This document shows, in pieces, positions 1 to 64,000 of a stretch of DNA of 64,000 nucleotides. Under the pieces are notes generated by a model. It did not search any database. It worked only from the letters and a program-made list of their open reading frames with translations, and had not been told where the DNA came from. Source of the stretch: Myxococcota bacterium (GTDB taxonomy: Bacteria; Myxococcota_A; SURF-8; G963663525); the NCBI GenBank assembly GCA_963676915.2, contig CAXXVK010000062.1, positions 1 through 64,000 on the forward strand. The letters run 5' to 3'. Within the stretch, counting starts at the first letter, position 1; every line of letters starts with the position of its first letter. A program made the translations under genes and the position numbers.

Positions 1-810
1 GTAGACGAGATCGAGGCCGACCATGACCCTGCAATCGAGAACGAGGGCATCTTCGATTTCGATCGGGCCGATAATCCTTTTTCAGAGTGGTACATGGGTG
101 CATGTGCCCTACTGCACGGGTGACTTGCATTGGGGAGACTCCGATGTTTCCTATTCATCCGACATGGAGATTCACCATCGCGGCTTCATAAACGCAAGCG
201 CCGTGGTCGATTGGATCGCCGAGCATTTCAACGCCCCTGAAAAATTGTTTGTTACCGGTGAAAGCGCTGGAGCCTACGGCTCGGAACTGCATAGCATACG
301 TTTGATGACCGTTTTTCCCTATGCACAGGCTACCAATTTGGGTGATGCCGGTAGTGGGCGTTTTGACTCGCGACTTCTACTTGGAAACTCTGCCGCAATG
401 GGGTTTTGTCAAGCAAGTTGCAGATCTGCCTGGTTTCGGTGATCGGGATTACGAAGCAACGGATTACGGGGACTTTCGCATTGCGCTGGCCCGGTATTTT
501 ACAGGACGTGTATTCGCGCACATTACCACGTTGGAAGATGAAACCCAGGAAAGTTATTTTATGTTGACCGGCGGCAATCCACTTGACTGGCCCGAAGAAA
601 TGCTATCCCTGGTCACGCGAGTGTCTGAAAATACTGACAATTACAGATACTTTCTTCTGTCGGGTGAGAGGCATGGTACAATCTATGATAATAAATTATA
701 CACGGAGGAAATTGGAGGTACTCGTCTGCGCGATTGGGATTGCGGATCTAGCTCAGGGTCAAGCTGTGGAGAATGTTGAAGCCCAAGCAGTAACACCAAG
801 TGAGCAATAA
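1..810 (+). CDS. Pectinacetylesterase-family alpha/beta hydrolase, 5'-partial, frameshifted
   Basis: Frames join as GIFDFDRADNPF..., HVPYCTGDLHWG and GESAGAYG (nucleophile elbow), continuing in ORFs 321-779 and 583-810; about 3 single-base shifts. Confidence 0.75.
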
Positions 811-855
811 TGACTTTAGAGCAATCCTCCTCCAGTTTATCGTGAACCACCCGAC

Positions 856-3011
856 CTAAGATTTTTCCTCCCCGGATTTCATTTCAGGAAACAGGTAAAG
901 ATCCACCAACGTTCCTTCTTTTAGGAGCCGTTGACAGCGAAGGATGTCGTCTTGCAGGAAGCGGTCGTCTTCCAGGATGCGTAGACCGTTTTGCTCCAGT
1001 GCGGCAATCATGTTCTGGACCTTCGTTCCCGGCAGGAACGGACGACGAAAACTCAGTTGCTTGAAACGCCGCCAGAATCTCGATGGCGATTACGGTACGG
1101 ACGTTTTCGATAACCTGCACACATTTTCTCGCGGCGATGGTACCCATGCTGTTGTGGTCTTCCGTATTGGCCGAAGTGGGGATGGAATCCACGCTGGCGG
1201 GATGGCACAAACCTTTGTTTTCACTCACTAAAGCGGCAGCGGTATATTGAGGAATCATGAAGCCGGAATTCAGCCCCGTACTTTCGATCAAAAAGCCCGG
1301 TAGTCCGTTCGACATGTTTTTATCGACAAGGTGTGCGATACGTCGTTCGGAGATGTTACCCACCTCGGCGATCGACAGAGCGAGGTAGTCCATCATTTGC
1401 GCGACCGGTTCGCCATGAAAATTCCCGCCGCATTGCACGCCATCCAGGCAGGCGAGAATCCGCTCGGGGTCTTCGCGCAGCCACGCGGCATAGGTTTCGG
1501 ATTCCATCGCTTCCCATCCGCCGGGAGGTTCCGGGGGGAACAGCAGGGGATTGTCGGTGGCGGAGTTGATTTCGGCGCATAAAACCTTTGCTACCTGTTC
1601 GATGGCGTTATGGGCGCAGCCCAACACCTGGGGCAGACAACGGAACGAATAGTCGTCCTGAACGGGAGGGACGGCAGGAATGGCGGCTTCGAGATCCCGC
1701 AGGGCATCCGCCATGGAGGCGCGAGCCTTTTCCGCCGAGGGAAATGTGGTGCGCTGCATCTCGTGATATGTCAGCGTGATCCCGCGTCGGATCGGAGCGA
1801 TCAGGCGATTGAACAGGGCGATTTGTCCCCGAGCTTTTGCTCCGGCGGGTACCGTGTCGGCTGGCGTCGGACGGTTGAATGTCGAGATGTTTTTCCTTGG
1901 CTTGTGCCAAAAGAGTGCGAAGTTGCGGAATATGTTCCTCGATGATGCGTTCTCGTACCCTGCGGGGAAGGGCGGTAGCCTCTTCGCTTTCCACTTCACG
2001 CTCGCGCATCAGCATGCCCAGTTCGTCGGCACAATCGCTCAAACGTTGGATGGCGCGATTCAGGTAGGCTGAGTTGAGGATCAACCCGAGGATCTCGCTG
2101 TCTTCCGTGTAAATTCGCAGACGTTTGGCGACGTCGCCTTGATGGGGAACGGGGCGGACGCGATGAATTTCCGGGGCAAGCGCTCCCATGACTCCCAACC
2201 GTGATTCCAGCGACATCGCCCCCGCCAACTCGGCGGCCTGTACGAGGTGACAGGTATCCGCCAGAGCGAGTGCACCCAGAGCGGTCATGATCTGAGTGCC
2301 GTTGTTCAACGCCAGTCCTTCTTTGGGACCAAGATCGATACCCTGCCAATTCCAGCCGTGCTTTTCTCGAAGGTTTTCCAGTGCTTCGGGCATCTCGGGG
2401 AGGTGAATAAAATCCTCCTCGTTCGAGGTTTCAACAAAGCCCCGTTCGGGGCGTGGTTTGTCAGGATCGTAGATTTTTCCTGCGGGATCGCCAATCAGCA
2501 CGAGCGCCAGATGCGATAAGGGGGCAAGATCTCCGCTGGAACCGACTGAACCTTTGCTTGGAATGTAAGGATATATGTGGTCGTTGAGCAGATGCAGCAG
2601 GTTGTCGATGACCAATGGCCGGACCCCGGAATATCCTCCCGCAAGGGTGTTGGCGCGAAGCAATACGGCGGTGCGGGCGACATCCTCCGGCAAAGGGTGA
2701 CCGACGCCGCAGGCATGAGAACGTAGCAGATTTAATTGAAGTTGGGCGGCCTGTCGGGGAGGAATCGGGATGTCCCGCAGTTTGCCGAATCCAGTAGTAA
2801 GTCCATAGACCACGGCGTTTTGTTCGATCAGCAAATTAACCATTTCCCGGCAGCAGGCAACCCTTTTGCGGGCTGATTCCGCCAGTGTTACGGTGGCACC
2901 GTATCGCGCCACGGCCACCACCTGGTTGAAAGTCAGGTTGTGACCGTCGATTTCCACGCTGCGGATGGTTTCGGGATGTTTATCCAGCCAGAATTCGGAT
3001 GGCTTTGCCAT
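856..3011 (-). CDS. hutH: Histidine ammonia-lyase with insertions (frameshifted near 1890 and 1050)
   Basis: YGLTTGFG, NLLRSHACGVG, GSSGDLAPL (MIO), KEGLALNNG, QDDYSFRC, TDNPL, GGNFHG, SIPTSANTEDHNSMG. Removing one base of the A-run at ~1050 restores a C-terminus ending at TAG 856-858. Confidence 0.88.
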
Positions 3012-3222
3012 AGCAGACCCCTTTTCGTCTAGCCTTTTTCGGCAGGCATTTTTCGGGTGAGTTATAGCATGAAGCACGGAATCGTGGCACGATTTTCCTA
3101 ATAGATGCCGATTGTTGGGAATTGGCGAGAAGAAAACGAGCGGGTTACTTGATCCACAAGACGAGACAAGCTATAGAAACGGCAATGACTCGTGAAACCG
3201 TTTCTCGACGAAAGGAACGACC

Positions 3223-3537
3223 GTGCCTTCTTCTCCCTTGTTGACTTCCGCCCAGCGCAAATACCTGCGTGGATTGGCGCATGCCCTGAAGCCGATCGTT
3301 CAGATTGGTCAGAAAGGCGTGACAGAAAACTTGCTTGCAGCCATCGACGACGCCTTGACGGGTCACGAACTGATCAAGGTCAAGTTCACCGATTTCAAGG
3401 AGGACAAGGACGAACTGCTTCCGGAGATTCTTTCGGGAACCGGCGCAGCACTGGCCGGGGTGATCGGCCATGTGGCGATAATTTATCGTCCCCATCCCAA
3501 ACCGGAAAAACGCAAGATCCGCCTGCCTCGTTCGTGA
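3223..3537 (+). CDS. yhbY: YhbY/CRM-domain RNA-binding ribosome assembly protein
   Basis: LTSAQRKYLRGLAHALKPIVQIGQKGVT...HELIKVK...IGHVAIIYR. Confidence 0.92.
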   Translation: MPSSPLLTSAQRKYLRGLAHALKPIVQIGQKGVTENLLAAIDDALTGHELIKVKFTDFKEDKDELLPEILSGTGAALAGVIGHVAIIYRPHPKPEKRKIRLPRS

Positions 3538-3611
3538 TTCTGACTTGTTTTCGCCGGATTCGCCGTGTTAACGTGCCGGTATCACTGGAATCTCAGACCT
3601 ACGAGACGTGA

Positions 3612-4538
3612 ATGAAACCGGAACTTTTTCGAATTCCGCTGTTCGATGCCTGGGGGTGGCTGATCGGTCCGTGGCGCGTTGCGAGTTACGACGTACTGGC
3701 CTTGCTGGCCGCTGTTCTGGGTGTAGTGTGGATTATACTCGTAGGAAGAAAACGCGGTTTTCAGGCTGAACAATTATTGGATCTGCTTGTTCTTACCGGT
3801 ATTTTCGGCTTGCTTGGTTCTCGTTTATTGTTCGCACTGATGCAGGCCCCGGAATATTGGAATGCTTGCTTTCACCCCGAGTTGCCCAATATGCTGTATG
3901 GATATCGTCCTGTCGGTGAGTCGGATTGTCTGGCTTTTTTCACGTTTTGGCGGGGAGGGATGGCCTGGTACGGTGCTCCTTTGACGGCTACGTTGGTAGC
4001 TTGGATCTACACTCGCAGGAAAAAACTGGATTTTCTCGAATTTGCCGATATCGGAGTTCCGGCGATTGCTTTAGGGCACGCTGTCAGCCGCCTGGGATGT
4101 TTGATGGCCGGATGCTGTTTCGGCGCACCGACCGAGATGGGCTGGGGATTGCGGTTTCCGTCCGGTTCTCAGGCGTACATGCATCATCTGCGACACGATT
4201 GGCTTCCTGGCGACGGGTGGACCATCCCGCTGCATCCTACCCAGTTGATCGAAAGCGCGGGAGAATTCGTGATTTTTCTCGTTTTGGTGCGACTTCTCCT
4301 GAAACGTCGTTTCAAAGGGCAGGTGTGGCTTACGTATTTCATCGCGTATTCATTGCTTCGGCTTGTAGCTGAAAGCTTCCGAGGAGCGCCGCTGGCCGGA
4401 TACCTCGTTACCTGGACGCAAACGTTTACGGTGGAGGGTCGAGTAATGCAGACGATTACCGGGTTATCCTGTATGCATTTGTTGTCTTTGGTTGTTTTGC
4501 TCTTCGCTGTATGGGGATACAGACGTCTGGGCTATTAA
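3612..4538 (+). CDS. lgt: Prolipoprotein diacylglyceryl transferase
   Basis: Multi-TM protein; GSRL, WRGGMAWYG, RLGCLMAGCCFG, HPTQLIE, Y..R...E.FRG motifs. Confidence 0.88.
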   Translation: MKPELFRIPLFDAWGWLIGPWRVASYDVLALLAAVLGVVWIILVGRKRGFQAEQLLDLLVLTGIFGLLGSRLLFALMQAPEYWNACFHPELPNMLYGYRPVGESDCLAFFTFWRGGMAWYGAPLTATLVAWIYTRRKKLDFLEFADIGVPAIALGHAVSRLGCLMAGCCFGAPTEMGWGLRFPSGSQAYMHHLRHDWLPGDGWTIPLHPTQLIESAGEFVIFLVLVRLLLKRRFKGQVWLTYFIAYSLLRLVAESFRGAPLAGYLVTWTQTFTVEGRVMQTITGLSCMHLLSLVVLLFAVWGYRRLGY

Positions 4539-4580
4539 TCCGGGAACTGTCGTTCCTCGATTCCTTGAAATTTCGAAACG

Positions 4581-5891
4581 TTACGGTTCTTTGAGAGAAG
4601 GGGAGGGCACGTTCTCGACATCCTTGAGCTTTCGCTCGATGGCGCGCTTGCGTGTGTCCACCTGATCGATGCTTTGCACAGCTTCTCCCAGCTTTTTGCG
4701 GATTTTATCCAAAGTCGTTCCGAAACGCTGAAACTCGGATTTCACTTCCGCCAGCAATTCCCACACCTCGACAGAACGTTCTTGCAACGCCAGCGTTCGA
4801 AATCCCATTTGCAAGGCATTGAGCAGTGCTGCAAGTGTGGACGGTCCGGCGATCACTACCCGAAATTCTTGCTGGATCGCTTCGGCGAGATCCGGGATGC
4901 GCAGAACTTCGGCGTATAATCCCTCTGTGGGTAGATACATTATGGCAAAATCCGTGGTATGCGGCGGGAATACGTATTTCTGGCGAATATCTTTGGCATT
5001 GGCTTTCACACGCGATACCAACACGTTTCTTGCTTTTTCCACCGCGACCGCTTCTCCCTGTTCCGCTGCATCGGCTAGTTGAGCGTAGGCGTCCAGAGGG
5101 AATTTGGCGTCGATAGGTAACCATACGGGCCGGTTGTCACCCGTTTCTCCCGGAAGTTTGATGGCATATTCCACACGAAGGTTGCGGTCCGGGCGCACGG
5201 CGACATTCGAAGCATACTGACTGGGAACCAGTAATTGTTCCAGCAGATTCCCAAGCTGGATTTCTCCCCAGACGCCTCGGGTTTTTACATTGGCGAGTAC
5301 CCGTTGCAGTTGGTCCACACCTTTGGATAGCCGTTTCATTTCTCCCAGACCGTGATGTAGTCTTTCCAACTGCTGGCTGACGGTCTGAAAACTTTCCCCA
5401 AGGCGCTTTTCCAATGTGCCTTTCAACGTGTCATCCACACTGTGCCGGATCTCGGTGAGTTGACGTCGGCTTTCATCGCGCCATTGGGCTATCGTTTGAT
5501 TCACCGATGCGCGGAATGCTTCCATTTTTTCGTTTTCACCTCGACGGTCGGCTTGCAAACGCTGGCCGAACTGATCGAGCCATTCACGGGAAAGGTTCGA
5601 CTGCTCCGACAACTGGCGTAGAATCGATTCCCCGTTGGATTTGGTCGTAGCGGAGATTTCCAACCGAAGTTGCTGGGAAAGCGCCGAGGATTCGATGCGC
5701 TGGGAGGTCAGTTCTTCGCGGAGAATTTGTGTCAGTTTTTCGTGATTTCGTTCGAGAGTGTGCAACTGTTCCGAAAGTTGCTCTACGCGATGTTTTGACC
5801 CGCGATGAAGCAACAAGGCAAACAATCCCAAAAGGAGAAAAAGTCCTCCGAGGACTGCAAAAGGCAGAAGAAATGGTAGATTCGCCTGCAT
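4581..5891 (-). CDS. rmuC: DNA recombination protein RmuC
   Basis: N-terminal TM, coiled coil, NVKTRGVWGEIQL, IDAKFP, TTDFAIMYLPTEGLYAEV. Confidence 0.93.
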   Translation of the reverse strand: MQANLPFLLPFAVLGGLFLLLGLFALLLHRGSKHRVEQLSEQLHTLERNHEKLTQILREELTSQRIESSALSQQLRLEISATTKSNGESILRQLSEQSNLSREWLDQFGQRLQADRRGENEKMEAFRASVNQTIAQWRDESRRQLTEIRHSVDDTLKGTLEKRLGESFQTVSQQLERLHHGLGEMKRLSKGVDQLQRVLANVKTRGVWGEIQLGNLLEQLLVPSQYASNVAVRPDRNLRVEYAIKLPGETGDNRPVWLPIDAKFPLDAYAQLADAAEQGEAVAVEKARNVLVSRVKANAKDIRQKYVFPPHTTDFAIMYLPTEGLYAEVLRIPDLAEAIQQEFRVVIAGPSTLAALLNALQMGFRTLALQERSVEVWELLAEVKSEFQRFGTTLDKIRKKLGEAVQSIDQVDTRKRAIERKLKDVENVPSPSLKEP

Positions 5892-6089
5892 TCAAACCTT
5901 CCCGACGATGATATTCGTATCACGATAAAATCTATTCAAACTATACGCAAAACCATCGGATAGAGCAAACGAAAGAGAAACGTTTCCTAGCGATTAAAAG
6001 GAAATAATCCAACGATAACAAGCTGTTTCACCCTTGAAAATGTTCTCAAAATGACGGGAAAAGAAAGAGAGTTTTACGAATTTTCAACA

Positions 6090-6134
6090 TGGCAGAGTCT
6101 GACACTTGACACGACTTGTCACGATTTGTATAGT
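6090..6134 (+). promoter_or_regulatory. Sigma70 promoter overlapped by two TGnCA-N5-TGnCA palindromes
   Basis: TTGACA (6106-6111)-17 nt-TATAGT (6129-6134); TGGCAGAGTCTGACA (6090-6104) and TGACACGACTTGTCA (6107-6121). Confidence 0.6.
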
Positions 6135-6408
6135 TTCTCAATAGACACAGGAAAAATATACCATAAAAGGTTGCCTTTTTGTGGTATTCTTGGTCGTCGT
6201 TATAAATCTTTGATTTACAAAATCATTTGATTGATTTTACATTTTAAGGACGATAATTTTTGATAGTGAAACATCGAAGGATTTCATAAACTGAACTCTG
6301 GAGATTGTTTTTCATTCTGGTACTATCAGACGGGCTGAAGATAGCCAAAAATCATCCGATCCTTAGTTGGGACTTCAATGAAGACAATTCTTCAGAAGGA
6401 GTGAGCTT

Positions 6409-7014
6409 TTGGCAACTCAATCCTTGCGCGAGCGTAAAAAGCAGAAAACTCATGAACGGTTGATCGAAATCGCAACCCGATTGTTTCTGGAAAAGGGGTT
6501 CGAAAACACGACGATCGACGAAATCGTCAAAGAGGCCGAATTGTCTCAAAGAACCTTTTTCCGCTATTTCCCGACCAAAGAATCCATCGTTTTCCGAGAG
6601 CATGACGAGCGGGAAAGGCAGATGCGGAAAAGTATAGAAAAACATTCGCATCTCGCTTCGCCTTTTGAAGCTTTCAAATTGGGACTGATGGAAATGGGTG
6701 ATGATTTCATGGAAAATCGCACCGACATGATGAGGGAATACACCATCGTGATGTCCTCCCGAATGCTGACCGCCTTGGATGTGGAACAAGATTTGAAGTT
6801 CCAGAGAATACTTGGAGAATACCTGCATCATTGGAACGGAAAAGTGTTTTTACCACGTCCCAAAGCCTATATTGTCGCCGGGGCGATTTTCGGGACGATT
6901 CGTGCCGTGATGGAAGAATGGTTCGAAAGCGACCTGGAATTGGATCTGGAAACCATGGGTGGTTATCTCTACCAAGTCGTTGACGTTTTGCAGGCAAGTT
7001 TCCAGCCTGAGTAA
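6409..7014 (+). CDS. TetR/AcrR family transcriptional regulator
   Basis: LRERKKQKT...LFLEKGFENTTIDEIVKEAELSQRTFFRYFPTKE HTH; AAGGAG RBS before a TTG start. Confidence 0.92.
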   Translation: MATQSLRERKKQKTHERLIEIATRLFLEKGFENTTIDEIVKEAELSQRTFFRYFPTKESIVFREHDERERQMRKSIEKHSHLASPFEAFKLGLMEMGDDFMENRTDMMREYTIVMSSRMLTALDVEQDLKFQRILGEYLHHWNGKVFLPRPKAYIVAGAIFGTIRAVMEEWFESDLELDLETMGGYLYQVVDVLQASFQPE

Positions 7015-7105
7015 GCAACTCCTCGCCATTGAAACGAAAAAACGAGAGAACAAAGCGATGTTGTTCTCTCGTTTTTTTTTGAAAACGCTCCATGGAGCGA
7101 AGCCG

Positions 7106-9214
7106 TCAGGATACTTTACCTCCGGGTTTCAATGGACCATCGAAGGTTGCGACGAGCACCGACGCATCGTCGCTTCCGGCGAGCACCATTCCTTCGGACA
7201 CACCGAAGCGCATTTTGCGTGGTTTGAGGTTGGCCACGACGATGACCGGCTTGCCGACGAGAACGCCCGGTTCTGGGTAATGTTTCTGGATTCCGGCGAA
7301 AATCTGCCGGGGACGTTCCTCCCCGATATCGACCATGAGGCGCAGCAGTTTCCGGGCTTCTTCCACCCGTTCGGCCTCTTTGACGATTCCAACCCGCAAA
7401 TCGAGTTTGACGAAATCGTCGAATTCGATTTCGGAAGGTGTATCTTCAGCAGCTTTTACCGCTTTTTTCTGGTTTTTGGCGGATTTGTCTTTTTTCGTCG
7501 CTTTGGGGGCGGGGGATTCTGTCTTTTTCGCGATTTTCGCCCACGAATCCCGTAACGACACGGTGCGATTGAAGACGGGTTTGCCGTCGGAGGAATCCAC
7601 CGTATCTACGCAGAAATAACCCAATCGCTCAAACTGTACTCTATCGCCAGGTTTGGCTTGAGCAAGGCTTGGTTCGAGCAGGGCGTTTTCAATGACCGTC
7701 AAAGAGTCTTCATTCAACGTTTCCTTGAAATCGGGATACGCCTTTTTATCCATCGGATTTTCCACCCGGAACAGCCGGTCGTACAAGCGGACTTCGGCAG
7801 GGAAGGCATGCTCCGCCGATACCCAGTGAAGCGTTCCCTTGACTTTGCGGCCATCGGGGGAGGTTCCCCCACGTGATTCTGGATCCCAGGTGCAGCGCAA
7901 CTCGATAACCTCGCCGTTGTCGTCTTTGATCACGTCCGTGCATTGGATCAGGCAGGCATAACGCAAGCGCACTTCTTTACCCGGAGCCAGACGGAACCAT
8001 TTTTTCGGAGCTTCCTCCATAAAATCGTCCCGCTCGATGTAGATTTCCCGACCAAACGGAATGGAGCGCGAGCCCATTTCCGGTTTCTGGGGATGGAAAG
8101 GAGCCTCGAACGTTTCGCTTTCCCCTTCCGGGTAGTTTTCGATAACCACCTTGAGAGGATTGAGCACGCCCATTACACGCGGAGCTTTCTCGTTGAGATC
8201 TTCGCGGATGCAGTGTTCCAGTAAAGCGACATCCACTACGCTGTCGTTTTTTGCCACGCCTATGCGGTCGGCGAAATTACGAACGGATTCGGGGGTATAG
8301 CCACGGCGACGCAGACCGGAAATCGTCGGCATTCGGGGATCGTTCCAGCCGGAGACATGCTTGTTTTCGACCAGTTCAAGCAGTTTGCGCTTGCTCATGA
8401 CCGTATAGTTCAAATTGAGTCGGGCGAATTCGTACTGATGCGGCGGTTCTTCGAATCCTGCTTTTTCGTTGAACCAGTCGTACAGAGGGCGGTGGTCCTG
8501 GAATTCCAGCGTGCAGATCGAATGGGTAATGCCTTCGAAGGCATCCGACAACCCGTGGGCAAAATCGTACATGGGATAAATACACCACGTATCGCCTGTG
8601 CGGTGATGCTCGGCATGCTTGATGCGGTACAACACCGGGTCGCGAAGGTTCATGTTCTGGGATTCCAGATCGACTTTCGCTCTCAGTACGTGCTCGCCGT
8701 CTTTGAATTCACCGTCTTTCATGCGGCGAAAGAGGTCGAGGTTCTCTTCTACCGACCGATCACGATAGGGACTAGGCTTGGCTTTTTTGTAGTAATTTCC
8801 ACGGTATTCACGGCTTTGTTCTTCGTTCAGGCTGCAAACGTAGGCCAAGCCGTCGCGAATCAGTTGCTCGGCGATTTCGTAAAGCTTTTCGAAGTAATCC
8901 GAGGCATAGCGCTTGTCGCCTTCCCATTGGAATCCCAGCCAGCGGATGTCTTCCTGAATCGAATCGACGTACTCGATATCCTCTTTGACGGGGTTTGTGT
9001 CGTCGAAGCGGAGGTTGCAGGTGCCGCCGTATTCCTTGGCAATGCCGAAATTGAGGCAGATCGACTTGGCGTGCCCGATGTGCAGGTATCCGTTGGGTTC
9101 CGGGGGAAAACGTGTGGCGACTTTTCCGCCGTGTTTGTTCTCCGCCAAATCGCGATTGATGATTTCTTTGATGAAATTGACCGGTTTTTCCGGTGTTTCC
9201 GTGTTTTTGGCCAT
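7106..9214 (-). CDS. glnS: Glutamine--tRNA ligase with C-terminal Trbp111/MetRS-type tRNA-binding OB domain
   Basis: [40 protein letters not shown]; tail [15 protein letters not shown]...[20 protein letters not shown]; ATG 9214 with AAAGGA RBS. Confidence 0.95.
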
Positions 9215-9363
9215 GAAAATTCCTTTTGTCGATCGAAATCCGCTATTGGAGATAACCAAAACAGGACTTCGAAAAGAGCAACGCACTTTAGCAACATCCG
9301 AAGCCCCTATCATACCCAAGCCGGGAAAGCAACGCAAAGGTTCTGTTGGACTCCTTGGGATTC

Positions 9364-9564
9364 GGGTGCATCACAAAATAGTGCGACTTTCGTAAAATCC
9401 TCTTTTTTCGTAGCGGCGAGGCGTAAGCCCGCCGTATTTGCTTTTGAAAGTTACTTTTACGCTCCCAATCTCCCTTTTCGGCGGGCTTACGCCTCGCCGC
9501 TACAACCAAATGAATGAATGCTTCAATATTATTGGGCCAATTCGCACCATTTTGTGATGCACCC
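9364..9564. mobile_element. MITE, 201 bp, 23-bp terminal inverted repeats, 9-bp target-site duplication
   Basis: GGGTGCATCACAAAATAGTGCGA (9364-9386) and TCGCACCATTTTGTGATGCACCC (9542-9564), 22/23 match; flanked by TTGGGATTC at 9355-9363 and 9565-9573; no transposase. Confidence 0.85.
9410..9503. repeat. GTAG-type REP doublet (REPIN-like) inside the MITE
   Basis: GTAGCGGCGAGGCGTAAGCCCGCCG (9410-9434) and its perfect reverse complement (9479-9503); each arm is GTAG plus a bulged hairpin. Confidence 0.8.
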
Positions 9565-9738
9565 TTGGGATTCTGGATCGCTTTTATGTCTTTGAAAAAA
9601 GTGTTCCCTCTTGGCGTTGGTTTAGGTATTATCTCAAAATATAGAGATGATGTGACGAAGGAATATTTTTATATTTAGAGAGAGCGGTAAGCAAGGCTTG
9701 CGTGCGGCTTGGTTTATCGTCTTGGGGCAGGGGGCATT

Positions 9739-12700
9739 ATGAATTCACATCTGTTTCAAAAAGCAACCCTTTGTAAAGGACTGTTTTTCGTGCTGGTTTG
9801 CATTGGGATGATGGTGGCTTGTGGCGGTGAAGATGTGTCTTCAATCACCGGCGACCAGGACGAAAGTTCCCATGCCGACGAAGACGAGCCGGAAGATTCT
9901 ACCAGATTGTGCTCAAACGACGACATGTGCCGTGAAGGAACGGTTTGCGTCGAGGGTCATTGTGTCACACCGGCAGATGAAGACGAGGTGGTTTACCCCG
10001 GAGAAATCAACGTCGCCCAACTTCTGGTGTTCGGCTACGTCAACAAGGGATCGTTCGAGGAACGTGATTTGACCGTGAAAAATACCGGGGCCGGGAGTCT
10101 ACGCCTGACAAAAGTTGTATTAAGTCCTGAAACAAGTGAAGAATTCGTATTGATGTCCGTTTCGGACATCAACGAAACCATCCGCCCAGGAGAAAAAAGC
10201 GTTTTTACCGTTGGATACGCTCCTAGAGATTTCGGTCCGGATAATGGAACCCTGACGATTCACTGCACGGACCCCGATTATCCTGTTGTCAATGTTGCAT
10301 TGCGTGCTGAATACGGCGGGATTCCCGATATTGTGCTGTTTGTCGATGGCGAACAAGTTCAGTCGTCTGAAGAAGCACGGCTAGACTTTGGAACACTTCC
10401 GTTCAACGATCCCGAACATAGCGTCGAAAAATGCTTTGTCGTGAAAAATGTTGCGAAAAACGAGGAAACCAATCAAGCGATTCGTATTGATGACGTGTAC
10501 CTTGCAACTGAGCCAAATCCTGACTTTTGGATCGTAGAACGTCCCGAATTTCCACAGTTTCTGGTTCCGGGCAGTGAGTTGGAACTCTGTGCCGGATTCA
10601 GTCCCACGCAAATGGGAGAACATGAGGAACAGCTGATTATCGTCAATGACGACCCGGACCTGCAAGACCAGAGAAAAGTGGTTACACTGATGGGATCTGC
10701 AGGAGTGCCACAGATCAGCGTGTACCCGGAGGTCATCGATTTCGGCGAGCGCTCCACCAACCGGGATCACAAAATTCCGGTGGACATTGCCAATACCGGG
10801 ATGGCCAAATTGACGATTTCGGAGATTCGCACGCAAAGCGAGTACAATGACACGTTTTATATCAGTCCCAGCACGTTTCCTCCGATTCCAGCGACCGGTT
10901 TGGAAGTAGAAGCGGATGATCGAGTACCGATCGAGATCGTTTTCCGTCCGTTGAACGAAACGGACTACCAAAGCCAACTGGTTGTGGAGTCCGACGACCC
11001 CGAGAACCCTGTTTTCCGAGTTCCGATAACCGGGCGGGGGATTTTCAGTCGTTTGTCGTATGAACCGTCCACGCTCGATTTTGGAGAGGTGCTGGTTGGC
11101 GGGGCAAAGACGAAGACGATCGAGGTTTCCAATCTCGCGGACTTTCCCACCACGATTTCCGAATTTATCGTGCCGGACAATTGCTTTTTCTCGTTAGGCG
11201 ATCAAACGACGCTGCCTTTGGTTTTGCAATCGCAACAGCAGCGGTTGGTGTACCTCGAATACGCCCCCCAGGAAATCGGTAGTCACCAGGTGCAGGTGGA
11301 AATTCGAACGCAGGACGGTGCGCCCACTCCGACATTGACGCTGAGTGGTCGGGGGATCAAGCCGGAATTGTATATCGACCCTGTAGGACCGGAACTCGAT
11401 TTCGGACAAGTCACGCAAAACCGGACCCGGCACATGACGATGACGTTTTACAACTTCGGGGATACGGCGCTGGAGGTTACGTCGATTACGATTTCCAATC
11501 AAGATCCCCCGGTTCAAGCCAACGAAGTACCTGCGTTTTTCGTCAACGATTCGTCCCGCCGGGATCTGGCGTTTTCCGTTCCGGCCAATGACCAGCACTC
11601 GATCACCGTGTCATTCCAACCCGAGAAAAAAGTGCCATACACCGCAGATATGCTTATCGAAACGAACGATGCTACGCAACCGACGATTGCATACCACCTC
11701 GCTGGAGAAGGCATTTCTCCGAGTATGCATCTGAGCCGGTACAGTGCTACCGAAGATCCAGCCACCATACAGCCGGGAAGTCTCCTGCGGTTTATCAGCT
11801 GCGAAACCGATAGAACCTGTGCGCCGGTATATCTGTTGATCGAAAATGCGGCGGATGGAGAACTGATCGTCGAAGAATTGCTGCTGAATTCCTATGATGC
11901 CTTTAAAATTCGTTCGATGCGTACGTTGCCGGACGGTGAGGTTTTCGACACCATTCACGATGCTCTGCCGGTATCCATTTGGGGCGAAGGTGGCGGCGAG
12001 GTTCAGGGGTTGGAGTTGGAATTGACGATGACGCCCTACGATCAGCGGTTGTTTCTGACCCGGATGACGATCAAAAGCAACGATATCGACCACCCGGAAA
12101 TCTACCTGGATTTGCAGGGTGAGGGGGTCGTTTGCCAGGGCGGAATGATGGACTGCGACCTGAACGAAGCCGGGTGCGACACGTACGTTGTCAACGATAT
12201 CAACAATTGCGGAAGTTGCGGGTATCTCTGCGAGGAAAACGCCGGATTTCCCCATGTCGAAAGTTACTACTGTCTTGAGGGAGAATGCCAGGCCAGCCAA
12301 TGCGAATCGGGTTGGGGGGATTGTCAGGATGGTGAAGGTTACGAAGGTTGTGAAACCAACGTAAGCCAAGATCCATACAATTGCGGAAGTTGTCGCTACA
12401 ACTGTTCAAGTTACGACCACCGGCTGCCGAATGTTGCCACCCACGGGTGTACTGAAGGAGTTTGCATCCCGATGGCTTGCGAAGAGGATTGGGGTGATTG
12501 CTTGAATGGAGAGGGATTTGAAGGCTGCGAAACCAATATAGCCGATACTGTAGAACATTGTGGGTATTGCTATTTCGATTGTGACGAGGAGTATTCCGAC
12601 TGGTCCAACGTGGTGGGATTCGGATGTTTCGAGGGACAGTGCAGAGCGTCCCAATGTCTGGAAGGATACGGCGATTGCTTGGATGGAGACGGCTACGAAG

Positions 12701-15700
12701 GCTGTGAAACCGATCTTCGTGCCAACGTCGAACGTTGCGGAGGCTGCGAAATCAACTGCAACCTGCTGCCTCATGTGCTGTACAATTACGAAAACCCCGA
12801 TATTGATGGTGCACAGTGCGTAGATGGCCAATGCGTGGATCTACTCTGCGAAGAGGGTTGGGGAGATTGTTTCCCCGACGACGAGACTTCCGAATCGGGA
12901 GAAGGCGAAGACATCGCCGGATGTGAAACGAATCTTTCGGGAACCATCGATCACTGCGGGATCTGCGATTACTCCTGCAATGCAACGGAAAATCGGCTTC
13001 CCCACACCGAAACCTATCGTTGTATGGAAGGGGAATGTCGATCTTATGCCTGTGAAGCAGGTTGGGCCGATTGTCAGGAAGGGGAAGATCCCGATACGGG
13101 TGAAAGCTACGCAGGGTGCGAAGCATCGATTCTCGACGATGTAGACAATTGCGGAAGCTGCGAGCGGGTTTGCGACCTTCCGCATGTTACGGAGCATATC
13201 TGTACCCAGGGAAGCTGCGGGATCGTTTCCTGTGAAGAGGGTTGGGATGATTGTTTCGTGGCGGAGGAGGGCTGTGAAACGAATACGGCCACGGATATCG
13301 ACCATTGCGGAGCCTGCAACTCCCGCTGCCAGCCTCCGCAAAGCCAGTGGAGCGAGTACAAAATAGCGAATCTGCGCTGTACGGAAGGGGATTGCGAACT
13401 GGTATGTATGATTGGCTACGAAGATTGCGACCCGGACGAACTTGGCTGCGAAAACGTCGGCATGGGTGTGGGAGCAATCGAGCGTTGCGGAAGCTGCGAA
13501 AACGATTGTACCGCCAAGGGTTGGCAACATGTTTCCGACTACAAGTGCAATATCTGTATGGGGATGGATTATTCGGATTGCCGGGGGTACTGCGTTGAGC
13601 AGGGAACGTTGAATTTCAACGAATCGGGCGAAGAAGTTCATGAGTGCTATTACTGTAGCATCATGACTTGTGAAACAGGATATGCCGATTGCAACGACAG
13701 TTCCCAGGATGGCTGCGAAACGAATATTTTCGCCGATGCCAACGCCGATCCGGAAAACTGCGGACAATGCGGAAATCATTGCGAATTACCCCAAACTTCC
13801 ACTTATCTCTGCGTAGAGGGCGTATGCGAGCCTTTGGATTGTGATGATGGCTACGGGCATTGCGACGAATGGACCAACAATGGCTGCGAAGTGGATTTGA
13901 ATACCAATCCCGATCATTGCGGAAGCTGCAATCATCGCTGTAACGACCTGGGATGGGCTGATGTCCAAAGTTATAACTGCATCGGGGGAGACTGCGAAAT
14001 TGCTTCTTGCAACACCAATTTCAGGGACTGCGACGGTCAGTTTGCGACCGGTTGTGAAACCGATATTTCCACAAGCTCGGATGGTTCCAACTGCGGAGCC
14101 TGCGACGACCATTGTTCCGAAAGAGTTTGGAATTGCGGGGAAAACTGCCACGTCGAAAGCTATCGCTGTTCGTACACCGAATGCCTTATCGATAGCTGCG
14201 AGGATGGTTACCGCGATTGTGACGGTTTGGCGGGCAACGGTTGCGAAGTGGATCTTTCGGACCCCTATACGTGCGGAGGATGTGTAGGCGAAGCGACCCG
14301 TAAAAACTGTACGACGCTCAACTGGGCGCATGTCCAGACCTACGGATGCTATCTCGATACAGACACCCAAAGCTATGAATGCCAGATCGATACGTGCAGT
14401 AGTGGTTGGGGAAACTGTGACGACAACAAAATCACCGGTTGCGAAATCAACATCAACATCAATACGAACCACTGCGGTCGTTGCGATCACGCCTGCACCG
14501 TGGATGGTTCGGCACTGTTCGAATGCATCGACGGCGTTTGCGCTTTTGAAGAATGCCTGCCGCCCTGGGACGAATGCGAGTCGGGCGACGAGATTTTATG
14601 CGAAAGCAATTTGCGGGAAAATATTCATCACTGCGGTGGTTGCGAGAACGATTGCACCGATCAGCCCTGCGGGGACCAATGTCATGTGGCGATGTTTGCC
14701 TGCGATGGAATCATGGAAGATCCCACAAGCGAAACCGCCAAATGCTACATTCCGGAAAACGGTTGTGAAGAGGGGTACGGAAACTGTGACCGGATAGGGT
14801 CGTTCGACGATCTGGCAAACCTTACTGCCGGGATAGAGAACGGTTGCGAACGCAATCTCGTGCAAAACAACGACGGTTTGCATTGTGGCGAGTGTGGAAA
14901 CGATTGCAGCGACATGAATTGGACTCAAGTATCCGAGTATCGTTGCGAAGCTTCTTCATGCAAAATCAAAACGTGTGCGGGAACTTACAATGATTGCAAT
15001 GAGGTGGATGCCGATGGTTGTGAAATCGACATCGCGACGAATACGAGCCATTGCGGAGAGTGCGATCACGTCTGTGATCTACCTCAAACCTACGAAAAAT
15101 GTGCGGGCGGAATCTGTAAAGTCGATACCTGTCACTACGGTTACGAGAATTGCAACAACACGGATAGCGATGGTTGCGAAATCAACTTGTTGACCGATGT
15201 AACTCGTTGTGGCTCCTGCGGAAACAATTGCACTGCAAAAGGTTGGCCGAATGTCGCAACCTATCGTTGTGCCGGAGGAACCTGCGCAATCGATACTTGC
15301 AAAACAGGGTGGAAGGATTGCAACGGGGTTCCCACGGACGGTTGTGAAAAGCACATCGCGGTGGATGTCGACAACTGCGGAGAGTGCGGAGAGGTTTGCT
15401 CGTTTGCCCATTCAACGCCGGTCTGCCAGGACTATGTTTGCCATATTTCGTCTTGTGACGGTGGGTGGGGAGATTGTAACGACAACGAAAGCGACGGTTG
15501 TGAAACGTATGTTTCTTCCAATATTTACCATTGCGGAACGTGCAATACTGTTTGTTCGTACGACCATGCCTCATCCATTTGCACAAGCGGAAATTGCTAT
15601 ATGGGTACTTGCGATAGCGGTTGGGGAAATTGTGAAAATGGCACTGCCGATGGTTGCGAAACGAATTTGCGGGATAGCGACGACGGAACGCATTGTGGCG

Positions 15701-16557
15701 GTTGCAATTTCGATTGCAGTTCATTGGTGTGGGATAACGTGGCCGGTTACGTTTGTGAGGAGGGAACCTGCGCGATCGGCGAATGTGATCCGGGATATAA
15801 AGACTGCGATGGAAACCCGAATAATGGCTGTGAAATCAATATTCTGACGGATGAAAACCATTGCGGAGACTGCAACGAATCCTGTTCGTATTCAAACGCC
15901 GTGACGAATTGCGATGGCGGAACCTGCATGATGGATCATTGTGTCGATTCCTATGCCGATTGCAATGACGATTTGATCTCAGACGGTTGTGAAGCGGATC
16001 TTTCAAGTGACACAAGCCACTGTGGAGCGTGCGACGATTTATGTTCCCTCGAAACGAAACCGTATGCGACAGGAGTTGAATGCAGTGCCGACAATTGTGA
16101 AGATCCGGGATGCTGCCATGCCACCGGCTGCGAATCTCCACTGGAATTGCAAGCGGGAAGCTGTGTTTGTGTGGGAACGGGAACTTGTTCCTGCGACGAC
16201 AGCGAACTGGACAATCGTTGGCAGGACGCCGTGGAATTGTCGCCGGGCCAGCCTTTCGAATCTCGTAGCATCTGCCCGATTGGGGACAAAGACTGGTTCA
16301 GTTTCGTGCTGGACGGTACGTATTTCGTAAAAATCGATCTCAAGTTGAATACGGGTTTGGATCTGGAAATGAAGCTGTACAACGACCCAGAGGGTGACGT
16401 TGTTTCTTCGCATACCTATACCGGAAGCGATGGTGTGACCTTGGAATGGATGGTCGATAGCAGCCTGCCCGCCGGAACTTACTATCTGTTTGGGAAGAAC
16501 GCGAACCTCCCACCGTCTTCGATTGAGGAATACAAAGTAAGGATACAGCTGTTTTGA
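9739..16557 (+). CDS. Giant surface lipoprotein: ~6 ASH/choice-of-anchor-D Ig-like domains, ~22 Cys-rich repeats, C-terminal PPC-like domain
   Basis: Lipobox MVAC-GG; repeated LDFG...N.G...L.I...I.SNDP modules; DC....GCE.....[NH]CGxC repeats at ~12130-16200; C-terminal ICP.GDKDWFSF. Confidence 0.8.
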   Translation: MNSHLFQKATLCKGLFFVLVCIGMMVACGGEDVSSITGDQDESSHADEDEPEDSTRLCSNDDMCREGTVCVEGHCVTPADEDEVVYPGEINVAQLLVFGYVNKGSFEERDLTVKNTGAGSLRLTKVVLSPETSEEFVLMSVSDINETIRPGEKSVFTVGYAPRDFGPDNGTLTIHCTDPDYPVVNVALRAEYGGIPDIVLFVDGEQVQSSEEARLDFGTLPFNDPEHSVEKCFVVKNVAKNEETNQAIRIDDVYLATEPNPDFWIVERPEFPQFLVPGSELELCAGFSPTQMGEHEEQLIIVNDDPDLQDQRKVVTLMGSAGVPQISVYPEVIDFGERSTNRDHKIPVDIANTGMAKLTISEIRTQSEYNDTFYISPSTFPPIPATGLEVEADDRVPIEIVFRPLNETDYQSQLVVESDDPENPVFRVPITGRGIFSRLSYEPSTLDFGEVLVGGAKTKTIEVSNLADFPTTISEFIVPDNCFFSLGDQTTLPLVLQSQQQRLVYLEYAPQEIGSHQVQVEIRTQDGAPTPTLTLSGRGIKPELYIDPVGPELDFGQVTQNRTRHMTMTFYNFGDTALEVTSITISNQDPPVQANEVPAFFVNDSSRRDLAFSVPANDQHSITVSFQPEKKVPYTADMLIETNDATQPTIAYHLAGEGISPSMHLSRYSATEDPATIQPGSLLRFISCETDRTCAPVYLLIENAADGELIVEELLLNSYDAFKIRSMRTLPDGEVFDTIHDALPVSIWGEGGGEVQGLELELTMTPYDQRLFLTRMTIKSNDIDHPEIYLDLQGEGVVCQGGMMDCDLNEAGCDTYVVNDINNCGSCGYLCEENAGFPHVESYYCLEGECQASQCESGWGDCQDGEGYEGCETNVSQDPYNCGSCRYNCSSYDHRLPNVATHGCTEGVCIPMACEEDWGDCLNGEGFEGCETNIADTVEHCGYCYFDCDEEYSDWSNVVGFGCFEGQCRASQCLEGYGDCLDGDGYEGCETDLRANVERCGGCEINCNLLPHVLYNYENPDIDGAQCVDGQCVDLLCEEGWGDCFPDDETSESGEGEDIAGCETNLSGTIDHCGICDYSCNATENRLPHTETYRCMEGECRSYACEAGWADCQEGEDPDTGESYAGCEASILDDVDNCGSCERVCDLPHVTEHICTQGSCGIVSCEEGWDDCFVAEEGCETNTATDIDHCGACNSRCQPPQSQWSEYKIANLRCTEGDCELVCMIGYEDCDPDELGCENVGMGVGAIERCGSCENDCTAKGWQHVSDYKCNICMGMDYSDCRGYCVEQGTLNFNESGEEVHECYYCSIMTCETGYADCNDSSQDGCETNIFADANADPENCGQCGNHCELPQTSTYLCVEGVCEPLDCDDGYGHCDEWTNNGCEVDLNTNPDHCGSCNHRCNDLGWADVQSYNCIGGDCEIASCNTNFRDCDGQFATGCETDISTSSDGSNCGACDDHCSERVWNCGENCHVESYRCSYTECLIDSCEDGYRDCDGLAGNGCEVDLSDPYTCGGCVGEATRKNCTTLNWAHVQTYGCYLDTDTQSYECQIDTCSSGWGNCDDNKITGCEINININTNHCGRCDHACTVDGSALFECIDGVCAFEECLPPWDECESGDEILCESNLRENIHHCGGCENDCTDQPCGDQCHVAMFACDGIMEDPTSETAKCYIPENGCEEGYGNCDRIGSFDDLANLTAGIENGCERNLVQNNDGLHCGECGNDCSDMNWTQVSEYRCEASSCKIKTCAGTYNDCNEVDADGCEIDIATNTSHCGECDHVCDLPQTYEKCAGGICKVDTCHYGYENCNNTDSDGCEINLLTDVTRCGSCGNNCTAKGWPNVATYRCAGGTCAIDTCKTGWKDCNGVPTDGCEKHIAVDVDNCGECGEVCSFAHSTPVCQDYVCHISSCDGGWGDCNDNESDGCETYVSSNIYHCGTCNTVCSYDHASSICTSGNCYMGTCDSGWGNCENGTADGCETNLRDSDDGTHCGGCNFDCSSLVWDNVAGYVCEEGTCAIGECDPGYKDCDGNPNNGCEINILTDENHCGDCNESCSYSNAVTNCDGGTCMMDHCVDSYADCNDDLISDGCEADLSSDTSHCGACDDLCSLETKPYATGVECSADNCEDPGCCHATGCESPLELQAGSCVCVGTGTCSCDDSELDNRWQDAVELSPGQPFESRSICPIGDKDWFSFVLDGTYFVKIDLKLNTGLDLEMKLYNDPEGDVVSSHTYTGSDGVTLEWMVDSSLPAGTYYLFGKNANLPPSSIEEYKVRIQLF

Positions 16558-16563
16558 TAAAAA

Positions 16564-16601
16564 AAAGCGCCGATTCGGCTTGATTCCCGAGTCGGCGCTT
16601 T
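16564..16601. terminator. Probable bidirectional intrinsic terminator
   Basis: AAAGCGCCGATTCGG...CCGAGTCGGCGCTTT hairpin between convergent genes, A-run on the left. Confidence 0.7.
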
Positions 16602-16626
16602 GGATTCCCGATGATTCGAATGTTTG

Positions 16627-17124
16627 CTAGAAAGCGATTTCGAGCGGCATTTCGGCTTTTTCTCCCGTTTCCGAGATAAGTTCGAGAGTTAGGTTGTGGT
16701 CATCGAACGTTACGGCGTTCAAGTCGATCCCGATGTTTTGTTCCGGGGAGCCTTCCTCCATCAAAACTGCGGAATCACTCGCAAGGACGACTCCGTGCGA
16801 ATCGACAAGCCGTAACTCGTACGCTCCTTGAATGTTGGAGGGAAGCGTCACGTTGATGTGGCCATCCTTCGGAACCAGATAGGACGCCCTTTTTCCACCA
16901 CCGCGATAGATCGCACCGTTGCCGAAATCGACGGCCAAGGCTACGATTCCGGGGATCAGTCCGGGAATCAGCCAGAGGATGTCGAATACAAGGTTCGTTG
17001 TGTCGATTTCACCTTGCGAATTGCCCCGTTGTTCGGGCTTGAGAATGTACGCACAATTCGACAGGCTCAACGAAAACGACAGCAGAATAGCCAAGGTTAC
17101 GATGCGGATGCTTGATTTTTTCAT
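16627..17124 (-). CDS. Conserved hypothetical membrane lipoprotein
   Basis: Signal peptide with LSNC lipobox; hydrophobic hairpin DILWLIPGLIPGIVALAVDFGNGAIY; AAGGA RBS. Confidence 0.7.
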   Translation of the reverse strand: MKKSSIRIVTLAILLSFSLSLSNCAYILKPEQRGNSQGEIDTTNLVFDILWLIPGLIPGIVALAVDFGNGAIYRGGGKRASYLVPKDGHINVTLPSNIQGAYELRLVDSHGVVLASDSAVLMEEGSPEQNIGIDLNAVTFDDHNLTLELISETGEKAEMPLEIAF

Positions 17125-17409
17125 AGATTTTTCCTTTCGAAAAAGTTCACCCCTCACAGAATTAAATCAAGAGATACCAGTTAAGGTCAGTTGATGACAG
17201 TATAAGGCAATTGACGAAAAAGTCCATCGTTGATTTGTAAACGACGGAATTGCGCTTTATCGAAAAACACCTGTTTTCCAGAATGGAACGAAAGGAAATA
17301 GTTTTTTGTAAAGTTTTCCGAAAAAGCTCCACTTTCAGCGGAAAAGAACTGTTGTGAAACAGCCTTAAGCGATACACTAAGAATGATTTCATGAAAGAAT
17401 AAATATATT

Positions 17410-17438
17410 ACAACCCAACGGACGGCTTTTTGCGTATA
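17410..17438 (+). promoter_or_regulatory. Putative ECF sigma promoter (autoregulatory)
   Basis: ACAACCCA-N15-CGTATA just upstream of the sigma RBS; identical boxes and spacing at 21422-21450. Confidence 0.7.
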
Positions 17439-17460
17439 GGTGTATCGAAAGGAGAAAAAG

Positions 17461-18150
17461 GTGACGATTTTTCAGGACAACCGGACGTTATTGAAGGCGT
17501 TTCGAGAGGGACAACCGGAAGCCGTCGCAGAAGTCTTTCAAACGTATGTGCATGATATTTCATCGTTTCTTCAGCGTGGCTTCGTGTTTTCCTCCTCCGG
17601 GCGCTCCTGTCGTTTCGAAGGGTATCGGGATTCCTTCGAGCTTCAGGATGCCGTACAGGAGATTTTCGTCAAGGCGTTTTCGGAACGTGCTCGGATGCAG
17701 TACGACGGACTGAGAAGCTACAAGTCCTACCTGCTTGGTATCGCAAAGAATTTCGTCATCGATGAGTACCGCAAGGTCGAGTCCAAAATGCGTTGGTACC
17801 ATCTGGAAGACTCCGAAGCTACGGTGAACGAGGCATCCGAATGGAAAGCATCAGAACCGGAAACGGAGACCCGGCTGGAATCCGACGAGTTGGGGAAGTT
17901 GATCCAAGGGTTTGTCGCCTCATTGGGGCGCGACGAACGCAAGGTTTTCGATGCCAGGTTTACCCGTGGATTAAGCCAGAGAAACGCTGCTGAGGATGTG
18001 GGAATAACCCGCATGAAACTGCGGTTGATCGAATACAGAATACGATCCAAAGCTTTGAAATTCTTTAAAAATACCGGATATTTGCCCAACGGACTTCACA
18101 TGGATGACAGCACGTTGGGACTGTTGCTTTTGTGTTTGGGGTGCGGCTGA
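17461..18150 (+). CDS. ECF RNA polymerase sigma factor
   Basis: Region 2 DAVQEIFVKAF...YKSYLLGIAKNFVIDEYRK; region 4 ERKVFDARFTRGLSQRNAAEDVGITR; GTG start after AAGGAG. Confidence 0.88.
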   Translation: MTIFQDNRTLLKAFREGQPEAVAEVFQTYVHDISSFLQRGFVFSSSGRSCRFEGYRDSFELQDAVQEIFVKAFSERARMQYDGLRSYKSYLLGIAKNFVIDEYRKVESKMRWYHLEDSEATVNEASEWKASEPETETRLESDELGKLIQGFVASLGRDERKVFDARFTRGLSQRNAAEDVGITRMKLRLIEYRIRSKALKFFKNTGYLPNGLHMDDSTLGLLLLCLGCG

Positions 18151-19067
18151 TGAATTCTTCGTTGAAACGAGCGGAAAAGATGTTTCTCGGGCGCATGTCT
18201 GCTCGTGAAATGAGGACGTTTTTCGAGGATTGCCGCGAAGATCGTCTGCTTCGAAATCGATGGAAACGGCTAAGAAATTTCGAAACGCGCCTGTGTGGCC
18301 GAGAAAATTCTGAGAACCTCACTCATTTCGATACCGAAAGAATGGAAAAAATAGTTCTGCAACGTTCGGGAATACAGCATGAAACCTCGCGTTCATGGAC
18401 TGATGTTTTTGAGATGTTGAGGGGTGATTTCCAAAAAGCGGCCACGGCGCTTGGGGTATTGGCGGTCGGCCTGGTCGTTTGGTTGACGATTCCAGAACCC
18501 ACTGATATTCCAGGAGAATATCCCGTGATTCCTCCAAGCGAATTTCGTGCGAAGGGAGGCGAGACATTCGGCGACGCGGCGTTATATGCCTTTTGCTGGG
18601 ATCGAGAAGAAAATCAGTTACGGCGGATTATCGATTTTTCCTATGCAGATACCGAAAAAGAAAGTGAATGTAACTTGACCGATTCCCTTCAATTCGCCTA
18701 TGCTAACCACAGCGCACAATATAATTATGTATACGTTTTGGGTTGGAACGAAAACGGGGAACGAACGTGGTACTATCCACGACCTTCTGATGACGCAAGC
18801 AAGGAAATAAAAACGCAGGTTGAACCTCAAGCGTGGGAGCAAAGCATTTTCCTTGAGGTCAATCATCGGGAGGGAAGGCATACGATTGCCGCATTGTTCT
18901 CCGAAAAAGCGCTTACGACAGAAGAAGTAAGTAAGGCTTTTGCTGGTATTTCACGAAGTCGCCAAGATCCAATGGAGTGGCCTTCGTTGAAAATTGAGGG
19001 AACAAACGTAATCGAGCAGAGAATTCGATTCAACATTCGTAACGAAGACGAACGGGAAGAACGATGA
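18150..19067 (+). CDS. Putative membrane anti-sigma factor with exported beta-rich (DUF4384-like) domain
   Basis: TGATG coupling to the sigma gene; ~100-aa N-terminal domain, single TM (ATALGVLAVGLVVWLTI), FRAKGG motif, then YVYVLG.NENG..TWYYP...ALFSEK domain. Confidence 0.65.
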   Translation: MNSSLKRAEKMFLGRMSAREMRTFFEDCREDRLLRNRWKRLRNFETRLCGRENSENLTHFDTERMEKIVLQRSGIQHETSRSWTDVFEMLRGDFQKAATALGVLAVGLVVWLTIPEPTDIPGEYPVIPPSEFRAKGGETFGDAALYAFCWDREENQLRRIIDFSYADTEKESECNLTDSLQFAYANHSAQYNYVYVLGWNENGERTWYYPRPSDDASKEIKTQVEPQAWEQSIFLEVNHREGRHTIAALFSEKALTTEEVSKAFAGISRSRQDPMEWPSLKIEGTNVIEQRIRFNIRNEDEREER

Positions 19068-21409
19068 AAACTCGTAAAGTATGTTGGATATTGCTGTTTC
19101 TTGTTGTGGGATGGAACCTGGCGTTGGCAACACAGTGTTTTGCCAAGGAGAAAGTCATCCGCTTTGCAATCATTGCCGCTAGCAATCGGGCACCGCAGAA
19201 AAACATGGAAAAACTCCAGTTTGCGGATGATGACGCAGCGAAAAACTACGAGTTTTTCTCGAAAATTACCGATAAAGCGTATCTTTACACGGTGTTCGAC
19301 GCTACGACACAGAAGATGTTTCCCGACCTGACGAAAAAAACCAAGCCTGCGACGCTTAACCGTCTGGCCTATACGGCTTCGCAAATTGGCAAGAAAATCA
19401 GAAAGTACAAAAAACGAGGCTATACCTCTGAATTTTATCTCGTCTATTCCGGCCATGGAACGCTGCTTCCGGGTAAGGAAGGGGCGGTGACACTAGACCG
19501 TGGCGTATTGACTCGCAGCGATCTGTTCAAAAAAGTGCTCAAAAGGGTGGGAGCCGATTACTCGCACGTTATCGTGGATGCCTGCAATGCGTATTATCTG
19601 GTTCACAGCAAGGGAGAATGGAAAGAAGATCGGGGCGAGAAGCTTGAAAAACCGGTAGAGGAATTCTTCTCGGACGAGGATCTTGAAAACTATCCCGGAC
19701 TGGGTGTCGTGCTTTCGACTTCCAGTGAAGCGGAAACCCACGAGTGGGGCGAATGGTCTTCCGGGATTTTCTCGCATGAAGTTCGTAGCGCTCTGACCGG
19801 TGCTGCGGATATCAACGAGGATCAGATGGTTACGTACTCGGAATTGCTCGCCTTTGTCGATGCTGCCAATTTGAAGGTGAAAGATCCAAAGGCTCGACTC
19901 AACATCTTCGCACGTCCGCCGGCACGAGATCTCAGCCGACCGCTGAGCGTGATCAGTACCTCAAAAAAACTCACTTACCTGTACCTTCCCAAAGATCTCT
20001 CCGGGCGCTTTCATCTCGATGATGACCGAGGAGTCCGTTACGCCGATTTCCATAAAAACAACGAGCAGCAACTCACCGTCGGTCTTGTCCCCCGGAAAAC
20101 GTATTGGCTTCGCGACAAGCGAAACGAATATATCATCACCGCTTCGAAGGGGGATGAAGTCAACGCCAGCCATTTAGAATCCAAAGGACTGTCCATGAAA
20201 AGCAAGGGCGTCGTGGCTGACAATTTCAAGCAATTCCTGTTTTTACAACCGTACGGTCAGTCGTTTTACGAAGGATACATCGCGAAAACGTCGCTTCCTT
20301 CCGTCATTGAAACGAAGGAAGAAGAACCCAAAGTTGCAAGCCTTCCAAAAACCATTCTCAAACCGATTCGTCCCAGTATGGACACCGCTGTTGTGTTCAA
20401 AATCAAACCGGAGCGGGAAGATACCGAGTTGGCGGCGATTTTGTCGGATTTGATCACGGATCAGATTGGGAAACTAAGGGTTGTTAAAAAATTATACAGT
20501 CATAAAGATATCGGCAAGATGCTTGAACTCGCCGAAGAGAAGCAAGCTGTCGATTGCGAATCGGAAATCTGCTATGTGGAAATCAGCAATGCGTTGGGTG
20601 CACAGAAGGTTGTTTCCGGTTCGATTGCCCGACTTGGTAAAACCCGCATCCTCACCTTGTCGCTGGCTGACAACCATTCGGGGCAGGTCGAAGCCCGTGC
20701 CCAGGTGACGATCACCGGTACCGACGAGGAATTGATTCCCGCCACGAGTCTTGTGGTTCAGGAATTGTTCTCGGCCTACGATGTCGGATATCTCGACATG
20801 ACGATGGCTCCTCCACATTCCGTTCTCGAAATAGACGGCATCGAAGATCCGATGGCGGTAGCCAATAGTCCTGTAGCCTTGTATGCCGGTACCTACGAAT
20901 TGAAGTTATTGAAAAACGACGAAATCATTGCCTCGGATACCGTGACGGTCGCTAAAGGGTTGTCGATTCCCTGGCCACTGGAGTTGCTTGATTCCGAGCC
21001 GAATCTGGTTCCCGATCCGGAAGAATCTATCTTCGATGATCCGGAAGTTGCCCAGATTGCTGCGCAAGATACGGGAGCGGGATCGTCCATTTATCGTAAA
21101 GCGGCTTGGGGAACCCTGGCTGGAAGTTTGGCTGTTCTGGCCGGTGGTGGCGCACTTACTTATCTCGCATTGAAAGACCGGAGCGATTGGCAAAGCGACA
21201 CAAGCGTTTCCGACAGCGTCAAGGATCGTTCGAAGCAGGAGTTCTGGGCTGCACAGGGATTGTATGGACTGGGAGGAGCGTTGCTGACGACTTCGATCAT
21301 TCTGTTCGCTGTGGACCCTGGACCGGGTGCGGCGGATGGTCCTGCGTTGACTGTGACACCGATGGCCGGACCGAAATCGGCGGCGATTTCCGTTTCGACA
21401 TCCTGGTAA
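19064..21409 (+). CDS. Exported caspase-like (peptidase C14) protease with TolB-N/CsgG-like, PEGA-like and C-terminal hydrophobic domains
   Basis: Signal peptide; LQFADDDA, catalytic YSGHG and DACN, SGIFSHEVRSALTGAADIN.D..VTYSEL; ATGA overlap with the upstream gene. Confidence 0.85.
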   Translation: MKTRKVCWILLFLVVGWNLALATQCFAKEKVIRFAIIAASNRAPQKNMEKLQFADDDAAKNYEFFSKITDKAYLYTVFDATTQKMFPDLTKKTKPATLNRLAYTASQIGKKIRKYKKRGYTSEFYLVYSGHGTLLPGKEGAVTLDRGVLTRSDLFKKVLKRVGADYSHVIVDACNAYYLVHSKGEWKEDRGEKLEKPVEEFFSDEDLENYPGLGVVLSTSSEAETHEWGEWSSGIFSHEVRSALTGAADINEDQMVTYSELLAFVDAANLKVKDPKARLNIFARPPARDLSRPLSVISTSKKLTYLYLPKDLSGRFHLDDDRGVRYADFHKNNEQQLTVGLVPRKTYWLRDKRNEYIITASKGDEVNASHLESKGLSMKSKGVVADNFKQFLFLQPYGQSFYEGYIAKTSLPSVIETKEEEPKVASLPKTILKPIRPSMDTAVVFKIKPEREDTELAAILSDLITDQIGKLRVVKKLYSHKDIGKMLELAEEKQAVDCESEICYVEISNALGAQKVVSGSIARLGKTRILTLSLADNHSGQVEARAQVTITGTDEELIPATSLVVQELFSAYDVGYLDMTMAPPHSVLEIDGIEDPMAVANSPVALYAGTYELKLLKNDEIIASDTVTVAKGLSIPWPLELLDSEPNLVPDPEESIFDDPEVAQIAAQDTGAGSSIYRKAAWGTLAGSLAVLAGGGALTYLALKDRSDWQSDTSVSDSVKDRSKQEFWAAQGLYGLGGALLTTSIILFAVDPGPGAADGPALTVTPMAGPKSAAISVSTSW

Positions 21410-21421
21410 ATGCGGAAAACA

Positions 21422-21450
21422 ACAACCCAGCGTTGAAAAAACTCCGTATA
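21422..21450 (+). promoter_or_regulatory. Putative ECF sigma promoter for the giant lipoprotein gene
   Basis: ACAACCCA-N15-CGTATA, 62 nt upstream of ATG 21513, matching 17410-17438. Confidence 0.7.
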
Positions 21451-21512
21451 CGAGATTGACAAAAGACAGTTATCGAATTTTCAAGTGAGTTGTTTCTTAC
21501 GGGAAGAAACCG

Positions 21513-24500
21513 ATGGAATTCCGAAAATCTATCGATTCTTGGCATTTAGTGGCGATTTTAGTGGTTTTATGGCTGGCTGGCGGCTGTACTCTGAGCTACG
21601 AACGCAACGAGGGAGAGACCGGTTGCCAGAATGGTGCAAAAACATGCCAGGGCAATCTGAAGATGGTGTGCGTCAATGGTGGCTGGACGCTTTCGAAGGA
21701 TTGCACCGACGATGGGCAAGTCTGCCAGGAAGGGAATTGTGTAGATCCTTCCGAGGGAGACGAAGACCTGGATACGGATGCAACCGATACCACCGATGGG
21801 GACGGTGATCTCGATTTCGTGGATTTGGATGATACGGTTTCGGAAGAGGATGTTGTTGAGACAGACCCGGACCTGGAAGAGGAAGTCGTTGCTAATCCTT
21901 CCGTTATGGCGTTGACGCCTTCCGTTGCATTCGGTTCACAACAGGCTTCGACTACCTGGATAGAAAAAACGATCATTCTTTTCAATAATGGCAACCAGTC
22001 TGTATACGTGAATCAGCCGGTCTTTACCGAAACCGGTTATTTCACCGTACAATTCGATTTCACGGTGAAACAACAGCTCGAACCAACCGACACGCTGATG
22101 GTTACCGCTCGCTGGAAACCCTCGGTCGATCTCGATACAACCGTTCAGTTCGTCTGGTATCCCGTGGGGGATGTAAATACACAGCAAATCGACATTTCGG
22201 CGAAAGGAACCGTGACGCAGCCCGGAGAAAGTTTTACGGGTGTTGTGTACAGCGTCGATGAAGAAGACGGCAGTCGTCAGGAAAAACTGCTTTCCGGCGT
22301 AACGATCCAGATTCAGGGCGTTGAAGAATTGGCGACCACCGATACCAGTGGTGTGTTTTCGTTCTCCGACCTGAACAGTGGATTGGGACAGCGCTGGGTG
22401 ATGGTCAACGGTTTCGGTGCCAGTGGCGGTCCGTATTCCAGCCGCTACGAATTGATCGATTTCGCAACGACGCCTTCCCGTTTGATCGCATTGAGCACTA
22501 TCGGTTCGGGTGGGAATCCCGCCGACGCTGGAGACGGCAATCACCCGGTTGAAGAGCTGGATGGGGCCAACGTCGAAGTCGATCCCGATGGGGTCGCTTC
22601 GGAAGAACGGCGTAAAGACAGTTCGTTGTTGCTTCGTTTCGGGAAAATGAATCTCGAAAGTCTGCCTTTAAGTTTCGATGGGACTCAAGGGATACCTTTC
22701 GACCTTATGTATGTTTATCCATACAACGTGACGTTTACACCTCCTGCGAAGTTGACGGTTCCGGGAACGACGTGGAATGTTGCGGAAAACTCCACGATTC
22801 GTGCCTATCGACTGGTGACCAACGATGTTACCTTCGAATCGTCCTGGACCGGTACGGGACCGATGGTTTACGACGAGTTGACGGAAAGCTGGGGATTCCC
22901 CGATGAAGGTGGATTGCCTGGTGGAGGCGTTTACGTTTTTGTTCTGGAGTCACTGGTAACCTACCACATCACTCTCGAAGTTACGGAAGATGGTACGAGA
23001 GCGCCGTGGGCTACCGCCTTGCGGATGTTCCCGACACCCTATACGATGCTCGGAGCGGCGTCGGGAGACGGTAAATTTTACCACGACGTTGAGGCTGCTG
23101 CCGGTGTGCCGCTTGTCATGGGAGCCTACAAAGACAACCTGTTGGATGGAACATTCGTTTCGGATCAGGTCATCCTTGGCGATGAAACGGATGTAACGTT
23201 TACCGTATTGAAATTGGGAGGCGAAGCGGTAGGCTCCGTAGGTGGTGTCGTTCATTCCTCTTCAAGTGAAGTCTGCGTCGGATGTGCGGTGGACGTGGTG
23301 TCCGGCAATCGCCGGAACCGCGTGTTGACCGACGAAGTCGGGCGATTCGTCGTCGAGGATGTTCCGGTAGGTGAAGTTACCGTGACGGCGTTCAGCCTCG
23401 ACGGTCTGCGCTCCGTTTCCGATTCTCAGGAACTGGCAGATGGCGATTTTGGCGCTGTTCGACCTGTTGTTGCCCACCGGAGACACCATACCGCCGAGAA
23501 TCGTCGGTTCTCTCCCGTCGAACGGTCAAAAACAGGGTTTCTCCCGGTGTGGTGTTGCGCGTGCGTTTCAGCGAACCCATGAATCCGGCGATGTTCTCGT
23601 CTACGAATGTTGCGCTTTTTCCGACGTGGCGATGACAGCAACCTCCTTGCTGTAACGGGTACTATTTCCCACGAAGACAACCAGCAGACGCTATTGTTCA
23701 CACTCCCGATACTCCCTTGAAACTTGGATACGATTTCACTTTGGAACTTGGAACGGGACTGACCGATGCCAACGGTGTTGCACTAGCGGAGGCCGTGTCG
23801 ATTCTTTTCCGTACCCAGGCGCCGGACTGCTCGGAAAGTTCAACGACTTGCAATGTAGGATACTGGGACTTTTCCACGCACAATTGCAAAACCTTGGCCC
23901 AAAGTGACATTCCTTGCGACGATTTGGTTGCTTGCACCCAAAACGATACCTGCGACAACGGAACCTGCGTCGGTACACCCAACCATTCGCTATGTGATGA
24001 TTCATTGGACTGCACCGACAATCTCTGCGTGGCGGGAACCGGCTGCAACTTCCCGATTTTCGAGAAACAAATGCGTTATCGACGAGACCCTGTTTCGACG
24101 ATGGAGATGAAAAGCAGGGGAGTGAATGCCAGGCGTGCGATTCAAATTTCCCGAGAGTCTGGACGAACAAAACGGACGGAAATGCCTGTGGAGAACAGGA
24201 CCAGTGCGTTTCGGGTTCCTGTGTGGACTGTTTCGATGTCAGTGGGTGCGCGGATCTTGAAGACGATGGCCTTGAATGCACCGAACCGGCTTGTGGAGGT
24301 AATAACAGTTGCATGCACAACCCTCTGGCGCATCAGGGTGAAGTCTGTACGGACGACGACTTGTTCTGTACGAAAGATCTTTGCGGAACGGATGGCGAAT
24401 GTCATCATGAAGAACTCAATGCCGATACCTGCCTGATCGATGCTACTTGCTACAATGGAGGCGAAACTACCGATGCCGATGGTTGTCTGGTGTGTAGTCC

Positions 24501-27500
24501 CACGAATGCAACGACCACGGCTTCCTACAATAATGATGTGATCTGCCAGGAATCCGACGACGAAAACCCCTGCACCGACAATCTTTGCAAGCAGGGTGTA
24601 TGCGAGTTTATCGAGGACGATACCAACACCTGTGACGATGGCTTGGGCTGCACCACGACAAGTTGCGTTGAGGGAGATTGTCACGTCGATAGCATCGATA
24701 CCGGTTGCCTGATCGACGAAAGTTGTGTGGGAACAGGGACATTGGAAGGATTAAACGGCGATGCCGTATGTAACGAGTGTAACCCGGAGATTACGAATAT
24801 CGATTGGAGTCCCATCAGTGAATCCACTACTTGCAATGACGGCAACTCGTGCAGTTATGGAGATCAATGTGCTTACAGGCTCATGTGTAGGAACGGAGTA
24901 CACCTGTCCCGATCATAGCGATTGTGACGGAGAAGGTGGCTGCGATTGCCACATTGGGTACGATGGAGACCAGTGCGACCAGTGCGCTACAGATTTTACC
25001 GGTTATCCCAACTGCGTACCCATCCAAGAATATGTCGAGGTGGAGGTTTCGTTTGCCGGTCATGACTCGATGGATGTCGATTTGTACTGGATGTTGCCGA
25101 ACGATACCGAATGCTCGGAAAGCGACCTCCTTGGCGGTGTTTGCGATATTGGTGAAGCCAATGGCAGCGTTCATATGCAAACGAAACCCCCGATGCGTGA
25201 ATCCGGAACCACGGAATCGGTCATGCACATCGATCCGCCGACCGGGACAATTCATTGTCACGGTGAAATTCGACGAGAACTGCCCCGACAGTGCGGGAAA
25301 TGACCCGAATTGTCTCTGTGACTTCGACGGAAGAAACCGAATTCACCATTACATTCAAGGTCGATGGCGAGGTGTTGAAACAGTGGACCGATGTCCTGAT
25401 GCGCAACAAGGAGGATCAAGTCAAATGGCGGTGGGTGAGAGGTTCCGACGCATGGAACGAACCCGAACTGACAACTGACCTGTGCCCGGAAGGCGTTTGT
25501 AGCGGTCATGGTGACTGCGACGACCTGACGGGGGGCGTGCTCCTGTAATAACTATTTTGATGGAAGTTCCTGTGACGCCTGTAAACGATGACGCGCCGGG
25601 AGTGTATCCCAATTGCAGTGTCGATCTTTGTGATCCCGATCCTTGCAACGGTCATGGAGCCTGTGATTCGACAGATGGTTCCTGTACCTGCGACAACGAT
25701 TACATGAATGCGGATTGTTCTGCCTGCGTGGAAAATTACGTGGGTTACCCGGATTGTGTCTCAGACTCGGATGATGACGGCATTCCCGAAGGCGATGGTT
25801 CCAACCCTTGCACGGGAGGCGGCACGACCGCTTGTGACGACAACTGTCCTAACGATTCCAACTCCGATCAGGCCGATATGGACTCCGACGGCATCGGCGA
25901 CGTTTGCGACCGGCGGATCGTGATGGCGATGGTCTGGCGAACGAGGTTGAAACGAATACGGGAACCTTTACCAGCGCTACGGATACCGGCACCGACCCCG
26001 ACAACTCCGACTCGGATAGTGATAGTTACAACGATGGTTGGGAAGTGAATAACGGCTACAATCCGACGAACGGGGAAAGCAATCCCGTGGATGATCCCGA
26101 TCGAGACGACATCCCCAAAGGCGACGGTTCCAATCCCTGTACGGGTGGAATCACGACCAGTTGCGACGATAACTGTCCCGCTGTTTCCAACTCCAACCAG
26201 GCCGATATGGACTCCGACGGCATCGGTGATGTTTGCTCGATCCCCGACCGTGACGGCGATGGTCTGGCGAACAGTGTAGAAACCGATACGGGTGTTTTTG
26301 TCAATGCTTCGAATACCGGCACCGACCCCGATGACGCAGACTCGGATGATGATGGATACAATGACGGTTGGGAAGTGGACAACGGCTATGATCCCAACAA
26401 CCAGGAAAGCAATCCCGGAGAATGACCCGGACCAGGATTCCATTTCTTCCGGCGACGGAAACAACCCTTGCACGGGAGGTGCAACCACCAATTGTGACGA
26501 CAACTGTCCCGCTGTTTCCAACTCCAACCAGGCAGACATGGACTCCGACGGTATCGGCGACGTTTGCGATCCCGACCGTGACGGCGATGGTATTGCTGAA
26601 GGAGATGGTTCCAATCCTTGTACGGGTGGTGATACTACGGACTGTGACGACAACTGCCCTGCCGATTACAATTCCGATCAAGCAAACATTGATTCGGATA
26701 ATTTCGGCGACGTTTGTGACCCGGACCGCGACAACGATGGTATTGCTGAAGGAGACGGTTCCAATCCTTGCACAGGTGGCGTAATTGACGGTTGCGACGA
26801 CAACTGCCCGGATGTCGCCAACCCCGACCAAGCGGATGGCGAAGCCGATGGCGTCGGAAACGCCTGTGACCCGTATCCCTGTACATCCGGTATTTGTAAC
26901 ACTGGTTGGTGTGACGGAGATGCTTGCGGACGTCCGGCACGAAATTGCTCGGAGCTTCATAACCTAAATCTGATATTGGGTGATGGGGTCTATGTGATCG
27001 ATCCCGATGGTCCTGGCACAGTTACGGCTTTGCCCGCACAGTGCGACATGACCACGGATGGCGGCGGCTGGACTCTGGTGCTCAATTATTTGCATCAAGG
27101 CGGAACGAATCCAGATCTCTATGCTCGTAGCGTGGATATGCCTCAGTTGGGAAGCAATACTCTGGGCGACGATGAAGGTGGAACGTCATATTGGGGTCAT
27201 ACCGGAAACAGTTTGTTTGCCTTGTTCAATGCTACGGAGATTCGTTTCTACGGTGAGACTAGCGCACACGGGCGCGTGATCCACTTCAAAACGGATGATC
27301 CGGGCACGATCGAGTATTTTTCAACGGGGCTTGGCGATGCGTCGGGACTCGTCGGTGATTTCACTCCGCTCGACGGACATTCGGCCAACTTGCCTCAAGC
27401 CGCGACGCATTTTTGGTCCGACGGTGGCGATCTGGCCATGACCTCATACCCGTTTTACACTCATGGTACGTATCACTGGTCGATAAAGGGCGATGATAGA

Positions 27501-30500
27501 CGTTGGGAAGTGGATGACTCCCATGATAGTTCCGCCTACCACACCTTGCATCGCATCTGGATCAGAACGAACCCGGATCAAGACGAAGACGGCATTCTTA
27601 CAAATGACGACGATGGCGTGGAAGATCCCTGCACCGGCGGAAACACCACCGATTGCGACGACAACTGCCCGAACGACAGCAACCCCAACCAGGAAGATCT
27701 GGACTCGGACGGCATCGGCGATGCCTGCGACGATTGGACAAGTATTGAGGCCGGGACTTTCTGGATGGGTTCGCCGGATGGGGATTGCCCGGCGGGATAT
27801 CCGGGGGAATGCGTTTACGAACCAGGCAGGAATACCCATGCGAGTGAAGAGCTTCACGAGGTGACACTTACTTACGATTTCGAGATGCAGACACACGAGA
27901 CAACGCAATCCCAGTGGCAAGTCGCCTTTGGAAACAACCCCAGCTATTTTGGTCCCAATGGCGACGGCGCAGATTGCGGAGCTGATTGCCCTGTGGAAAA
28001 AATAAATTGGTACGAAGCAGCGGCGTATGCGAACTGGCTATCGGGAGAACATGGTCTGGAACCCTGTTATGTGTTGAGCAATTGTACGGGGGAAGCGGGT
28101 GTTAGCTGTGGGTCTTCAGACGGTTATTGCCTAACAAACACATACGTGTGCGATGTGTCCCTTGCCAGTGGACACTCCAAGCCTCAAGAATGCGAAGGAT
28201 ACCGATTGCCGACAGAAGCCGAATGGGAATATGCAATCCGCGCCGGCAATCAATACTCGCCATTTTATCAGAGCGAGGGAAACGACGGTTCGCTGACGGA
28301 GACGGATTGTACACCGGATGCCAATGCAACTCAGATCGGTTGGTATTGTGCGAATTCAGGTAACACGATGAATCCTGTCGGTGGAAAAGATGCGAACGCT
28401 TGGGGCCTTTATGACATGGCTGGAAATGCTTATGAATGGGTCTATGACTATCATCTGGCAGCGCCTGAAACGGATGTGAGCACCGATCCTATCGGAGCAT
28501 CGAGCAGCGCTTACCGTAGTTTCAGGGGAGGCAGTTTTTCCGATAACTCCACCTTACTGCGTTCCGGATTCCGGAACTTGCTTCTGCCGGCAAACTGTAA
28601 TCGTGACATTGGTTTCCGTCTTGTGCGTACCCTATTCCCTACTACCTGCGAAGCCAACACTTGTAACAGCAATGGAACCTGTGACGATACCAGCGGCTAT
28701 GCAATTTGTACTTGCAATGCAGGATTCACCGGGCAGGATTGCAGCGCGTGCGCCGAAGGATACGAGGGCTACCCGGATTGCCAGCTTGTCTACACGCCGG
28801 GGTTCGTCTCCATCGACGCCGGAACCTTCTGGATGGGCTCGCCGGATGGGGAGGATCCCTGTCCTTTAGATTCAGGCGACTGTACGGCTGAGACCGGGCG
28901 AAATACCGATGGACGGGAAACCCTGCACGAAGTCACCCTTACGTATGATTTCGAAGTCATGGATCATGAGATCACGCAAGGGGAGTGGTTCGCGGCCTTC
29001 AGTAACAATCCCAGCAATTTCGGCCCGAACGGAGACGGAAACGACTGCGGCGACGACTGCCCGGTGGAGCGGGTAAATTGGTATGAAGCTCTTGCCTACG
29101 CCAATCATCTCTCCACCGAAATGGGCCTGACGCCCTGCTACACTCTCACCGCTTGCACGGGTACCGTGGGAGCTGGATGCGCAACTGATGCGCTTTATTG
29201 CAACAGCGGAACGTACATCTGTAGCGTTGCTTTAAACGGAGTCAACCAACCTCAGGCCTGCGAAGGCTACCGTCTTCCCACCGATGCGGAATGGGAATAC
29301 GCCGCCCGTGCCGGTAGTCAGACGGCCTACCATACGGCAGAGGGGATGGATGGAACTATTCTCGCCATCACGGGTCAGGATACGAATCTGGATCAGATTG
29401 CATGGTATGATTATGATTCCGACAGCACTCCCCATCCAATTAAACAGTTGAAGGAAAATGGTTGGGGTTTATTTGATCTCAGTGGAAACTTGGTTGAGTG
29501 GGTTTGGGATCCCTTCTGCAGTGACATTACTGGATTGGGTACAGATCCCGATGGAAGTGTTTGCGGAGGATCTGAACGTGTCAAGCGGGGTGGATATTGG
29601 AGTGATAACGCAAGGTATTGCCGATCAGCCAATCGAAGAAGCGACCCACCGGCATACCGCCGACAAAGCATCGGTTTCCGGTTGGTTCGCACCCTGCACC
29701 CCGAAAGTTGCGTTTCCAGTACTTGCAACAGCAACGGAACCTGTGACGACACCGGCGGCTACGCCCTATGCACCTGCAATGCAGGCTTCGCCGGGCAGGA
29801 TTGCAGCACCTGTGCCGAAGGCTACGGCAGCTACCCGGATTGCCAACCTGTAGACCCCGATGTGGACGGTATCTTAACCGACGATGGTGACGGTGTGAAC
29901 GACCCCTGCACGGGTGGTGCAACGGAAAACTGCGACGACAACTGCCCGAACGACAGCAACTCTAACCAGGAGGATCTTGATTCCGACGGCATCGGAGATG
30001 TATGCGACCCAGACCGTGATGGCGATGGTCTGCTCAACGAGGTCGAGACGGAAACGGGCACGTATGTCGATGAAAACGACACCGGCAGCAGCCCGGATCT
30101 CGCCGATTCGGATAGCGATGGCTACGACGACTCACGAGAAGTGGCCGCAGGTTCCGATCCAAACAGCGATCAATCCACCCCGGATGATGACCACGACGGC
30201 GTATCCAACGCGGACGATACCTGTCCGGCGGTGTGGAATCCCGACCAGGTTGTTAGCGATAACTGCGGTTTTTGGGCGTCCGAAGTGCAATTCGATGGCG
30301 CTTACGCGGCACGACGCGAAGTGGTCTTGGGAGAAAACGGCGGTGATTCCACCTGGAGACGTACCAACGAGCCGGTGGAAATTCCACTGGCCAACGGCAT
30401 CCTGGATGACTCTGTGATCGGCTATTGGAAACTCGATGGCGGCGAAGCTCGGGACTACTCGGGGAACGGATTCCACGGCGAAGTGATCGGGGCGCAGTCC

Positions 30501-33500
30501 TCCACGGGTCGTTTCGGTGATAGCGATGGTGCAATGGTATTCTCCTACACCGACAACGACGAGCGTATCGAACTACCCAAAGTACTTTCCGGCACATACA
30601 CTCAACTGACGGTTAGTGTCTGGTTCTACGTGCCTAGCGACAGAACACGAACCAACCTGTCCTTGTTCCGTTACGACGCGGGCTACAACGGGATAGGCAT
30701 AGAAGTAAGAGGAGATGGATTGATTGAGATGGGTATCGGTTGGCAACGGTACGGATCATTTCAATTCATCTCATTTTCCTCTTGGCCAGGATTTCTACGA
30801 CCGCTGGCACCACTTGGCGTTCGTGTATCGGGACGAAGGATATAAGTATTATCTCGATGCCATACCACAGGTTCCCAGTTATGAAAACAACACGCCGCTT
30901 CCTGAATTCGACGCCGACATGAATTTCCAGAATTTCGGTCTCGGCAACATCGTTTTCCTCGAACTCGACCGACAGTTCACCGGTTCTGTCGATGAAGTAA
31001 TGATCTTCGGACGGGCTTTGAGTGTCGAGGAACTCCGTGCTTACGTTGCATCTAACGCACCTTATGGAACCACGACCGTCCCTGGTGCTCAAGCGGACTT
31101 CGACGACCTGCGCGTGACTCAGAAAAGCAACGTGATTACGGCAGCTTCCAGCGAGCACCTTACGCCGCACGAAATCCTCGGTCCGCGTCCGCATTCCGAC
31201 ACGGCTTGTCCTACGGACTTCGATAGCCTATCGGTGGATCAGATTCCACACATCGCCGACCGCGAAGATTTATGCGGCGTGGTGGGCTACTGGAAACTGG
31301 ATGGAAACTCCCGAGATTCCAGTGGAAACGGCTACGATGGGACGAATAACGGCGCGAGTACGACTCGTGGACGCTTTGGAGATGACGCCGGAGCGATGGC
31401 ATTTTCCTACGAAGATAACGACGAATACATCAATCTCCCGAAGATGTTGTCCGGTACGTATACCGAAATGACCGTCGAGACGTGGGTGTACGTGCCTGGA
31501 GACACCACCAGAGGTACTTTGTCCGTATTCCGCTATCAGGCTGCATACAATGATATCACCATCGATTTTCACCCATCCTAATCGACGCTTCGCAACGACT
31601 TTCGGTGGCAACGGAGTAGATCAATACAATTATTACTACTGGAACGTGGACGAAAGCATTTACGACCGCCTGGCATCATCTGGCACTTGTGTACAAAAAT
31701 GAGGATCATTTCATGTATTTGGACGGCCAGCCGTTGACTGGAGAACTTGGATACAATCAAGCGCTCCCTGAATACGACGCCGATCTGAATTTCGCAGCGG
31801 TGGCTATCGGTAATTTGTCGGATCAACTCGGCATGAACTGGCAGTTTACCGGCTCTATCGATGAAGTCCTCATCCACTCGGTCGCCAAGTCGCCCGAGTA
31901 CATCTACCGACGTGCCAACCCCGGTGTGCCGACCTTGCGTTTCCTGGCACACACCGAACCGGAGGACACCGTGGGTGACAGCTCCGGCGTATGGCCTTGG
32001 ATGTACTATGCTTTGAACTGGGGGAACGAGGTTCCCATGCATCCGGTGCAGATGGCCCACCAAAACTACGATGAAAACAGCCGCTTCTGTTACGGTCTGC
32101 TCAACGAATGCACCGGCTATGCAGGCTGGTGGCGGTTCAACGAAGGTGCGGGAACCATCGCCGTGGATTCGAGTGCGAATAAGAATAACGGAGATTTTTA
32201 TAGCGATCCCGAATGGGTTGCAGGATATGAAGGGACTGCGCTGGAACTTGACGGGAGTAACGATCACGTTCGAATTCCCGACCACGATAGTTTGGATCTG
32301 GCGACGTATTCCTTAGAGGCGGTATTCTGGAAGTACAGCAGTCAAGACCAGATGAATATCATCGTCAAGGGTATGCCGGGAGACCCTGCCAATACGAACT
32401 ATTTGCTTGAGTATCACGAGGAAGACACCAACTTCCTTCGTGTGGGCTTCGAGTACAATTCCGGAGCGAATGCCATCATGGATTATGACGCCTCTCTGCC
32501 CAATGATTGGACCGAGATTCAAAATACCTATGATGGTGAGTCGCTCTATGCAACTATCAACAATGACGAATCATTGGCAATGTCCATGCTTCAGTCCAAC
32601 ACGCCCGGCACTTCAACCACGGGTTTGAGTCTCGGCGGAGCTTACAATCAGGACTTCCCGGTGGATGGTCTCATCGATTCCATTCGCATCATGAACCGCG
32701 CCCTGGCTCCCGACGAATTCCTGCACTATCCGCTGGCAAGTATAGCGCTGGGAGATCTTACGACCTCCGATGGAACCACCGCGCTGGACTCCGACGGCGA
32801 TGGTATCCCCGACGACGGTGACGGCTCGCTGGCTTCGGGAGATAATCCCTGCATGGGACCGGACGACACCGATTGCGACGACAACTGCCCGACCGTGGTC
32901 AATCCCGACCAGGCTGACGCCGATGGCGACGGATACGGCGACTTCTGCGACGGGTGGGTGGCTATCCAAGCCGGAACCTTCTGGATGGGTTCGCCGGATG
33001 GGGTGAGCTGTCCGGCGGGATATCCGGGAGTCTGCAATGCAGAGGATGGGAGAGTCGCCGGAGAGGAACCCTTGCACGAAGTGACGTTGACCTACGATTT
33101 CGAGATGATGCGATACGAAACGTTGCAGGGCGATTTCGAAGACTTGATGAGTTGGAACCCGAGTAATTCGGAATACCTCGGTCCATTGAAATCCGTAGGG
33201 AACGTGAGTGGATACGATGCTTTAGCCTATGCTAACCAATTGTCGATACAAGCAGGCTTAACGCCCTGTTATGTGATGTCGGAAGTCGTCTGTGAGGATG
33301 CTTCCTCGCAGGGGGCCAACTACATGGCTTGTATCAACGAGACACAGGGCGGTATCCAATCGGCGACTGTTGATTTTGCCGACAATGCTGTCAAACCGCA
33401 GCAATGTGAAGGATACCGGTTGCCGACCGAAGCCGAGTGGGAATACGCCATTCGTGCAGGGAACCAATACTCACCGTTCTACCTCAGTGATGGCAATGAT

Positions 33501-36170
33501 GGAAGCATTACATACACCGATGGGGAAACCCTCGATCCGAATCTGAATCAAATCGCGTGGTATGCCGCAAACTCAGATTTAGAGACCCATGAAGCGGGTC
33601 AAAAAGAACCGAACGATTGGGGTTTGTACGATATGAGCGGTAACCAGTGGGAGAAAGTCTGGGATAACTTCTGCGCCGCTTATGCGACCGGAGTCGATCC
33701 CGATGGGAGTGAATGCGAAAGTTCGACACAGGTCATACGTGGAGGAAGTATTCATGATCCTGCACTCAACTGCCGATCGGCCAGTCGGGAGGACTACTCG
33801 TTTGGGACGCGCATGATCGGTATGGGTTTCCGGCTGGTAAGGACGTTGCAAGACCCTGAAAATCCTGATCGAGACAGCATCCCTGCTGACGACGGCGACG
33901 GTACCAGCGACCCCTGCGCGGATGGAAACACTGCAAGCTGTGACGACAACTGCCCGGACGATTACAACCCAGGTCAGGAAGACATGGATGCCGATGGCAT
34001 CGGCGACATCTGCGACCCCGACCGGGATGGCGATGGTCTGGACAACGATGTGGAAACCGATACCGGTGTGTTCACCGATGCTAACGATACCGGAACCAAC
34101 CCTGATGCAGTCGACTCGGACGGGGATGGCTACGATGATGGTTGGGAAGTGGCCAACGGCTACGATCCCAACGATTTTGGAAGCAACCCGTATCGTGACG
34201 AATGGGTGGCTATCGACGCCGGAACGTTCTGGATGGGCACGCCGGATGGGGATTGCCCGGCGGGATATCCGGGGACGTGTATCACCGAACCGGGAAGAAA
34301 CTCCAACGAAGAACTCCACGAAGTGACGTTGACCTACGATTTCGAGATGATGCGGTATGAAGTGACTCAGGCAGAGTGGCAAGCGGCATTCGGGAACAAT
34401 CCGAGCTATTTCGGTCCAAACGGTGATGGAACCAACAGCGGCGATGACGGTCCTGTAGAACGAGTTAATTGGTACGAAGCTTTGGCCTATGCCAATTGGT
34501 TGTCACAACAGGAAGGGTTGACGCCTTGTTACGAGTTGACCGAATGCGTTGGTACCTTGGGTGGCGGCTGTGTTTCTTCTCAACCCCATTGCAACAGTAT
34601 CCAACTACAACTTTATGAATGCACTGCAACCCTTGCAGAGGGCTTTTCGAAACCTCAGGAATGTACCGGTTATCGATTGCCTACCGAAGCGGAATGGGAA
34701 TATGCCATTCGTGCGGGAAATCAATACACGACGCTGTACACGAGTGAAGGCAACGACGGTTCGTTAACCTCGACGGATTGCACGCTGGACAACAATCTCG
34801 ATCAAATCAGTTGGTACTGCGGAAATTCGGATTCCAGAGCGCATTCCAAAGGTGGCAAGGAGGCCAATGCCTGGGGGCTTTACGACATGTCCGGGAACAT
34901 CAGTGAGTGGATATGGGACTATTACGAAGAAGACTACGGTACCGATGCCGTTACCGATCCGGTCGGGGAAACGTCGTTCTGGGCGCACGATGTACGAGGT
35001 GGTACGTTTGAGTATGAAGCAAGGATGGTACGTTCTGGCTATCGAAACTATATCACCACAGCAAATGGCTCTTATCACATCGGTTTCCGGCTGGTTCGTT
35101 CGTTGCACCCAGAAAGTTGCGATTCCAATACCTGTAACAGCCACGGCACCTGTGACGATACTAGCGGTTTTGCCCTATGCACCTGCAATACAGGCTTTAC
35201 CGGGCAGGATTGCGGTACTTGTGCCGAAGGTTACGAGGGATACCCGGATTGCCAACTTGTTGGCACTCCGGGATTTGTCTCCATCGACGTCGGAACGTTC
35301 TGGATGGGTTCGCCGGATGGGGATTGTCCGACGGGATATCCGGGGACGTGTATTGTCGAGTCGGGACGAGACGCAGAAAGTGAAGAACTTCATGAAGTGA
35401 CCTTGACCTACGATTTCGAGATGCAAGCGCTTGAAGTGACGGAGAGTGAATTCGAGAGGGTGATGAGTTGGAACCCGGTGGATACGTTCGATTCGGTTTG
35501 TACCTATGGCTGTGGAGATGACCATCCGGTGAAGTCCGTGTCCTGGTACGACATGCTGGCCTATGCTAATCAATTGTCTTTGGAAGCGGATCTGACGGCG
35601 TGTTATGTGTTTTCGAATGTACAGTGCGTGGACGACTCGACCCATGGCTCGGATGCCATGGCCTGTATGGATCCCACCCATAGCGGTATCAAGTCGGCGA
35701 CGGTGACGTTGGCAGGGGATGCGACGAACCCGCAGGATTGCGAGGGATATCGTTTGCCTACTGAGGCGGAGTGGGAATATGCAGCGCGTGCGGGTACAAC
35801 AACGGCTTTCTATAATGGGGGTATCACTTACACGGGAAACTCGCCCATTGACCCGAATCTGGATTTGATCGGCTGGTATGGCGGGAATTCAAGCAGTACG
35901 TCACATCCTGTTGGCAGCAAAAATGCGAATGACTGGGGTTTGCACGATATGAGCGGCAACGCATGGGAGTGGACCTGGGACTGGTTCCAGGGAGCTTATG
36001 AGACCGATGTGGCGACCGATCCTGTTGGACCAAGTACTGGCTCGGAACACGTCTTACGTGGCGGCAATTGGGGTTTTTACACGCAGCACTGCCGATCGGC
36101 GTTCCGAGATGGCTACACGCCCGATAGTCGCGCGAGCCACTTCGGTGGCCGCATAGTCCGCACCTTGTAA
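21513..36170 (+). CDS. Giant modular surface lipoprotein (~4900 aa reconstructed across about a dozen frameshifts): Ig-like, Cys/EGF repeats, TSP3 Ca-binding repeats, fibrinogen-like, 3 LamG and 5 FGE-sulfatase domains
   Basis: Lipobox AGGC; overlapping ORFs from 21513 to 36170 join inside recognisable domains (DTIPP...RFSEPMN...LFTPDTPL; DNCP..N.DQ.D.DGIGDVCD; CDMTTDGGGWTLV; YRLPTEAEWEYA...GFRLVR; GYWKLDG); no internal signal peptide seen. Confidence 0.7.
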
Positions 36171-36371
36171 GACCCCAACGATTTCGACCGCGACGGCGGG
36201 GAATAACTCCCTTTTGGCAATTCGAGAATGATTTTCCAACTTGCCCTAGAAGGCTCTGCCTTGTAAACTTGTGAAGCGATGAGATTGGTAGCGACCTCAT
36301 CGCTTCATTTGTTTGTACCCTTTAAAAACTACGTAACACATAGAGTTCATTGGGGGTTTATCGAGTCTGAA

Positions 36372-36854
36372 ATGAAGAAGAAAGCGGCAGATAGCCCATT
36401 CGACTGGGCGGGAAAAATCCTTTCCCGGCGGGAGCATTCCGAGGCGGAATTGCGCCGAAAGATGAAGACCAAAGGTTTCATCACCGAGGATATTGAAAAA
36501 ACCTGTTCTCGGCTGAAAGAACTGGGCTGGCTGGACGACGCCCGTTTTGCTACCATATTTACGAGGGATCTCGTAGAAGTTCGGCACCTTGGTCCGTTTG
36601 CCGTTCGAACGAAACTGCGGGAAAAAGGACTGGAAGACGATATCGTCGAGCGTGCCTTGTCGGAAGTCTCGAACCCCGAGGCCGAACGCCGACGCTTACG
36701 GCAGTGGATCGAGCGTCGCAGCCGGAGTTTGAACGAATCCGATCCGAGAAAACGGCGAGACAAATTGTTCCGCTTTCTTGCACAAAAAGGGTTCGAAATG
36801 GACATGATCCGCAACGTACTCGAAGAAACGATGGATGGTTTCGATGATGAATGA
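36372..36854 (+). CDS. recX: Regulatory protein RecX
   Basis: LSRREHSEAELRRKM, LDDARFA, GP..VR.KLREKG, KLFRFLAQKGF. Confidence 0.92.
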   Translation: MKKKAADSPFDWAGKILSRREHSEAELRRKMKTKGFITEDIEKTCSRLKELGWLDDARFATIFTRDLVEVRHLGPFAVRTKLREKGLEDDIVERALSEVSNPEAERRRLRQWIERRSRSLNESDPRKRRDKLFRFLAQKGFEMDMIRNVLEETMDGFDDE

Positions 36855-37356
36855 CACTTTGATGCAGCGTTTCGCCTCGGTGAAACTGCTGGTTCTGGAT
36901 GTCGATGGCGTACTGACCGATGGTGGCATCTACTTTGGACCAGGCGGGGAAACCTGGCGTCGTTTTTTCGCCCCCGACGGCCTAGGATTAAAAGCCATGG
37001 CACGATTGGGAGTGCCTTCGGCGATCATCACCGGGTTGGAGTCTGAATCGGTGTCGTTTCGTGCTGAAAGCCTGGGAATCGATCTGGTGATGCAAAATTG
37101 CAAACAAAAAGATCAAAGCTTGCATGAATTACTAGAAAAAACCGGTCACAAAGCCAGCGAGCTCGCGTTCGTTGGGGATGACCTGATCGACCTGCCGGCC
37201 TTGCGACTCGTCGGTCTGCCCATCGCCGTTCTCAATGCTCACCCGGAAGTCAAGGCCGTGGCTCGATACATCACGCGCAAACCGGGAGGATACGGAGCCG
37301 TAAGGGAAGTATGCGAGATGATCTTGCAGGCGAAAGGGCAGGGGATCGAGTATTAA
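36844..37356 (+). CDS. kdsC: KDO 8-phosphate phosphatase (HAD family)
   Basis: LVLDVDGVLTDG, DGLG, IITG, FVGDDLIDLP, GGYGAVREVCE. Confidence 0.92.
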   Translation: MMNDTLMQRFASVKLLVLDVDGVLTDGGIYFGPGGETWRRFFAPDGLGLKAMARLGVPSAIITGLESESVSFRAESLGIDLVMQNCKQKDQSLHELLEKTGHKASELAFVGDDLIDLPALRLVGLPIAVLNAHPEVKAVARYITRKPGGYGAVREVCEMILQAKGQGIEY

Positions 37357-37524
37357 ACGTTTCCATCTCGCTTAAATGGTCCATGAACCTTCCATAGAAC
37401 CTCACCTCTTTCGAAAAACAAAAAACCTATTGAAATAACAAGGGATTTTGCTGGTGGATAGTGTGTTTGTCTATCATGTCCATTGGTATGCTTATCGATT
37501 CTTTCAAATCAAAAAGGGAAGTTG

Positions 37525-37552
37525 TTGACAGCATGTCTTAAGATGTTAAGCT
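37525..37552 (+). promoter_or_regulatory. Putative sigma70 promoter
   Basis: TTGACA-16 nt-TAAGCT with TGn extension, 62 nt upstream of ATG 37615. Confidence 0.45.
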
Positions 37553-37614
37553 GCATGAATCTTTTGTAATCATTGGTAAAAAACTATACTTAAATTTTTT
37601 AACGAGGGATTGCC

Positions 37615-40600
37615 ATGAGTCGTATTTTCATCACGTTTTTCGCCTTCATGCTGATGATTTTCTGGATTTCCGGCTGTGAAGAGGATGGAAGCACCGTTTG
37701 GGAACAGGAAGGAGACAAGGATACGGAAAGCTCCGACCAGGACTCGAACAATAACGGTGATGTGGATATCTGGGAAATCACCGATCAGGAAACGATGTGC
37801 GTACCGTTTTCCCGCACTTGCTTCGGAAACTCGGTGTTCATTTGCAGCAACGACGGTTCCAGCTATCTCGAACCGGAAGATTGTCTGGAAGGACAGTTCT
37901 GCAAAGACGGTTCTTGTCACAACGAGCTTTGTGAACCGAACTCCATTATCTGTTCGGACGAGTTTTCCTATTCGATTTGCACGGCCGACGGTTCCGGTTA
38001 CGGAGAAGCTCTTAGTTGTGGTGCAGGGCGGTATTGCCGGGCTGGTGTCTGCAACGTTCAATTGTGCGAACCCAATGAACTGGGTTGCATTGGCAACGAA
38101 ACCGCTCAATGTGCGTCCGACGGTTCGGGCTGGGGGACATCGACTCCCTGCGGAGATATGAAATATTGCAAAGCTGGAGCGTGCCTGGACAAAGTGTGTC
38201 AACCCAATACCTGGGATTGCGACGGAACAAGCGCCAAGCGCCAGTGCAAAGCGGATGGGTCGGGGTGGATCGATCCTGAATCCTGTTTGGAAAGCGAATA
38301 CTGCCAAAGCGGTAGTTGTTTTCCACGCATTTGTTTTCCAGAAGAGACCGTATGCGAAGGCAATGCCGTCAAAACGTGCAACGATCTGGGATCGGGGTAT
38401 GGTGAACCGGTAGCCTGCGAAGCCAGCGAAAGCTGCATCGCAGGAGACTGCCAGCCTACCGCCTGCACACCGAACAGCAAAACCTGTAGTGGAAACAATG
38501 TGTTAACCTGTTTGCCAAGTGGCAATGGATATAGCGAACCAAGTGAATGCCCGGATTCGACCTATTGCGAGGCAGGGGCCTGTGAAAACCAGGTTTGCAC
38601 GCCGCTTTCCCGAAAATGTAACGAAAATGGGGAAGTTGTCACCTGCAAAAGCAACGGATCTTCCTGGGGAGTTCCAACCACTTGCGGGGATGATACGTAT
38701 TGCTCCGAAGGATATTGCCTGAATCAGATTTGCGAACCGGGAGATTCGGTTTGTGAAGATCTCTATTCCTACATGACGTGCAACGAACAAGGCTCCGGTT
38801 ACGGTGACGCTTCGAATTGCGGAGAAAACAAAGTCTGTATCAGTGGAGATTGCGTAGATCAAACCTGTGAACCGAATTCGACACGCTGCGAAGGCAACAG
38901 CGTTGTGGTCTGTCACCCGGACGGAACAGGATACTCCACGCCTCGCGATTGTGGAGAGGACAGCTATTGTCAGGATGGAACCTGCCATACACAGGTCTGC
39001 GAACCCTTCGAAAACAGTTGTGACGGCAACAGTGTCTTGACGTGCAACGAACAAGGGTCAGGCTGGGGAGATCCCGTGCCTTGCGGCGACAACACTTATT
39101 GTCGCTCTGGGCGTTGTGAAGAATTGCTGTGTGAACCGAATGAATACATCTGCTCGGACAATTTCCACTACCGCCTTTGCAACAACGATGGGACCGATTG
39201 GGGGGACGAGCACTCCTGTCCGGCTAACCAATATTGCGAAGACGGGGGATGTCTGGATCAGGTCTGCGAACCCGATGAGCGGCAGTGTTTAAGCAGCACC
39301 AGTTATCGTGTCTGTGATGCCAAAGGTTCGGCATGGTTGCCGGATAGCACATGTATAGATAACGATGTTTGTTACGAAGGCGCTTGTCACGATCCAAACG
39401 ACGTTCCAGACCCGACGATTGAAGTCTCGTTCGTTCGTCCGCAACCCGGCTCTACCATGGAACTCACGCAAGGAGAAAATCTCGGGATTTTGGTCAATGC
39501 GGTGATGAACAGCGGGTCGATCGCTTCGGTAGACCTTCTTGTGGATGGCGAGCTTTTCCAGTCCGATTCCGAACTGCCTTACGAATTCGATTATTTAGTG
39601 CCGACAACGGCGCAGACCGGCGCGGTTTTCGAACTGGAAGCCCGTGCGAATGGAAGTAACGGACGCTACAATCTTTCGGAAGCCTCTTTCATTGAAGTAC
39701 GCAACGACCCACCCATGGCCGTGTTTACGGCGACGGTTTCGGGGGATCGGCTGGCTACGGTGGATGCATCGGCCTCGGAAGATCGTGAAACGCCGGGCGA
39801 GGAGTTGGAGGTGCGTTGGGATTGGGAAAACGACGGGACGTTCACCGAATGGACCACCGAAAAAGTCGCCTCCCACGAATACGCGGACTACGGTGAATAC
39901 ACCATCGCCATGGAAGTGCGGGATGGCGTGAATCAGACGGCTTCGACGACGAAGATTGTAAGTTTCAGCGACACGGATTACGTCGGCGGTGAAATCAGCG
40001 AAAGCACGACCTGGTACGGTACTATCGTGATTACCGGGGACGTCATCGTACCCAACGGAGTTACGTTGACCGTTTCGGAAGGCACGCAGGTGCTGTTTGT
40101 TTTCCAGGATACTCAGCCGGAAGACGGTGTTGGCGATTATGGAATCACCGTGGAATCCGGCGGAAAACTGCTGGTGGAAGGAACCGGAACATCTCCTGTG
40201 TTGTTCAGTAGTTATGGAACCGACCATAGGACGAGCGGTGCTTGGGAGGAAATCGCGATATCGGGCTCCGAGTCGAGCATCGAAGGCGCGGTGATCGAGT
40301 ATGGAGACAAATGTCTCGACTGGAAAACCAACGGGTCGATGAGCGACCTTGAGGTTCGGACCTGCAAATCCTGGGGAGTACGTCTCACTGGTTCTGGAGC
40401 GTCGAACGTTTCGGCGTCCTTGCTGTCGATTCACGGTTGCAATGATGTGGGGCTACTCGTCGAATCCGGTAGCACCAATTATGCTTTCGAATCCTATATT
40501 GCTTACGAAAACGGCGGGGCGGGAGCTTCTTTCCAAAGCGCGGGAAGCGGAATGCTCGATGGTTGCGACATTTCCGACAACGGAACCTCCGGTATTCTCG

Positions 40601-42654
40601 TGAAATCCTCGCAACCTGCGATTCACGATTGTGAAATCTACGGCAACGGAGAAACCGGAATCGCCTATTCGGGAAGCCATGGCGGTTCGTTACTGGAAAG
40701 CTCCATCACTTTGAACGGTTCGGAAGGAATTCGCATCGAAAACGATTCCAATCCGCCAACCATTAACTACAATAACGTTCATGGGAACTCTGTCTCTGGT
40801 GGCTGGCGATTCTTCTCGGAGAATCCTTCCTCTGTCTTGTCATATTCCAGTTCAACATGCTGTGGTACGTACTATACGGATCCATGGACGGCTCCCGAAG
40901 GAGGATACGTCCGGCGCTTGCGCGTTACCTACGACGAAAACGATTCTTCATACGGAAATTACGTCAGCGGTGGTATTGCGGATGGAAGCAACCGATCCCT
41001 CTGGAGTACTTCCTATGATCGTAGCAACCTGTGGGTGGATCTTTCCTCGCACAATGCACAATCCGTGAAATTATACGTAAACAATGATTATGGCAGTACT
41101 CAGAGCATCTCTGCCAACAGTGTTGTCTATGGCAAACCCGATCAGGGCGGTGTGGAAATGGCTGTCAACATGCTCAATGCCACCGTGGATGCGCGATTCA
41201 ATTATTGGGGCGTGTTCCCGAATGCTTTGGATGCGGTCAGCATGAATGATCCTGACACCGTAAATATGCAAGGCTTTACCGGGGTGCCATACGATTCCGA
41301 TTGGGATCGCGGTCCTTACATCGGAGGTGGAACGATCGAAGAAAGCGTAACGCTTTCCGGTACGATTTACGTTACGGGGAACGTCAATGTGGCGTCCGGA
41401 GCGACGTTGACGCTTGAAGCGGGAACCGATGTGCAAGTGGTTCGTCACGATCAGGATGGCGACAACGACGGTGATTTTTCTATAGAAATCAATGGAATCT
41501 TTACAGCGCTTGGAAGTGAATCCAATCCGATATCGATTGATGGGTATGGCTTGAGTCCACAAGAAAGCAGCTACGATACGTTCTATTTGAAAGGGCAGGG
41601 CAGTCAGCTCGAATACGTCTCGTTCGCCCATGGAATGAGAAATCTCGTCGTACAGTCATGTGACGCGGTGATGGATCATTTAACCGTGGAAGATGCCGCC
41701 GATATAGGGGTGCTCTTCAGCAATTCTCAAAGCGGGGCGTCTTTGACACATGCCAGTGTCGAAGGGTGCGGCAACGATGGGATCAAAATCAGTGGCGGAG
41801 AAGTCGAACTCGGTTATGTGAATTCAAGCAACAACGGACGCCATGGCCTATTCGTCGAGGGTGGTTCGGCCAACGTAACCATGGAAGATTCCACATTGCG
41901 ATACAACGGTGGAAATGGAGCGGAAATCAATGGTACGGCAACCATTCAGTTCGACTATTGCCATTTCGGTGACAACTCCCGACATGGAGTGGGAATCGGT
42001 GGACAGGTAAGCGGACTCGTTGCTCACAGCAACGTATCGTTTAATGGATTGAACGGGTTTTATATCTACCGAAACGGCAGTTATCTCCCAACGGCAGCGG
42101 TAAACTACAACAACATCTTCTCCAATTCCGTAGAAGCTTCGTATGAAGTTGGAGCGGAGAACACGACGTCCGTACTGTCATGGTCCGGTTCCACTTGTTG
42201 CGGAACTTACAGTTCGTCGGTATGGACGGCACCCAACGATGGCGACATCGTATGGACGAAAGTCTCATATGACGAAAATGATTCCTCTTACGGCAATTAT
42301 GTCAGCGGTGGGGTAATGAATGGATCCACCGGGCAAATTTTATGGTCCTCTTCATACGATCGTTCCAATCTTTGGGTGTTCATAGGCGATTTCAACGCCA
42401 AATCCATCAAGGTTTATATCAACAACGATTATGGAAGCACCCAGTCGATCCAGGCGACGCAAACGATTTACGCTGCAGAATTGTCCAACGATATCGCCAT
42501 GACAGCCATCGATACCGATAACGGAACCATCGACGCGAAACACAACTGGTGGGGCGGATCGCTCGATCCGGCGTCGTTGCTCTCCGAGCATCCCGTGGGA
42601 CTCGTCGATTACAGCAGCTTTACAGGAATTTCCTACGATGTAGGACCGCGCTAG
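37615..42654 (+). CDS. Large lipoprotein: 12 six-Cys repeats, Ig/PKD domains, two right-handed beta-helix regions
   Basis: Lipobox ISGC; C.P....C......C..DGSG[YW].....C.....C..G.C x12 (37798-39390); PKD DASAS.D...RWDWENDG; N...GI beta-helix repeats ending IDAKHNWWG. Confidence 0.8.
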   Translation: MSRIFITFFAFMLMIFWISGCEEDGSTVWEQEGDKDTESSDQDSNNNGDVDIWEITDQETMCVPFSRTCFGNSVFICSNDGSSYLEPEDCLEGQFCKDGSCHNELCEPNSIICSDEFSYSICTADGSGYGEALSCGAGRYCRAGVCNVQLCEPNELGCIGNETAQCASDGSGWGTSTPCGDMKYCKAGACLDKVCQPNTWDCDGTSAKRQCKADGSGWIDPESCLESEYCQSGSCFPRICFPEETVCEGNAVKTCNDLGSGYGEPVACEASESCIAGDCQPTACTPNSKTCSGNNVLTCLPSGNGYSEPSECPDSTYCEAGACENQVCTPLSRKCNENGEVVTCKSNGSSWGVPTTCGDDTYCSEGYCLNQICEPGDSVCEDLYSYMTCNEQGSGYGDASNCGENKVCISGDCVDQTCEPNSTRCEGNSVVVCHPDGTGYSTPRDCGEDSYCQDGTCHTQVCEPFENSCDGNSVLTCNEQGSGWGDPVPCGDNTYCRSGRCEELLCEPNEYICSDNFHYRLCNNDGTDWGDEHSCPANQYCEDGGCLDQVCEPDERQCLSSTSYRVCDAKGSAWLPDSTCIDNDVCYEGACHDPNDVPDPTIEVSFVRPQPGSTMELTQGENLGILVNAVMNSGSIASVDLLVDGELFQSDSELPYEFDYLVPTTAQTGAVFELEARANGSNGRYNLSEASFIEVRNDPPMAVFTATVSGDRLATVDASASEDRETPGEELEVRWDWENDGTFTEWTTEKVASHEYADYGEYTIAMEVRDGVNQTASTTKIVSFSDTDYVGGEISESTTWYGTIVITGDVIVPNGVTLTVSEGTQVLFVFQDTQPEDGVGDYGITVESGGKLLVEGTGTSPVLFSSYGTDHRTSGAWEEIAISGSESSIEGAVIEYGDKCLDWKTNGSMSDLEVRTCKSWGVRLTGSGASNVSASLLSIHGCNDVGLLVESGSTNYAFESYIAYENGGAGASFQSAGSGMLDGCDISDNGTSGILVKSSQPAIHDCEIYGNGETGIAYSGSHGGSLLESSITLNGSEGIRIENDSNPPTINYNNVHGNSVSGGWRFFSENPSSVLSYSSSTCCGTYYTDPWTAPEGGYVRRLRVTYDENDSSYGNYVSGGIADGSNRSLWSTSYDRSNLWVDLSSHNAQSVKLYVNNDYGSTQSISANSVVYGKPDQGGVEMAVNMLNATVDARFNYWGVFPNALDAVSMNDPDTVNMQGFTGVPYDSDWDRGPYIGGGTIEESVTLSGTIYVTGNVNVASGATLTLEAGTDVQVVRHDQDGDNDGDFSIEINGIFTALGSESNPISIDGYGLSPQESSYDTFYLKGQGSQLEYVSFAHGMRNLVVQSCDAVMDHLTVEDAADIGVLFSNSQSGASLTHASVEGCGNDGIKISGGEVELGYVNSSNNGRHGLFVEGGSANVTMEDSTLRYNGGNGAEINGTATIQFDYCHFGDNSRHGVGIGGQVSGLVAHSNVSFNGLNGFYIYRNGSYLPTAAVNYNNIFSNSVEASYEVGAENTTSVLSWSGSTCCGTYSSSVWTAPNDGDIVWTKVSYDENDSSYGNYVSGGVMNGSTGQILWSSSYDRSNLWVFIGDFNAKSIKVYINNDYGSTQSIQATQTIYAAELSNDIAMTAIDTDNGTIDAKHNWWGGSLDPASLLSEHPVGLVDYSSFTGISYDVGPR

Positions 42655-42860
42655 AGCGAGGTCTTTATCTCGTTACATGTATGCTGGTTTTTGGTGTCGG
42701 GAGAGAAATCTCCCGACATTTTTGTTCTATCCACCTGTTACTACAAGATCGTTTGCGCTGGTCGGGAAAATTCTGCTCGGCATTCATTGTTGAATTTCTA
42801 TAGAGCCGCTTTCACATTGTTTTGGACAGCAAGGAACTCGACCCAAAACCACTGCACACG

Positions 42861-42886
42861 AAAAAAGGCGGGAAATTCCCGCCTTT
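42861..42886 (-). terminator. Intrinsic terminator of the small-lipoprotein operon
   Basis: AAAGGCGGGA-AAT-TCCCGCCTTT hairpin with a 6-U tail on the minus strand, 21 nt after stop 42908. Confidence 0.8.
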
Positions 42887-42907
42887 CAAAATCCGTATGA
42901 AACCGGA

Positions 42908-43144
42908 TTACTTCTTGTTGCTGAGCTTCGTGATTTCTTCCTGTTCCACGCAGGTCAACGTGTTGTTGTCGAGCAGAGTGCAGGCCTTGACCTTCATCTC
43001 TTTCGTGCTCTCGTAGAACGCAAGGTAGAAATGTTTGCCGTCTTCGGTCCAGTGTTTGGCGGTGACGAAGCGGTTGGTCGGTCCACAACCGAGAATCGAC
43101 AGGGAAGCCAGCATTCCGATCAAGCAAAAGGCTACGGTTTTCAT
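42908..43144 (-). CDS. Small lipoprotein (78 aa) with C-x9-C
   Basis: AGGAGG RBS, lipobox ILGC. Confidence 0.8.
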   Translation of the reverse strand: MKTVAFCLIGMLASLSILGCGPTNRFVTAKHWTEDGKHFYLAFYESTKEMKVKACTLLDNNTLTCVEQEEITKLSNKK

Positions 43145-43159
43145 GATGGTTTCCTCCTG

Positions 43160-43447
43160 TTAATTGGCGGTGTTGTGGGGATAGACGTGTTCGAGCACCT
43201 TGGTCGTCTGGCAATTGGTCGGCTTGCCATCCGAACCGTAATCGCAGACCCGTACGAGGTAGTGATACAGCTCTTGGCTGTTGTCGGGATCGCCCACGGT
43301 TTCACCGGTTTTTTCTAGGACATACATCACGGCTTTGTCACCCTCGAAGTGCTGAGAAATCAGCAGCTTGGGAGGTGTGCACGCAGCAAACAGCAGCAGT
43401 GCCGACAAGGTGAATACGACGATCGCGAGTTTTCTCATTCGTTTCAT
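43160..43447 (-). CDS. Small lipoprotein (95 aa) with C-x10-C
   Basis: AAGGAGG RBS, lipobox FAAC. Confidence 0.8.
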   Translation of the reverse strand: MKRMRKLAIVVFTLSALLLFAACTPPKLLISQHFEGDKAVMYVLEKTGETVGDPDNSQELYHYLVRVCDYGSDGKPTNCQTTKVLEHVYPHNTAN

Positions 43448-43462
43448 CTGTTATCCTCCTTG

Positions 43463-43732
43463 TTAATAACTGTAGCTGATGCAGTCGAGGTCGGAATCGC
43501 CGTCGCAGGTCATCTCGCAGACGACTTTGCTGTCGGTTTCGACACAAGTCCAGAACTGATGTGTGGTTTTGAGTACAAAAACCTGATTGTACTTGTCCAC
43601 GGTCTGGACCGACAACACGTCCTGGCTCGGATGCGACGAGAGTTCCACCGGCACGCGACTGGTCAGGCAACCGGTCATCAAGGTGGAGATGAAAAGCGCC
43701 ACTACGGCGAATACGATCAGTTTTTTACGCAT
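43463..43732 (-). CDS. Small lipoprotein (89 aa) with C-x8-C and C-x7-C
   Basis: G-rich RBS, lipobox MTGC. Confidence 0.8.
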   Translation of the reverse strand: MRKKLIVFAVVALFISTLMTGCLTSRVPVELSSHPSQDVLSVQTVDKYNQVFVLKTTHQFWTCVETDSKVVCEMTCDGDSDLDCISYSY

Positions 43733-43741
43733 TTCAACCCC

Positions 43742-43969
43742 CTAATCCTTGAATTCAAGCGGTTTGTCTTTGCAATTCGTCAGCGAACCGTCTTCGCCGA
43801 TGTTGCAAACGAACAGCCCGACATCCTTGCTGCCGTCCGAGTAGATCAGCTTCATGGTGTCGTCTTTGGAATCGATGGCCGTGATGATTTTCGGCTGGCT
43901 ACAACCGAAAAACGCCAGGATACCGATTGCGCAAAGGAACAGCACCAAGCCCCTTTTGAGTTTTCCCAT
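43742..43969 (-). CDS. Small lipoprotein (75 aa) with C-x10-C
   Basis: AAGGAGG RBS before ATG 43969, lipobox FFGC. Confidence 0.8.
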   Translation of the reverse strand: MGKLKRGLVLFLCAIGILAFFGCSQPKIITAIDSKDDTMKLIYSDGSKDVGLFVCNIGEDGSLTNCKDKPLEFKD

Positions 43970-44409
43970 GCTTTCCTCCTTTGAGATTGACCCTTTCCAT
44001 GGATTCGCCAGCACTTTTTCAACCGCCTATGCAGTTTGAGAAACAGGCGAAACCAACAAACAACATCTTCACAAAATCAGGTAAACAATCTAAAGCAAAC
44101 CCCGAACAAAGATTGTTTGATTATTGTAAATTGTAAGCAATTGTATCGTCTTAAGATTTTCTGTCAAGATGAAAATTTTCTGACAGAAGGTGCCTTTTTT
44201 ACAAAAAATGTAACAATTACTATGGGTTCAGTGCAGCGCTTTGTTGGCGTAAAGAGAGCAATTTTCTCAAACATCAGTGGGAGTGACACCAAATTTCCGA
44301 AATGATTTCCAGGAAGTGGAAATTGTGCTACAATACCCGCTTGTATTTTCTCTTTTTCCATTGAGACAACGTTCCATTTTTTCGATACGTGTTGCAACGA
44401 GCGACCGGA

Positions 44410-47400
44410 ATGAGCAAACGAAAAATACTTCTGATTGATCCCGACGAGTCGTTTGCAAAGCAACTGGGGGGGCATCTTAAATCCCTTCCGGTCGAATTCG
44501 AGCAGGTGGCTGCTGGGGACAAAGGGATATCCCGTTACCAACAATGGAAACCGGACGTGTTGTTGATCTGTGTCGAACTCACCGATACCAACGGGTTCAA
44601 CCTGTTCGAAATGATCAATTCCCTCCAAGCGTCCGGTCAGTGTTTCATCGTCATGATCGGTGGAATAAATCATGCCGCATCGTTCAAAGAGCACGAAAAA
44701 CTTCCTCGTCATGCGGATATGTACGCTACAAAGCCTATCGATCTGAATCAGTTTCAAAACAGGCTTGCTTCCCGATTGAAATGGATTCCTATGATTGCGG
44801 CTCCCGTGAACGAGGTCTCCAAAGCGACTCCTGCAACCAAAGAGCCTGCTTCCGATGCGTCGGAGCCGCCAACGGAACAAAAGGCTTCCGAGAGTAAACC
44901 CAAACCCCAAACAAAGACGTCTTCAAAGAAGAAGAGTCAAGCATTACAACAACTTCGAAAAGAATTGGCCGAAAGCTACATCGAAAAAAGCAGTTTGGAG
45001 ATGCAGCTTCAGGAGGTAGAGGAAAAGAAAGAAAGCCTTCAAAGCGAATTGGACGAAACCAAATTCGAGTTACAAAAGGCCAATTTCAAAATCGAAACGC
45101 TGGGGCATGATGTAGAACGCCTACGAAAGTCCCTGACCACTCGCGGAGAGGAATCGCCGCAACGCCTGGAAAAACTTCAGGAATTGCATGACAAGGTAGA
45201 GTCGATACGTTCCTCCCGCGAAGAAGACGCCCAGCGACTTGAAATACTTCTGAAAGAAAAAGAAGAAGAACTAGGCATTTTGCGGCAAAACGCCACCGAA
45301 ATGCTTGAAGAAACTCAAGAAGAGAAAAACCTCCTCAAAGAGCAGCTTCAGAAAACCCAACAAAAATCCAAAGAACAACTGCTAAAACTTCAAAAAGAGC
45401 TTGAAGACCGCAGCCGGGAATTTGAAAAAAGCCAAGAAGAAATCCAAATCGGTTTGGTCTCCAAACTGGAAGAAAACAAGGAAAAACTCGGAAAAAAAGA
45501 ACTCGAACTGGCTTCTTTAAAAGAGGAATACGAGAGCAAATTGGAAGACCTGGAGCTTCTGCTGCTTTCTTCCCGCGAAGACCTGGAACAGGTCAAAGAA
45601 GACGCGATGATGCTTCGGCAAACGTTGACCGAGCGCGACTCCGAGTTTGAAGCATACAAAGAGCAATCCGAGAAAGATCGTGCCGAGTCCTCCGTGAGAG
45701 CGCAGGAACTTGAAGAAACGTTGATGGAATACAGGCTCGAAAGCGCTATTCTGCTTGAGGAATCCAACGAACAAAGCCGTAAACTGAAACTCGAAAATGC
45801 CGAGTTGCAGGAAAAACTGCTCAAAGAAAAACTTTTCAGCGAGCAGGAAAGCAACCGTTTATCCAAGGAACTGGAGCAAGTCCAGAAACAATTGGAAAAC
45901 GAGCAACAAGCCCTTCGTGATGTGCAAGAAGTTCACGAAAAGGAACGTCAATCTCTGGAGGAAAATCTCCAGCACTTGCAGAAAGAAAAAGATTCCAGTA
46001 GCGAAACCGCGAAGAAGCAGACTGAGCGTCTTGAAGAATTGGAACAAAAACTGGCAGAAAGCCAAGAAGCTTTCGAGCAACAAAAACGCGAGTTGGAGGA
46101 CTCCCAAAAGACACTCGAAGCTCACCAATCCGAGTTTGAATCGCTACAAACACAGTTCAAAGAACAAACGGAATCCCTCCAGCAACGAGATACCGAGCTT
46201 GAATCCTCCAAAACGGAAATGGAGGAGATTCGGACCCGACTGCTGGAAAAAACTTCGGCGCTCGATGAGAAAACGAAAGAAATCGAAGCGTTACAGGAAA
46301 CGTTGCAGCAACGCGACGCCTCGTTGGAGACATCCCAATCCGAAGTGGAGGATGTCCAGGCGCAGCTTTCCGAACAAGCTTCGGCGCTCGACGAAAAAAC
46401 GAGGGAAATAGAGGCGTTACAGGAAACGTTGCAGCAACGCGACACCGCGTTGGAGACGTCCCAATCCGAAGTAGAAGAGGTTCAGGCGCAGCTTTCCGAA
46501 CAAGCTTCGACGCTCAATGAGAAAACGAAGGAAATCGAAGCGTTACAGGAAACGTTGCAACAACGCGACGCCTCGTTGGAGACGTCCCAATCCGAAGTAG
46601 AGGACGTTCAGGCGCAGCTTTCCGAACAAGCTTCGGCGCTCGACGAAAAAACGAAGGAAATAGAGGCGTTACAGGAAACGTTGCAGCAACGCGACACCGC
46701 GTTGGAGACGTCCCAATCCGAAGTAGAAGAGGTTCAGGCGCAGCTTTCCGAACTAGCTTCGGCGCTCAATGAAAAAACGAAAGAAATCGAGGCGTTACAG
46801 GAAACGTTGCAACAACGCGATACTGCGTTGGAGACGTCCCAATCCGAAGTAGAGGACGTCCAGGCGCAGCTTTCCGAACAAGCTTCGACGCTCGACGAGA
46901 AAACGAAGGAAATCGATTCGTTACAGGAAACGTTGCAACAACGTGACGCTGCGTTGGAGACATCCCAATCCAAAGTGGAAGACGTTCGGGCGCAGCTTTC
47001 CGAACAAGCTTCGGCACTCGACGAAAAAACGAGGGAAATCGAGGCGTTACAGGAAACGTTGCAACAACGCGATACTGCGTTGGAGACGAAGCACCAGGAA
47101 GCGGAAGAGTTGCAGGTACAACTTGCCGAGCAACTTTCTGTTTTTGAGGTAAAATCATACGAATTCGCAGGACGGGAAGCGGTCTGGCAGGAAGATTTAC
47201 AGTTGGCACGTTCCGAAGCCGAACAGTTGCAAACGCAATTGGCCGAACGAACAGCTTCACTGGAAGAAATCCACTCGGAAAATGCGCGATTCAAACAAGA
47301 ATTGGCGGATAGCCTCAAAGAATTGGAAGAAGTACGACGAGAACGAGAAGATTTTCAGGCTCTTTTGAACGAAAGGGAAGAAGCGCTGGAGGAAGCGCAG

Positions 47401-50400
47401 CAATCCATTGTTGATGAAAAAGAGCAATATCGGCAGCTACAGGAAAGTTCTCAGTCCGAGCAAAACGAAGCGCGAGAGCAACTTGAAGTGCTCGAACGTC
47501 GAAAGGTCGAACTCGAAACCGAGGTTCAGGAGAAAACCGAATCGTTCGAAATGTCACGTCGGGACTGGGAAGCTCAAAACGATCAGCAACGGAAGATGAT
47601 CGACGAGTTAAGCCAGAAACTTGCGAAACGATCCGACGAACTGGCGCAGTTGAGAAAGTCGCAACAAAAAGAACGTCAAGAATTCGAACTCCAACAGGAG
47701 CAACGAGAAAAAGAACTCGAATCTCTCCGGGAGAAGCAAGAGCAACTTGCCTCCGAGTTCGCGTCCCAGAAAGAGGACTTCGAGCAGCAGTTGGCCGAAC
47801 GTCGGGAAGCGCTGGATTCTGCTCAGGCGTCACTTTCGGAAAAAGAGCAGGAAATCGAGAACTTACGTGCCTCTTCGGGTGAAGAAGTTTCGAGTCTCCG
47901 CAACGAACTTTCGGAGAAAGAACAAGCCAAGACCGAGCTTGAAACCGCGCTGGAGGAAGCCCGTTCCGAGTTTGCATCCGAGAAAGAGGACTTCGAGCGA
48001 CAGTTGGCCGAACGCCGGGAAGCGCTGGAGTCCGCTCAGGCGTCGTTATCGGAAAAAGAGCAGGAAATCGAGAGCTTACGGGCGTCTTCGGGTGAGGAAG
48101 TTTCGAATCTCCGAGACAAGCTTTCGGAGAAAGAGCAAGCCAAGGCCGACCTTGAAACCACGTTGGAGGAAGCCCGTACTGAGTTCGCATCTCAGAAAGA
48201 CGACTTCGAGCGTCAGTTAACCGAGCGCCGGGAAGCGCTGGAGACGGCTCAGGCGTCGCTTTCGGAAAAAGAGCAGGAAATCGAGAGCTTACGGGCGTCT
48301 TCGGGTGAGGAAGTTTCGAATCTCCGAGACAAGCTTTCGGAGAAAGAGCAAGCCAAGGCCGACCTTGAAACCACGTTGGAGGAAGCCCGTACTGAGTTCG
48401 CATCTCAGAAAGACGACTTCGAGCGTCAGTTAACCGAGCGCCGGGAAGCGCTGGATTCTGCTCAGGCGTCGTTGACAGATAAAGAGCAGGAAATCGAGAC
48501 GTTACGGGCGTCTTCGGGAGAGGAAGTTTCGAGTCTTCGAAACGAGCTTTCGGAGAAGGAACAAGCCAAGGCTGACCTTGAAACCGCTTTGGAGGAAGCC
48601 CGTTCCGAGTTCGCGTCCGAGAAAGAGGACTTCGAGCGACAGTTGGCCGAGCGCCGGGAAGCGCTGGAGACGGCCCAGGCGTCGTTGACGGAAAAAGAGC
48701 AGGAAATCGAGAGGTTACAGGCGTCTTCGGGAGAGGAAGTTTCGAGACTTCGAGACGAACTTTCGGAGAAGGAACAAGCCAAGGCTGAGTTGGAAACCGC
48801 TTTGGAGGAAGCTCGTTCCGAGTTCGTATCCCAGAAAAATGACTTCGAGCGACAGTTGGCCGAGCGCCGGGAAGCGCTGGAGACGGCTCAGGCTTCGTTA
48901 TCGGAAAAAGAGCAGGAAATCCAGAGCTTGCGGGCGTCTTCGGGAGAGGAAGTATCGAGTCTTCGCAACGAGCTTTCGGAGAAGGAACAAGCCAAGGCTG
49001 ACCTTGAAACCGCTTTGGAGGAAGCCCGTTCCGAGTTCGCGTCCGAGAAAGAGGACTTCGAGCGACAGTTGGCCGAGCGCCGGGAAGCGCTGGAGACGGC
49101 CCAGGCGTCGTTGACGGATAAAGAGCAGGAAATCGAGACGTTACGGTCGTCTTCGGGAGAGGAAGTTTCGAGTCTTCGCGACGAACTTTCGGAGAAGGAA
49201 CAAGCCAAGGCTGACCTTGAAACCGCTTTGGAGGAAGCTCGAACCGAGTTTGCATCCCAGAAAGAGGACTTCGAGCGGCAGTTGACCGAACGTCGGGAAG
49301 CGCTGGAGACGGCCCAGGCGTCGCTATCGGAAAAAGAGCAGGAAATCGAGACGTTACGGTCGTCTTCGGGTGAGGAAGTATCGAGTCTTCGCAACGAGCT
49401 TTCGGAGAAAGAACAAGCCAAGGCTGACCTTGAAACCGCGCTGGAGGAAGCCCGAACCAAGTTTGCATCCGAAAAAGACGATCTCAATCGACAGTTGGCT
49501 GAACGCCGGGAAGCGCTGGAGACGGCTCAGGCGTCGCTTGTGGAAAAAGAGCAGGAAATCGAGAGGTTACAGGCGTCTTCGGGCAAAGAGCTTTCGAGTC
49601 TCCGTAATGAGCTTGTGCAGTGGGAAACTCGCCTCGACGAAGCGAATCAAGCTTTGGAAGACCAAACCTTGCAACATGCACAAAAGTTGGAAGAACACAA
49701 ACGACAGCTTGAGGCAAACGAAGAACGGTACAGGGCTGATGGTCAACGCCTACAGGGGCGGATCGACGAGTTGAATCAAACCATCATTGATTTGAATCAA
49801 AGACTCCAGGAAGACGAAACCAAAATGCAGGATGTTTTGGAAAAATCTTCCAAAGATGTCAAAGCGTTACGTCAACAACTCAAAGCGAAAGAAGAAGAGT
49901 TGGAGCCGCTTCGAAAAGATCAGGCCGAACGCATTCGGTTGCAGTCGGAGCTGGAAAGCCGGGATGATCTGGTAGCCAAGCTGGAAAAAGACCTTGCCGA
50001 ATTGCACGATTTCATCAACGAACACAAAAAATCGGCAGAAATTCACCAAAAACATTACGACGCTTTGGAAAAAGAACTGCGCGAGTTGGAAAAACAGCAG
50101 GTTCAAAGTGAGAAAGTGCAGCAACAAGCCCAGGAACTTAAAGATCAAATCGAACGAAAAGAAGGCGATATTCTCGCCTTGCATACCGATATCGCCGATG
50201 AGCGCCAGCGGCGTGAAGGTCTGGAAAAATCCTACGCCGATCTGCAAAAACGCCTGGAGCAAGCCACTCACGAAGCCTCGGAAGCTCACCCCAAAGACAA
50301 TGGTTTGAGTAAAAAGCTGAGACAGGTTCTTGAAGAAAATTCTCAATACCAAGAGTTGCTTCAAACCAAAAACGATGAGTCCGAAAAATACCGGCAGCGC

Positions 50401-50721
50401 CTTGCGGACCTTGAAAAGCTCTCGGCACAGATCGCCAGAAAACAAAGCATTCAAATCGACGAACTTTCCGAAGAGGTGGAAAAACTTCGGAAGCAGCGTG
50501 ACAAACGCCAGCCGGCGACGTCGTCCTCTTCAGCGATGCGAGCCTTTGATGACGATACGGACCTGTCCTCTGCCATCTACGAAGTGGATTTGAAAACGAA
50601 GATGTATCATTCCCTGCATCGCGAACATTTGACGCTGAAAACGAAGTTCTTGCGCTACGAGAAAAAAATCAACGCTCTGTTGGAATTGCTCGATCGCCAT
50701 GGTATTCGATACGACAATTGA
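44410..50721 (+). CDS. FrzS/AglZ-like protein: pseudo-receiver domain plus ~1950-aa coiled coil
   Basis: KILLIDPD...KPDVLLICVEL (no acceptor Asp)...FKEHEKLPRHADMYATKPID, resembling the FrzS/AglZ receiver as recalled; E/Q/L/K heptad-rich remainder. Confidence 0.75.
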   Translation: MSKRKILLIDPDESFAKQLGGHLKSLPVEFEQVAAGDKGISRYQQWKPDVLLICVELTDTNGFNLFEMINSLQASGQCFIVMIGGINHAASFKEHEKLPRHADMYATKPIDLNQFQNRLASRLKWIPMIAAPVNEVSKATPATKEPASDASEPPTEQKASESKPKPQTKTSSKKKSQALQQLRKELAESYIEKSSLEMQLQEVEEKKESLQSELDETKFELQKANFKIETLGHDVERLRKSLTTRGEESPQRLEKLQELHDKVESIRSSREEDAQRLEILLKEKEEELGILRQNATEMLEETQEEKNLLKEQLQKTQQKSKEQLLKLQKELEDRSREFEKSQEEIQIGLVSKLEENKEKLGKKELELASLKEEYESKLEDLELLLLSSREDLEQVKEDAMMLRQTLTERDSEFEAYKEQSEKDRAESSVRAQELEETLMEYRLESAILLEESNEQSRKLKLENAELQEKLLKEKLFSEQESNRLSKELEQVQKQLENEQQALRDVQEVHEKERQSLEENLQHLQKEKDSSSETAKKQTERLEELEQKLAESQEAFEQQKRELEDSQKTLEAHQSEFESLQTQFKEQTESLQQRDTELESSKTEMEEIRTRLLEKTSALDEKTKEIEALQETLQQRDASLETSQSEVEDVQAQLSEQASALDEKTREIEALQETLQQRDTALETSQSEVEEVQAQLSEQASTLNEKTKEIEALQETLQQRDASLETSQSEVEDVQAQLSEQASALDEKTKEIEALQETLQQRDTALETSQSEVEEVQAQLSELASALNEKTKEIEALQETLQQRDTALETSQSEVEDVQAQLSEQASTLDEKTKEIDSLQETLQQRDAALETSQSKVEDVRAQLSEQASALDEKTREIEALQETLQQRDTALETKHQEAEELQVQLAEQLSVFEVKSYEFAGREAVWQEDLQLARSEAEQLQTQLAERTASLEEIHSENARFKQELADSLKELEEVRREREDFQALLNEREEALEEAQQSIVDEKEQYRQLQESSQSEQNEAREQLEVLERRKVELETEVQEKTESFEMSRRDWEAQNDQQRKMIDELSQKLAKRSDELAQLRKSQQKERQEFELQQEQREKELESLREKQEQLASEFASQKEDFEQQLAERREALDSAQASLSEKEQEIENLRASSGEEVSSLRNELSEKEQAKTELETALEEARSEFASEKEDFERQLAERREALESAQASLSEKEQEIESLRASSGEEVSNLRDKLSEKEQAKADLETTLEEARTEFASQKDDFERQLTERREALETAQASLSEKEQEIESLRASSGEEVSNLRDKLSEKEQAKADLETTLEEARTEFASQKDDFERQLTERREALDSAQASLTDKEQEIETLRASSGEEVSSLRNELSEKEQAKADLETALEEARSEFASEKEDFERQLAERREALETAQASLTEKEQEIERLQASSGEEVSRLRDELSEKEQAKAELETALEEARSEFVSQKNDFERQLAERREALETAQASLSEKEQEIQSLRASSGEEVSSLRNELSEKEQAKADLETALEEARSEFASEKEDFERQLAERREALETAQASLTDKEQEIETLRSSSGEEVSSLRDELSEKEQAKADLETALEEARTEFASQKEDFERQLTERREALETAQASLSEKEQEIETLRSSSGEEVSSLRNELSEKEQAKADLETALEEARTKFASEKDDLNRQLAERREALETAQASLVEKEQEIERLQASSGKELSSLRNELVQWETRLDEANQALEDQTLQHAQKLEEHKRQLEANEERYRADGQRLQGRIDELNQTIIDLNQRLQEDETKMQDVLEKSSKDVKALRQQLKAKEEELEPLRKDQAERIRLQSELESRDDLVAKLEKDLAELHDFINEHKKSAEIHQKHYDALEKELRELEKQQVQSEKVQQQAQELKDQIERKEGDILALHTDIADERQRREGLEKSYADLQKRLEQATHEASEAHPKDNGLSKKLRQVLEENSQYQELLQTKNDESEKYRQRLADLEKLSAQIARKQSIQIDELSEEVEKLRKQRDKRQPATSSSSAMRAFDDDTDLSSAIYEVDLKTKMYHSLHREHLTLKTKFLRYEKKINALLELLDRHGIRYDN
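46255..47088 (+). repeat. Intragenic tandem repeat, 126 bp (42 aa) x ~6.6
   Basis: Units start at 46255, 46381, 46507, 46633, 46759, 46885, 47011; EKTKEIEALQETLQQRDASLETSQSEVEDVQAQLSEQASALD. Confidence 0.92.
47755..49614 (+). repeat. Intragenic tandem repeat, 213 bp (71 aa) x ~8.7
   Basis: Units start at 47755, 47968, 48181, 48394, 48607, 48820, 49033, 49246, 49459; EFASQKEDFERQLAERREALE...LETALEEARS. Confidence 0.92.
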
Positions 50722-50777
50722 ATATCCTCTGGTGATCCGTGAATCTATTTCCAAATCCATAAGGTCAATCAAACGCC

Positions 50778-51269
50778 GTGTCGATTCTTTCCCTACTTTT
50801 TGTTTATATTCTTTGTTCTTCGCCGTCGCCACTGGACGGATTTCGGATCGAGTTGCCCGAATTCATTCAGGGTGGAGCGAAAGTGGAAATCGAAAGCGAA
50901 GAGGTTGTCTGGCAAGCCAAAGACGGCGGGGTGCTTTTTAAAGGGAATGTTCGCCTCAAACAAGGCGACTTTTTGTTGACGTGTACCCAATTGACGGTTG
51001 TTTCCGGTCCCCAAGGAGGGATTTCCCGCGTGGAAGCCTCGGGAGAGGTCGAATTGAAACGGGAAACCTGGCGAGCCAAAGCCCAACGGGCGGTGTTCGA
51101 GATCGAGCGGTCCAACTTGACATTGACGGGTCAGCCCGAAATGCTTCGGGAAGGTCAGGTGTTGCGTGGGCGAGAAATCGTCATCGACATGAAAAACGAT
51201 ACCGTACGCGCTGTGGGTGCCAAGGCCGTGTTTCACCTCGAAGATCTTAAGAAAACTTCGAAAAAGTAA
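50778..51269 (+). CDS. lptA: LptA/OstA-family LPS transport periplasmic protein
   Basis: Signal peptide; FKGNVRLKQGD, VEASGEV, LTLTGQP, LRGREIVID beta-jellyroll pattern. Confidence 0.75.
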   Translation: MSILSLLFVYILCSSPSPLDGFRIELPEFIQGGAKVEIESEEVVWQAKDGGVLFKGNVRLKQGDFLLTCTQLTVVSGPQGGISRVEASGEVELKRETWRAKAQRAVFEIERSNLTLTGQPEMLREGQVLRGREIVIDMKNDTVRAVGAKAVFHLEDLKKTSKK

Positions 51270-51292
51270 GAAAATTCTGAGGCTTGGGGATT

Positions 51293-52174
51293 TTATTTCT
51301 TCCATCGTGCGTGGAACCACACCCATTGTTCGGGACGTTTTCGGATGGCTAGCTCCAGCGTTTGGGTGGCTTTGCAGGTCAGGCGGCGATATTCTTCTTT
51401 TGTAACGGCGCGTGCTTCCAATGCTGGCGAGGCATGAACGAGATGCCCGCGCTCGGTACGCTCGATCCAGCAAACCACCATTGGAGACTTGTAACGCGCT
51501 GCCAGCACCGCCGCACCTATTGGAGTGAAGGCAGGAGCGGAGAAAAAAGGAACCGCTACACTGGAAACACGGGTGCTTTGGTCAATCAACACAGCGACGA
51601 TCCCGTTTTGGTCGAGAATTTCCTGCGTTTTTTCATCCCGGAGTTCGTCATCGCGGGCGATGCAACGCATTCCATGAATTTCGCGAGAAGAGACGATCAG
51701 TCGATCAATTCCAGGGTCGTAGCTGGCTTTGTAAAAAGTGGCCGTTGGCGAAAAGGTTCGAGCTATCACAGCGGAAAGCAGTTCCCAATTGCCGATATGA
51801 CCCGATGCCAGTACGATACCGCGTCGCCTTTTCAATGCTTCCGAAAACGCTTCTCGGGAACCTTCAGACCATTGCACGGTACGAAGGACTTCGTCCGGTC
51901 GGAACGTCAGATCGAGGGTTTCGACCAGTGAACGAGCCAGATGGCGGCACAGGTTGCGTACGATGTCCGTTGCCTGAGAGGGCGTGGTTCCCAAAAAGGT
52001 TCGGAGTTGTTTTCGGGCCAGCCTTTTTTCTTTCCATGCGAACCAAAACGCAAGAGACGCCAGTACCGAAATCAATGGCTCTCGCCAACGGTACAGAACG
52101 TTTTGATAGAATTCGATTCCTTTGCCGAACATCCAGGCCAGCACACGGTTTTTCCATTTTCGACGTGGAGGCAA
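51293..52174 (-). CDS. Lipid A late acyltransferase (LpxL/HtrB family)
   Basis: SGHIGNWEL, LIDQ, VPFF, IRKRPEQWVWFHARWK. Confidence 0.88.
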   Translation of the reverse strand: MPPRRKWKNRVLAWMFGKGIEFYQNVLYRWREPLISVLASLAFWFAWKEKRLARKQLRTFLGTTPSQATDIVRNLCRHLARSLVETLDLTFRPDEVLRTVQWSEGSREAFSEALKRRRGIVLASGHIGNWELLSAVIARTFSPTATFYKASYDPGIDRLIVSSREIHGMRCIARDDELRDEKTQEILDQNGIVAVLIDQSTRVSSVAVPFFSAPAFTPIGAAVLAARYKSPMVVCWIERTERGHLVHASPALEARAVTKEEYRRLTCKATQTLELAIRKRPEQWVWFHARWKK

Positions 52175-52223
52175 GAGTCCAACCCTTCAGATAAAAAAGC
52201 AATGGAACCAATAGCAAAACACG

Positions 52224-53280
52224 TTAGGGTTTCTGCTTTTTCCTGAATTCGGCCACCATGTCAAGAACGCGATCCAGCAGGGCACGGTCGTAAAAGCGGC
52301 CTGTTTTCGCAAGGTTGATACGCATGGCTTTGATTGCTTCGACCACTGGTGCCAACTCGGAATCCGAAGGGGGACGGGTAAGGGCGATCCCCATTTTTTT
52401 CATCTGCTTGAGTGCTGCAAGGTTCTCGTTGCGCATTTTTTCTCCCAATTCACGCAACTTGGAACGTACAACCTGCTTCAATACCTTCTGGTCGGCGGGG
52501 AGCAAGCTGTCGAAAACCCTCTTTTCGAAGAATCAATGCTCCGGTGGGATTGACGATCTTCAGCCCCGAGATTGCTTTGAGGTATTCGTGCCATTGCATG
52601 GCAACGGCCCCATACGGATTGGAATAAATCGAGTCTATCAGCCCCGTGCGCAGACCGTTAAGCACGTCGGGGACGGCAATGGAACGTGGTGAAATTCCAA
52701 AGGCTTTTACAGTTTCGGCGGCCAGTTCATCGCCTTCCCACACCGCGAGTTTAAGATTCTTGAAATCTTCTACCGTTCGAAGGGGTTGTTGAGAGAAAAA
52801 GTAAACGAAACCAAGTTGCACGAGCGATAGCAGAACGAACCCTTTTTTCTCGTATTCGGCGGCAAAATAGTCGAAAAGTCCATCCTGCACGGCGATAACC
52901 TCTTCGGCGGTTTCGAATACCATCGGCAGGTCGAGCACTCGGTGGGAAGGAACGATCCGTGCTAATCCGTTTCCGCTGAATGCTCCGGCGTGAAGCTGTT
53001 TTTGTTCGATTTTGGCCAGCATTTCCTTTTCGTCGCCTTGCTGACCGCCAGGGTAGAAACGAAAGCCTACTCGACCTTGTGTTTGCTTGCGAACCTCACG
53101 GTCCACATCGTGCATGGTACCCATCCAACTGGTGCCCTCTGGGGCGAGCGTCGCGAAGCGCAAAGTCACTTCGTCGGCAGCATTCGCCGTAGCGGCATAT
53201 GCCAGCCAAACGAGACATAGCATGCAGACACAGAACGTACTTTTCACGAAAACCTGCTTCATTCCAACCATCCGATCCAT
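52224..53280 (-). CDS. dctP: TRAP substrate-binding protein DctP (TPAT TatP type), frameshift near 52500
   Basis: LRFATLAPEGTSW, FYPGGQQGDEKEML.KI...QLHAGAF, GFVYFFS; C-terminus in ORF 52224-52505. Confidence 0.85.
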
Positions 53281-53287
53281 CAATCAC

Positions 53288-54250
53288 TCAATCCACAAAC
53301 AATTCTTCCGTTTCGGGTGGAGGCGCTGGCGAAAACGAATTCGCCGGATCTTCTCCGAGTTTTATCAATAAGTTACGAGCTTTTTCCTTGGCGACGGCAT
53401 TGACCAATGCCGCATCGGGAATCGCTTGCGGGTCCGCCAGCATTATTTCCCGCAGCAAGGATTTGGCCAGATCCGTTTTCATATTTCCCAAGGCATAGTG
53501 TTGGGCATAGTAAAACAACGTGAGCAAAAACATGCGCTCGTTGAGTTCCAACGCCCGCTCGAAATGTTCCCGAGCCTTTTCGGGATTTCCTCCCAATGCT
53601 TTGGGAACCGCTGCCTCCATGGCTCCGAGAAAGCTGTCCGCTCCTGCATAATAATAGGTAGGAGAAAAATCCGCTACCCGCTGCATCATCGCTTTGATTC
53701 GACCAAGATACGCCACCTCGGCGGGATCGTCGGTCTTGATCTGGATCAGCAATCCCCAACTTGCTGCCGTCCAGTATAAATACTCGATGTGGCGTTCCGA
53801 TTTCCAACGCTGGAGTCTAAGAGCCAACGCTTCGGCTCCTTCGTCGAAAGCTTTTGAAAATCCCGGATCTTGTCGAAGCCATTCCATGCCCAAATCACGT
53901 GCTCGACGATAGAAATTCGCCGCACGTTCGGGGTTTTCTTCTTCGACAAATGCCATGGCGTATCCCGACCACCCCCGCATCAACAGCAGCCGGATGTCAT
54001 CCTGTCCGGGATCGGAACGATAGACGCCTTCGAGCAGTTTCAAGTTTCCGGCCATGGCTTCGTGTGCGAAAGGAAGGTCCGTTTCGCTTTCGATAGCCAT
54101 TGCTCCTTCTGCAAGAAACGGCTCCATGGTTCGCACGACCACTTTGGTACACGAAGTGGCGAACAAACACAGAAACACAACGAATAACAGCCGCTTACAG
54201 CAACCGTTGACAACAAAACGAAACAATGGATGCGATGGCAAAACGTTCAT
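53288..54250 (-). CDS. TRAP transporter TatT component lipoprotein (TPAT)
   Basis: Lipobox-like ATSC; ETDL.FA.EAMAGNLKLLEG, YAMAFVE, RA..FY.RARD.G, PKALGGNPEKAREHFERAL; start uncertain. Confidence 0.85.
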   Translation of the reverse strand: MNVLPSHPLFRFVVNGCCKRLLFVVFLCLFATSCTKVVVRTMEPFLAEGAMAIESETDLPFAHEAMAGNLKLLEGVYRSDPGQDDIRLLLMRGWSGYAMAFVEEENPERAANFYRRARDLGMEWLRQDPGFSKAFDEGAEALALRLQRWKSERHIEYLYWTAASWGLLIQIKTDDPAEVAYLGRIKAMMQRVADFSPTYYYAGADSFLGAMEAAVPKALGGNPEKAREHFERALELNERMFLLTLFYYAQHYALGNMKTDLAKSLLREIMLADPQAIPDAALVNAVAKEKARNLLIKLGEDPANSFSPAPPPETEELFVD

Positions 54251-54358
54251 CGGCCAACCTTGAAAACGGATCGGGTTGCGAGATCGTAAAGGATTCGAGT
54301 ACAGTCTAGCGAATTTCGGGCAAATGTGAAGGGAAAAGCCCAGCAAACAATAGGACGC

Positions 54359-55558
54359 ATGATGAATGCACAATGGCTCATCCGGTGGATCATCCGGCTG
54401 TGGGGAAGAAAACGCGACGGAAACAGCGCTCCTTTGAACAATGAACAACGGGCCGGTATTCGTTTCATCCTGCTGATTCGTGTGGATGAGCGCATGGGCA
54501 ACGTGCTGCTGACCACTCCGTTAGCCCAGGCTTTGTGCGAACAATTCCCGAATGCTCGGATCGAATGGCTGGTCTGTCGCCGCTATCGATGGTTGGTGGA
54601 TGATTCCGCGCCACCGGCAAACCGAGCCAACCTGCGAATTCTGCCTTTCGAAAAACGAGCCTTGTGGACGGCTCCATGGTACTATTTCACGTTGATTTTT
54701 CACCTGTTACAAACGCGTTACGATCTTGTTATCGACGCTGCACACGAACATCGGGCCTCGTTTACCTCGCTGATTCTAGCTCTTTTGGCCGGAGGGCGTT
54801 GGCTCGTCGGACATCGACGCGGCATGGAAGCCGACAACATCTATACCCACGCGGTGGCAACGAACGCACCCGACGACATCCACCCCGGAGAAGAAGCTCA
54901 CGACGCCTTACGAAAGCTGCGTTTGCTAGCACCGATAACGAATCACGTACCCGATGTCTCCCCTTGGATGTCCACATTGCCGGAAAACGTGGAGGATGAT
55001 GTACGGGAATGGCTACAGGCCCGGCGTATAGAAAACACTCGACTGCTTGGCGTGTATGTGGGAGGTCGCAAACCGGACCATCGCTGGCCGGTGGAACGTT
55101 TTGGCAAATTTCTTGAATCGTTCGGTCCTCCGGCGGGATGGAGAGTCGTGATTCTCTGGGGACCGGGAGAAGAAGAACTGGCGGTTGAGCTCGAAAAGAA
55201 AAGCGAGGGAAGGGCGTTGAGGATTCCGGCCTGTGATATTAGCTATTTACAAGCGTTTTTACGAGCCTGCGATATGGTAGTTGTCGGCAATACCGGTCCG
55301 TTGCACATGAGTTGGGCGCTTGGTGTACCGACCATTGCGGTGTTTCGTTCGTCCGATGCGCTACGTTGGCTTCCTCGCTCACCCAACACTGTTGGAGTTC
55401 TGCCGGATGACGAATCAGGCCCATTGCCTGAAAACGTCGAAAGCGCCGCACGCTATGTGGCGAGTCAAATCGAGGACGGCGTGTTTGTTCCTCCCAAGTA
55501 TGACTTCGAAAAAGAGCATGCTTCCACCGATCGTAATTCGGAGGAAATATTGCCATGA
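54359..55558 (+). CDS. Glycosyltransferase family 9 (heptosyltransferase-like)
   Basis: RMGNVLLTTPL..AL...FPNARI, RWPVERF, WGPGE, GNTGPLHMS.ALGVPTIAVF. Confidence 0.88.
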   Translation: MMNAQWLIRWIIRLWGRKRDGNSAPLNNEQRAGIRFILLIRVDERMGNVLLTTPLAQALCEQFPNARIEWLVCRRYRWLVDDSAPPANRANLRILPFEKRALWTAPWYYFTLIFHLLQTRYDLVIDAAHEHRASFTSLILALLAGGRWLVGHRRGMEADNIYTHAVATNAPDDIHPGEEAHDALRKLRLLAPITNHVPDVSPWMSTLPENVEDDVREWLQARRIENTRLLGVYVGGRKPDHRWPVERFGKFLESFGPPAGWRVVILWGPGEEELAVELEKKSEGRALRIPACDISYLQAFLRACDMVVVGNTGPLHMSWALGVPTIAVFRSSDALRWLPRSPNTVGVLPDDESGPLPENVESAARYVASQIEDGVFVPPKYDFEKEHASTDRNSEEILP

Positions 55559-56686
55559 CGGCGCTTCGGGTCGTGCATTTGCTGGCTTGTCCTACGCTTA
55601 CCGGTCCGGGCGCCGCCGCAGTGCCGATGATTCTTGCCACCCGAAGCGCCGGAGCGGAAATCAACGTCTTTCTCGATGGTTTCCGCCCCGACAACCTTGC
55701 ACGTCTGCTGAAAAATCATGGTGTGTATACTGATGAAAGTTTGTCATTATCCACGATTGCTCCGGCATGGAAGACCCTTCGTGATGTTCAACAGTTACGA
55801 AGGATTTTCAAGAAAAATCCGCCGGATGCTTTGGTTACGCACACCAGTCACGATCACATCATCGGATGGTTGAGCACACGTGGCTTACCAAAACATGTGC
55901 CATTGATTCGCACGCTGCACTCGAAGCGATCATTGCAACCGAGACTGGGACAACGTTGGCTGTGGAGTCAAACGGACGCCGTAGTGTGTCACGTACGACA
56001 GTGGAAGATGTTTTGCACGAAACCTTTGGTTTTCCCCTGAAGAAAGTACATTTCACTCCGCTACCGATGGAAAACACAAGCTTTTCCCCAGTAGGAAACG
56101 ACTTGCGGTCGCAGTTTGGAATTCCTACGAAAGCACCGGTACTTGGAGTGGTGGCAAGGATCAAGCCGGGGCGACGCTTGTTTACACTGCTGGCTGCCAT
56201 GCATTCGGTGGGGCGTTCTCTGGGATTGCATCTTATGGTTGTCGGTACGGGAGAATCCGCCGAGACACTGAAGACTCTTTGTCGCCATTGGCGACTGGAA
56301 GAAAATGTCCATTTTACCGGCTATCTTCACGGCAATCTGCTTCCCAGTGCCTACCGAACGATGGATGCTCTGTTGCTTGCAGCCGAAGGGAACGACGGTT
56401 CCTGCCGGATGATCTCGGAGGCGGCTCTTTCGGGCGTTCCCGTGATCGGTTTTTCGGGAATCGAAGCCGTACGAGAGCAAGTGGTTCCCGATCGTACCGA
56501 CAAATGGTTCGATGTGGCGGGAAACTCGGCCTATGCCTGGCGTTCGGCCTTCGAAAACGTTTTCAGAATGTTCGTGCAAGAAAACGACTGGCACGAATAC
56601 GGAGAACAGGCGAGAATAAAGTGCCTCGAATCACCGACGGCAAAGACAATTGGGGTAAGTGGCTGGAATTCCTCGAAACTCTGTAA
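55555..56686 (+). CDS. Glycosyltransferase family 4, frameshifted
   Basis: TGPGA...THTSHDH...RTLH in ORF 55555-56040; VARIKPGR, VVGTG, VHFTGY, EAALSGVPVIG in ORF 55866-56702. Confidence 0.75.
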
Positions 56687-56751
56687 AACAGTTAGCTTGT
56701 GAATGATCAAACATATGATTGGAAAGTGTATGAGTTTTTGCAGAAAAAATC

Positions 56752-56816
56752 GTAGGTCGGGCTAATTTTTAGCCCGACACCTTGGCCTTGTCGGGCAAGA
56801 AATTTGCCCGACCTAC
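56752..56816. repeat. GTAG-type REP doublet
   Basis: GTAGGTCGGGCTAATTTTTAGCCCGACA (56752-56779) and inverted TGTCGGGCAAGAAATTTGCCCGACCTAC (56789-56816); each arm is self-palindromic. Confidence 0.82.
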
Positions 56817-56975
56817 TGGACGCACGCGCCGATATCTTTTACAGTTCGGGGAGTCGGAATATCCGATCGTATGGACGTACTTGCAAAATTTCATCATGAA
56901 ACAGATACTTTCGAGCAAAAACGTACGAGACCGTTTTCAAAGGTTTGTAGCATCTAACAGGCAAGGTTCGAGAGC

Positions 56976-57580
56976 ATGAAGGCTCAGCGACAGGACAACG
57001 ACGTTCGCGATTTGGTAATCGCGGCTAGAGACGGCGACCGAGACGCTCTCGAACGGCTGTTGGTTGCACATCTACCGTATCTCAGACGTTTGTGTCTGAG
57101 AATTTCGGGAGGTGACGAGCAGGTTACGGCGGATGGCGTTGCAGGAAGTGGCGCTGGCATTGCTCGACCGATTCGAGTCTCTTAAAGATGCCGGGCATTT
57201 CGCTCCTGGGTTTCGACAATCGCCGTCAACGCCTGCCGGATGGAAATGCGGCGTCGGAATCGATGGTGGAAACGGTTTACGAGTTACGATGTCCAGCCAC
57301 GGATTTTCGAGGATAAAGTGCAGGACATCCGCGACAACGCCGAAGTCAGACGATCAAAGAGGAGGCTGGTCAGCACGTATGGAAATTGTTGAAAAAACTT
57401 CCAGACGACCAGCGCGTGGTGTTTGTGCTTTGCGATATCGAAAAGTTCGCTTATGCGGAAGTTGCCGAAATTCTTGGAGGAAACGCGGAAAGCATCCGAT
57501 CCCGCGTTCGTCGGGCACGTGGGGCGGTTGGTCGTCTCGTTGCCAAAGACGAGGTGATGAGGGAGATGCTCGATGAGTAA
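56976..57580 (+). CDS. ECF RNA polymerase sigma factor, frameshifted
   Basis: LVIAARDGDRDALERLL, ALQEV..., IAVNACR, LKKLPDDQRVVFVLCDIEKFAYAEVAEILG...SIRSRVRRAR spread over several frames. Confidence 0.8.
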
Positions 57581-58390
57581 CCGGGACTACGAAGACCTGG
57601 GAAAACGCCTGGAGATTGGATTCTCGCTCGCAGAAAAGCGACGGCGATGAAGTTTCCCATTTCGAAGCTTCGCGCATTCTCGCAGCGGCGAGAAAACGTC
57701 GAATGAAGCGCGCTCGTACCGTTGCCTCTCAGGGTTTCGGGTGGACGCCCATTGTCGCTACAGGTGTGGCGGTCGGGTTTGCCATGCTGGTGGTTTTTCT
57801 TTTCCCGATGTTCGCACCGCCGAAGATTCCGAGATCGTGCAAAATTCCCGAAAACTAGGGTTGATTCTCCCGTTGCCCACAAAAAGGAAACAGCCAAGCG
57901 TGTACTCGTGGCTCAAATGATGCCGCGACAACTCCACCACAACAACAAGGTACGGCTCCCGCACAAAAGATCGAAAGAAAACAACGGGTTAGCGTTCCCA
58001 AAACGTTGCAGAAAAAGGGCAGACAGCCGAAACCGGTTCGAGCTATTGTAGAAACGAACCTTGTCGAACGGATTGCAAAGCTGGAAGACAAAAAGGCGGC
58101 AGCCGCTCCGAAAATCGCAAAGTGCCAAAAAACAAGCGCCAGAGAAAAACGAACAAGAAAGTTCTGCAACGAACGAACAATGGGAAGACAACCTGACCGT
58201 AAAAGTCAAACGAAACGGGTGTTCCCAAGAAATGTGTGAAGAATTGAGGGAGAACTTTACCCCCAAACCGTCGGCCAAAGATCGACGCGCCAGAGAATTG
58301 CTGTTGGAATGCCTGATCGAGATGGACCGCAAAGACGAATATGGTATGGAAAAAGATCGGTTCGTGCGAAAATACGAAGAGAACATGTAG
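57573..58390 (+). CDS. Putative membrane anti-sigma factor, frameshifted
   Basis: ATG overlaps the sigma stop; one TM (IVATGVAVGFAMLVVFLF), low-complexity K/P/A linker, helical C-terminus in ORF 58061-58390. Confidence 0.45.
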
Positions 58391-58426
58391 TCTCTCGCTG
58401 TTTTATTCCTAACAATTGAATTTTCT

Positions 58427-59693
58427 ATGTTTTCCTTTATTCATTGTGCCGACATCCATTTGGATAGTCCTCTGCGTGGCCTGGAGAAATACGAAGGTGC
58501 GCCGGTTCGAACGATTGCGTGACGCCAGCCGTCGGGCGTTCGAAAATCTCGTGGATTTCGCGCTGGAACGAGGCGTGGCGTTCATGCTGATCGCCGGGGA
58601 TCTTTTCGACGGCGATTGGGAGGATTTCGGTACGGGACTGTACTTCAATTCTCAGATTGCAAGGTTGCGTCAGGTTGGAATTCGGGTATTCGTCGTTCAC
58701 GGCAATCATGACGCCATGACGAGCATTTCACGGCACTTGATCTGGCCGGAAAACGTCCACGTTTTTCCCTGCGGCAACGCCGAAACCATCCACTTGGACG
58801 AATGGAAAACCGCCGTCCACGGTATCAGTTACGAACATCGTGCCGAATCGCGCAATCTCGCTTCGATGTTTCCAGAACGAGTGGTCGGAGCATTCAATAT
58901 CGGTCTGCTGCATACCAGTCTGGATGGTCGCGCCGGACATGAACCGTATGCACCATGCACCATCGACGATCTGACCTCCAAAGGATACGATTACTGGGCT
59001 TTGGGACACGTCCATCGGCGTGAAGAAGTCCGAACGGGAGAACCATGGGTCGTTTTCCCGGTAATCTTCAAGGACGACACGTTCACGAACAAGGCAAAAA
59101 AGGTTGCACGCTGGTTCGTGTCGAAGAGGACGGTTCGGCTACCCGTCGAAGCCATCCAACTGGATGTCGTCCGTTGGAAAAGTCTGGAAATTCCATGGGA
59201 AACCGATAATCAAGACGACCTTCTCGAACGTGTTGGACATCGGATTGAGGGAGAAATATCCCACATTTCCGACCGATTGCTTGCTTTGCGACTGATTTTT
59301 ACCGGCTCGGATCTCTCGCTTTTGGACCAACATGTTCGGTCGTCGCAGTTGCTCCAACAATTGCGCGCCGTAGCTGCGGATCGCGGTGGCGGACAAGTGT
59401 GGTTGAAAGACCTGCGCTTCGTATCAAGCGATTCGGAAAAGATGCCTCGTTGGCGTCTCGAAAAAGAAAACGGATCTGGATCTTTTGCAAGCGCTAATCC
59501 AGTATTCTCCTGAAGAATCGGAAAAGCGGAACTACTGGGAATTATAGAGGAATTAACGAAAAAACTACCAATTGAAGCTTTTGCGGACGAGGAGTTTCAA
59601 AGGAAGATCGATCCGGAAAGATTCGACGAGTTTTTGGATGATACGCGGCGCTGGTTGCTCTCCCGCTTTCTTGTTACGGACAATGAACGATGA
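58427..59693 (+). CDS. yhaO: YhaO/SbcD-like (Mre11-type) DNA repair exonuclease, frameshifted
   Basis: MFSFIHCADIHLDSPLRGL, AGDLFDG, HGNHDA, GLLHTS, YDYWALGHVH; stop overlaps the next ATG (ATGA). Confidence 0.85.
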
Positions 59694-62600
59694 AACTGCT
59701 TGAACTGGTTTTGGAAGCTTTTGGACCCTTTACCGACGTTACGTTGGATTTCAGCGGTGGATCAGAAGGATTCCACTTGATTTACGGAAACAACGAGGCC
59801 GGAAAAAGCTCGGCGCTGGCGGCGTTGGAATCCCTGTTTTTCTCCATGGAAAAACCGGACCGCTTCACTTTCGTTCATTCCAAAAAGCAGCAATTGCGTA
59901 TCGGTGCCACGTTGCAACGTTCGGATGGAAGCTTATGGCAGGTCGTCCGTCGTCACGGCAAGAAAAACTCTTTACTCGATGCCGAAGGTCACCCGCTACC
60001 CCCGGAAAGTTTTATGGATTTTTTCGGTTCGATGGATCGCCACATGTTTCGTCGGCAACTCTGTCTCGATCATGAAACATTACGAGAAGGTGGCGAGCAA
60101 CTTCGTTTGCTGAAAGGGGAAACGGGGAAAGCCCTGCTTTCCGCAGCATTGAGCGGAAAAGGAATCCACGATATCCTCGCTGAGTTGGATGCTGAAGCCG
60201 ACCGACATTTCAGGCCCCGTGGTCAAAAACAGCTTGTCAATCAATCCGTTGCCGAATTCAAGAAAATCAAAACCGAGGAGAAAAAACGTCGGGTTTCGGC
60301 GCACCAATGGAAAAAACTCCACAAACAACTCGAACGACTGTCAAAACAGCGAGAAGACCTCGACCAGCGTCTTTCGGAGCGATCACGGGAAAAAGAACGG
60401 CTCGCGAGAATCGAACAGTCCATTCCCACGGTGGCACGTTGGCAACGAGCGAAAGAAAAACTTGCGGAACAGGGAACGCTACCCGCTCTTCCCGAAGAAT
60501 TCAGCCGGGAATTGCCGCTGTTGTTTCAAAAACGCTCGGTTACGACAGCCAATCTTAAACGCAGCGAAGACCGAATCGACGAGGTGCGTAAATCCATAGA
60601 ATCCATGGATATTCCACAGGAATACTTTGACGAGGAAACACGGATCGCCCACTTGTCCCGTCAGATCGGCGTGTATCTGAAAGCTTCGGACGACAGAGAA
60701 AAACTGCGAGCCAAAGCCGATATATTGAAGCAAGATATCGAACGGCGACACAACAAGCTGTTTCCCAATCTTTCAGAAAGTGAAACCGGAAGACTTTCTC
60801 TGACCTCCGTTCAAAGAAAACAGCTTCGTTCGCTGGGGCAGCGCATCGAGAACCTGTCCGAAAGAGAAAAACTGGCCAAGCAAAGTATTGAAAAGCTGGA
60901 AGCTAAAAACACGCGCTTGAAAGGCAAGCTCGCGGATATCGGGGAGATTCCGGAAACACGAGAGCTGGAAAATCTCCTGAAAGAAACTCGCAAGAAAGGG
61001 GACCTGGACGCCGAAATCGTAAAATTTTCGAGCGAGTTGGAACAAGAAACCAAACAGGTTCTACAAGAGGCCAGACGTTTGGGGATATCGACGGAAACTC
61101 TTGAAAACATTCTGGATTGTCCTGTGCCTTCCGGGGATCGGATAAAGCATTACAACGATGAGTACGACGAGCTTTCAGTGGCGATCAAGCAGAATCTCGA
61201 CGAAACAAGCAAACAACGCTCGACCCTGGAAAATCTTGAAAAAGAAATCGACGCTTTATGTCTGGAGCGTGAAGTACCCAGCGAATCGATGCTAGGAGAA
61301 CTTCGGCAAGAACGCGACATCGTTTGGGACAAGTTTATGGAATTGTTGAGGATTTCAACAAAATCCGATATCCCTGTGCAAGAGTTGCGCGATTGGTCGG
61401 AACGCTTCGAGCCATTGATGAGGCAAGCCGATGACCTAGCCGACCGACTGCGACGCGAAGCCGAGCGCGTCGCCCAGGTGGCCCGCTTGCAGGCGGAAAA
61501 GGCAATGACCGAGAAAGCTCTCCAACGCCTTGAAATTCAAAGGGAAACCTTAGAAGGACAGCGAGTCGATTTTTTTCAAAACTGGGAAAAACTGTGGGAA
61601 CCCAGCGGTATCGATCCTTCAACACCGCCCGATCGGGTGCTCTGGACTGCGCAATATCGGGAGTTGGTACGGGAAACGCAAGAAGCAACGAAAAAACAAC
61701 AACAATTGCAACAACTTCTGGAATCTCGCGCCCAGGCGATTGTTTCGTTGCAAACACATCTGGAAAAAATAGAGAAAACACCGAAAAACAACGACGAACG
61801 GCTGGAATTCTGGCTGTTGTCGGGTGATGCGGCGGTAAGTCGGAGTAAATCCCAACGTCAACAACAAGAACGCTTACAGGAAGATTTGGACACTTTACAG
61901 GAGGAATGGGACGACGCGACGAGACAACACGAAACCATTGATAAGGACTTGAAAAAACTGTGGAAAACGTGGCGGAAAGAGATGGCTTCTCTCGATCCTG
62001 AAGGAAAGATCGAGGTCGAGCAAGGGTTGTCGATGATCGGCGATCTCGAAGAACTCGAAACGCAAACCGAGAAACTCGACGACCTTAAACGCCGTATTCA
62101 CCATATCGAAGAGGACGAAAAAGACTTACAAGCCACCGTAACCGAAGTGTGTGGTTCGCTGGCACCCGAATTGTTGTCCGTTCCATTGGAACAAGCCGTG
62201 GACAGGCTTGCTGCGACGTTAAAAAGGGCAGGGGAGGATCGGGAACGCCTGGCAACCTTGCAAAAACGTGAACGGGAATTATTGGGAGATCGGGAGAAAG
62301 ACCACGAAGAACTCGTGCATGTTCAGGCGAAGATCGACAACTATTGCGACCTTGCGAATTGCGAAGAAGACCGCTTGCTGGAAATCGATGAAAAACTCCG
62401 TGCCTACAAGGAAGCTACAGAGTCGGTAGATCGCTGCGAAGAGCAATTACTGCGTTTTGGGTGGCAGACCCGCCTTGACGACGTTATCGAAGAGGTTCGT
62501 CAAAACGACCTGGATGCCTGTCGGGTTGCTATTTCTGAAATTTCCAATGATATTGAAGAGATGGAAAAAGAACGAAGCGAATTGCTCGTACAGATCGGAG

Positions 62601-63184
62601 ACGATGGACGCCGCCTGAAAATCATGGAAGAAGACTCGGGCGCTACGGACTGGAGCCTGGAAGGAGAAGCCGTTCTGGCTTCCGTGCGCCGCTATTCGGA
62701 AAACTACCTACGCTATAAATTAGCTCGCACGATCCTGGAAAGGGGTATCGAGCGTTTTCGAAAACAGAACCAGAGTCCGATATTGAAAAGGGCAGGGGGG
62801 TTATTTAAAACCTTTACCTGTGGTTCTTTCGAGGATGTGCGTTCCGAGTATTATTCCACCGATGAACCCGAGTTGATCGGCGTGCGAAACGGCGGGGAAA
62901 AAGTGTCTGTCGAAGGCATGAGCCAGGGAACGAGAGATCAACTTTACCTGGCACTGCGACTGGCTCACCTTGAAGATAATTTGGACGGACGAGAAGTCTT
63001 GCCATTGATTGTGGACGATATTATGATCAACTTCGACGACGAACGAGCTTCGGCAACGTTGAAGGAGTTGGGGCGCTTATCGGACCATACTCAAATTCTC
63101 TTTTTCACTCATCATCAACGATTGGTGGATATTGCAGAAAAATTCATCGATTCCGAACGATTGTTTTTATCAACTCTTAACTAA
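59690..63184 (+). CDS. yhaN: YhaN-like AAA/SMC-type ATPase (Rad50/SbcC-like)
   Basis: Walker A YGNNEAGKS, long coiled coil, MSQGTRDQLYLALRLA, Walker B LIVDDIMINFDDER, FFTHH. Confidence 0.88.
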   Translation: MKLLELVLEAFGPFTDVTLDFSGGSEGFHLIYGNNEAGKSSALAALESLFFSMEKPDRFTFVHSKKQQLRIGATLQRSDGSLWQVVRRHGKKNSLLDAEGHPLPPESFMDFFGSMDRHMFRRQLCLDHETLREGGEQLRLLKGETGKALLSAALSGKGIHDILAELDAEADRHFRPRGQKQLVNQSVAEFKKIKTEEKKRRVSAHQWKKLHKQLERLSKQREDLDQRLSERSREKERLARIEQSIPTVARWQRAKEKLAEQGTLPALPEEFSRELPLLFQKRSVTTANLKRSEDRIDEVRKSIESMDIPQEYFDEETRIAHLSRQIGVYLKASDDREKLRAKADILKQDIERRHNKLFPNLSESETGRLSLTSVQRKQLRSLGQRIENLSEREKLAKQSIEKLEAKNTRLKGKLADIGEIPETRELENLLKETRKKGDLDAEIVKFSSELEQETKQVLQEARRLGISTETLENILDCPVPSGDRIKHYNDEYDELSVAIKQNLDETSKQRSTLENLEKEIDALCLEREVPSESMLGELRQERDIVWDKFMELLRISTKSDIPVQELRDWSERFEPLMRQADDLADRLRREAERVAQVARLQAEKAMTEKALQRLEIQRETLEGQRVDFFQNWEKLWEPSGIDPSTPPDRVLWTAQYRELVRETQEATKKQQQLQQLLESRAQAIVSLQTHLEKIEKTPKNNDERLEFWLLSGDAAVSRSKSQRQQQERLQEDLDTLQEEWDDATRQHETIDKDLKKLWKTWRKEMASLDPEGKIEVEQGLSMIGDLEELETQTEKLDDLKRRIHHIEEDEKDLQATVTEVCGSLAPELLSVPLEQAVDRLAATLKRAGEDRERLATLQKRERELLGDREKDHEELVHVQAKIDNYCDLANCEEDRLLEIDEKLRAYKEATESVDRCEEQLLRFGWQTRLDDVIEEVRQNDLDACRVAISEISNDIEEMEKERSELLVQIGDDGRRLKIMEEDSGATDWSLEGEAVLASVRRYSENYLRYKLARTILERGIERFRKQNQSPILKRAGGLFKTFTCGSFEDVRSEYYSTDEPELIGVRNGGEKVSVEGMSQGTRDQLYLALRLAHLEDNLDGREVLPLIVDDIMINFDDERASATLKELGRLSDHTQILFFTHHQRLVDIAEKFIDSERLFLSTLN

Positions 63185-63260
63185 AATTTAGGGTTTTCTA
63201 CGTCTAAACGTGTAGAATCCTTGTGGGTTAATGTTGGGTTGGCTATCGGAGAAAATAGGC

Positions 63261-64000
63261 ATGTCGAAACCTTCTATTTTGAAAACCGTTTTTCTTCTCA
63301 TGTTTTGCCTGGTTTTTGTGGCATTTGGCTGCGATGACGGTCCTGGGGCAATTATTACTGGGGATACCGATCGCGATTCGAATATCCCCGTTGCAGATGA
63401 GGACGAAGACCGCATTGTCACGGAGCGAGACAACCAGTGGGAAGAAGATGACGACACGGATAGTGCCGATGAGGACATGGAAGATGACGTTCTCGAAGGT
63501 GAAGAAGATACCGTAGAAGTCGATGAGCAGGACAATCTCTCGAACTTCCGTTGCCTTCAGATGGACGACACCATCGATTTCGGTGCGGTTTATACCGAAA
63601 AGGAAATGACCGTTACACTTATTAGTGCTTGTGAAGAATCCGTTACTATCGGCAGTCTGCTGATTCGTACCGGTACAGGACTCAGCACGGATTTTGAAAT
63701 CGTTTCTCCCAAACCTTTCCCCGAAGAAGGAATCACCATCGAGCCGCAGTCTTTTCAGGATGTGATCCTGAAATACACCTCGCGTTCCTGTAAAGAAAAC
63801 CACGGCGTGTTACAAATTGATTCCAATGCCACCAATGTAGCCAACGGCGTATATCAAATCGATCTTTACAACAGTTTCAAAGGGGAAACCTCCGCCAGCA
63901 TGGTGGTTCAGGGGGAAACGGAACATCCTCTGATTATGGACTTCGGCGATGTGGCCGTGAGTGATTCCAACCCGAAAGTGATGTTCTTTGAACTCAGCGC
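63261..64000 (+). CDS. Lipoprotein with ASH/choice-of-anchor-D Ig-like domains, 3'-partial
   Basis: MSKPSILKTVFLLMFCLVFVAFGC lipobox, acidic linker, IDFGAV and MDFGDV modules; open to the window end, so absent from the ORF track. Confidence 0.75.
   Translation, partial: MSKPSILKTVFLLMFCLVFVAFGCDDGPGAIITGDTDRDSNIPVADEDEDRIVTERDNQWEEDDDTDSADEDMEDDVLEGEEDTVEVDEQDNLSNFRCLQMDDTIDFGAVYTEKEMTVTLISACEESVTIGSLLIRTGTGLSTDFEIVSPKPFPEEGITIEPQSFQDVILKYTSRSCKENHGVLQIDSNATNVANGVYQIDLYNSFKGETSASMVVQGETEHPLIMDFGDVAVSDSNPKVMFFELS

Follow-up and report, generated by a model that had tools for sequence, protein, structure and literature searches.

A conserved ECF sigma, anti-sigma and exported C14 protein cassette with a predicted giant surface lipoprotein output in a Myxococcota bacterium

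Introduction

In classical regulated intramembrane proteolysis, represented by RseA/DegS/RseP and RsiW/PrsW/RasP, a single-pass anti-sigma factor is cut on its outer side at site-1 and then by an M50 site-2 protease, and the sigma operon is autoregulated. The site-1 enzymes of the RseA and RsiW systems are serine or metallo-proteases encoded elsewhere. The locus described here resembles these systems in its single-pass anti-sigma-like protein, in the predicted autoregulation of the sigma operon and in the M50 family match found in the genome, but differs from them in having the gene for a clan CD cysteine protease within the operon.

In Myxococcus xanthus, a member of the same phylum, the ECF sigma factor DdvS is held by the single-pass ZAS-type anti-sigma factor DdvA, which carries a fused periplasmic TPR-CHAT domain (PMC11506125, PMC6061681; PDB 8rlz, 8rot). 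As proposed for our locus, a caspase-family (clan CD) module carrying a His-Cys dyad is linked to the system on its periplasmic side, and it was suggested that the juxtamembrane linker receives an S1P-like cut before RseP acts; in the available part of its own literature this protease role of DdvA is itself a proposal (PMC11506125). However, the protease module of DdvA is of the TPR-CHAT type, is fused to the anti-sigma factor and has an incomplete active site, whereas here a separate C14 protein without TPR is encoded and the anti-sigma-like protein has a DUF4384-like sandwich instead. Moreover, DdvS controls a CBASS/CRISPR defence island, whereas a giant surface lipoprotein is the predicted output here.

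For the type III-E CRISPR Craspase it was reported that Csx29 (TPR-CHAT) cleaves Csx30, the binding protein of RpoE/CASP-sigma (bioRxiv 10.1101/2022.08.17.504292). Similar to what is proposed here, a sigma-binding inhibitor is the target of a caspase-family protease, the cut lying within or beside the inhibitor's C-terminal beta domain, and one set of C-terminal domains found in Csx30 proteins belongs to DUF4384, a family weakly matched by the exported domain of the anti-sigma-like protein of our locus. However, Craspase is cytoplasmic, RNA-triggered, of the CHAT-type and not C14, has Met at the P1 position and, as far as described in the accessible text, acts without a membrane-spanning anti-sigma factor; the likeness to the proteins described here is a functional one and homology is not claimed. 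The PCaspase of the Haliangium ochraceum type III-B CRISPR system is, as in our locus, a prokaryotic caspase that is annotated as C14, comes from a myxobacterium and has a sigma factor gene in its neighbourhood; it cleaves that sigma factor among other proteins (bioRxiv 10.1101/2023.06.23.546230). Unlike the protein described here it is cytoplasmic, depends on SAVED-CHAT and cyclic oligoadenylate for its activation and has the sigma factor itself as substrate, and the available portion of the report describes neither an exported domain nor an anti-sigma partner. Furthermore, it was noted before that a caspase domain can be genomically coupled to an ECF sigma factor (Kaur et al., eLife 2021; PMC8195603). 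The EACC2-caspase neighbourhoods of that study differ from our locus, being conflict systems with EACC2, TRADD-N and a DUF1822 TPR protein and, in the part of the paper available, without an arrangement of an exported C14 protein and an anti-sigma factor.

An earlier sequence-only reading of this DNA had stated that no mechanistic description of such a trio was known. This has to be tempered, as the fused periplasmic caspase-family anti-sigma factor DdvA and cytoplasmic caspase-family proteases acting on sigma complexes are in print; it holds for the arrangement of a sigma factor, an anti-sigma factor and an exported C14 protein, of which no description was found in the literature searched.

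Operon organization and the ECF sigma factor

The window, i.e., the whole 64-kb stretch of DNA analysed, is from an uncultured myxobacterium and contains on the + strand three translationally coupled genes in the order ECF sigma factor, anti-sigma-like protein and exported C14 protein. The sigma factor (17461..18150, 229 aa) probably starts with GTG 17461 because this codon aligns with the ATG of the orthologue from the same genus (G001); the longest ORF (17440-18150) has its start inside the promoter motif region described below. Matches above cut-off to TIGR02937 (68.4 bits, cut-off 42.9) and Sigma70_r2 (30.7 bits, cut-off 24) support its earlier designation as ECF sigma factor. The overlaps from which the coupling had been deduced were both located in the sequence, as TGATG between the sigma and anti-sigma genes (18148-18152) and as ATGA between the anti-sigma and C14 genes (19064-19067).

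The anti-sigma-like protein and the exported caspase-fold protein

The second gene (18150..19067, + strand) encodes a protein of 305 aa, assigned by the TGATG overlap, the family profile and a structural model. It was previously described as a single-TM protein with an exported domain, and the model agrees with this, placing a cytoplasmic N-terminal helical bundle before a TM helix at ~94-113, followed by a linker with K135-G136 and an exported DUF4384-like beta-sandwich. In a comparison of the family profile with the PDB the best matches were all anti-sigma factors and all weak, with the N-terminus of DdvA in first place (E 0.014), followed by RsiW, MucA, RseA and ChrR. Among 15 relatives, zf-HC2 is matched by four and DUF4384 by five, the exported domain of the window protein itself matching DUF4384 weakly. 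The HxxxCxxC zinc motif is absent from the window protein and present in several relatives; based on sequence and model, the protein is proposed to be a class-I anti-sigma factor of the ZAS-type which is zinc-less here. In the linker a basic residue (K/R) is found in 22/22 anti-sigma proteins with Gly in the next position in 20/22, ~22 residues outside the membrane. In the model, residues 135-139, positioned after the TM helix and before the first strand (143), have a pLDDT <50. A purely structural role of the [K/R]-G motif is also conceivable.

The third gene (19064..21409, + strand) encodes a caspase-fold protein of 781 aa, as judged by the ATGA overlap, alignments, the AF2 model and Foldseek. 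Its N-terminal part comprises a signal-like segment and the caspase domain (~31-290, pLDDT >90 in the AF2 model) with H131, C174 and a calcium loop of the EF-hand type (249-260). Beyond this domain follow a beta-sandwich (300-375), the K381-G382 loop and domains of the alpha/beta and PEGA-like types, and the C-terminus forms a hydrophobic helical hairpin with Trp as last residue, the two hydrophobic helices being modelled with low confidence. The top Foldseek matches are MALT1, metacaspases, caspases and gingipain K, and the window protein stays below the Pfam Peptidase_C14 cut-off (17.3 vs 21.4 bits) with its relatives scoring 23-51 bits. His131 and Cys174 together with D55 and D57 are invariant in 19/19 aligned relatives, in accordance with the earlier view of a signal-bearing C14 protease with an intact His-Cys dyad. 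The EF-hand residues D249, D253 and E260 are conserved in 19/19 sequences, as is an S-[K/R]-G motif within a loop of pLDDT <50, of which K381-G382 is the window copy. The C-terminus is F, W or Y in 13/19 family members, and an OMP barrel model is matched by one relative. We propose a periplasmic, membrane-anchored location, which may be at the inner or at the outer membrane.

These features bear on whether the C14 protein cuts the anti-sigma factor at all. It might act in the switch as a ligand or calcium sensor, or as a guard bound to the DUF4384-like domain, in the way that RseB binds RseA; in a variant, it would itself be a regulated substrate and an unlinked protease would perform the site-1 cut. 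The EF-hand loop suggests such a sensing role, the synteny data fit equally well and, in the available part of the DdvA study, mutation of His or Cys left the resting state unchanged and no autoproteolysis occurred on phage infection (PMC11506125). However, a dyad with adjacent acidic residues invariant in 19/19 sequences is unexpected in a pure binding protein, and a conserved basic residue with Gly is present in flexible segments of both the anti-sigma factor and the protease. Taken together, we regard these non-cutting roles as somewhat unlikely and follow the reading in which the C14 protein cuts the anti-sigma factor.

Conservation of the cassette

In a gene-neighbourhood survey, set beforehand as a check, profiles were used to look for anti-sigma and sigma ORFs in front of 21 related C14 genes; all of these C14 genes are from MAGs, labelled as Myxococcota, Myxococcales, deltaproteobacteria, Bdellovibrionales or just as bacterium or proteobacterium. 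An anti-sigma-like ORF is present upstream in 20/21 and an ECF sigma factor in 18/21 loci. Among the three loci without sigma, two have <800 nt upstream and L034 has neither sigma nor anti-sigma, resulting in a full trio in 18/19 loci with enough upstream DNA. Since 13 loci were used to build the anti-sigma profile and 10 to build the sigma profile, these match by construction; loci unused in profile building also match, seven for the anti-sigma and eight for the sigma factor. Moreover, at seven more distant paralogous loci, including L039 within the window's own genome, the anti-sigma-like gene is present in 7/7 and the sigma factor in 6/7 cases. Judged by gene order, the trio forms a cassette conserved in Myxococcota, and the suggestion that similar trios occur in myxobacteria is sustained.

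The anti-sigma and C14 genes are kept together in 20/21 related and 7/7 paralogous loci regardless of the downstream gene, and the neighbours of the trio vary (pectate lyase, MBL-fold protein, methyltransferase, ComEA-like HhH protein, or none), suggesting that the protease is tied to the switch rather than to the giant gene. Alternatively, the protease might serve the regulon as an effector rather than trigger it, maturing, shedding or trimming surface proteins (the giant lipoprotein or others) and residing in the operon for co-expression only. This would fit the position of the C14 gene directly upstream of the giant gene, where no terminator-like site was found on the + strand in between so that read-through is possible, and the modular architecture of the giant proteins with their many linkers. 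However, this effector role is very unlikely in our view, as the trio recurs beside unrelated neighbours or none, no homologue of the N-terminal region of the giant gene could be detected at the other 20 related loci and the constant partner is the anti-sigma gene.

The giant lipoprotein gene

The giant modular lipoprotein gene lies at 21513..36170 on the + strand. Its N-terminus carries a lipoprotein-like signal (...VVLWLAGGC), in support of its label, and the protein contains CarboxypepD_reg, EGF-like, TSP3, fibrinogen-like GGGWT, Laminin_G_3 and several FGE-sulfatase domains as well as internal repeats; "multi-lectin" is a fair description at the level of the Laminin_G_3, FGE-sulfatase and fibrinogen-like domains. 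The earlier observation stood for the trio, its coupling and the motif pair, but not for a single ORF of ~4900 aa. In this assembly the gene is broken into ORF pieces in three frames on the + strand (21513-23582, 23636-24436, 24001-24918, 24755-25303, 24891-25478, 25515-26048, 25853-26425, 26292-30845, 30724-31581 and 31689-36170), with at least nine lasting frame changes compared to the intact G001 orthologue, several of which are single extra bases in short runs. The G001 orthologue has a 4298-codon open frame (stop to stop; ~4281 aa from ATG), and the orthologue in the relative G009 is intact with 2932 aa.

The frame changes are probably low-coverage assembly errors. If they were real, the gene would be a decaying pseudogene and the system would be losing its function here; at least nine frame changes within 14.7 kb, next to four other large window ORFs that are unbroken (2282, 1679, 2110 and 1164 aa), point in this direction. 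However, two pieces of ~4.5 kb are still open, the trio itself is intact, and other genes are split too, namely an aromatic lyase (884-3077) and the M50 protease on another contig. Moreover, the only run holding most of the stretch has a word depth of ~2-3, and its independently built contigs stop exactly at three indel sites (21504/5, 23449 and 30740), making decay distinctly unlikely. Conservation of the giant gene does not extend beyond the order; on this sequence comparison, the gene is part of the system only in this bacterial order, outside the conserved core.

The promoter motif pair

Two copies of an ECF-type promoter motif, CAACCCA-N15-CGTATA, are present on the + strand: P1 (17411..17438, core AACCC-N16-CGTATA at 17412-17438) lies 22 nt before the probable start codon of the sigma gene, and P2 (21423..21450, core at 21424-21450) 62 nt upstream of the ATG of the giant gene. 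In the window the core pattern occurs only at P1 and P2, even at one mismatch; window shuffles with one mismatch allowed gave a mean of 0.45 matches, and at least two matches in 9/100. P1 and P2 are also the only two exact matches in the 5.18-Mb assembly (G000), a count for a motif taken by eye from the same two sites, with ~1-2 matches expected genome-wide by chance and one match of the reversed control pattern. In G001, the orthologous sites of P1 and P2 keep both boxes and the spacers differ; its four matches are these two, one upstream of another giant lipoprotein gene and one intragenic. G009 has its own variant, AGCCCAAATC-N11-CGTAT, at both equivalent places, this shorter pattern being unspecific (11 matches vs 7 for the control), and L023 has a similar TCGCCG...CGTA pair with a spacing differing by 1.

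The selection of the motif by eye, the chance expectation, the control match and the unspecific G009 pattern would also suit a coincidence or a duplicated spacer. However, each copy lies between genes on the coding strand, as far from a start codon as a promoter would be, the boxes but not the spacers are kept in G001, and a third copy there again precedes a giant lipoprotein gene. Furthermore, the -35 part varies between lineages, yet is identical at both sites within each genome (G001, G009; a similar pair in L023), so that we consider coincidence highly improbable. The sigma operon and the giant gene are predicted to share ECF-type promoters, which is well supported computationally; the same motif does precede both transcription units, and a giant surface protein as output under the sigma factor has the same computational support, the motif being unique to both genes and the pair kept in G001 and G009.

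Proposed mechanism

The gene identities, the coupling, the fold, the conserved residues and the motif pair can be read from the sequence. Building on these, we propose that the locus might be a self-contained envelope signalling cassette plus its output gene, a model that as a whole we put forward at slightly less than an even chance. The ECF sigma factor would be held at the inner membrane by the single-pass ZAS-type anti-sigma factor with its exported DUF4384-like beta-sandwich. Upon some signal, the C14 protease, possibly after processing itself at the K381-G382 loop, would cut the juxtamembrane linker of the anti-sigma factor after K135 (before G136), and the leftover stub would be removed by the M50 site-2 protease of the genome, releasing the sigma factor. 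These two cuts are a tentative suggestion based on synteny, motif and analogy. Free sigma factor would then transcribe from both AACCC-N16-CGTATA promoters, i.e., its own operon in positive autoregulation and the giant lectin-like lipoprotein gene; we strongly infer this step and regard it as quite likely.

Regarding the interpretation given in the sequence-only reading, its output half is well supported, and its signalling half is plausible. The latter assigns to the caspase putative roles as sensor and as site-1 protease, for which synteny, the [K/R]-G motifs and the analogy to DdvA/DdvS and Csx29/Csx30 are the basis. As the motif recurs only at the neighbouring giant gene, a bacterial caspase may here have a testable substrate together with a readable output.

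The sigma factor and its putative anti-sigma factor

The three genes of the locus lie on the forward strand and are translationally coupled, as the sequence-only reading had stated, by overlapping stop and start codons at 18148-18150, where the TGA of the sigma gene overlaps the ATG (18150) of the anti-sigma gene, and at 19064-19067. The first gene (17461..18150) encodes a sigma factor scoring 68.4 bits with TIGR02937 (cut-off 42.9) and 30.7 bits with Sigma70_r2 (cut-off 24), next to a Sigma70_r4 match of 20.5 bits that is slightly below its cut-off of 24.1. It contains the sigma-2 and sigma-4 regions only and exceeds a curated family cut-off, which places it among the ECF (group 4) sigma factors. 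The longest open reading frame begins at 17440; the start of the orthologue in a genome of the same genus (G001) aligns with the GTG at 17461, which is preceded by an AAGGAG box. ECF operons are preceded by a two-part promoter of their own, whose -35 box contains AAC and whose -10 box contains CGT, and the anti-sigma gene is co-transcribed. Here, the predicted promoter CAACCCA-N15-CGTATA is found 22 nt upstream of the sigma start and the anti-sigma gene follows directly.

The second gene (18150..19067, forward strand) encodes an anti-sigma-like protein of 305 aa, characterized by an AF2 model and a family profile. The model predicts helices at residues 3-72, a transmembrane helix at 94-113 (hydropathy maximum at residue 97), a low-confidence linker and a beta-sandwich at 143-297, in agreement with the earlier description as a single-TM protein with an exported domain. 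An N-terminal helical anti-sigma domain followed by a single transmembrane helix is the layout of class I (ZAS-type) anti-sigma factors, and the top matches of the family profile in the PDB are all anti-sigma domains (DdvA, RsiW, MucA, RseA, ChrR), with weak E-values of 0.014-0.6. The zinc motif HxxxCxxC is absent from the protein, which carries FEDCREDR at the equivalent place, suggesting a zinc-less member of this class; the motif is kept in the relatives at loci L019, L023, L030, L032, L033, L036 and L042, and zf-HC2 matches four of 15 relatives.

The exported part is a beta-sandwich of 160 aa with weak matches to DUF4384. A Foldseek search with the model returned generic beta-sandwiches only and nothing at E ≤ 0.001, and a single-sequence query for longer proteins in which the domain is fused to others gave none at E ≤ 0.001, which is weak evidence. 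All 22 anti-sigma proteins, those of a paralogous subfamily included, have a basic residue at the position of K135 of the window protein, followed by glycine in 20 of them. It lies within a segment with pLDDT <50 (135-139), about 22 residues past the transmembrane helix and immediately ahead of the first strand.

A predicted exported caspase-fold protease

The third gene (19064..21409, forward strand) starts with an ATG at 19064, inside the end of the anti-sigma gene (19067), and encodes a C14 protein of 781 aa with a hydrophobic, signal-like segment at its N-terminus. The window protein reaches 17.3 bits with Pfam PF00656, below the gathering cut-off of 21.4, while scores of 23.2-50.6 bits are reached by 15 homologues at the related and paralogous loci. 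In the structural model the caspase domain has pLDDT >90 over residues 31-290 and is followed by a beta-sandwich (300-375), a long disordered linker, an alpha/beta domain, a PEGA-like domain, two hydrophobic helices and a terminal hairpin with Trp as last residue. Foldseek places MALT1, AtMC9, caspase-3, Kgp (gingipain K) and Yca1 at the top for the N-terminal domain (E 1e-5 to 1e-4, probability 0.9-1.0), so that it groups with MALT1, plant and yeast metacaspases, caspases, gingipain K and legumain; the predicted fold is the caspase-haemoglobinase fold of clan CD. The His-Cys dyad, in SGHG and DAC contexts, is represented by H131 and C174 in 19/19 aligned sequences. Judged from this alignment and the modelled fold, the signal-bearing C14 protein with an intact dyad proposed from the sequence appears to be correctly recognized.

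Moreover, residues 249-260 correspond to a canonical EF-hand loop (DxNxDxxxxxxE), of which D249, D253 and E260 are present in all 19 sequences, and the family profile matches EF-hand loops of Entamoeba calcium-binding proteins (E 3.9e-5). Profile searches of the PDB with the protease alignments returned EF-hand loops and a weak GSU0716 match and nothing else. Metacaspases and orthocaspases cleave after Arg or Lys (PMC6426788), and DUF4384 has been described as an accessory domain among cyanobacterial orthocaspases (PMC7475262). For the C14 protease of the cassette, the hints to a possible proteolytic activity and its P1 residue preference are the acidic residues D55 and D57 beside strand 1, invariant in the 19-sequence alignment, and the conserved [K/R]-G motifs: an S-[K/R]-G motif in the protease itself has K/R in 19/19 and Gly in 18/19 sequences and lies in a loop with pLDDT <50 (377-385).

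In the C-terminal half, two segments recur, each in dozens of other proteins (170-650 aa) of the window's genome (G000) and related genomes: residues 443-575, the middle alpha/beta domain, matched by no Pfam model at E ≤ 0.01, and residues 660-775, the hydrophobic hairpin. The final residue is F, W or Y in 13/19 family members, and one relative has an OMP_b-brl match.

Conservation of the cassette

A scan of species-representative genomes with the single protease sequence gave 170 pattern matches, none of which was confirmed. A scan of the species-representative genome collection with an alignment of four orthologues yielded 21 loci, all from MAGs and mostly labelled Myxococcota, Myxococcales, Polyangia, Nannocystineae, Bradymonadales or 'Deltaproteobacteria', one being labelled Bdellovibrionales and two merely bacterium or proteobacterium. 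Profile searches of the upstream DNA found an anti-sigma-like ORF immediately ahead of the C14 gene in 20/21 loci, of which 13 had gone into the profile and match by construction and seven unused ones match as well, and an ECF sigma gene ahead of it in 18/21 (10 by construction and eight unused). The sequences of L025 and L037 end less than 800 nt upstream of the C14 gene, and L034 carries a VWA protein in place of anti-sigma and sigma. Furthermore, among seven more distant paralogous loci the anti-sigma-like gene is present in all and the sigma gene in six. One such trio resides in the window's own genome (L039, G000:C54:58000-72000, at 5289-9849); its C14 protein scores 50.6 bits with Peptidase_C14, and the trio is followed by a gene for a metallo-beta-lactamase-fold (MBL-fold) protein.

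The trio is thus conserved and its neighbouring genes vary, the points of the neighbourhood survey proposed with the sequence-only reading. Genes for giant or CarboxypepD_reg lipoproteins neighbour the trio in the window, in G001 and at L018, L019, L020 and L023, and upstream of it at L022; other neighbours encode a pectate lyase (L021), a methyltransferase (L031) or a small ComEA-like HhH protein (L026). Searching all ORFs of the 21 loci with the first 700 aa of the giant protein (phmmer and a three-sequence HMM) gave the orthologue in a genome of the same order (G009) as the only match, and the CarboxypepD_reg-bearing neighbours elsewhere have only that widespread domain in common with it. 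This suggests that the protease is part of the switch and that the giant gene is its lineage-specific output. At thresholds of E ≤ 0.001, 1e-10 and 1e-30, the protease family numbers 12,662, 4360 and 1185 representatives, respectively, among 1.84 billion clustered proteins; its distribution within the phylum is patchy, with members in 25 of the 151 genomes sampled (E ≤ 1e-25).

A predicted promoter motif shared by the operon and the giant gene

Both in the window and in G001, the motif CAACCCA-N15-CGTATA stands before the sigma gene as well as before the giant gene, i.e., in 4/4 places, with unrelated spacers. That the same motif stands before both transcription units is thereby confirmed: the copies P1 (17411..17438) and P2 (21423..21450) are the sole two exact matches in G000. 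In the window, the core AACCC-N16-CGTATA occurs at 17412-17438 and 21424-21450 only, even if one mismatch is allowed, and on both strands of the whole genome these two are the only exact core matches, with one for a reversed control pattern. With one mismatch allowed, shuffled versions of the window contain a mean of 0.45 core matches and reach two or more in 9/100 shuffles. G001 has four core matches, two at the orthologous places, one intragenic and one intergenic before another lipoprotein gene (L046, G001:C1:2905500-2912500, motif at 1177, ORF at 1713-7001 on the forward strand). This lipoprotein has at least 1751 aa with EGF-like domains and no BLAST similarity to the giant gene; a search with it as query found no counterpart in G000.

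In G009 the -35 box is a different one and is identical at both places, AGCCCAAATC-N11-CGTAT standing before the sigma and the giant gene; genome-wide, this short motif has 11 matches against seven for the control and is therefore not discriminating. A similar pair, TCGCCG...CGTA with a spacing off by one, is found at L023, the second copy ahead of a CarboxypepD_reg protein gene. Because the motif was derived from its own sites, the match itself is circular. What speaks for the motif is instead how rare it is genome-wide, where and on which strand it lies, that the boxes are retained while the spacers vary, and that both sites change together between lineages. A pair arising by chance is considered very improbable. 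A terminator scan of the forward strand between the protease gene and the giant gene returned none, and the scan's matches were not above those in shuffled sequence.

Allowing one mismatch in the extended motif gives four additional sites in G000, two intragenic and two intergenic, compared to three for the control. The intergenic copies lie at 1239 of L049 (G000:C72) and at 955 of L050 (G000:C11); one of them precedes an HTH_3 regulator and a rubrerythrin gene, the other two unknown large ORFs (553 and 917 aa). As such copies are no commoner than the control they may be due to chance, and these two were not counted as regulon members.

The giant lipoprotein gene and its frame breaks

The giant gene (21513..36170, forward strand) starts with an ATG at 21513 and a lipoprotein-like signal, ...LWLAGGC. 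By inspection, the signal peptide ends in a lipobox Cys in the window (LAGGC), G001 (LAAGC), G009 (FGAC) and the genome G012 (LAGC). Domains found in the pieces of the gene and in intact orthologues comprise CarboxypepD_reg, Big_5, EGF-like, TSP3, fibrinogen-like GGGWT, Laminin_G_3 and several FGE-sulfatase domains, so that the product can fairly be described as a lectin-rich modular surface lipoprotein.

The lipoprotein gene of about 4900 aa that had been read from the sequence is only partly confirmed: the lipoprotein-like start stands and the single open frame does not, since the coding signal of 21513-36170 shifts across all three frames and nucleotide alignment with G001 reveals at least nine lasting phase changes. 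Several of these are single extra bases in short runs, e.g., at 23450, 23534, 24067, 24090 and 30740. In G001, an assembly of four contigs, the orthologue is a single open frame of 4298 codons from stop to stop (about 4281 aa from the ATG), and in G009 it has 2932 aa. The breaks might be genuine, the gene really decaying in the window organism, as the window has four more large ORFs, 21.7 kb in sum, that are intact. Against this, and in favor of an error of the assembly or a mixture of strains, stand the sole public run containing 87% of the sampled words, in which word depth over the giant gene is about 2-3 and whose independently built contigs stop exactly at 21504/5, 23449 and 30740, i.e., at three indel sites, as well as other split genes in the assembly. 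Real decay is therefore rather unlikely, and we lean towards error. In a dN/dS comparison of the window with G001, dS is saturated (about 2, or undefined).

The assembly of G000 consists of 74 contigs with 5.18 Mb and is 90.8% complete, the window being contig C62 with a GC content of about 52%. One of its split genes, outside the sigma/C14 locus, is an aromatic amino-acid lyase gene (884-3077, reverse strand) broken into overlapping ORFs at 884-1999 and 1608-3077, each matching one half of the Pfam model. The other, for an M50 (RseP-like) site-2 protease on contig C43, is spread over two reading frames (L052, G000:C43:194800-198000, at 548-1309 and 1365-2600), a further sign of assembly indel errors. 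Contigs of run X1 join 27700-28800 to 33900-35400, leaving out about 6.2-6.6 kb, and direct repeats connect both stretches, indicating that two 4.5-kb pieces of the giant gene are paralogous repeat units; the population may include a shorter version of the gene.

Giant exported-type proteins are also encoded on both sides of the locus, at 9709-16557 (2282 aa, ASH/HYDIN Ig-like domains) and 37615-42654 (1679 aa, beta-helix and PKD domains), both without the promoter motif. Farther downstream, a 2110-aa ORF at 44389-50721 has a response-regulator receiver domain at its N-terminus and lies in a region of unusually strong AT skew (0.25-0.35).

A proposed proteolytic switch

The gene identities and the promoter pair rest on the results of the tools. 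The anti-sigma protein would sequester the sigma factor until, on a signal, the exported C14 protease cuts the anti-sigma linker, possibly in a calcium-dependent manner and possibly after self-processing. By the size rule of site-2 proteases, the stub left by a cut after K135 would be short enough for such an enzyme. An M50 protease gene is present in G000, and its product would complete the removal of the anti-sigma factor, whereupon the freed sigma factor would use both motif-bearing promoters to transcribe its own operon as well as the gene of the giant lipoprotein.

The sequence-only reading had made the caspase the trigger and the giant protein the output of the switch. The latter part is well supported by the motif pair, whereas cleavage of the anti-sigma by the C14 protease is plausible, judged from synteny, motifs and analogy. 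A complex prediction for protease residues 28-440 and the exported part of the anti-sigma (112-305) scored 0.02 against a mark of 0.32, which speaks neither for nor against binding. Alternatively, the C14 protein might act as a sensor or guard without cleavage, a reading that retains some weight but which we consider doubtful given the dyad kept in all aligned family members and the basic residue kept in all anti-sigma proteins. That it instead matures products of the regulon, such as the neighbouring lipoproteins, is distinctly improbable, the anti-sigma gene being the constant neighbour of the protease and the downstream genes varying. We thus favor the protease as a plausible trigger.

Relation to known systems and biological meaning

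The closest system to the cassette is DdvS/DdvA, an ECF sigma and anti-sigma pair of Myxococcus xanthus, in which a periplasmic TPR-CHAT caspase-family domain is fused to the anti-sigma factor (PMC11506125). Its authors proposed, without validating it, an S1P-like self-cut followed by RseP (PMC11506125). In contrast to DdvA, the cassette splits the protease and the presumed substrate over two proteins, uses C14 instead of CHAT, lacks TPR and has a different output. With an exported beta-sandwich on the anti-sigma, a separate C14 protease and no TPR-CHAT it is not a member of the DdvA family, although it may by analogy work like DdvA. Cytoplasmic parallels are Csx29 (TPR-CHAT), the type III-E CRISPR protease that cuts Csx30, a binder of the sigma factor RpoE (bioRxiv 10.1101/2022.08.17.504292), and the C14 PCaspase of Haliangium ochraceum, which cleaves a sigma factor (bioRxiv 10.1101/2023.06.23.546230). 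Neighbourhoods of EACC2-caspases with ECF sigma factors are on record (PMC8195603). Full-text literature searches found no description of an operon of ECF sigma, anti-sigma and exported C14 protease; the terms 'caspase' and 'C14' are absent from the main text of the Casas-Pastor 2021 ECF classification, as are 'caspase' and 'Peptidase_C14' from the part of one supplement covered here. What appears to be new at the window locus is the output, a genome-unique predicted promoter pair tying the switch to a giant lipoprotein gene.

The roles and substrates of bacterial caspase homologues are largely unknown beyond a few CRISPR-linked defence systems, and so is the site-1 step for most ECF sigma groups. 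In the cassette, the protease and its presumed substrate are two distinct proteins, the latter has a candidate scissile bond, and a short predicted promoter that is unique in the genome can serve as reporter, so that the idea raised for DdvA, a caspase-family protease starting anti-sigma proteolysis, becomes testable in trans with point mutants. It is of solid interest because the caspase-as-site-1-protease idea can be tested there directly, and, the protease family being large (1185 representatives at the strictest threshold, 25/151 genomes), a result would apply to many organisms.

In a phylum of predatory or social bacteria, a giant lectin-rich lipoprotein as output is a hint of regulated recognition at the surface. 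In a more far-reaching reading, which we regard as unlikely as a whole though with some real chance of being right, the locus would form a trans-envelope feedback loop giving a bacterial caspase a defined physiological substrate. A surface event, for which the giant lectin-like lipoprotein itself might be the sensor, e.g., upon contact with prey, kin or a polysaccharide surface, would activate the calcium-binding, membrane-anchored C14 protease; its cut behind K135 of the DUF4384-type anti-sigma would free the sigma factor, which in turn would raise production of the switch and the adhesin. If true, DUF4384 would be a general 'caspase-substrate' module, common to Csx30 of type III-E CRISPR systems, and the approximately 1200 clusters of the protease family would represent a widespread, undescribed class of site-1 proteases.
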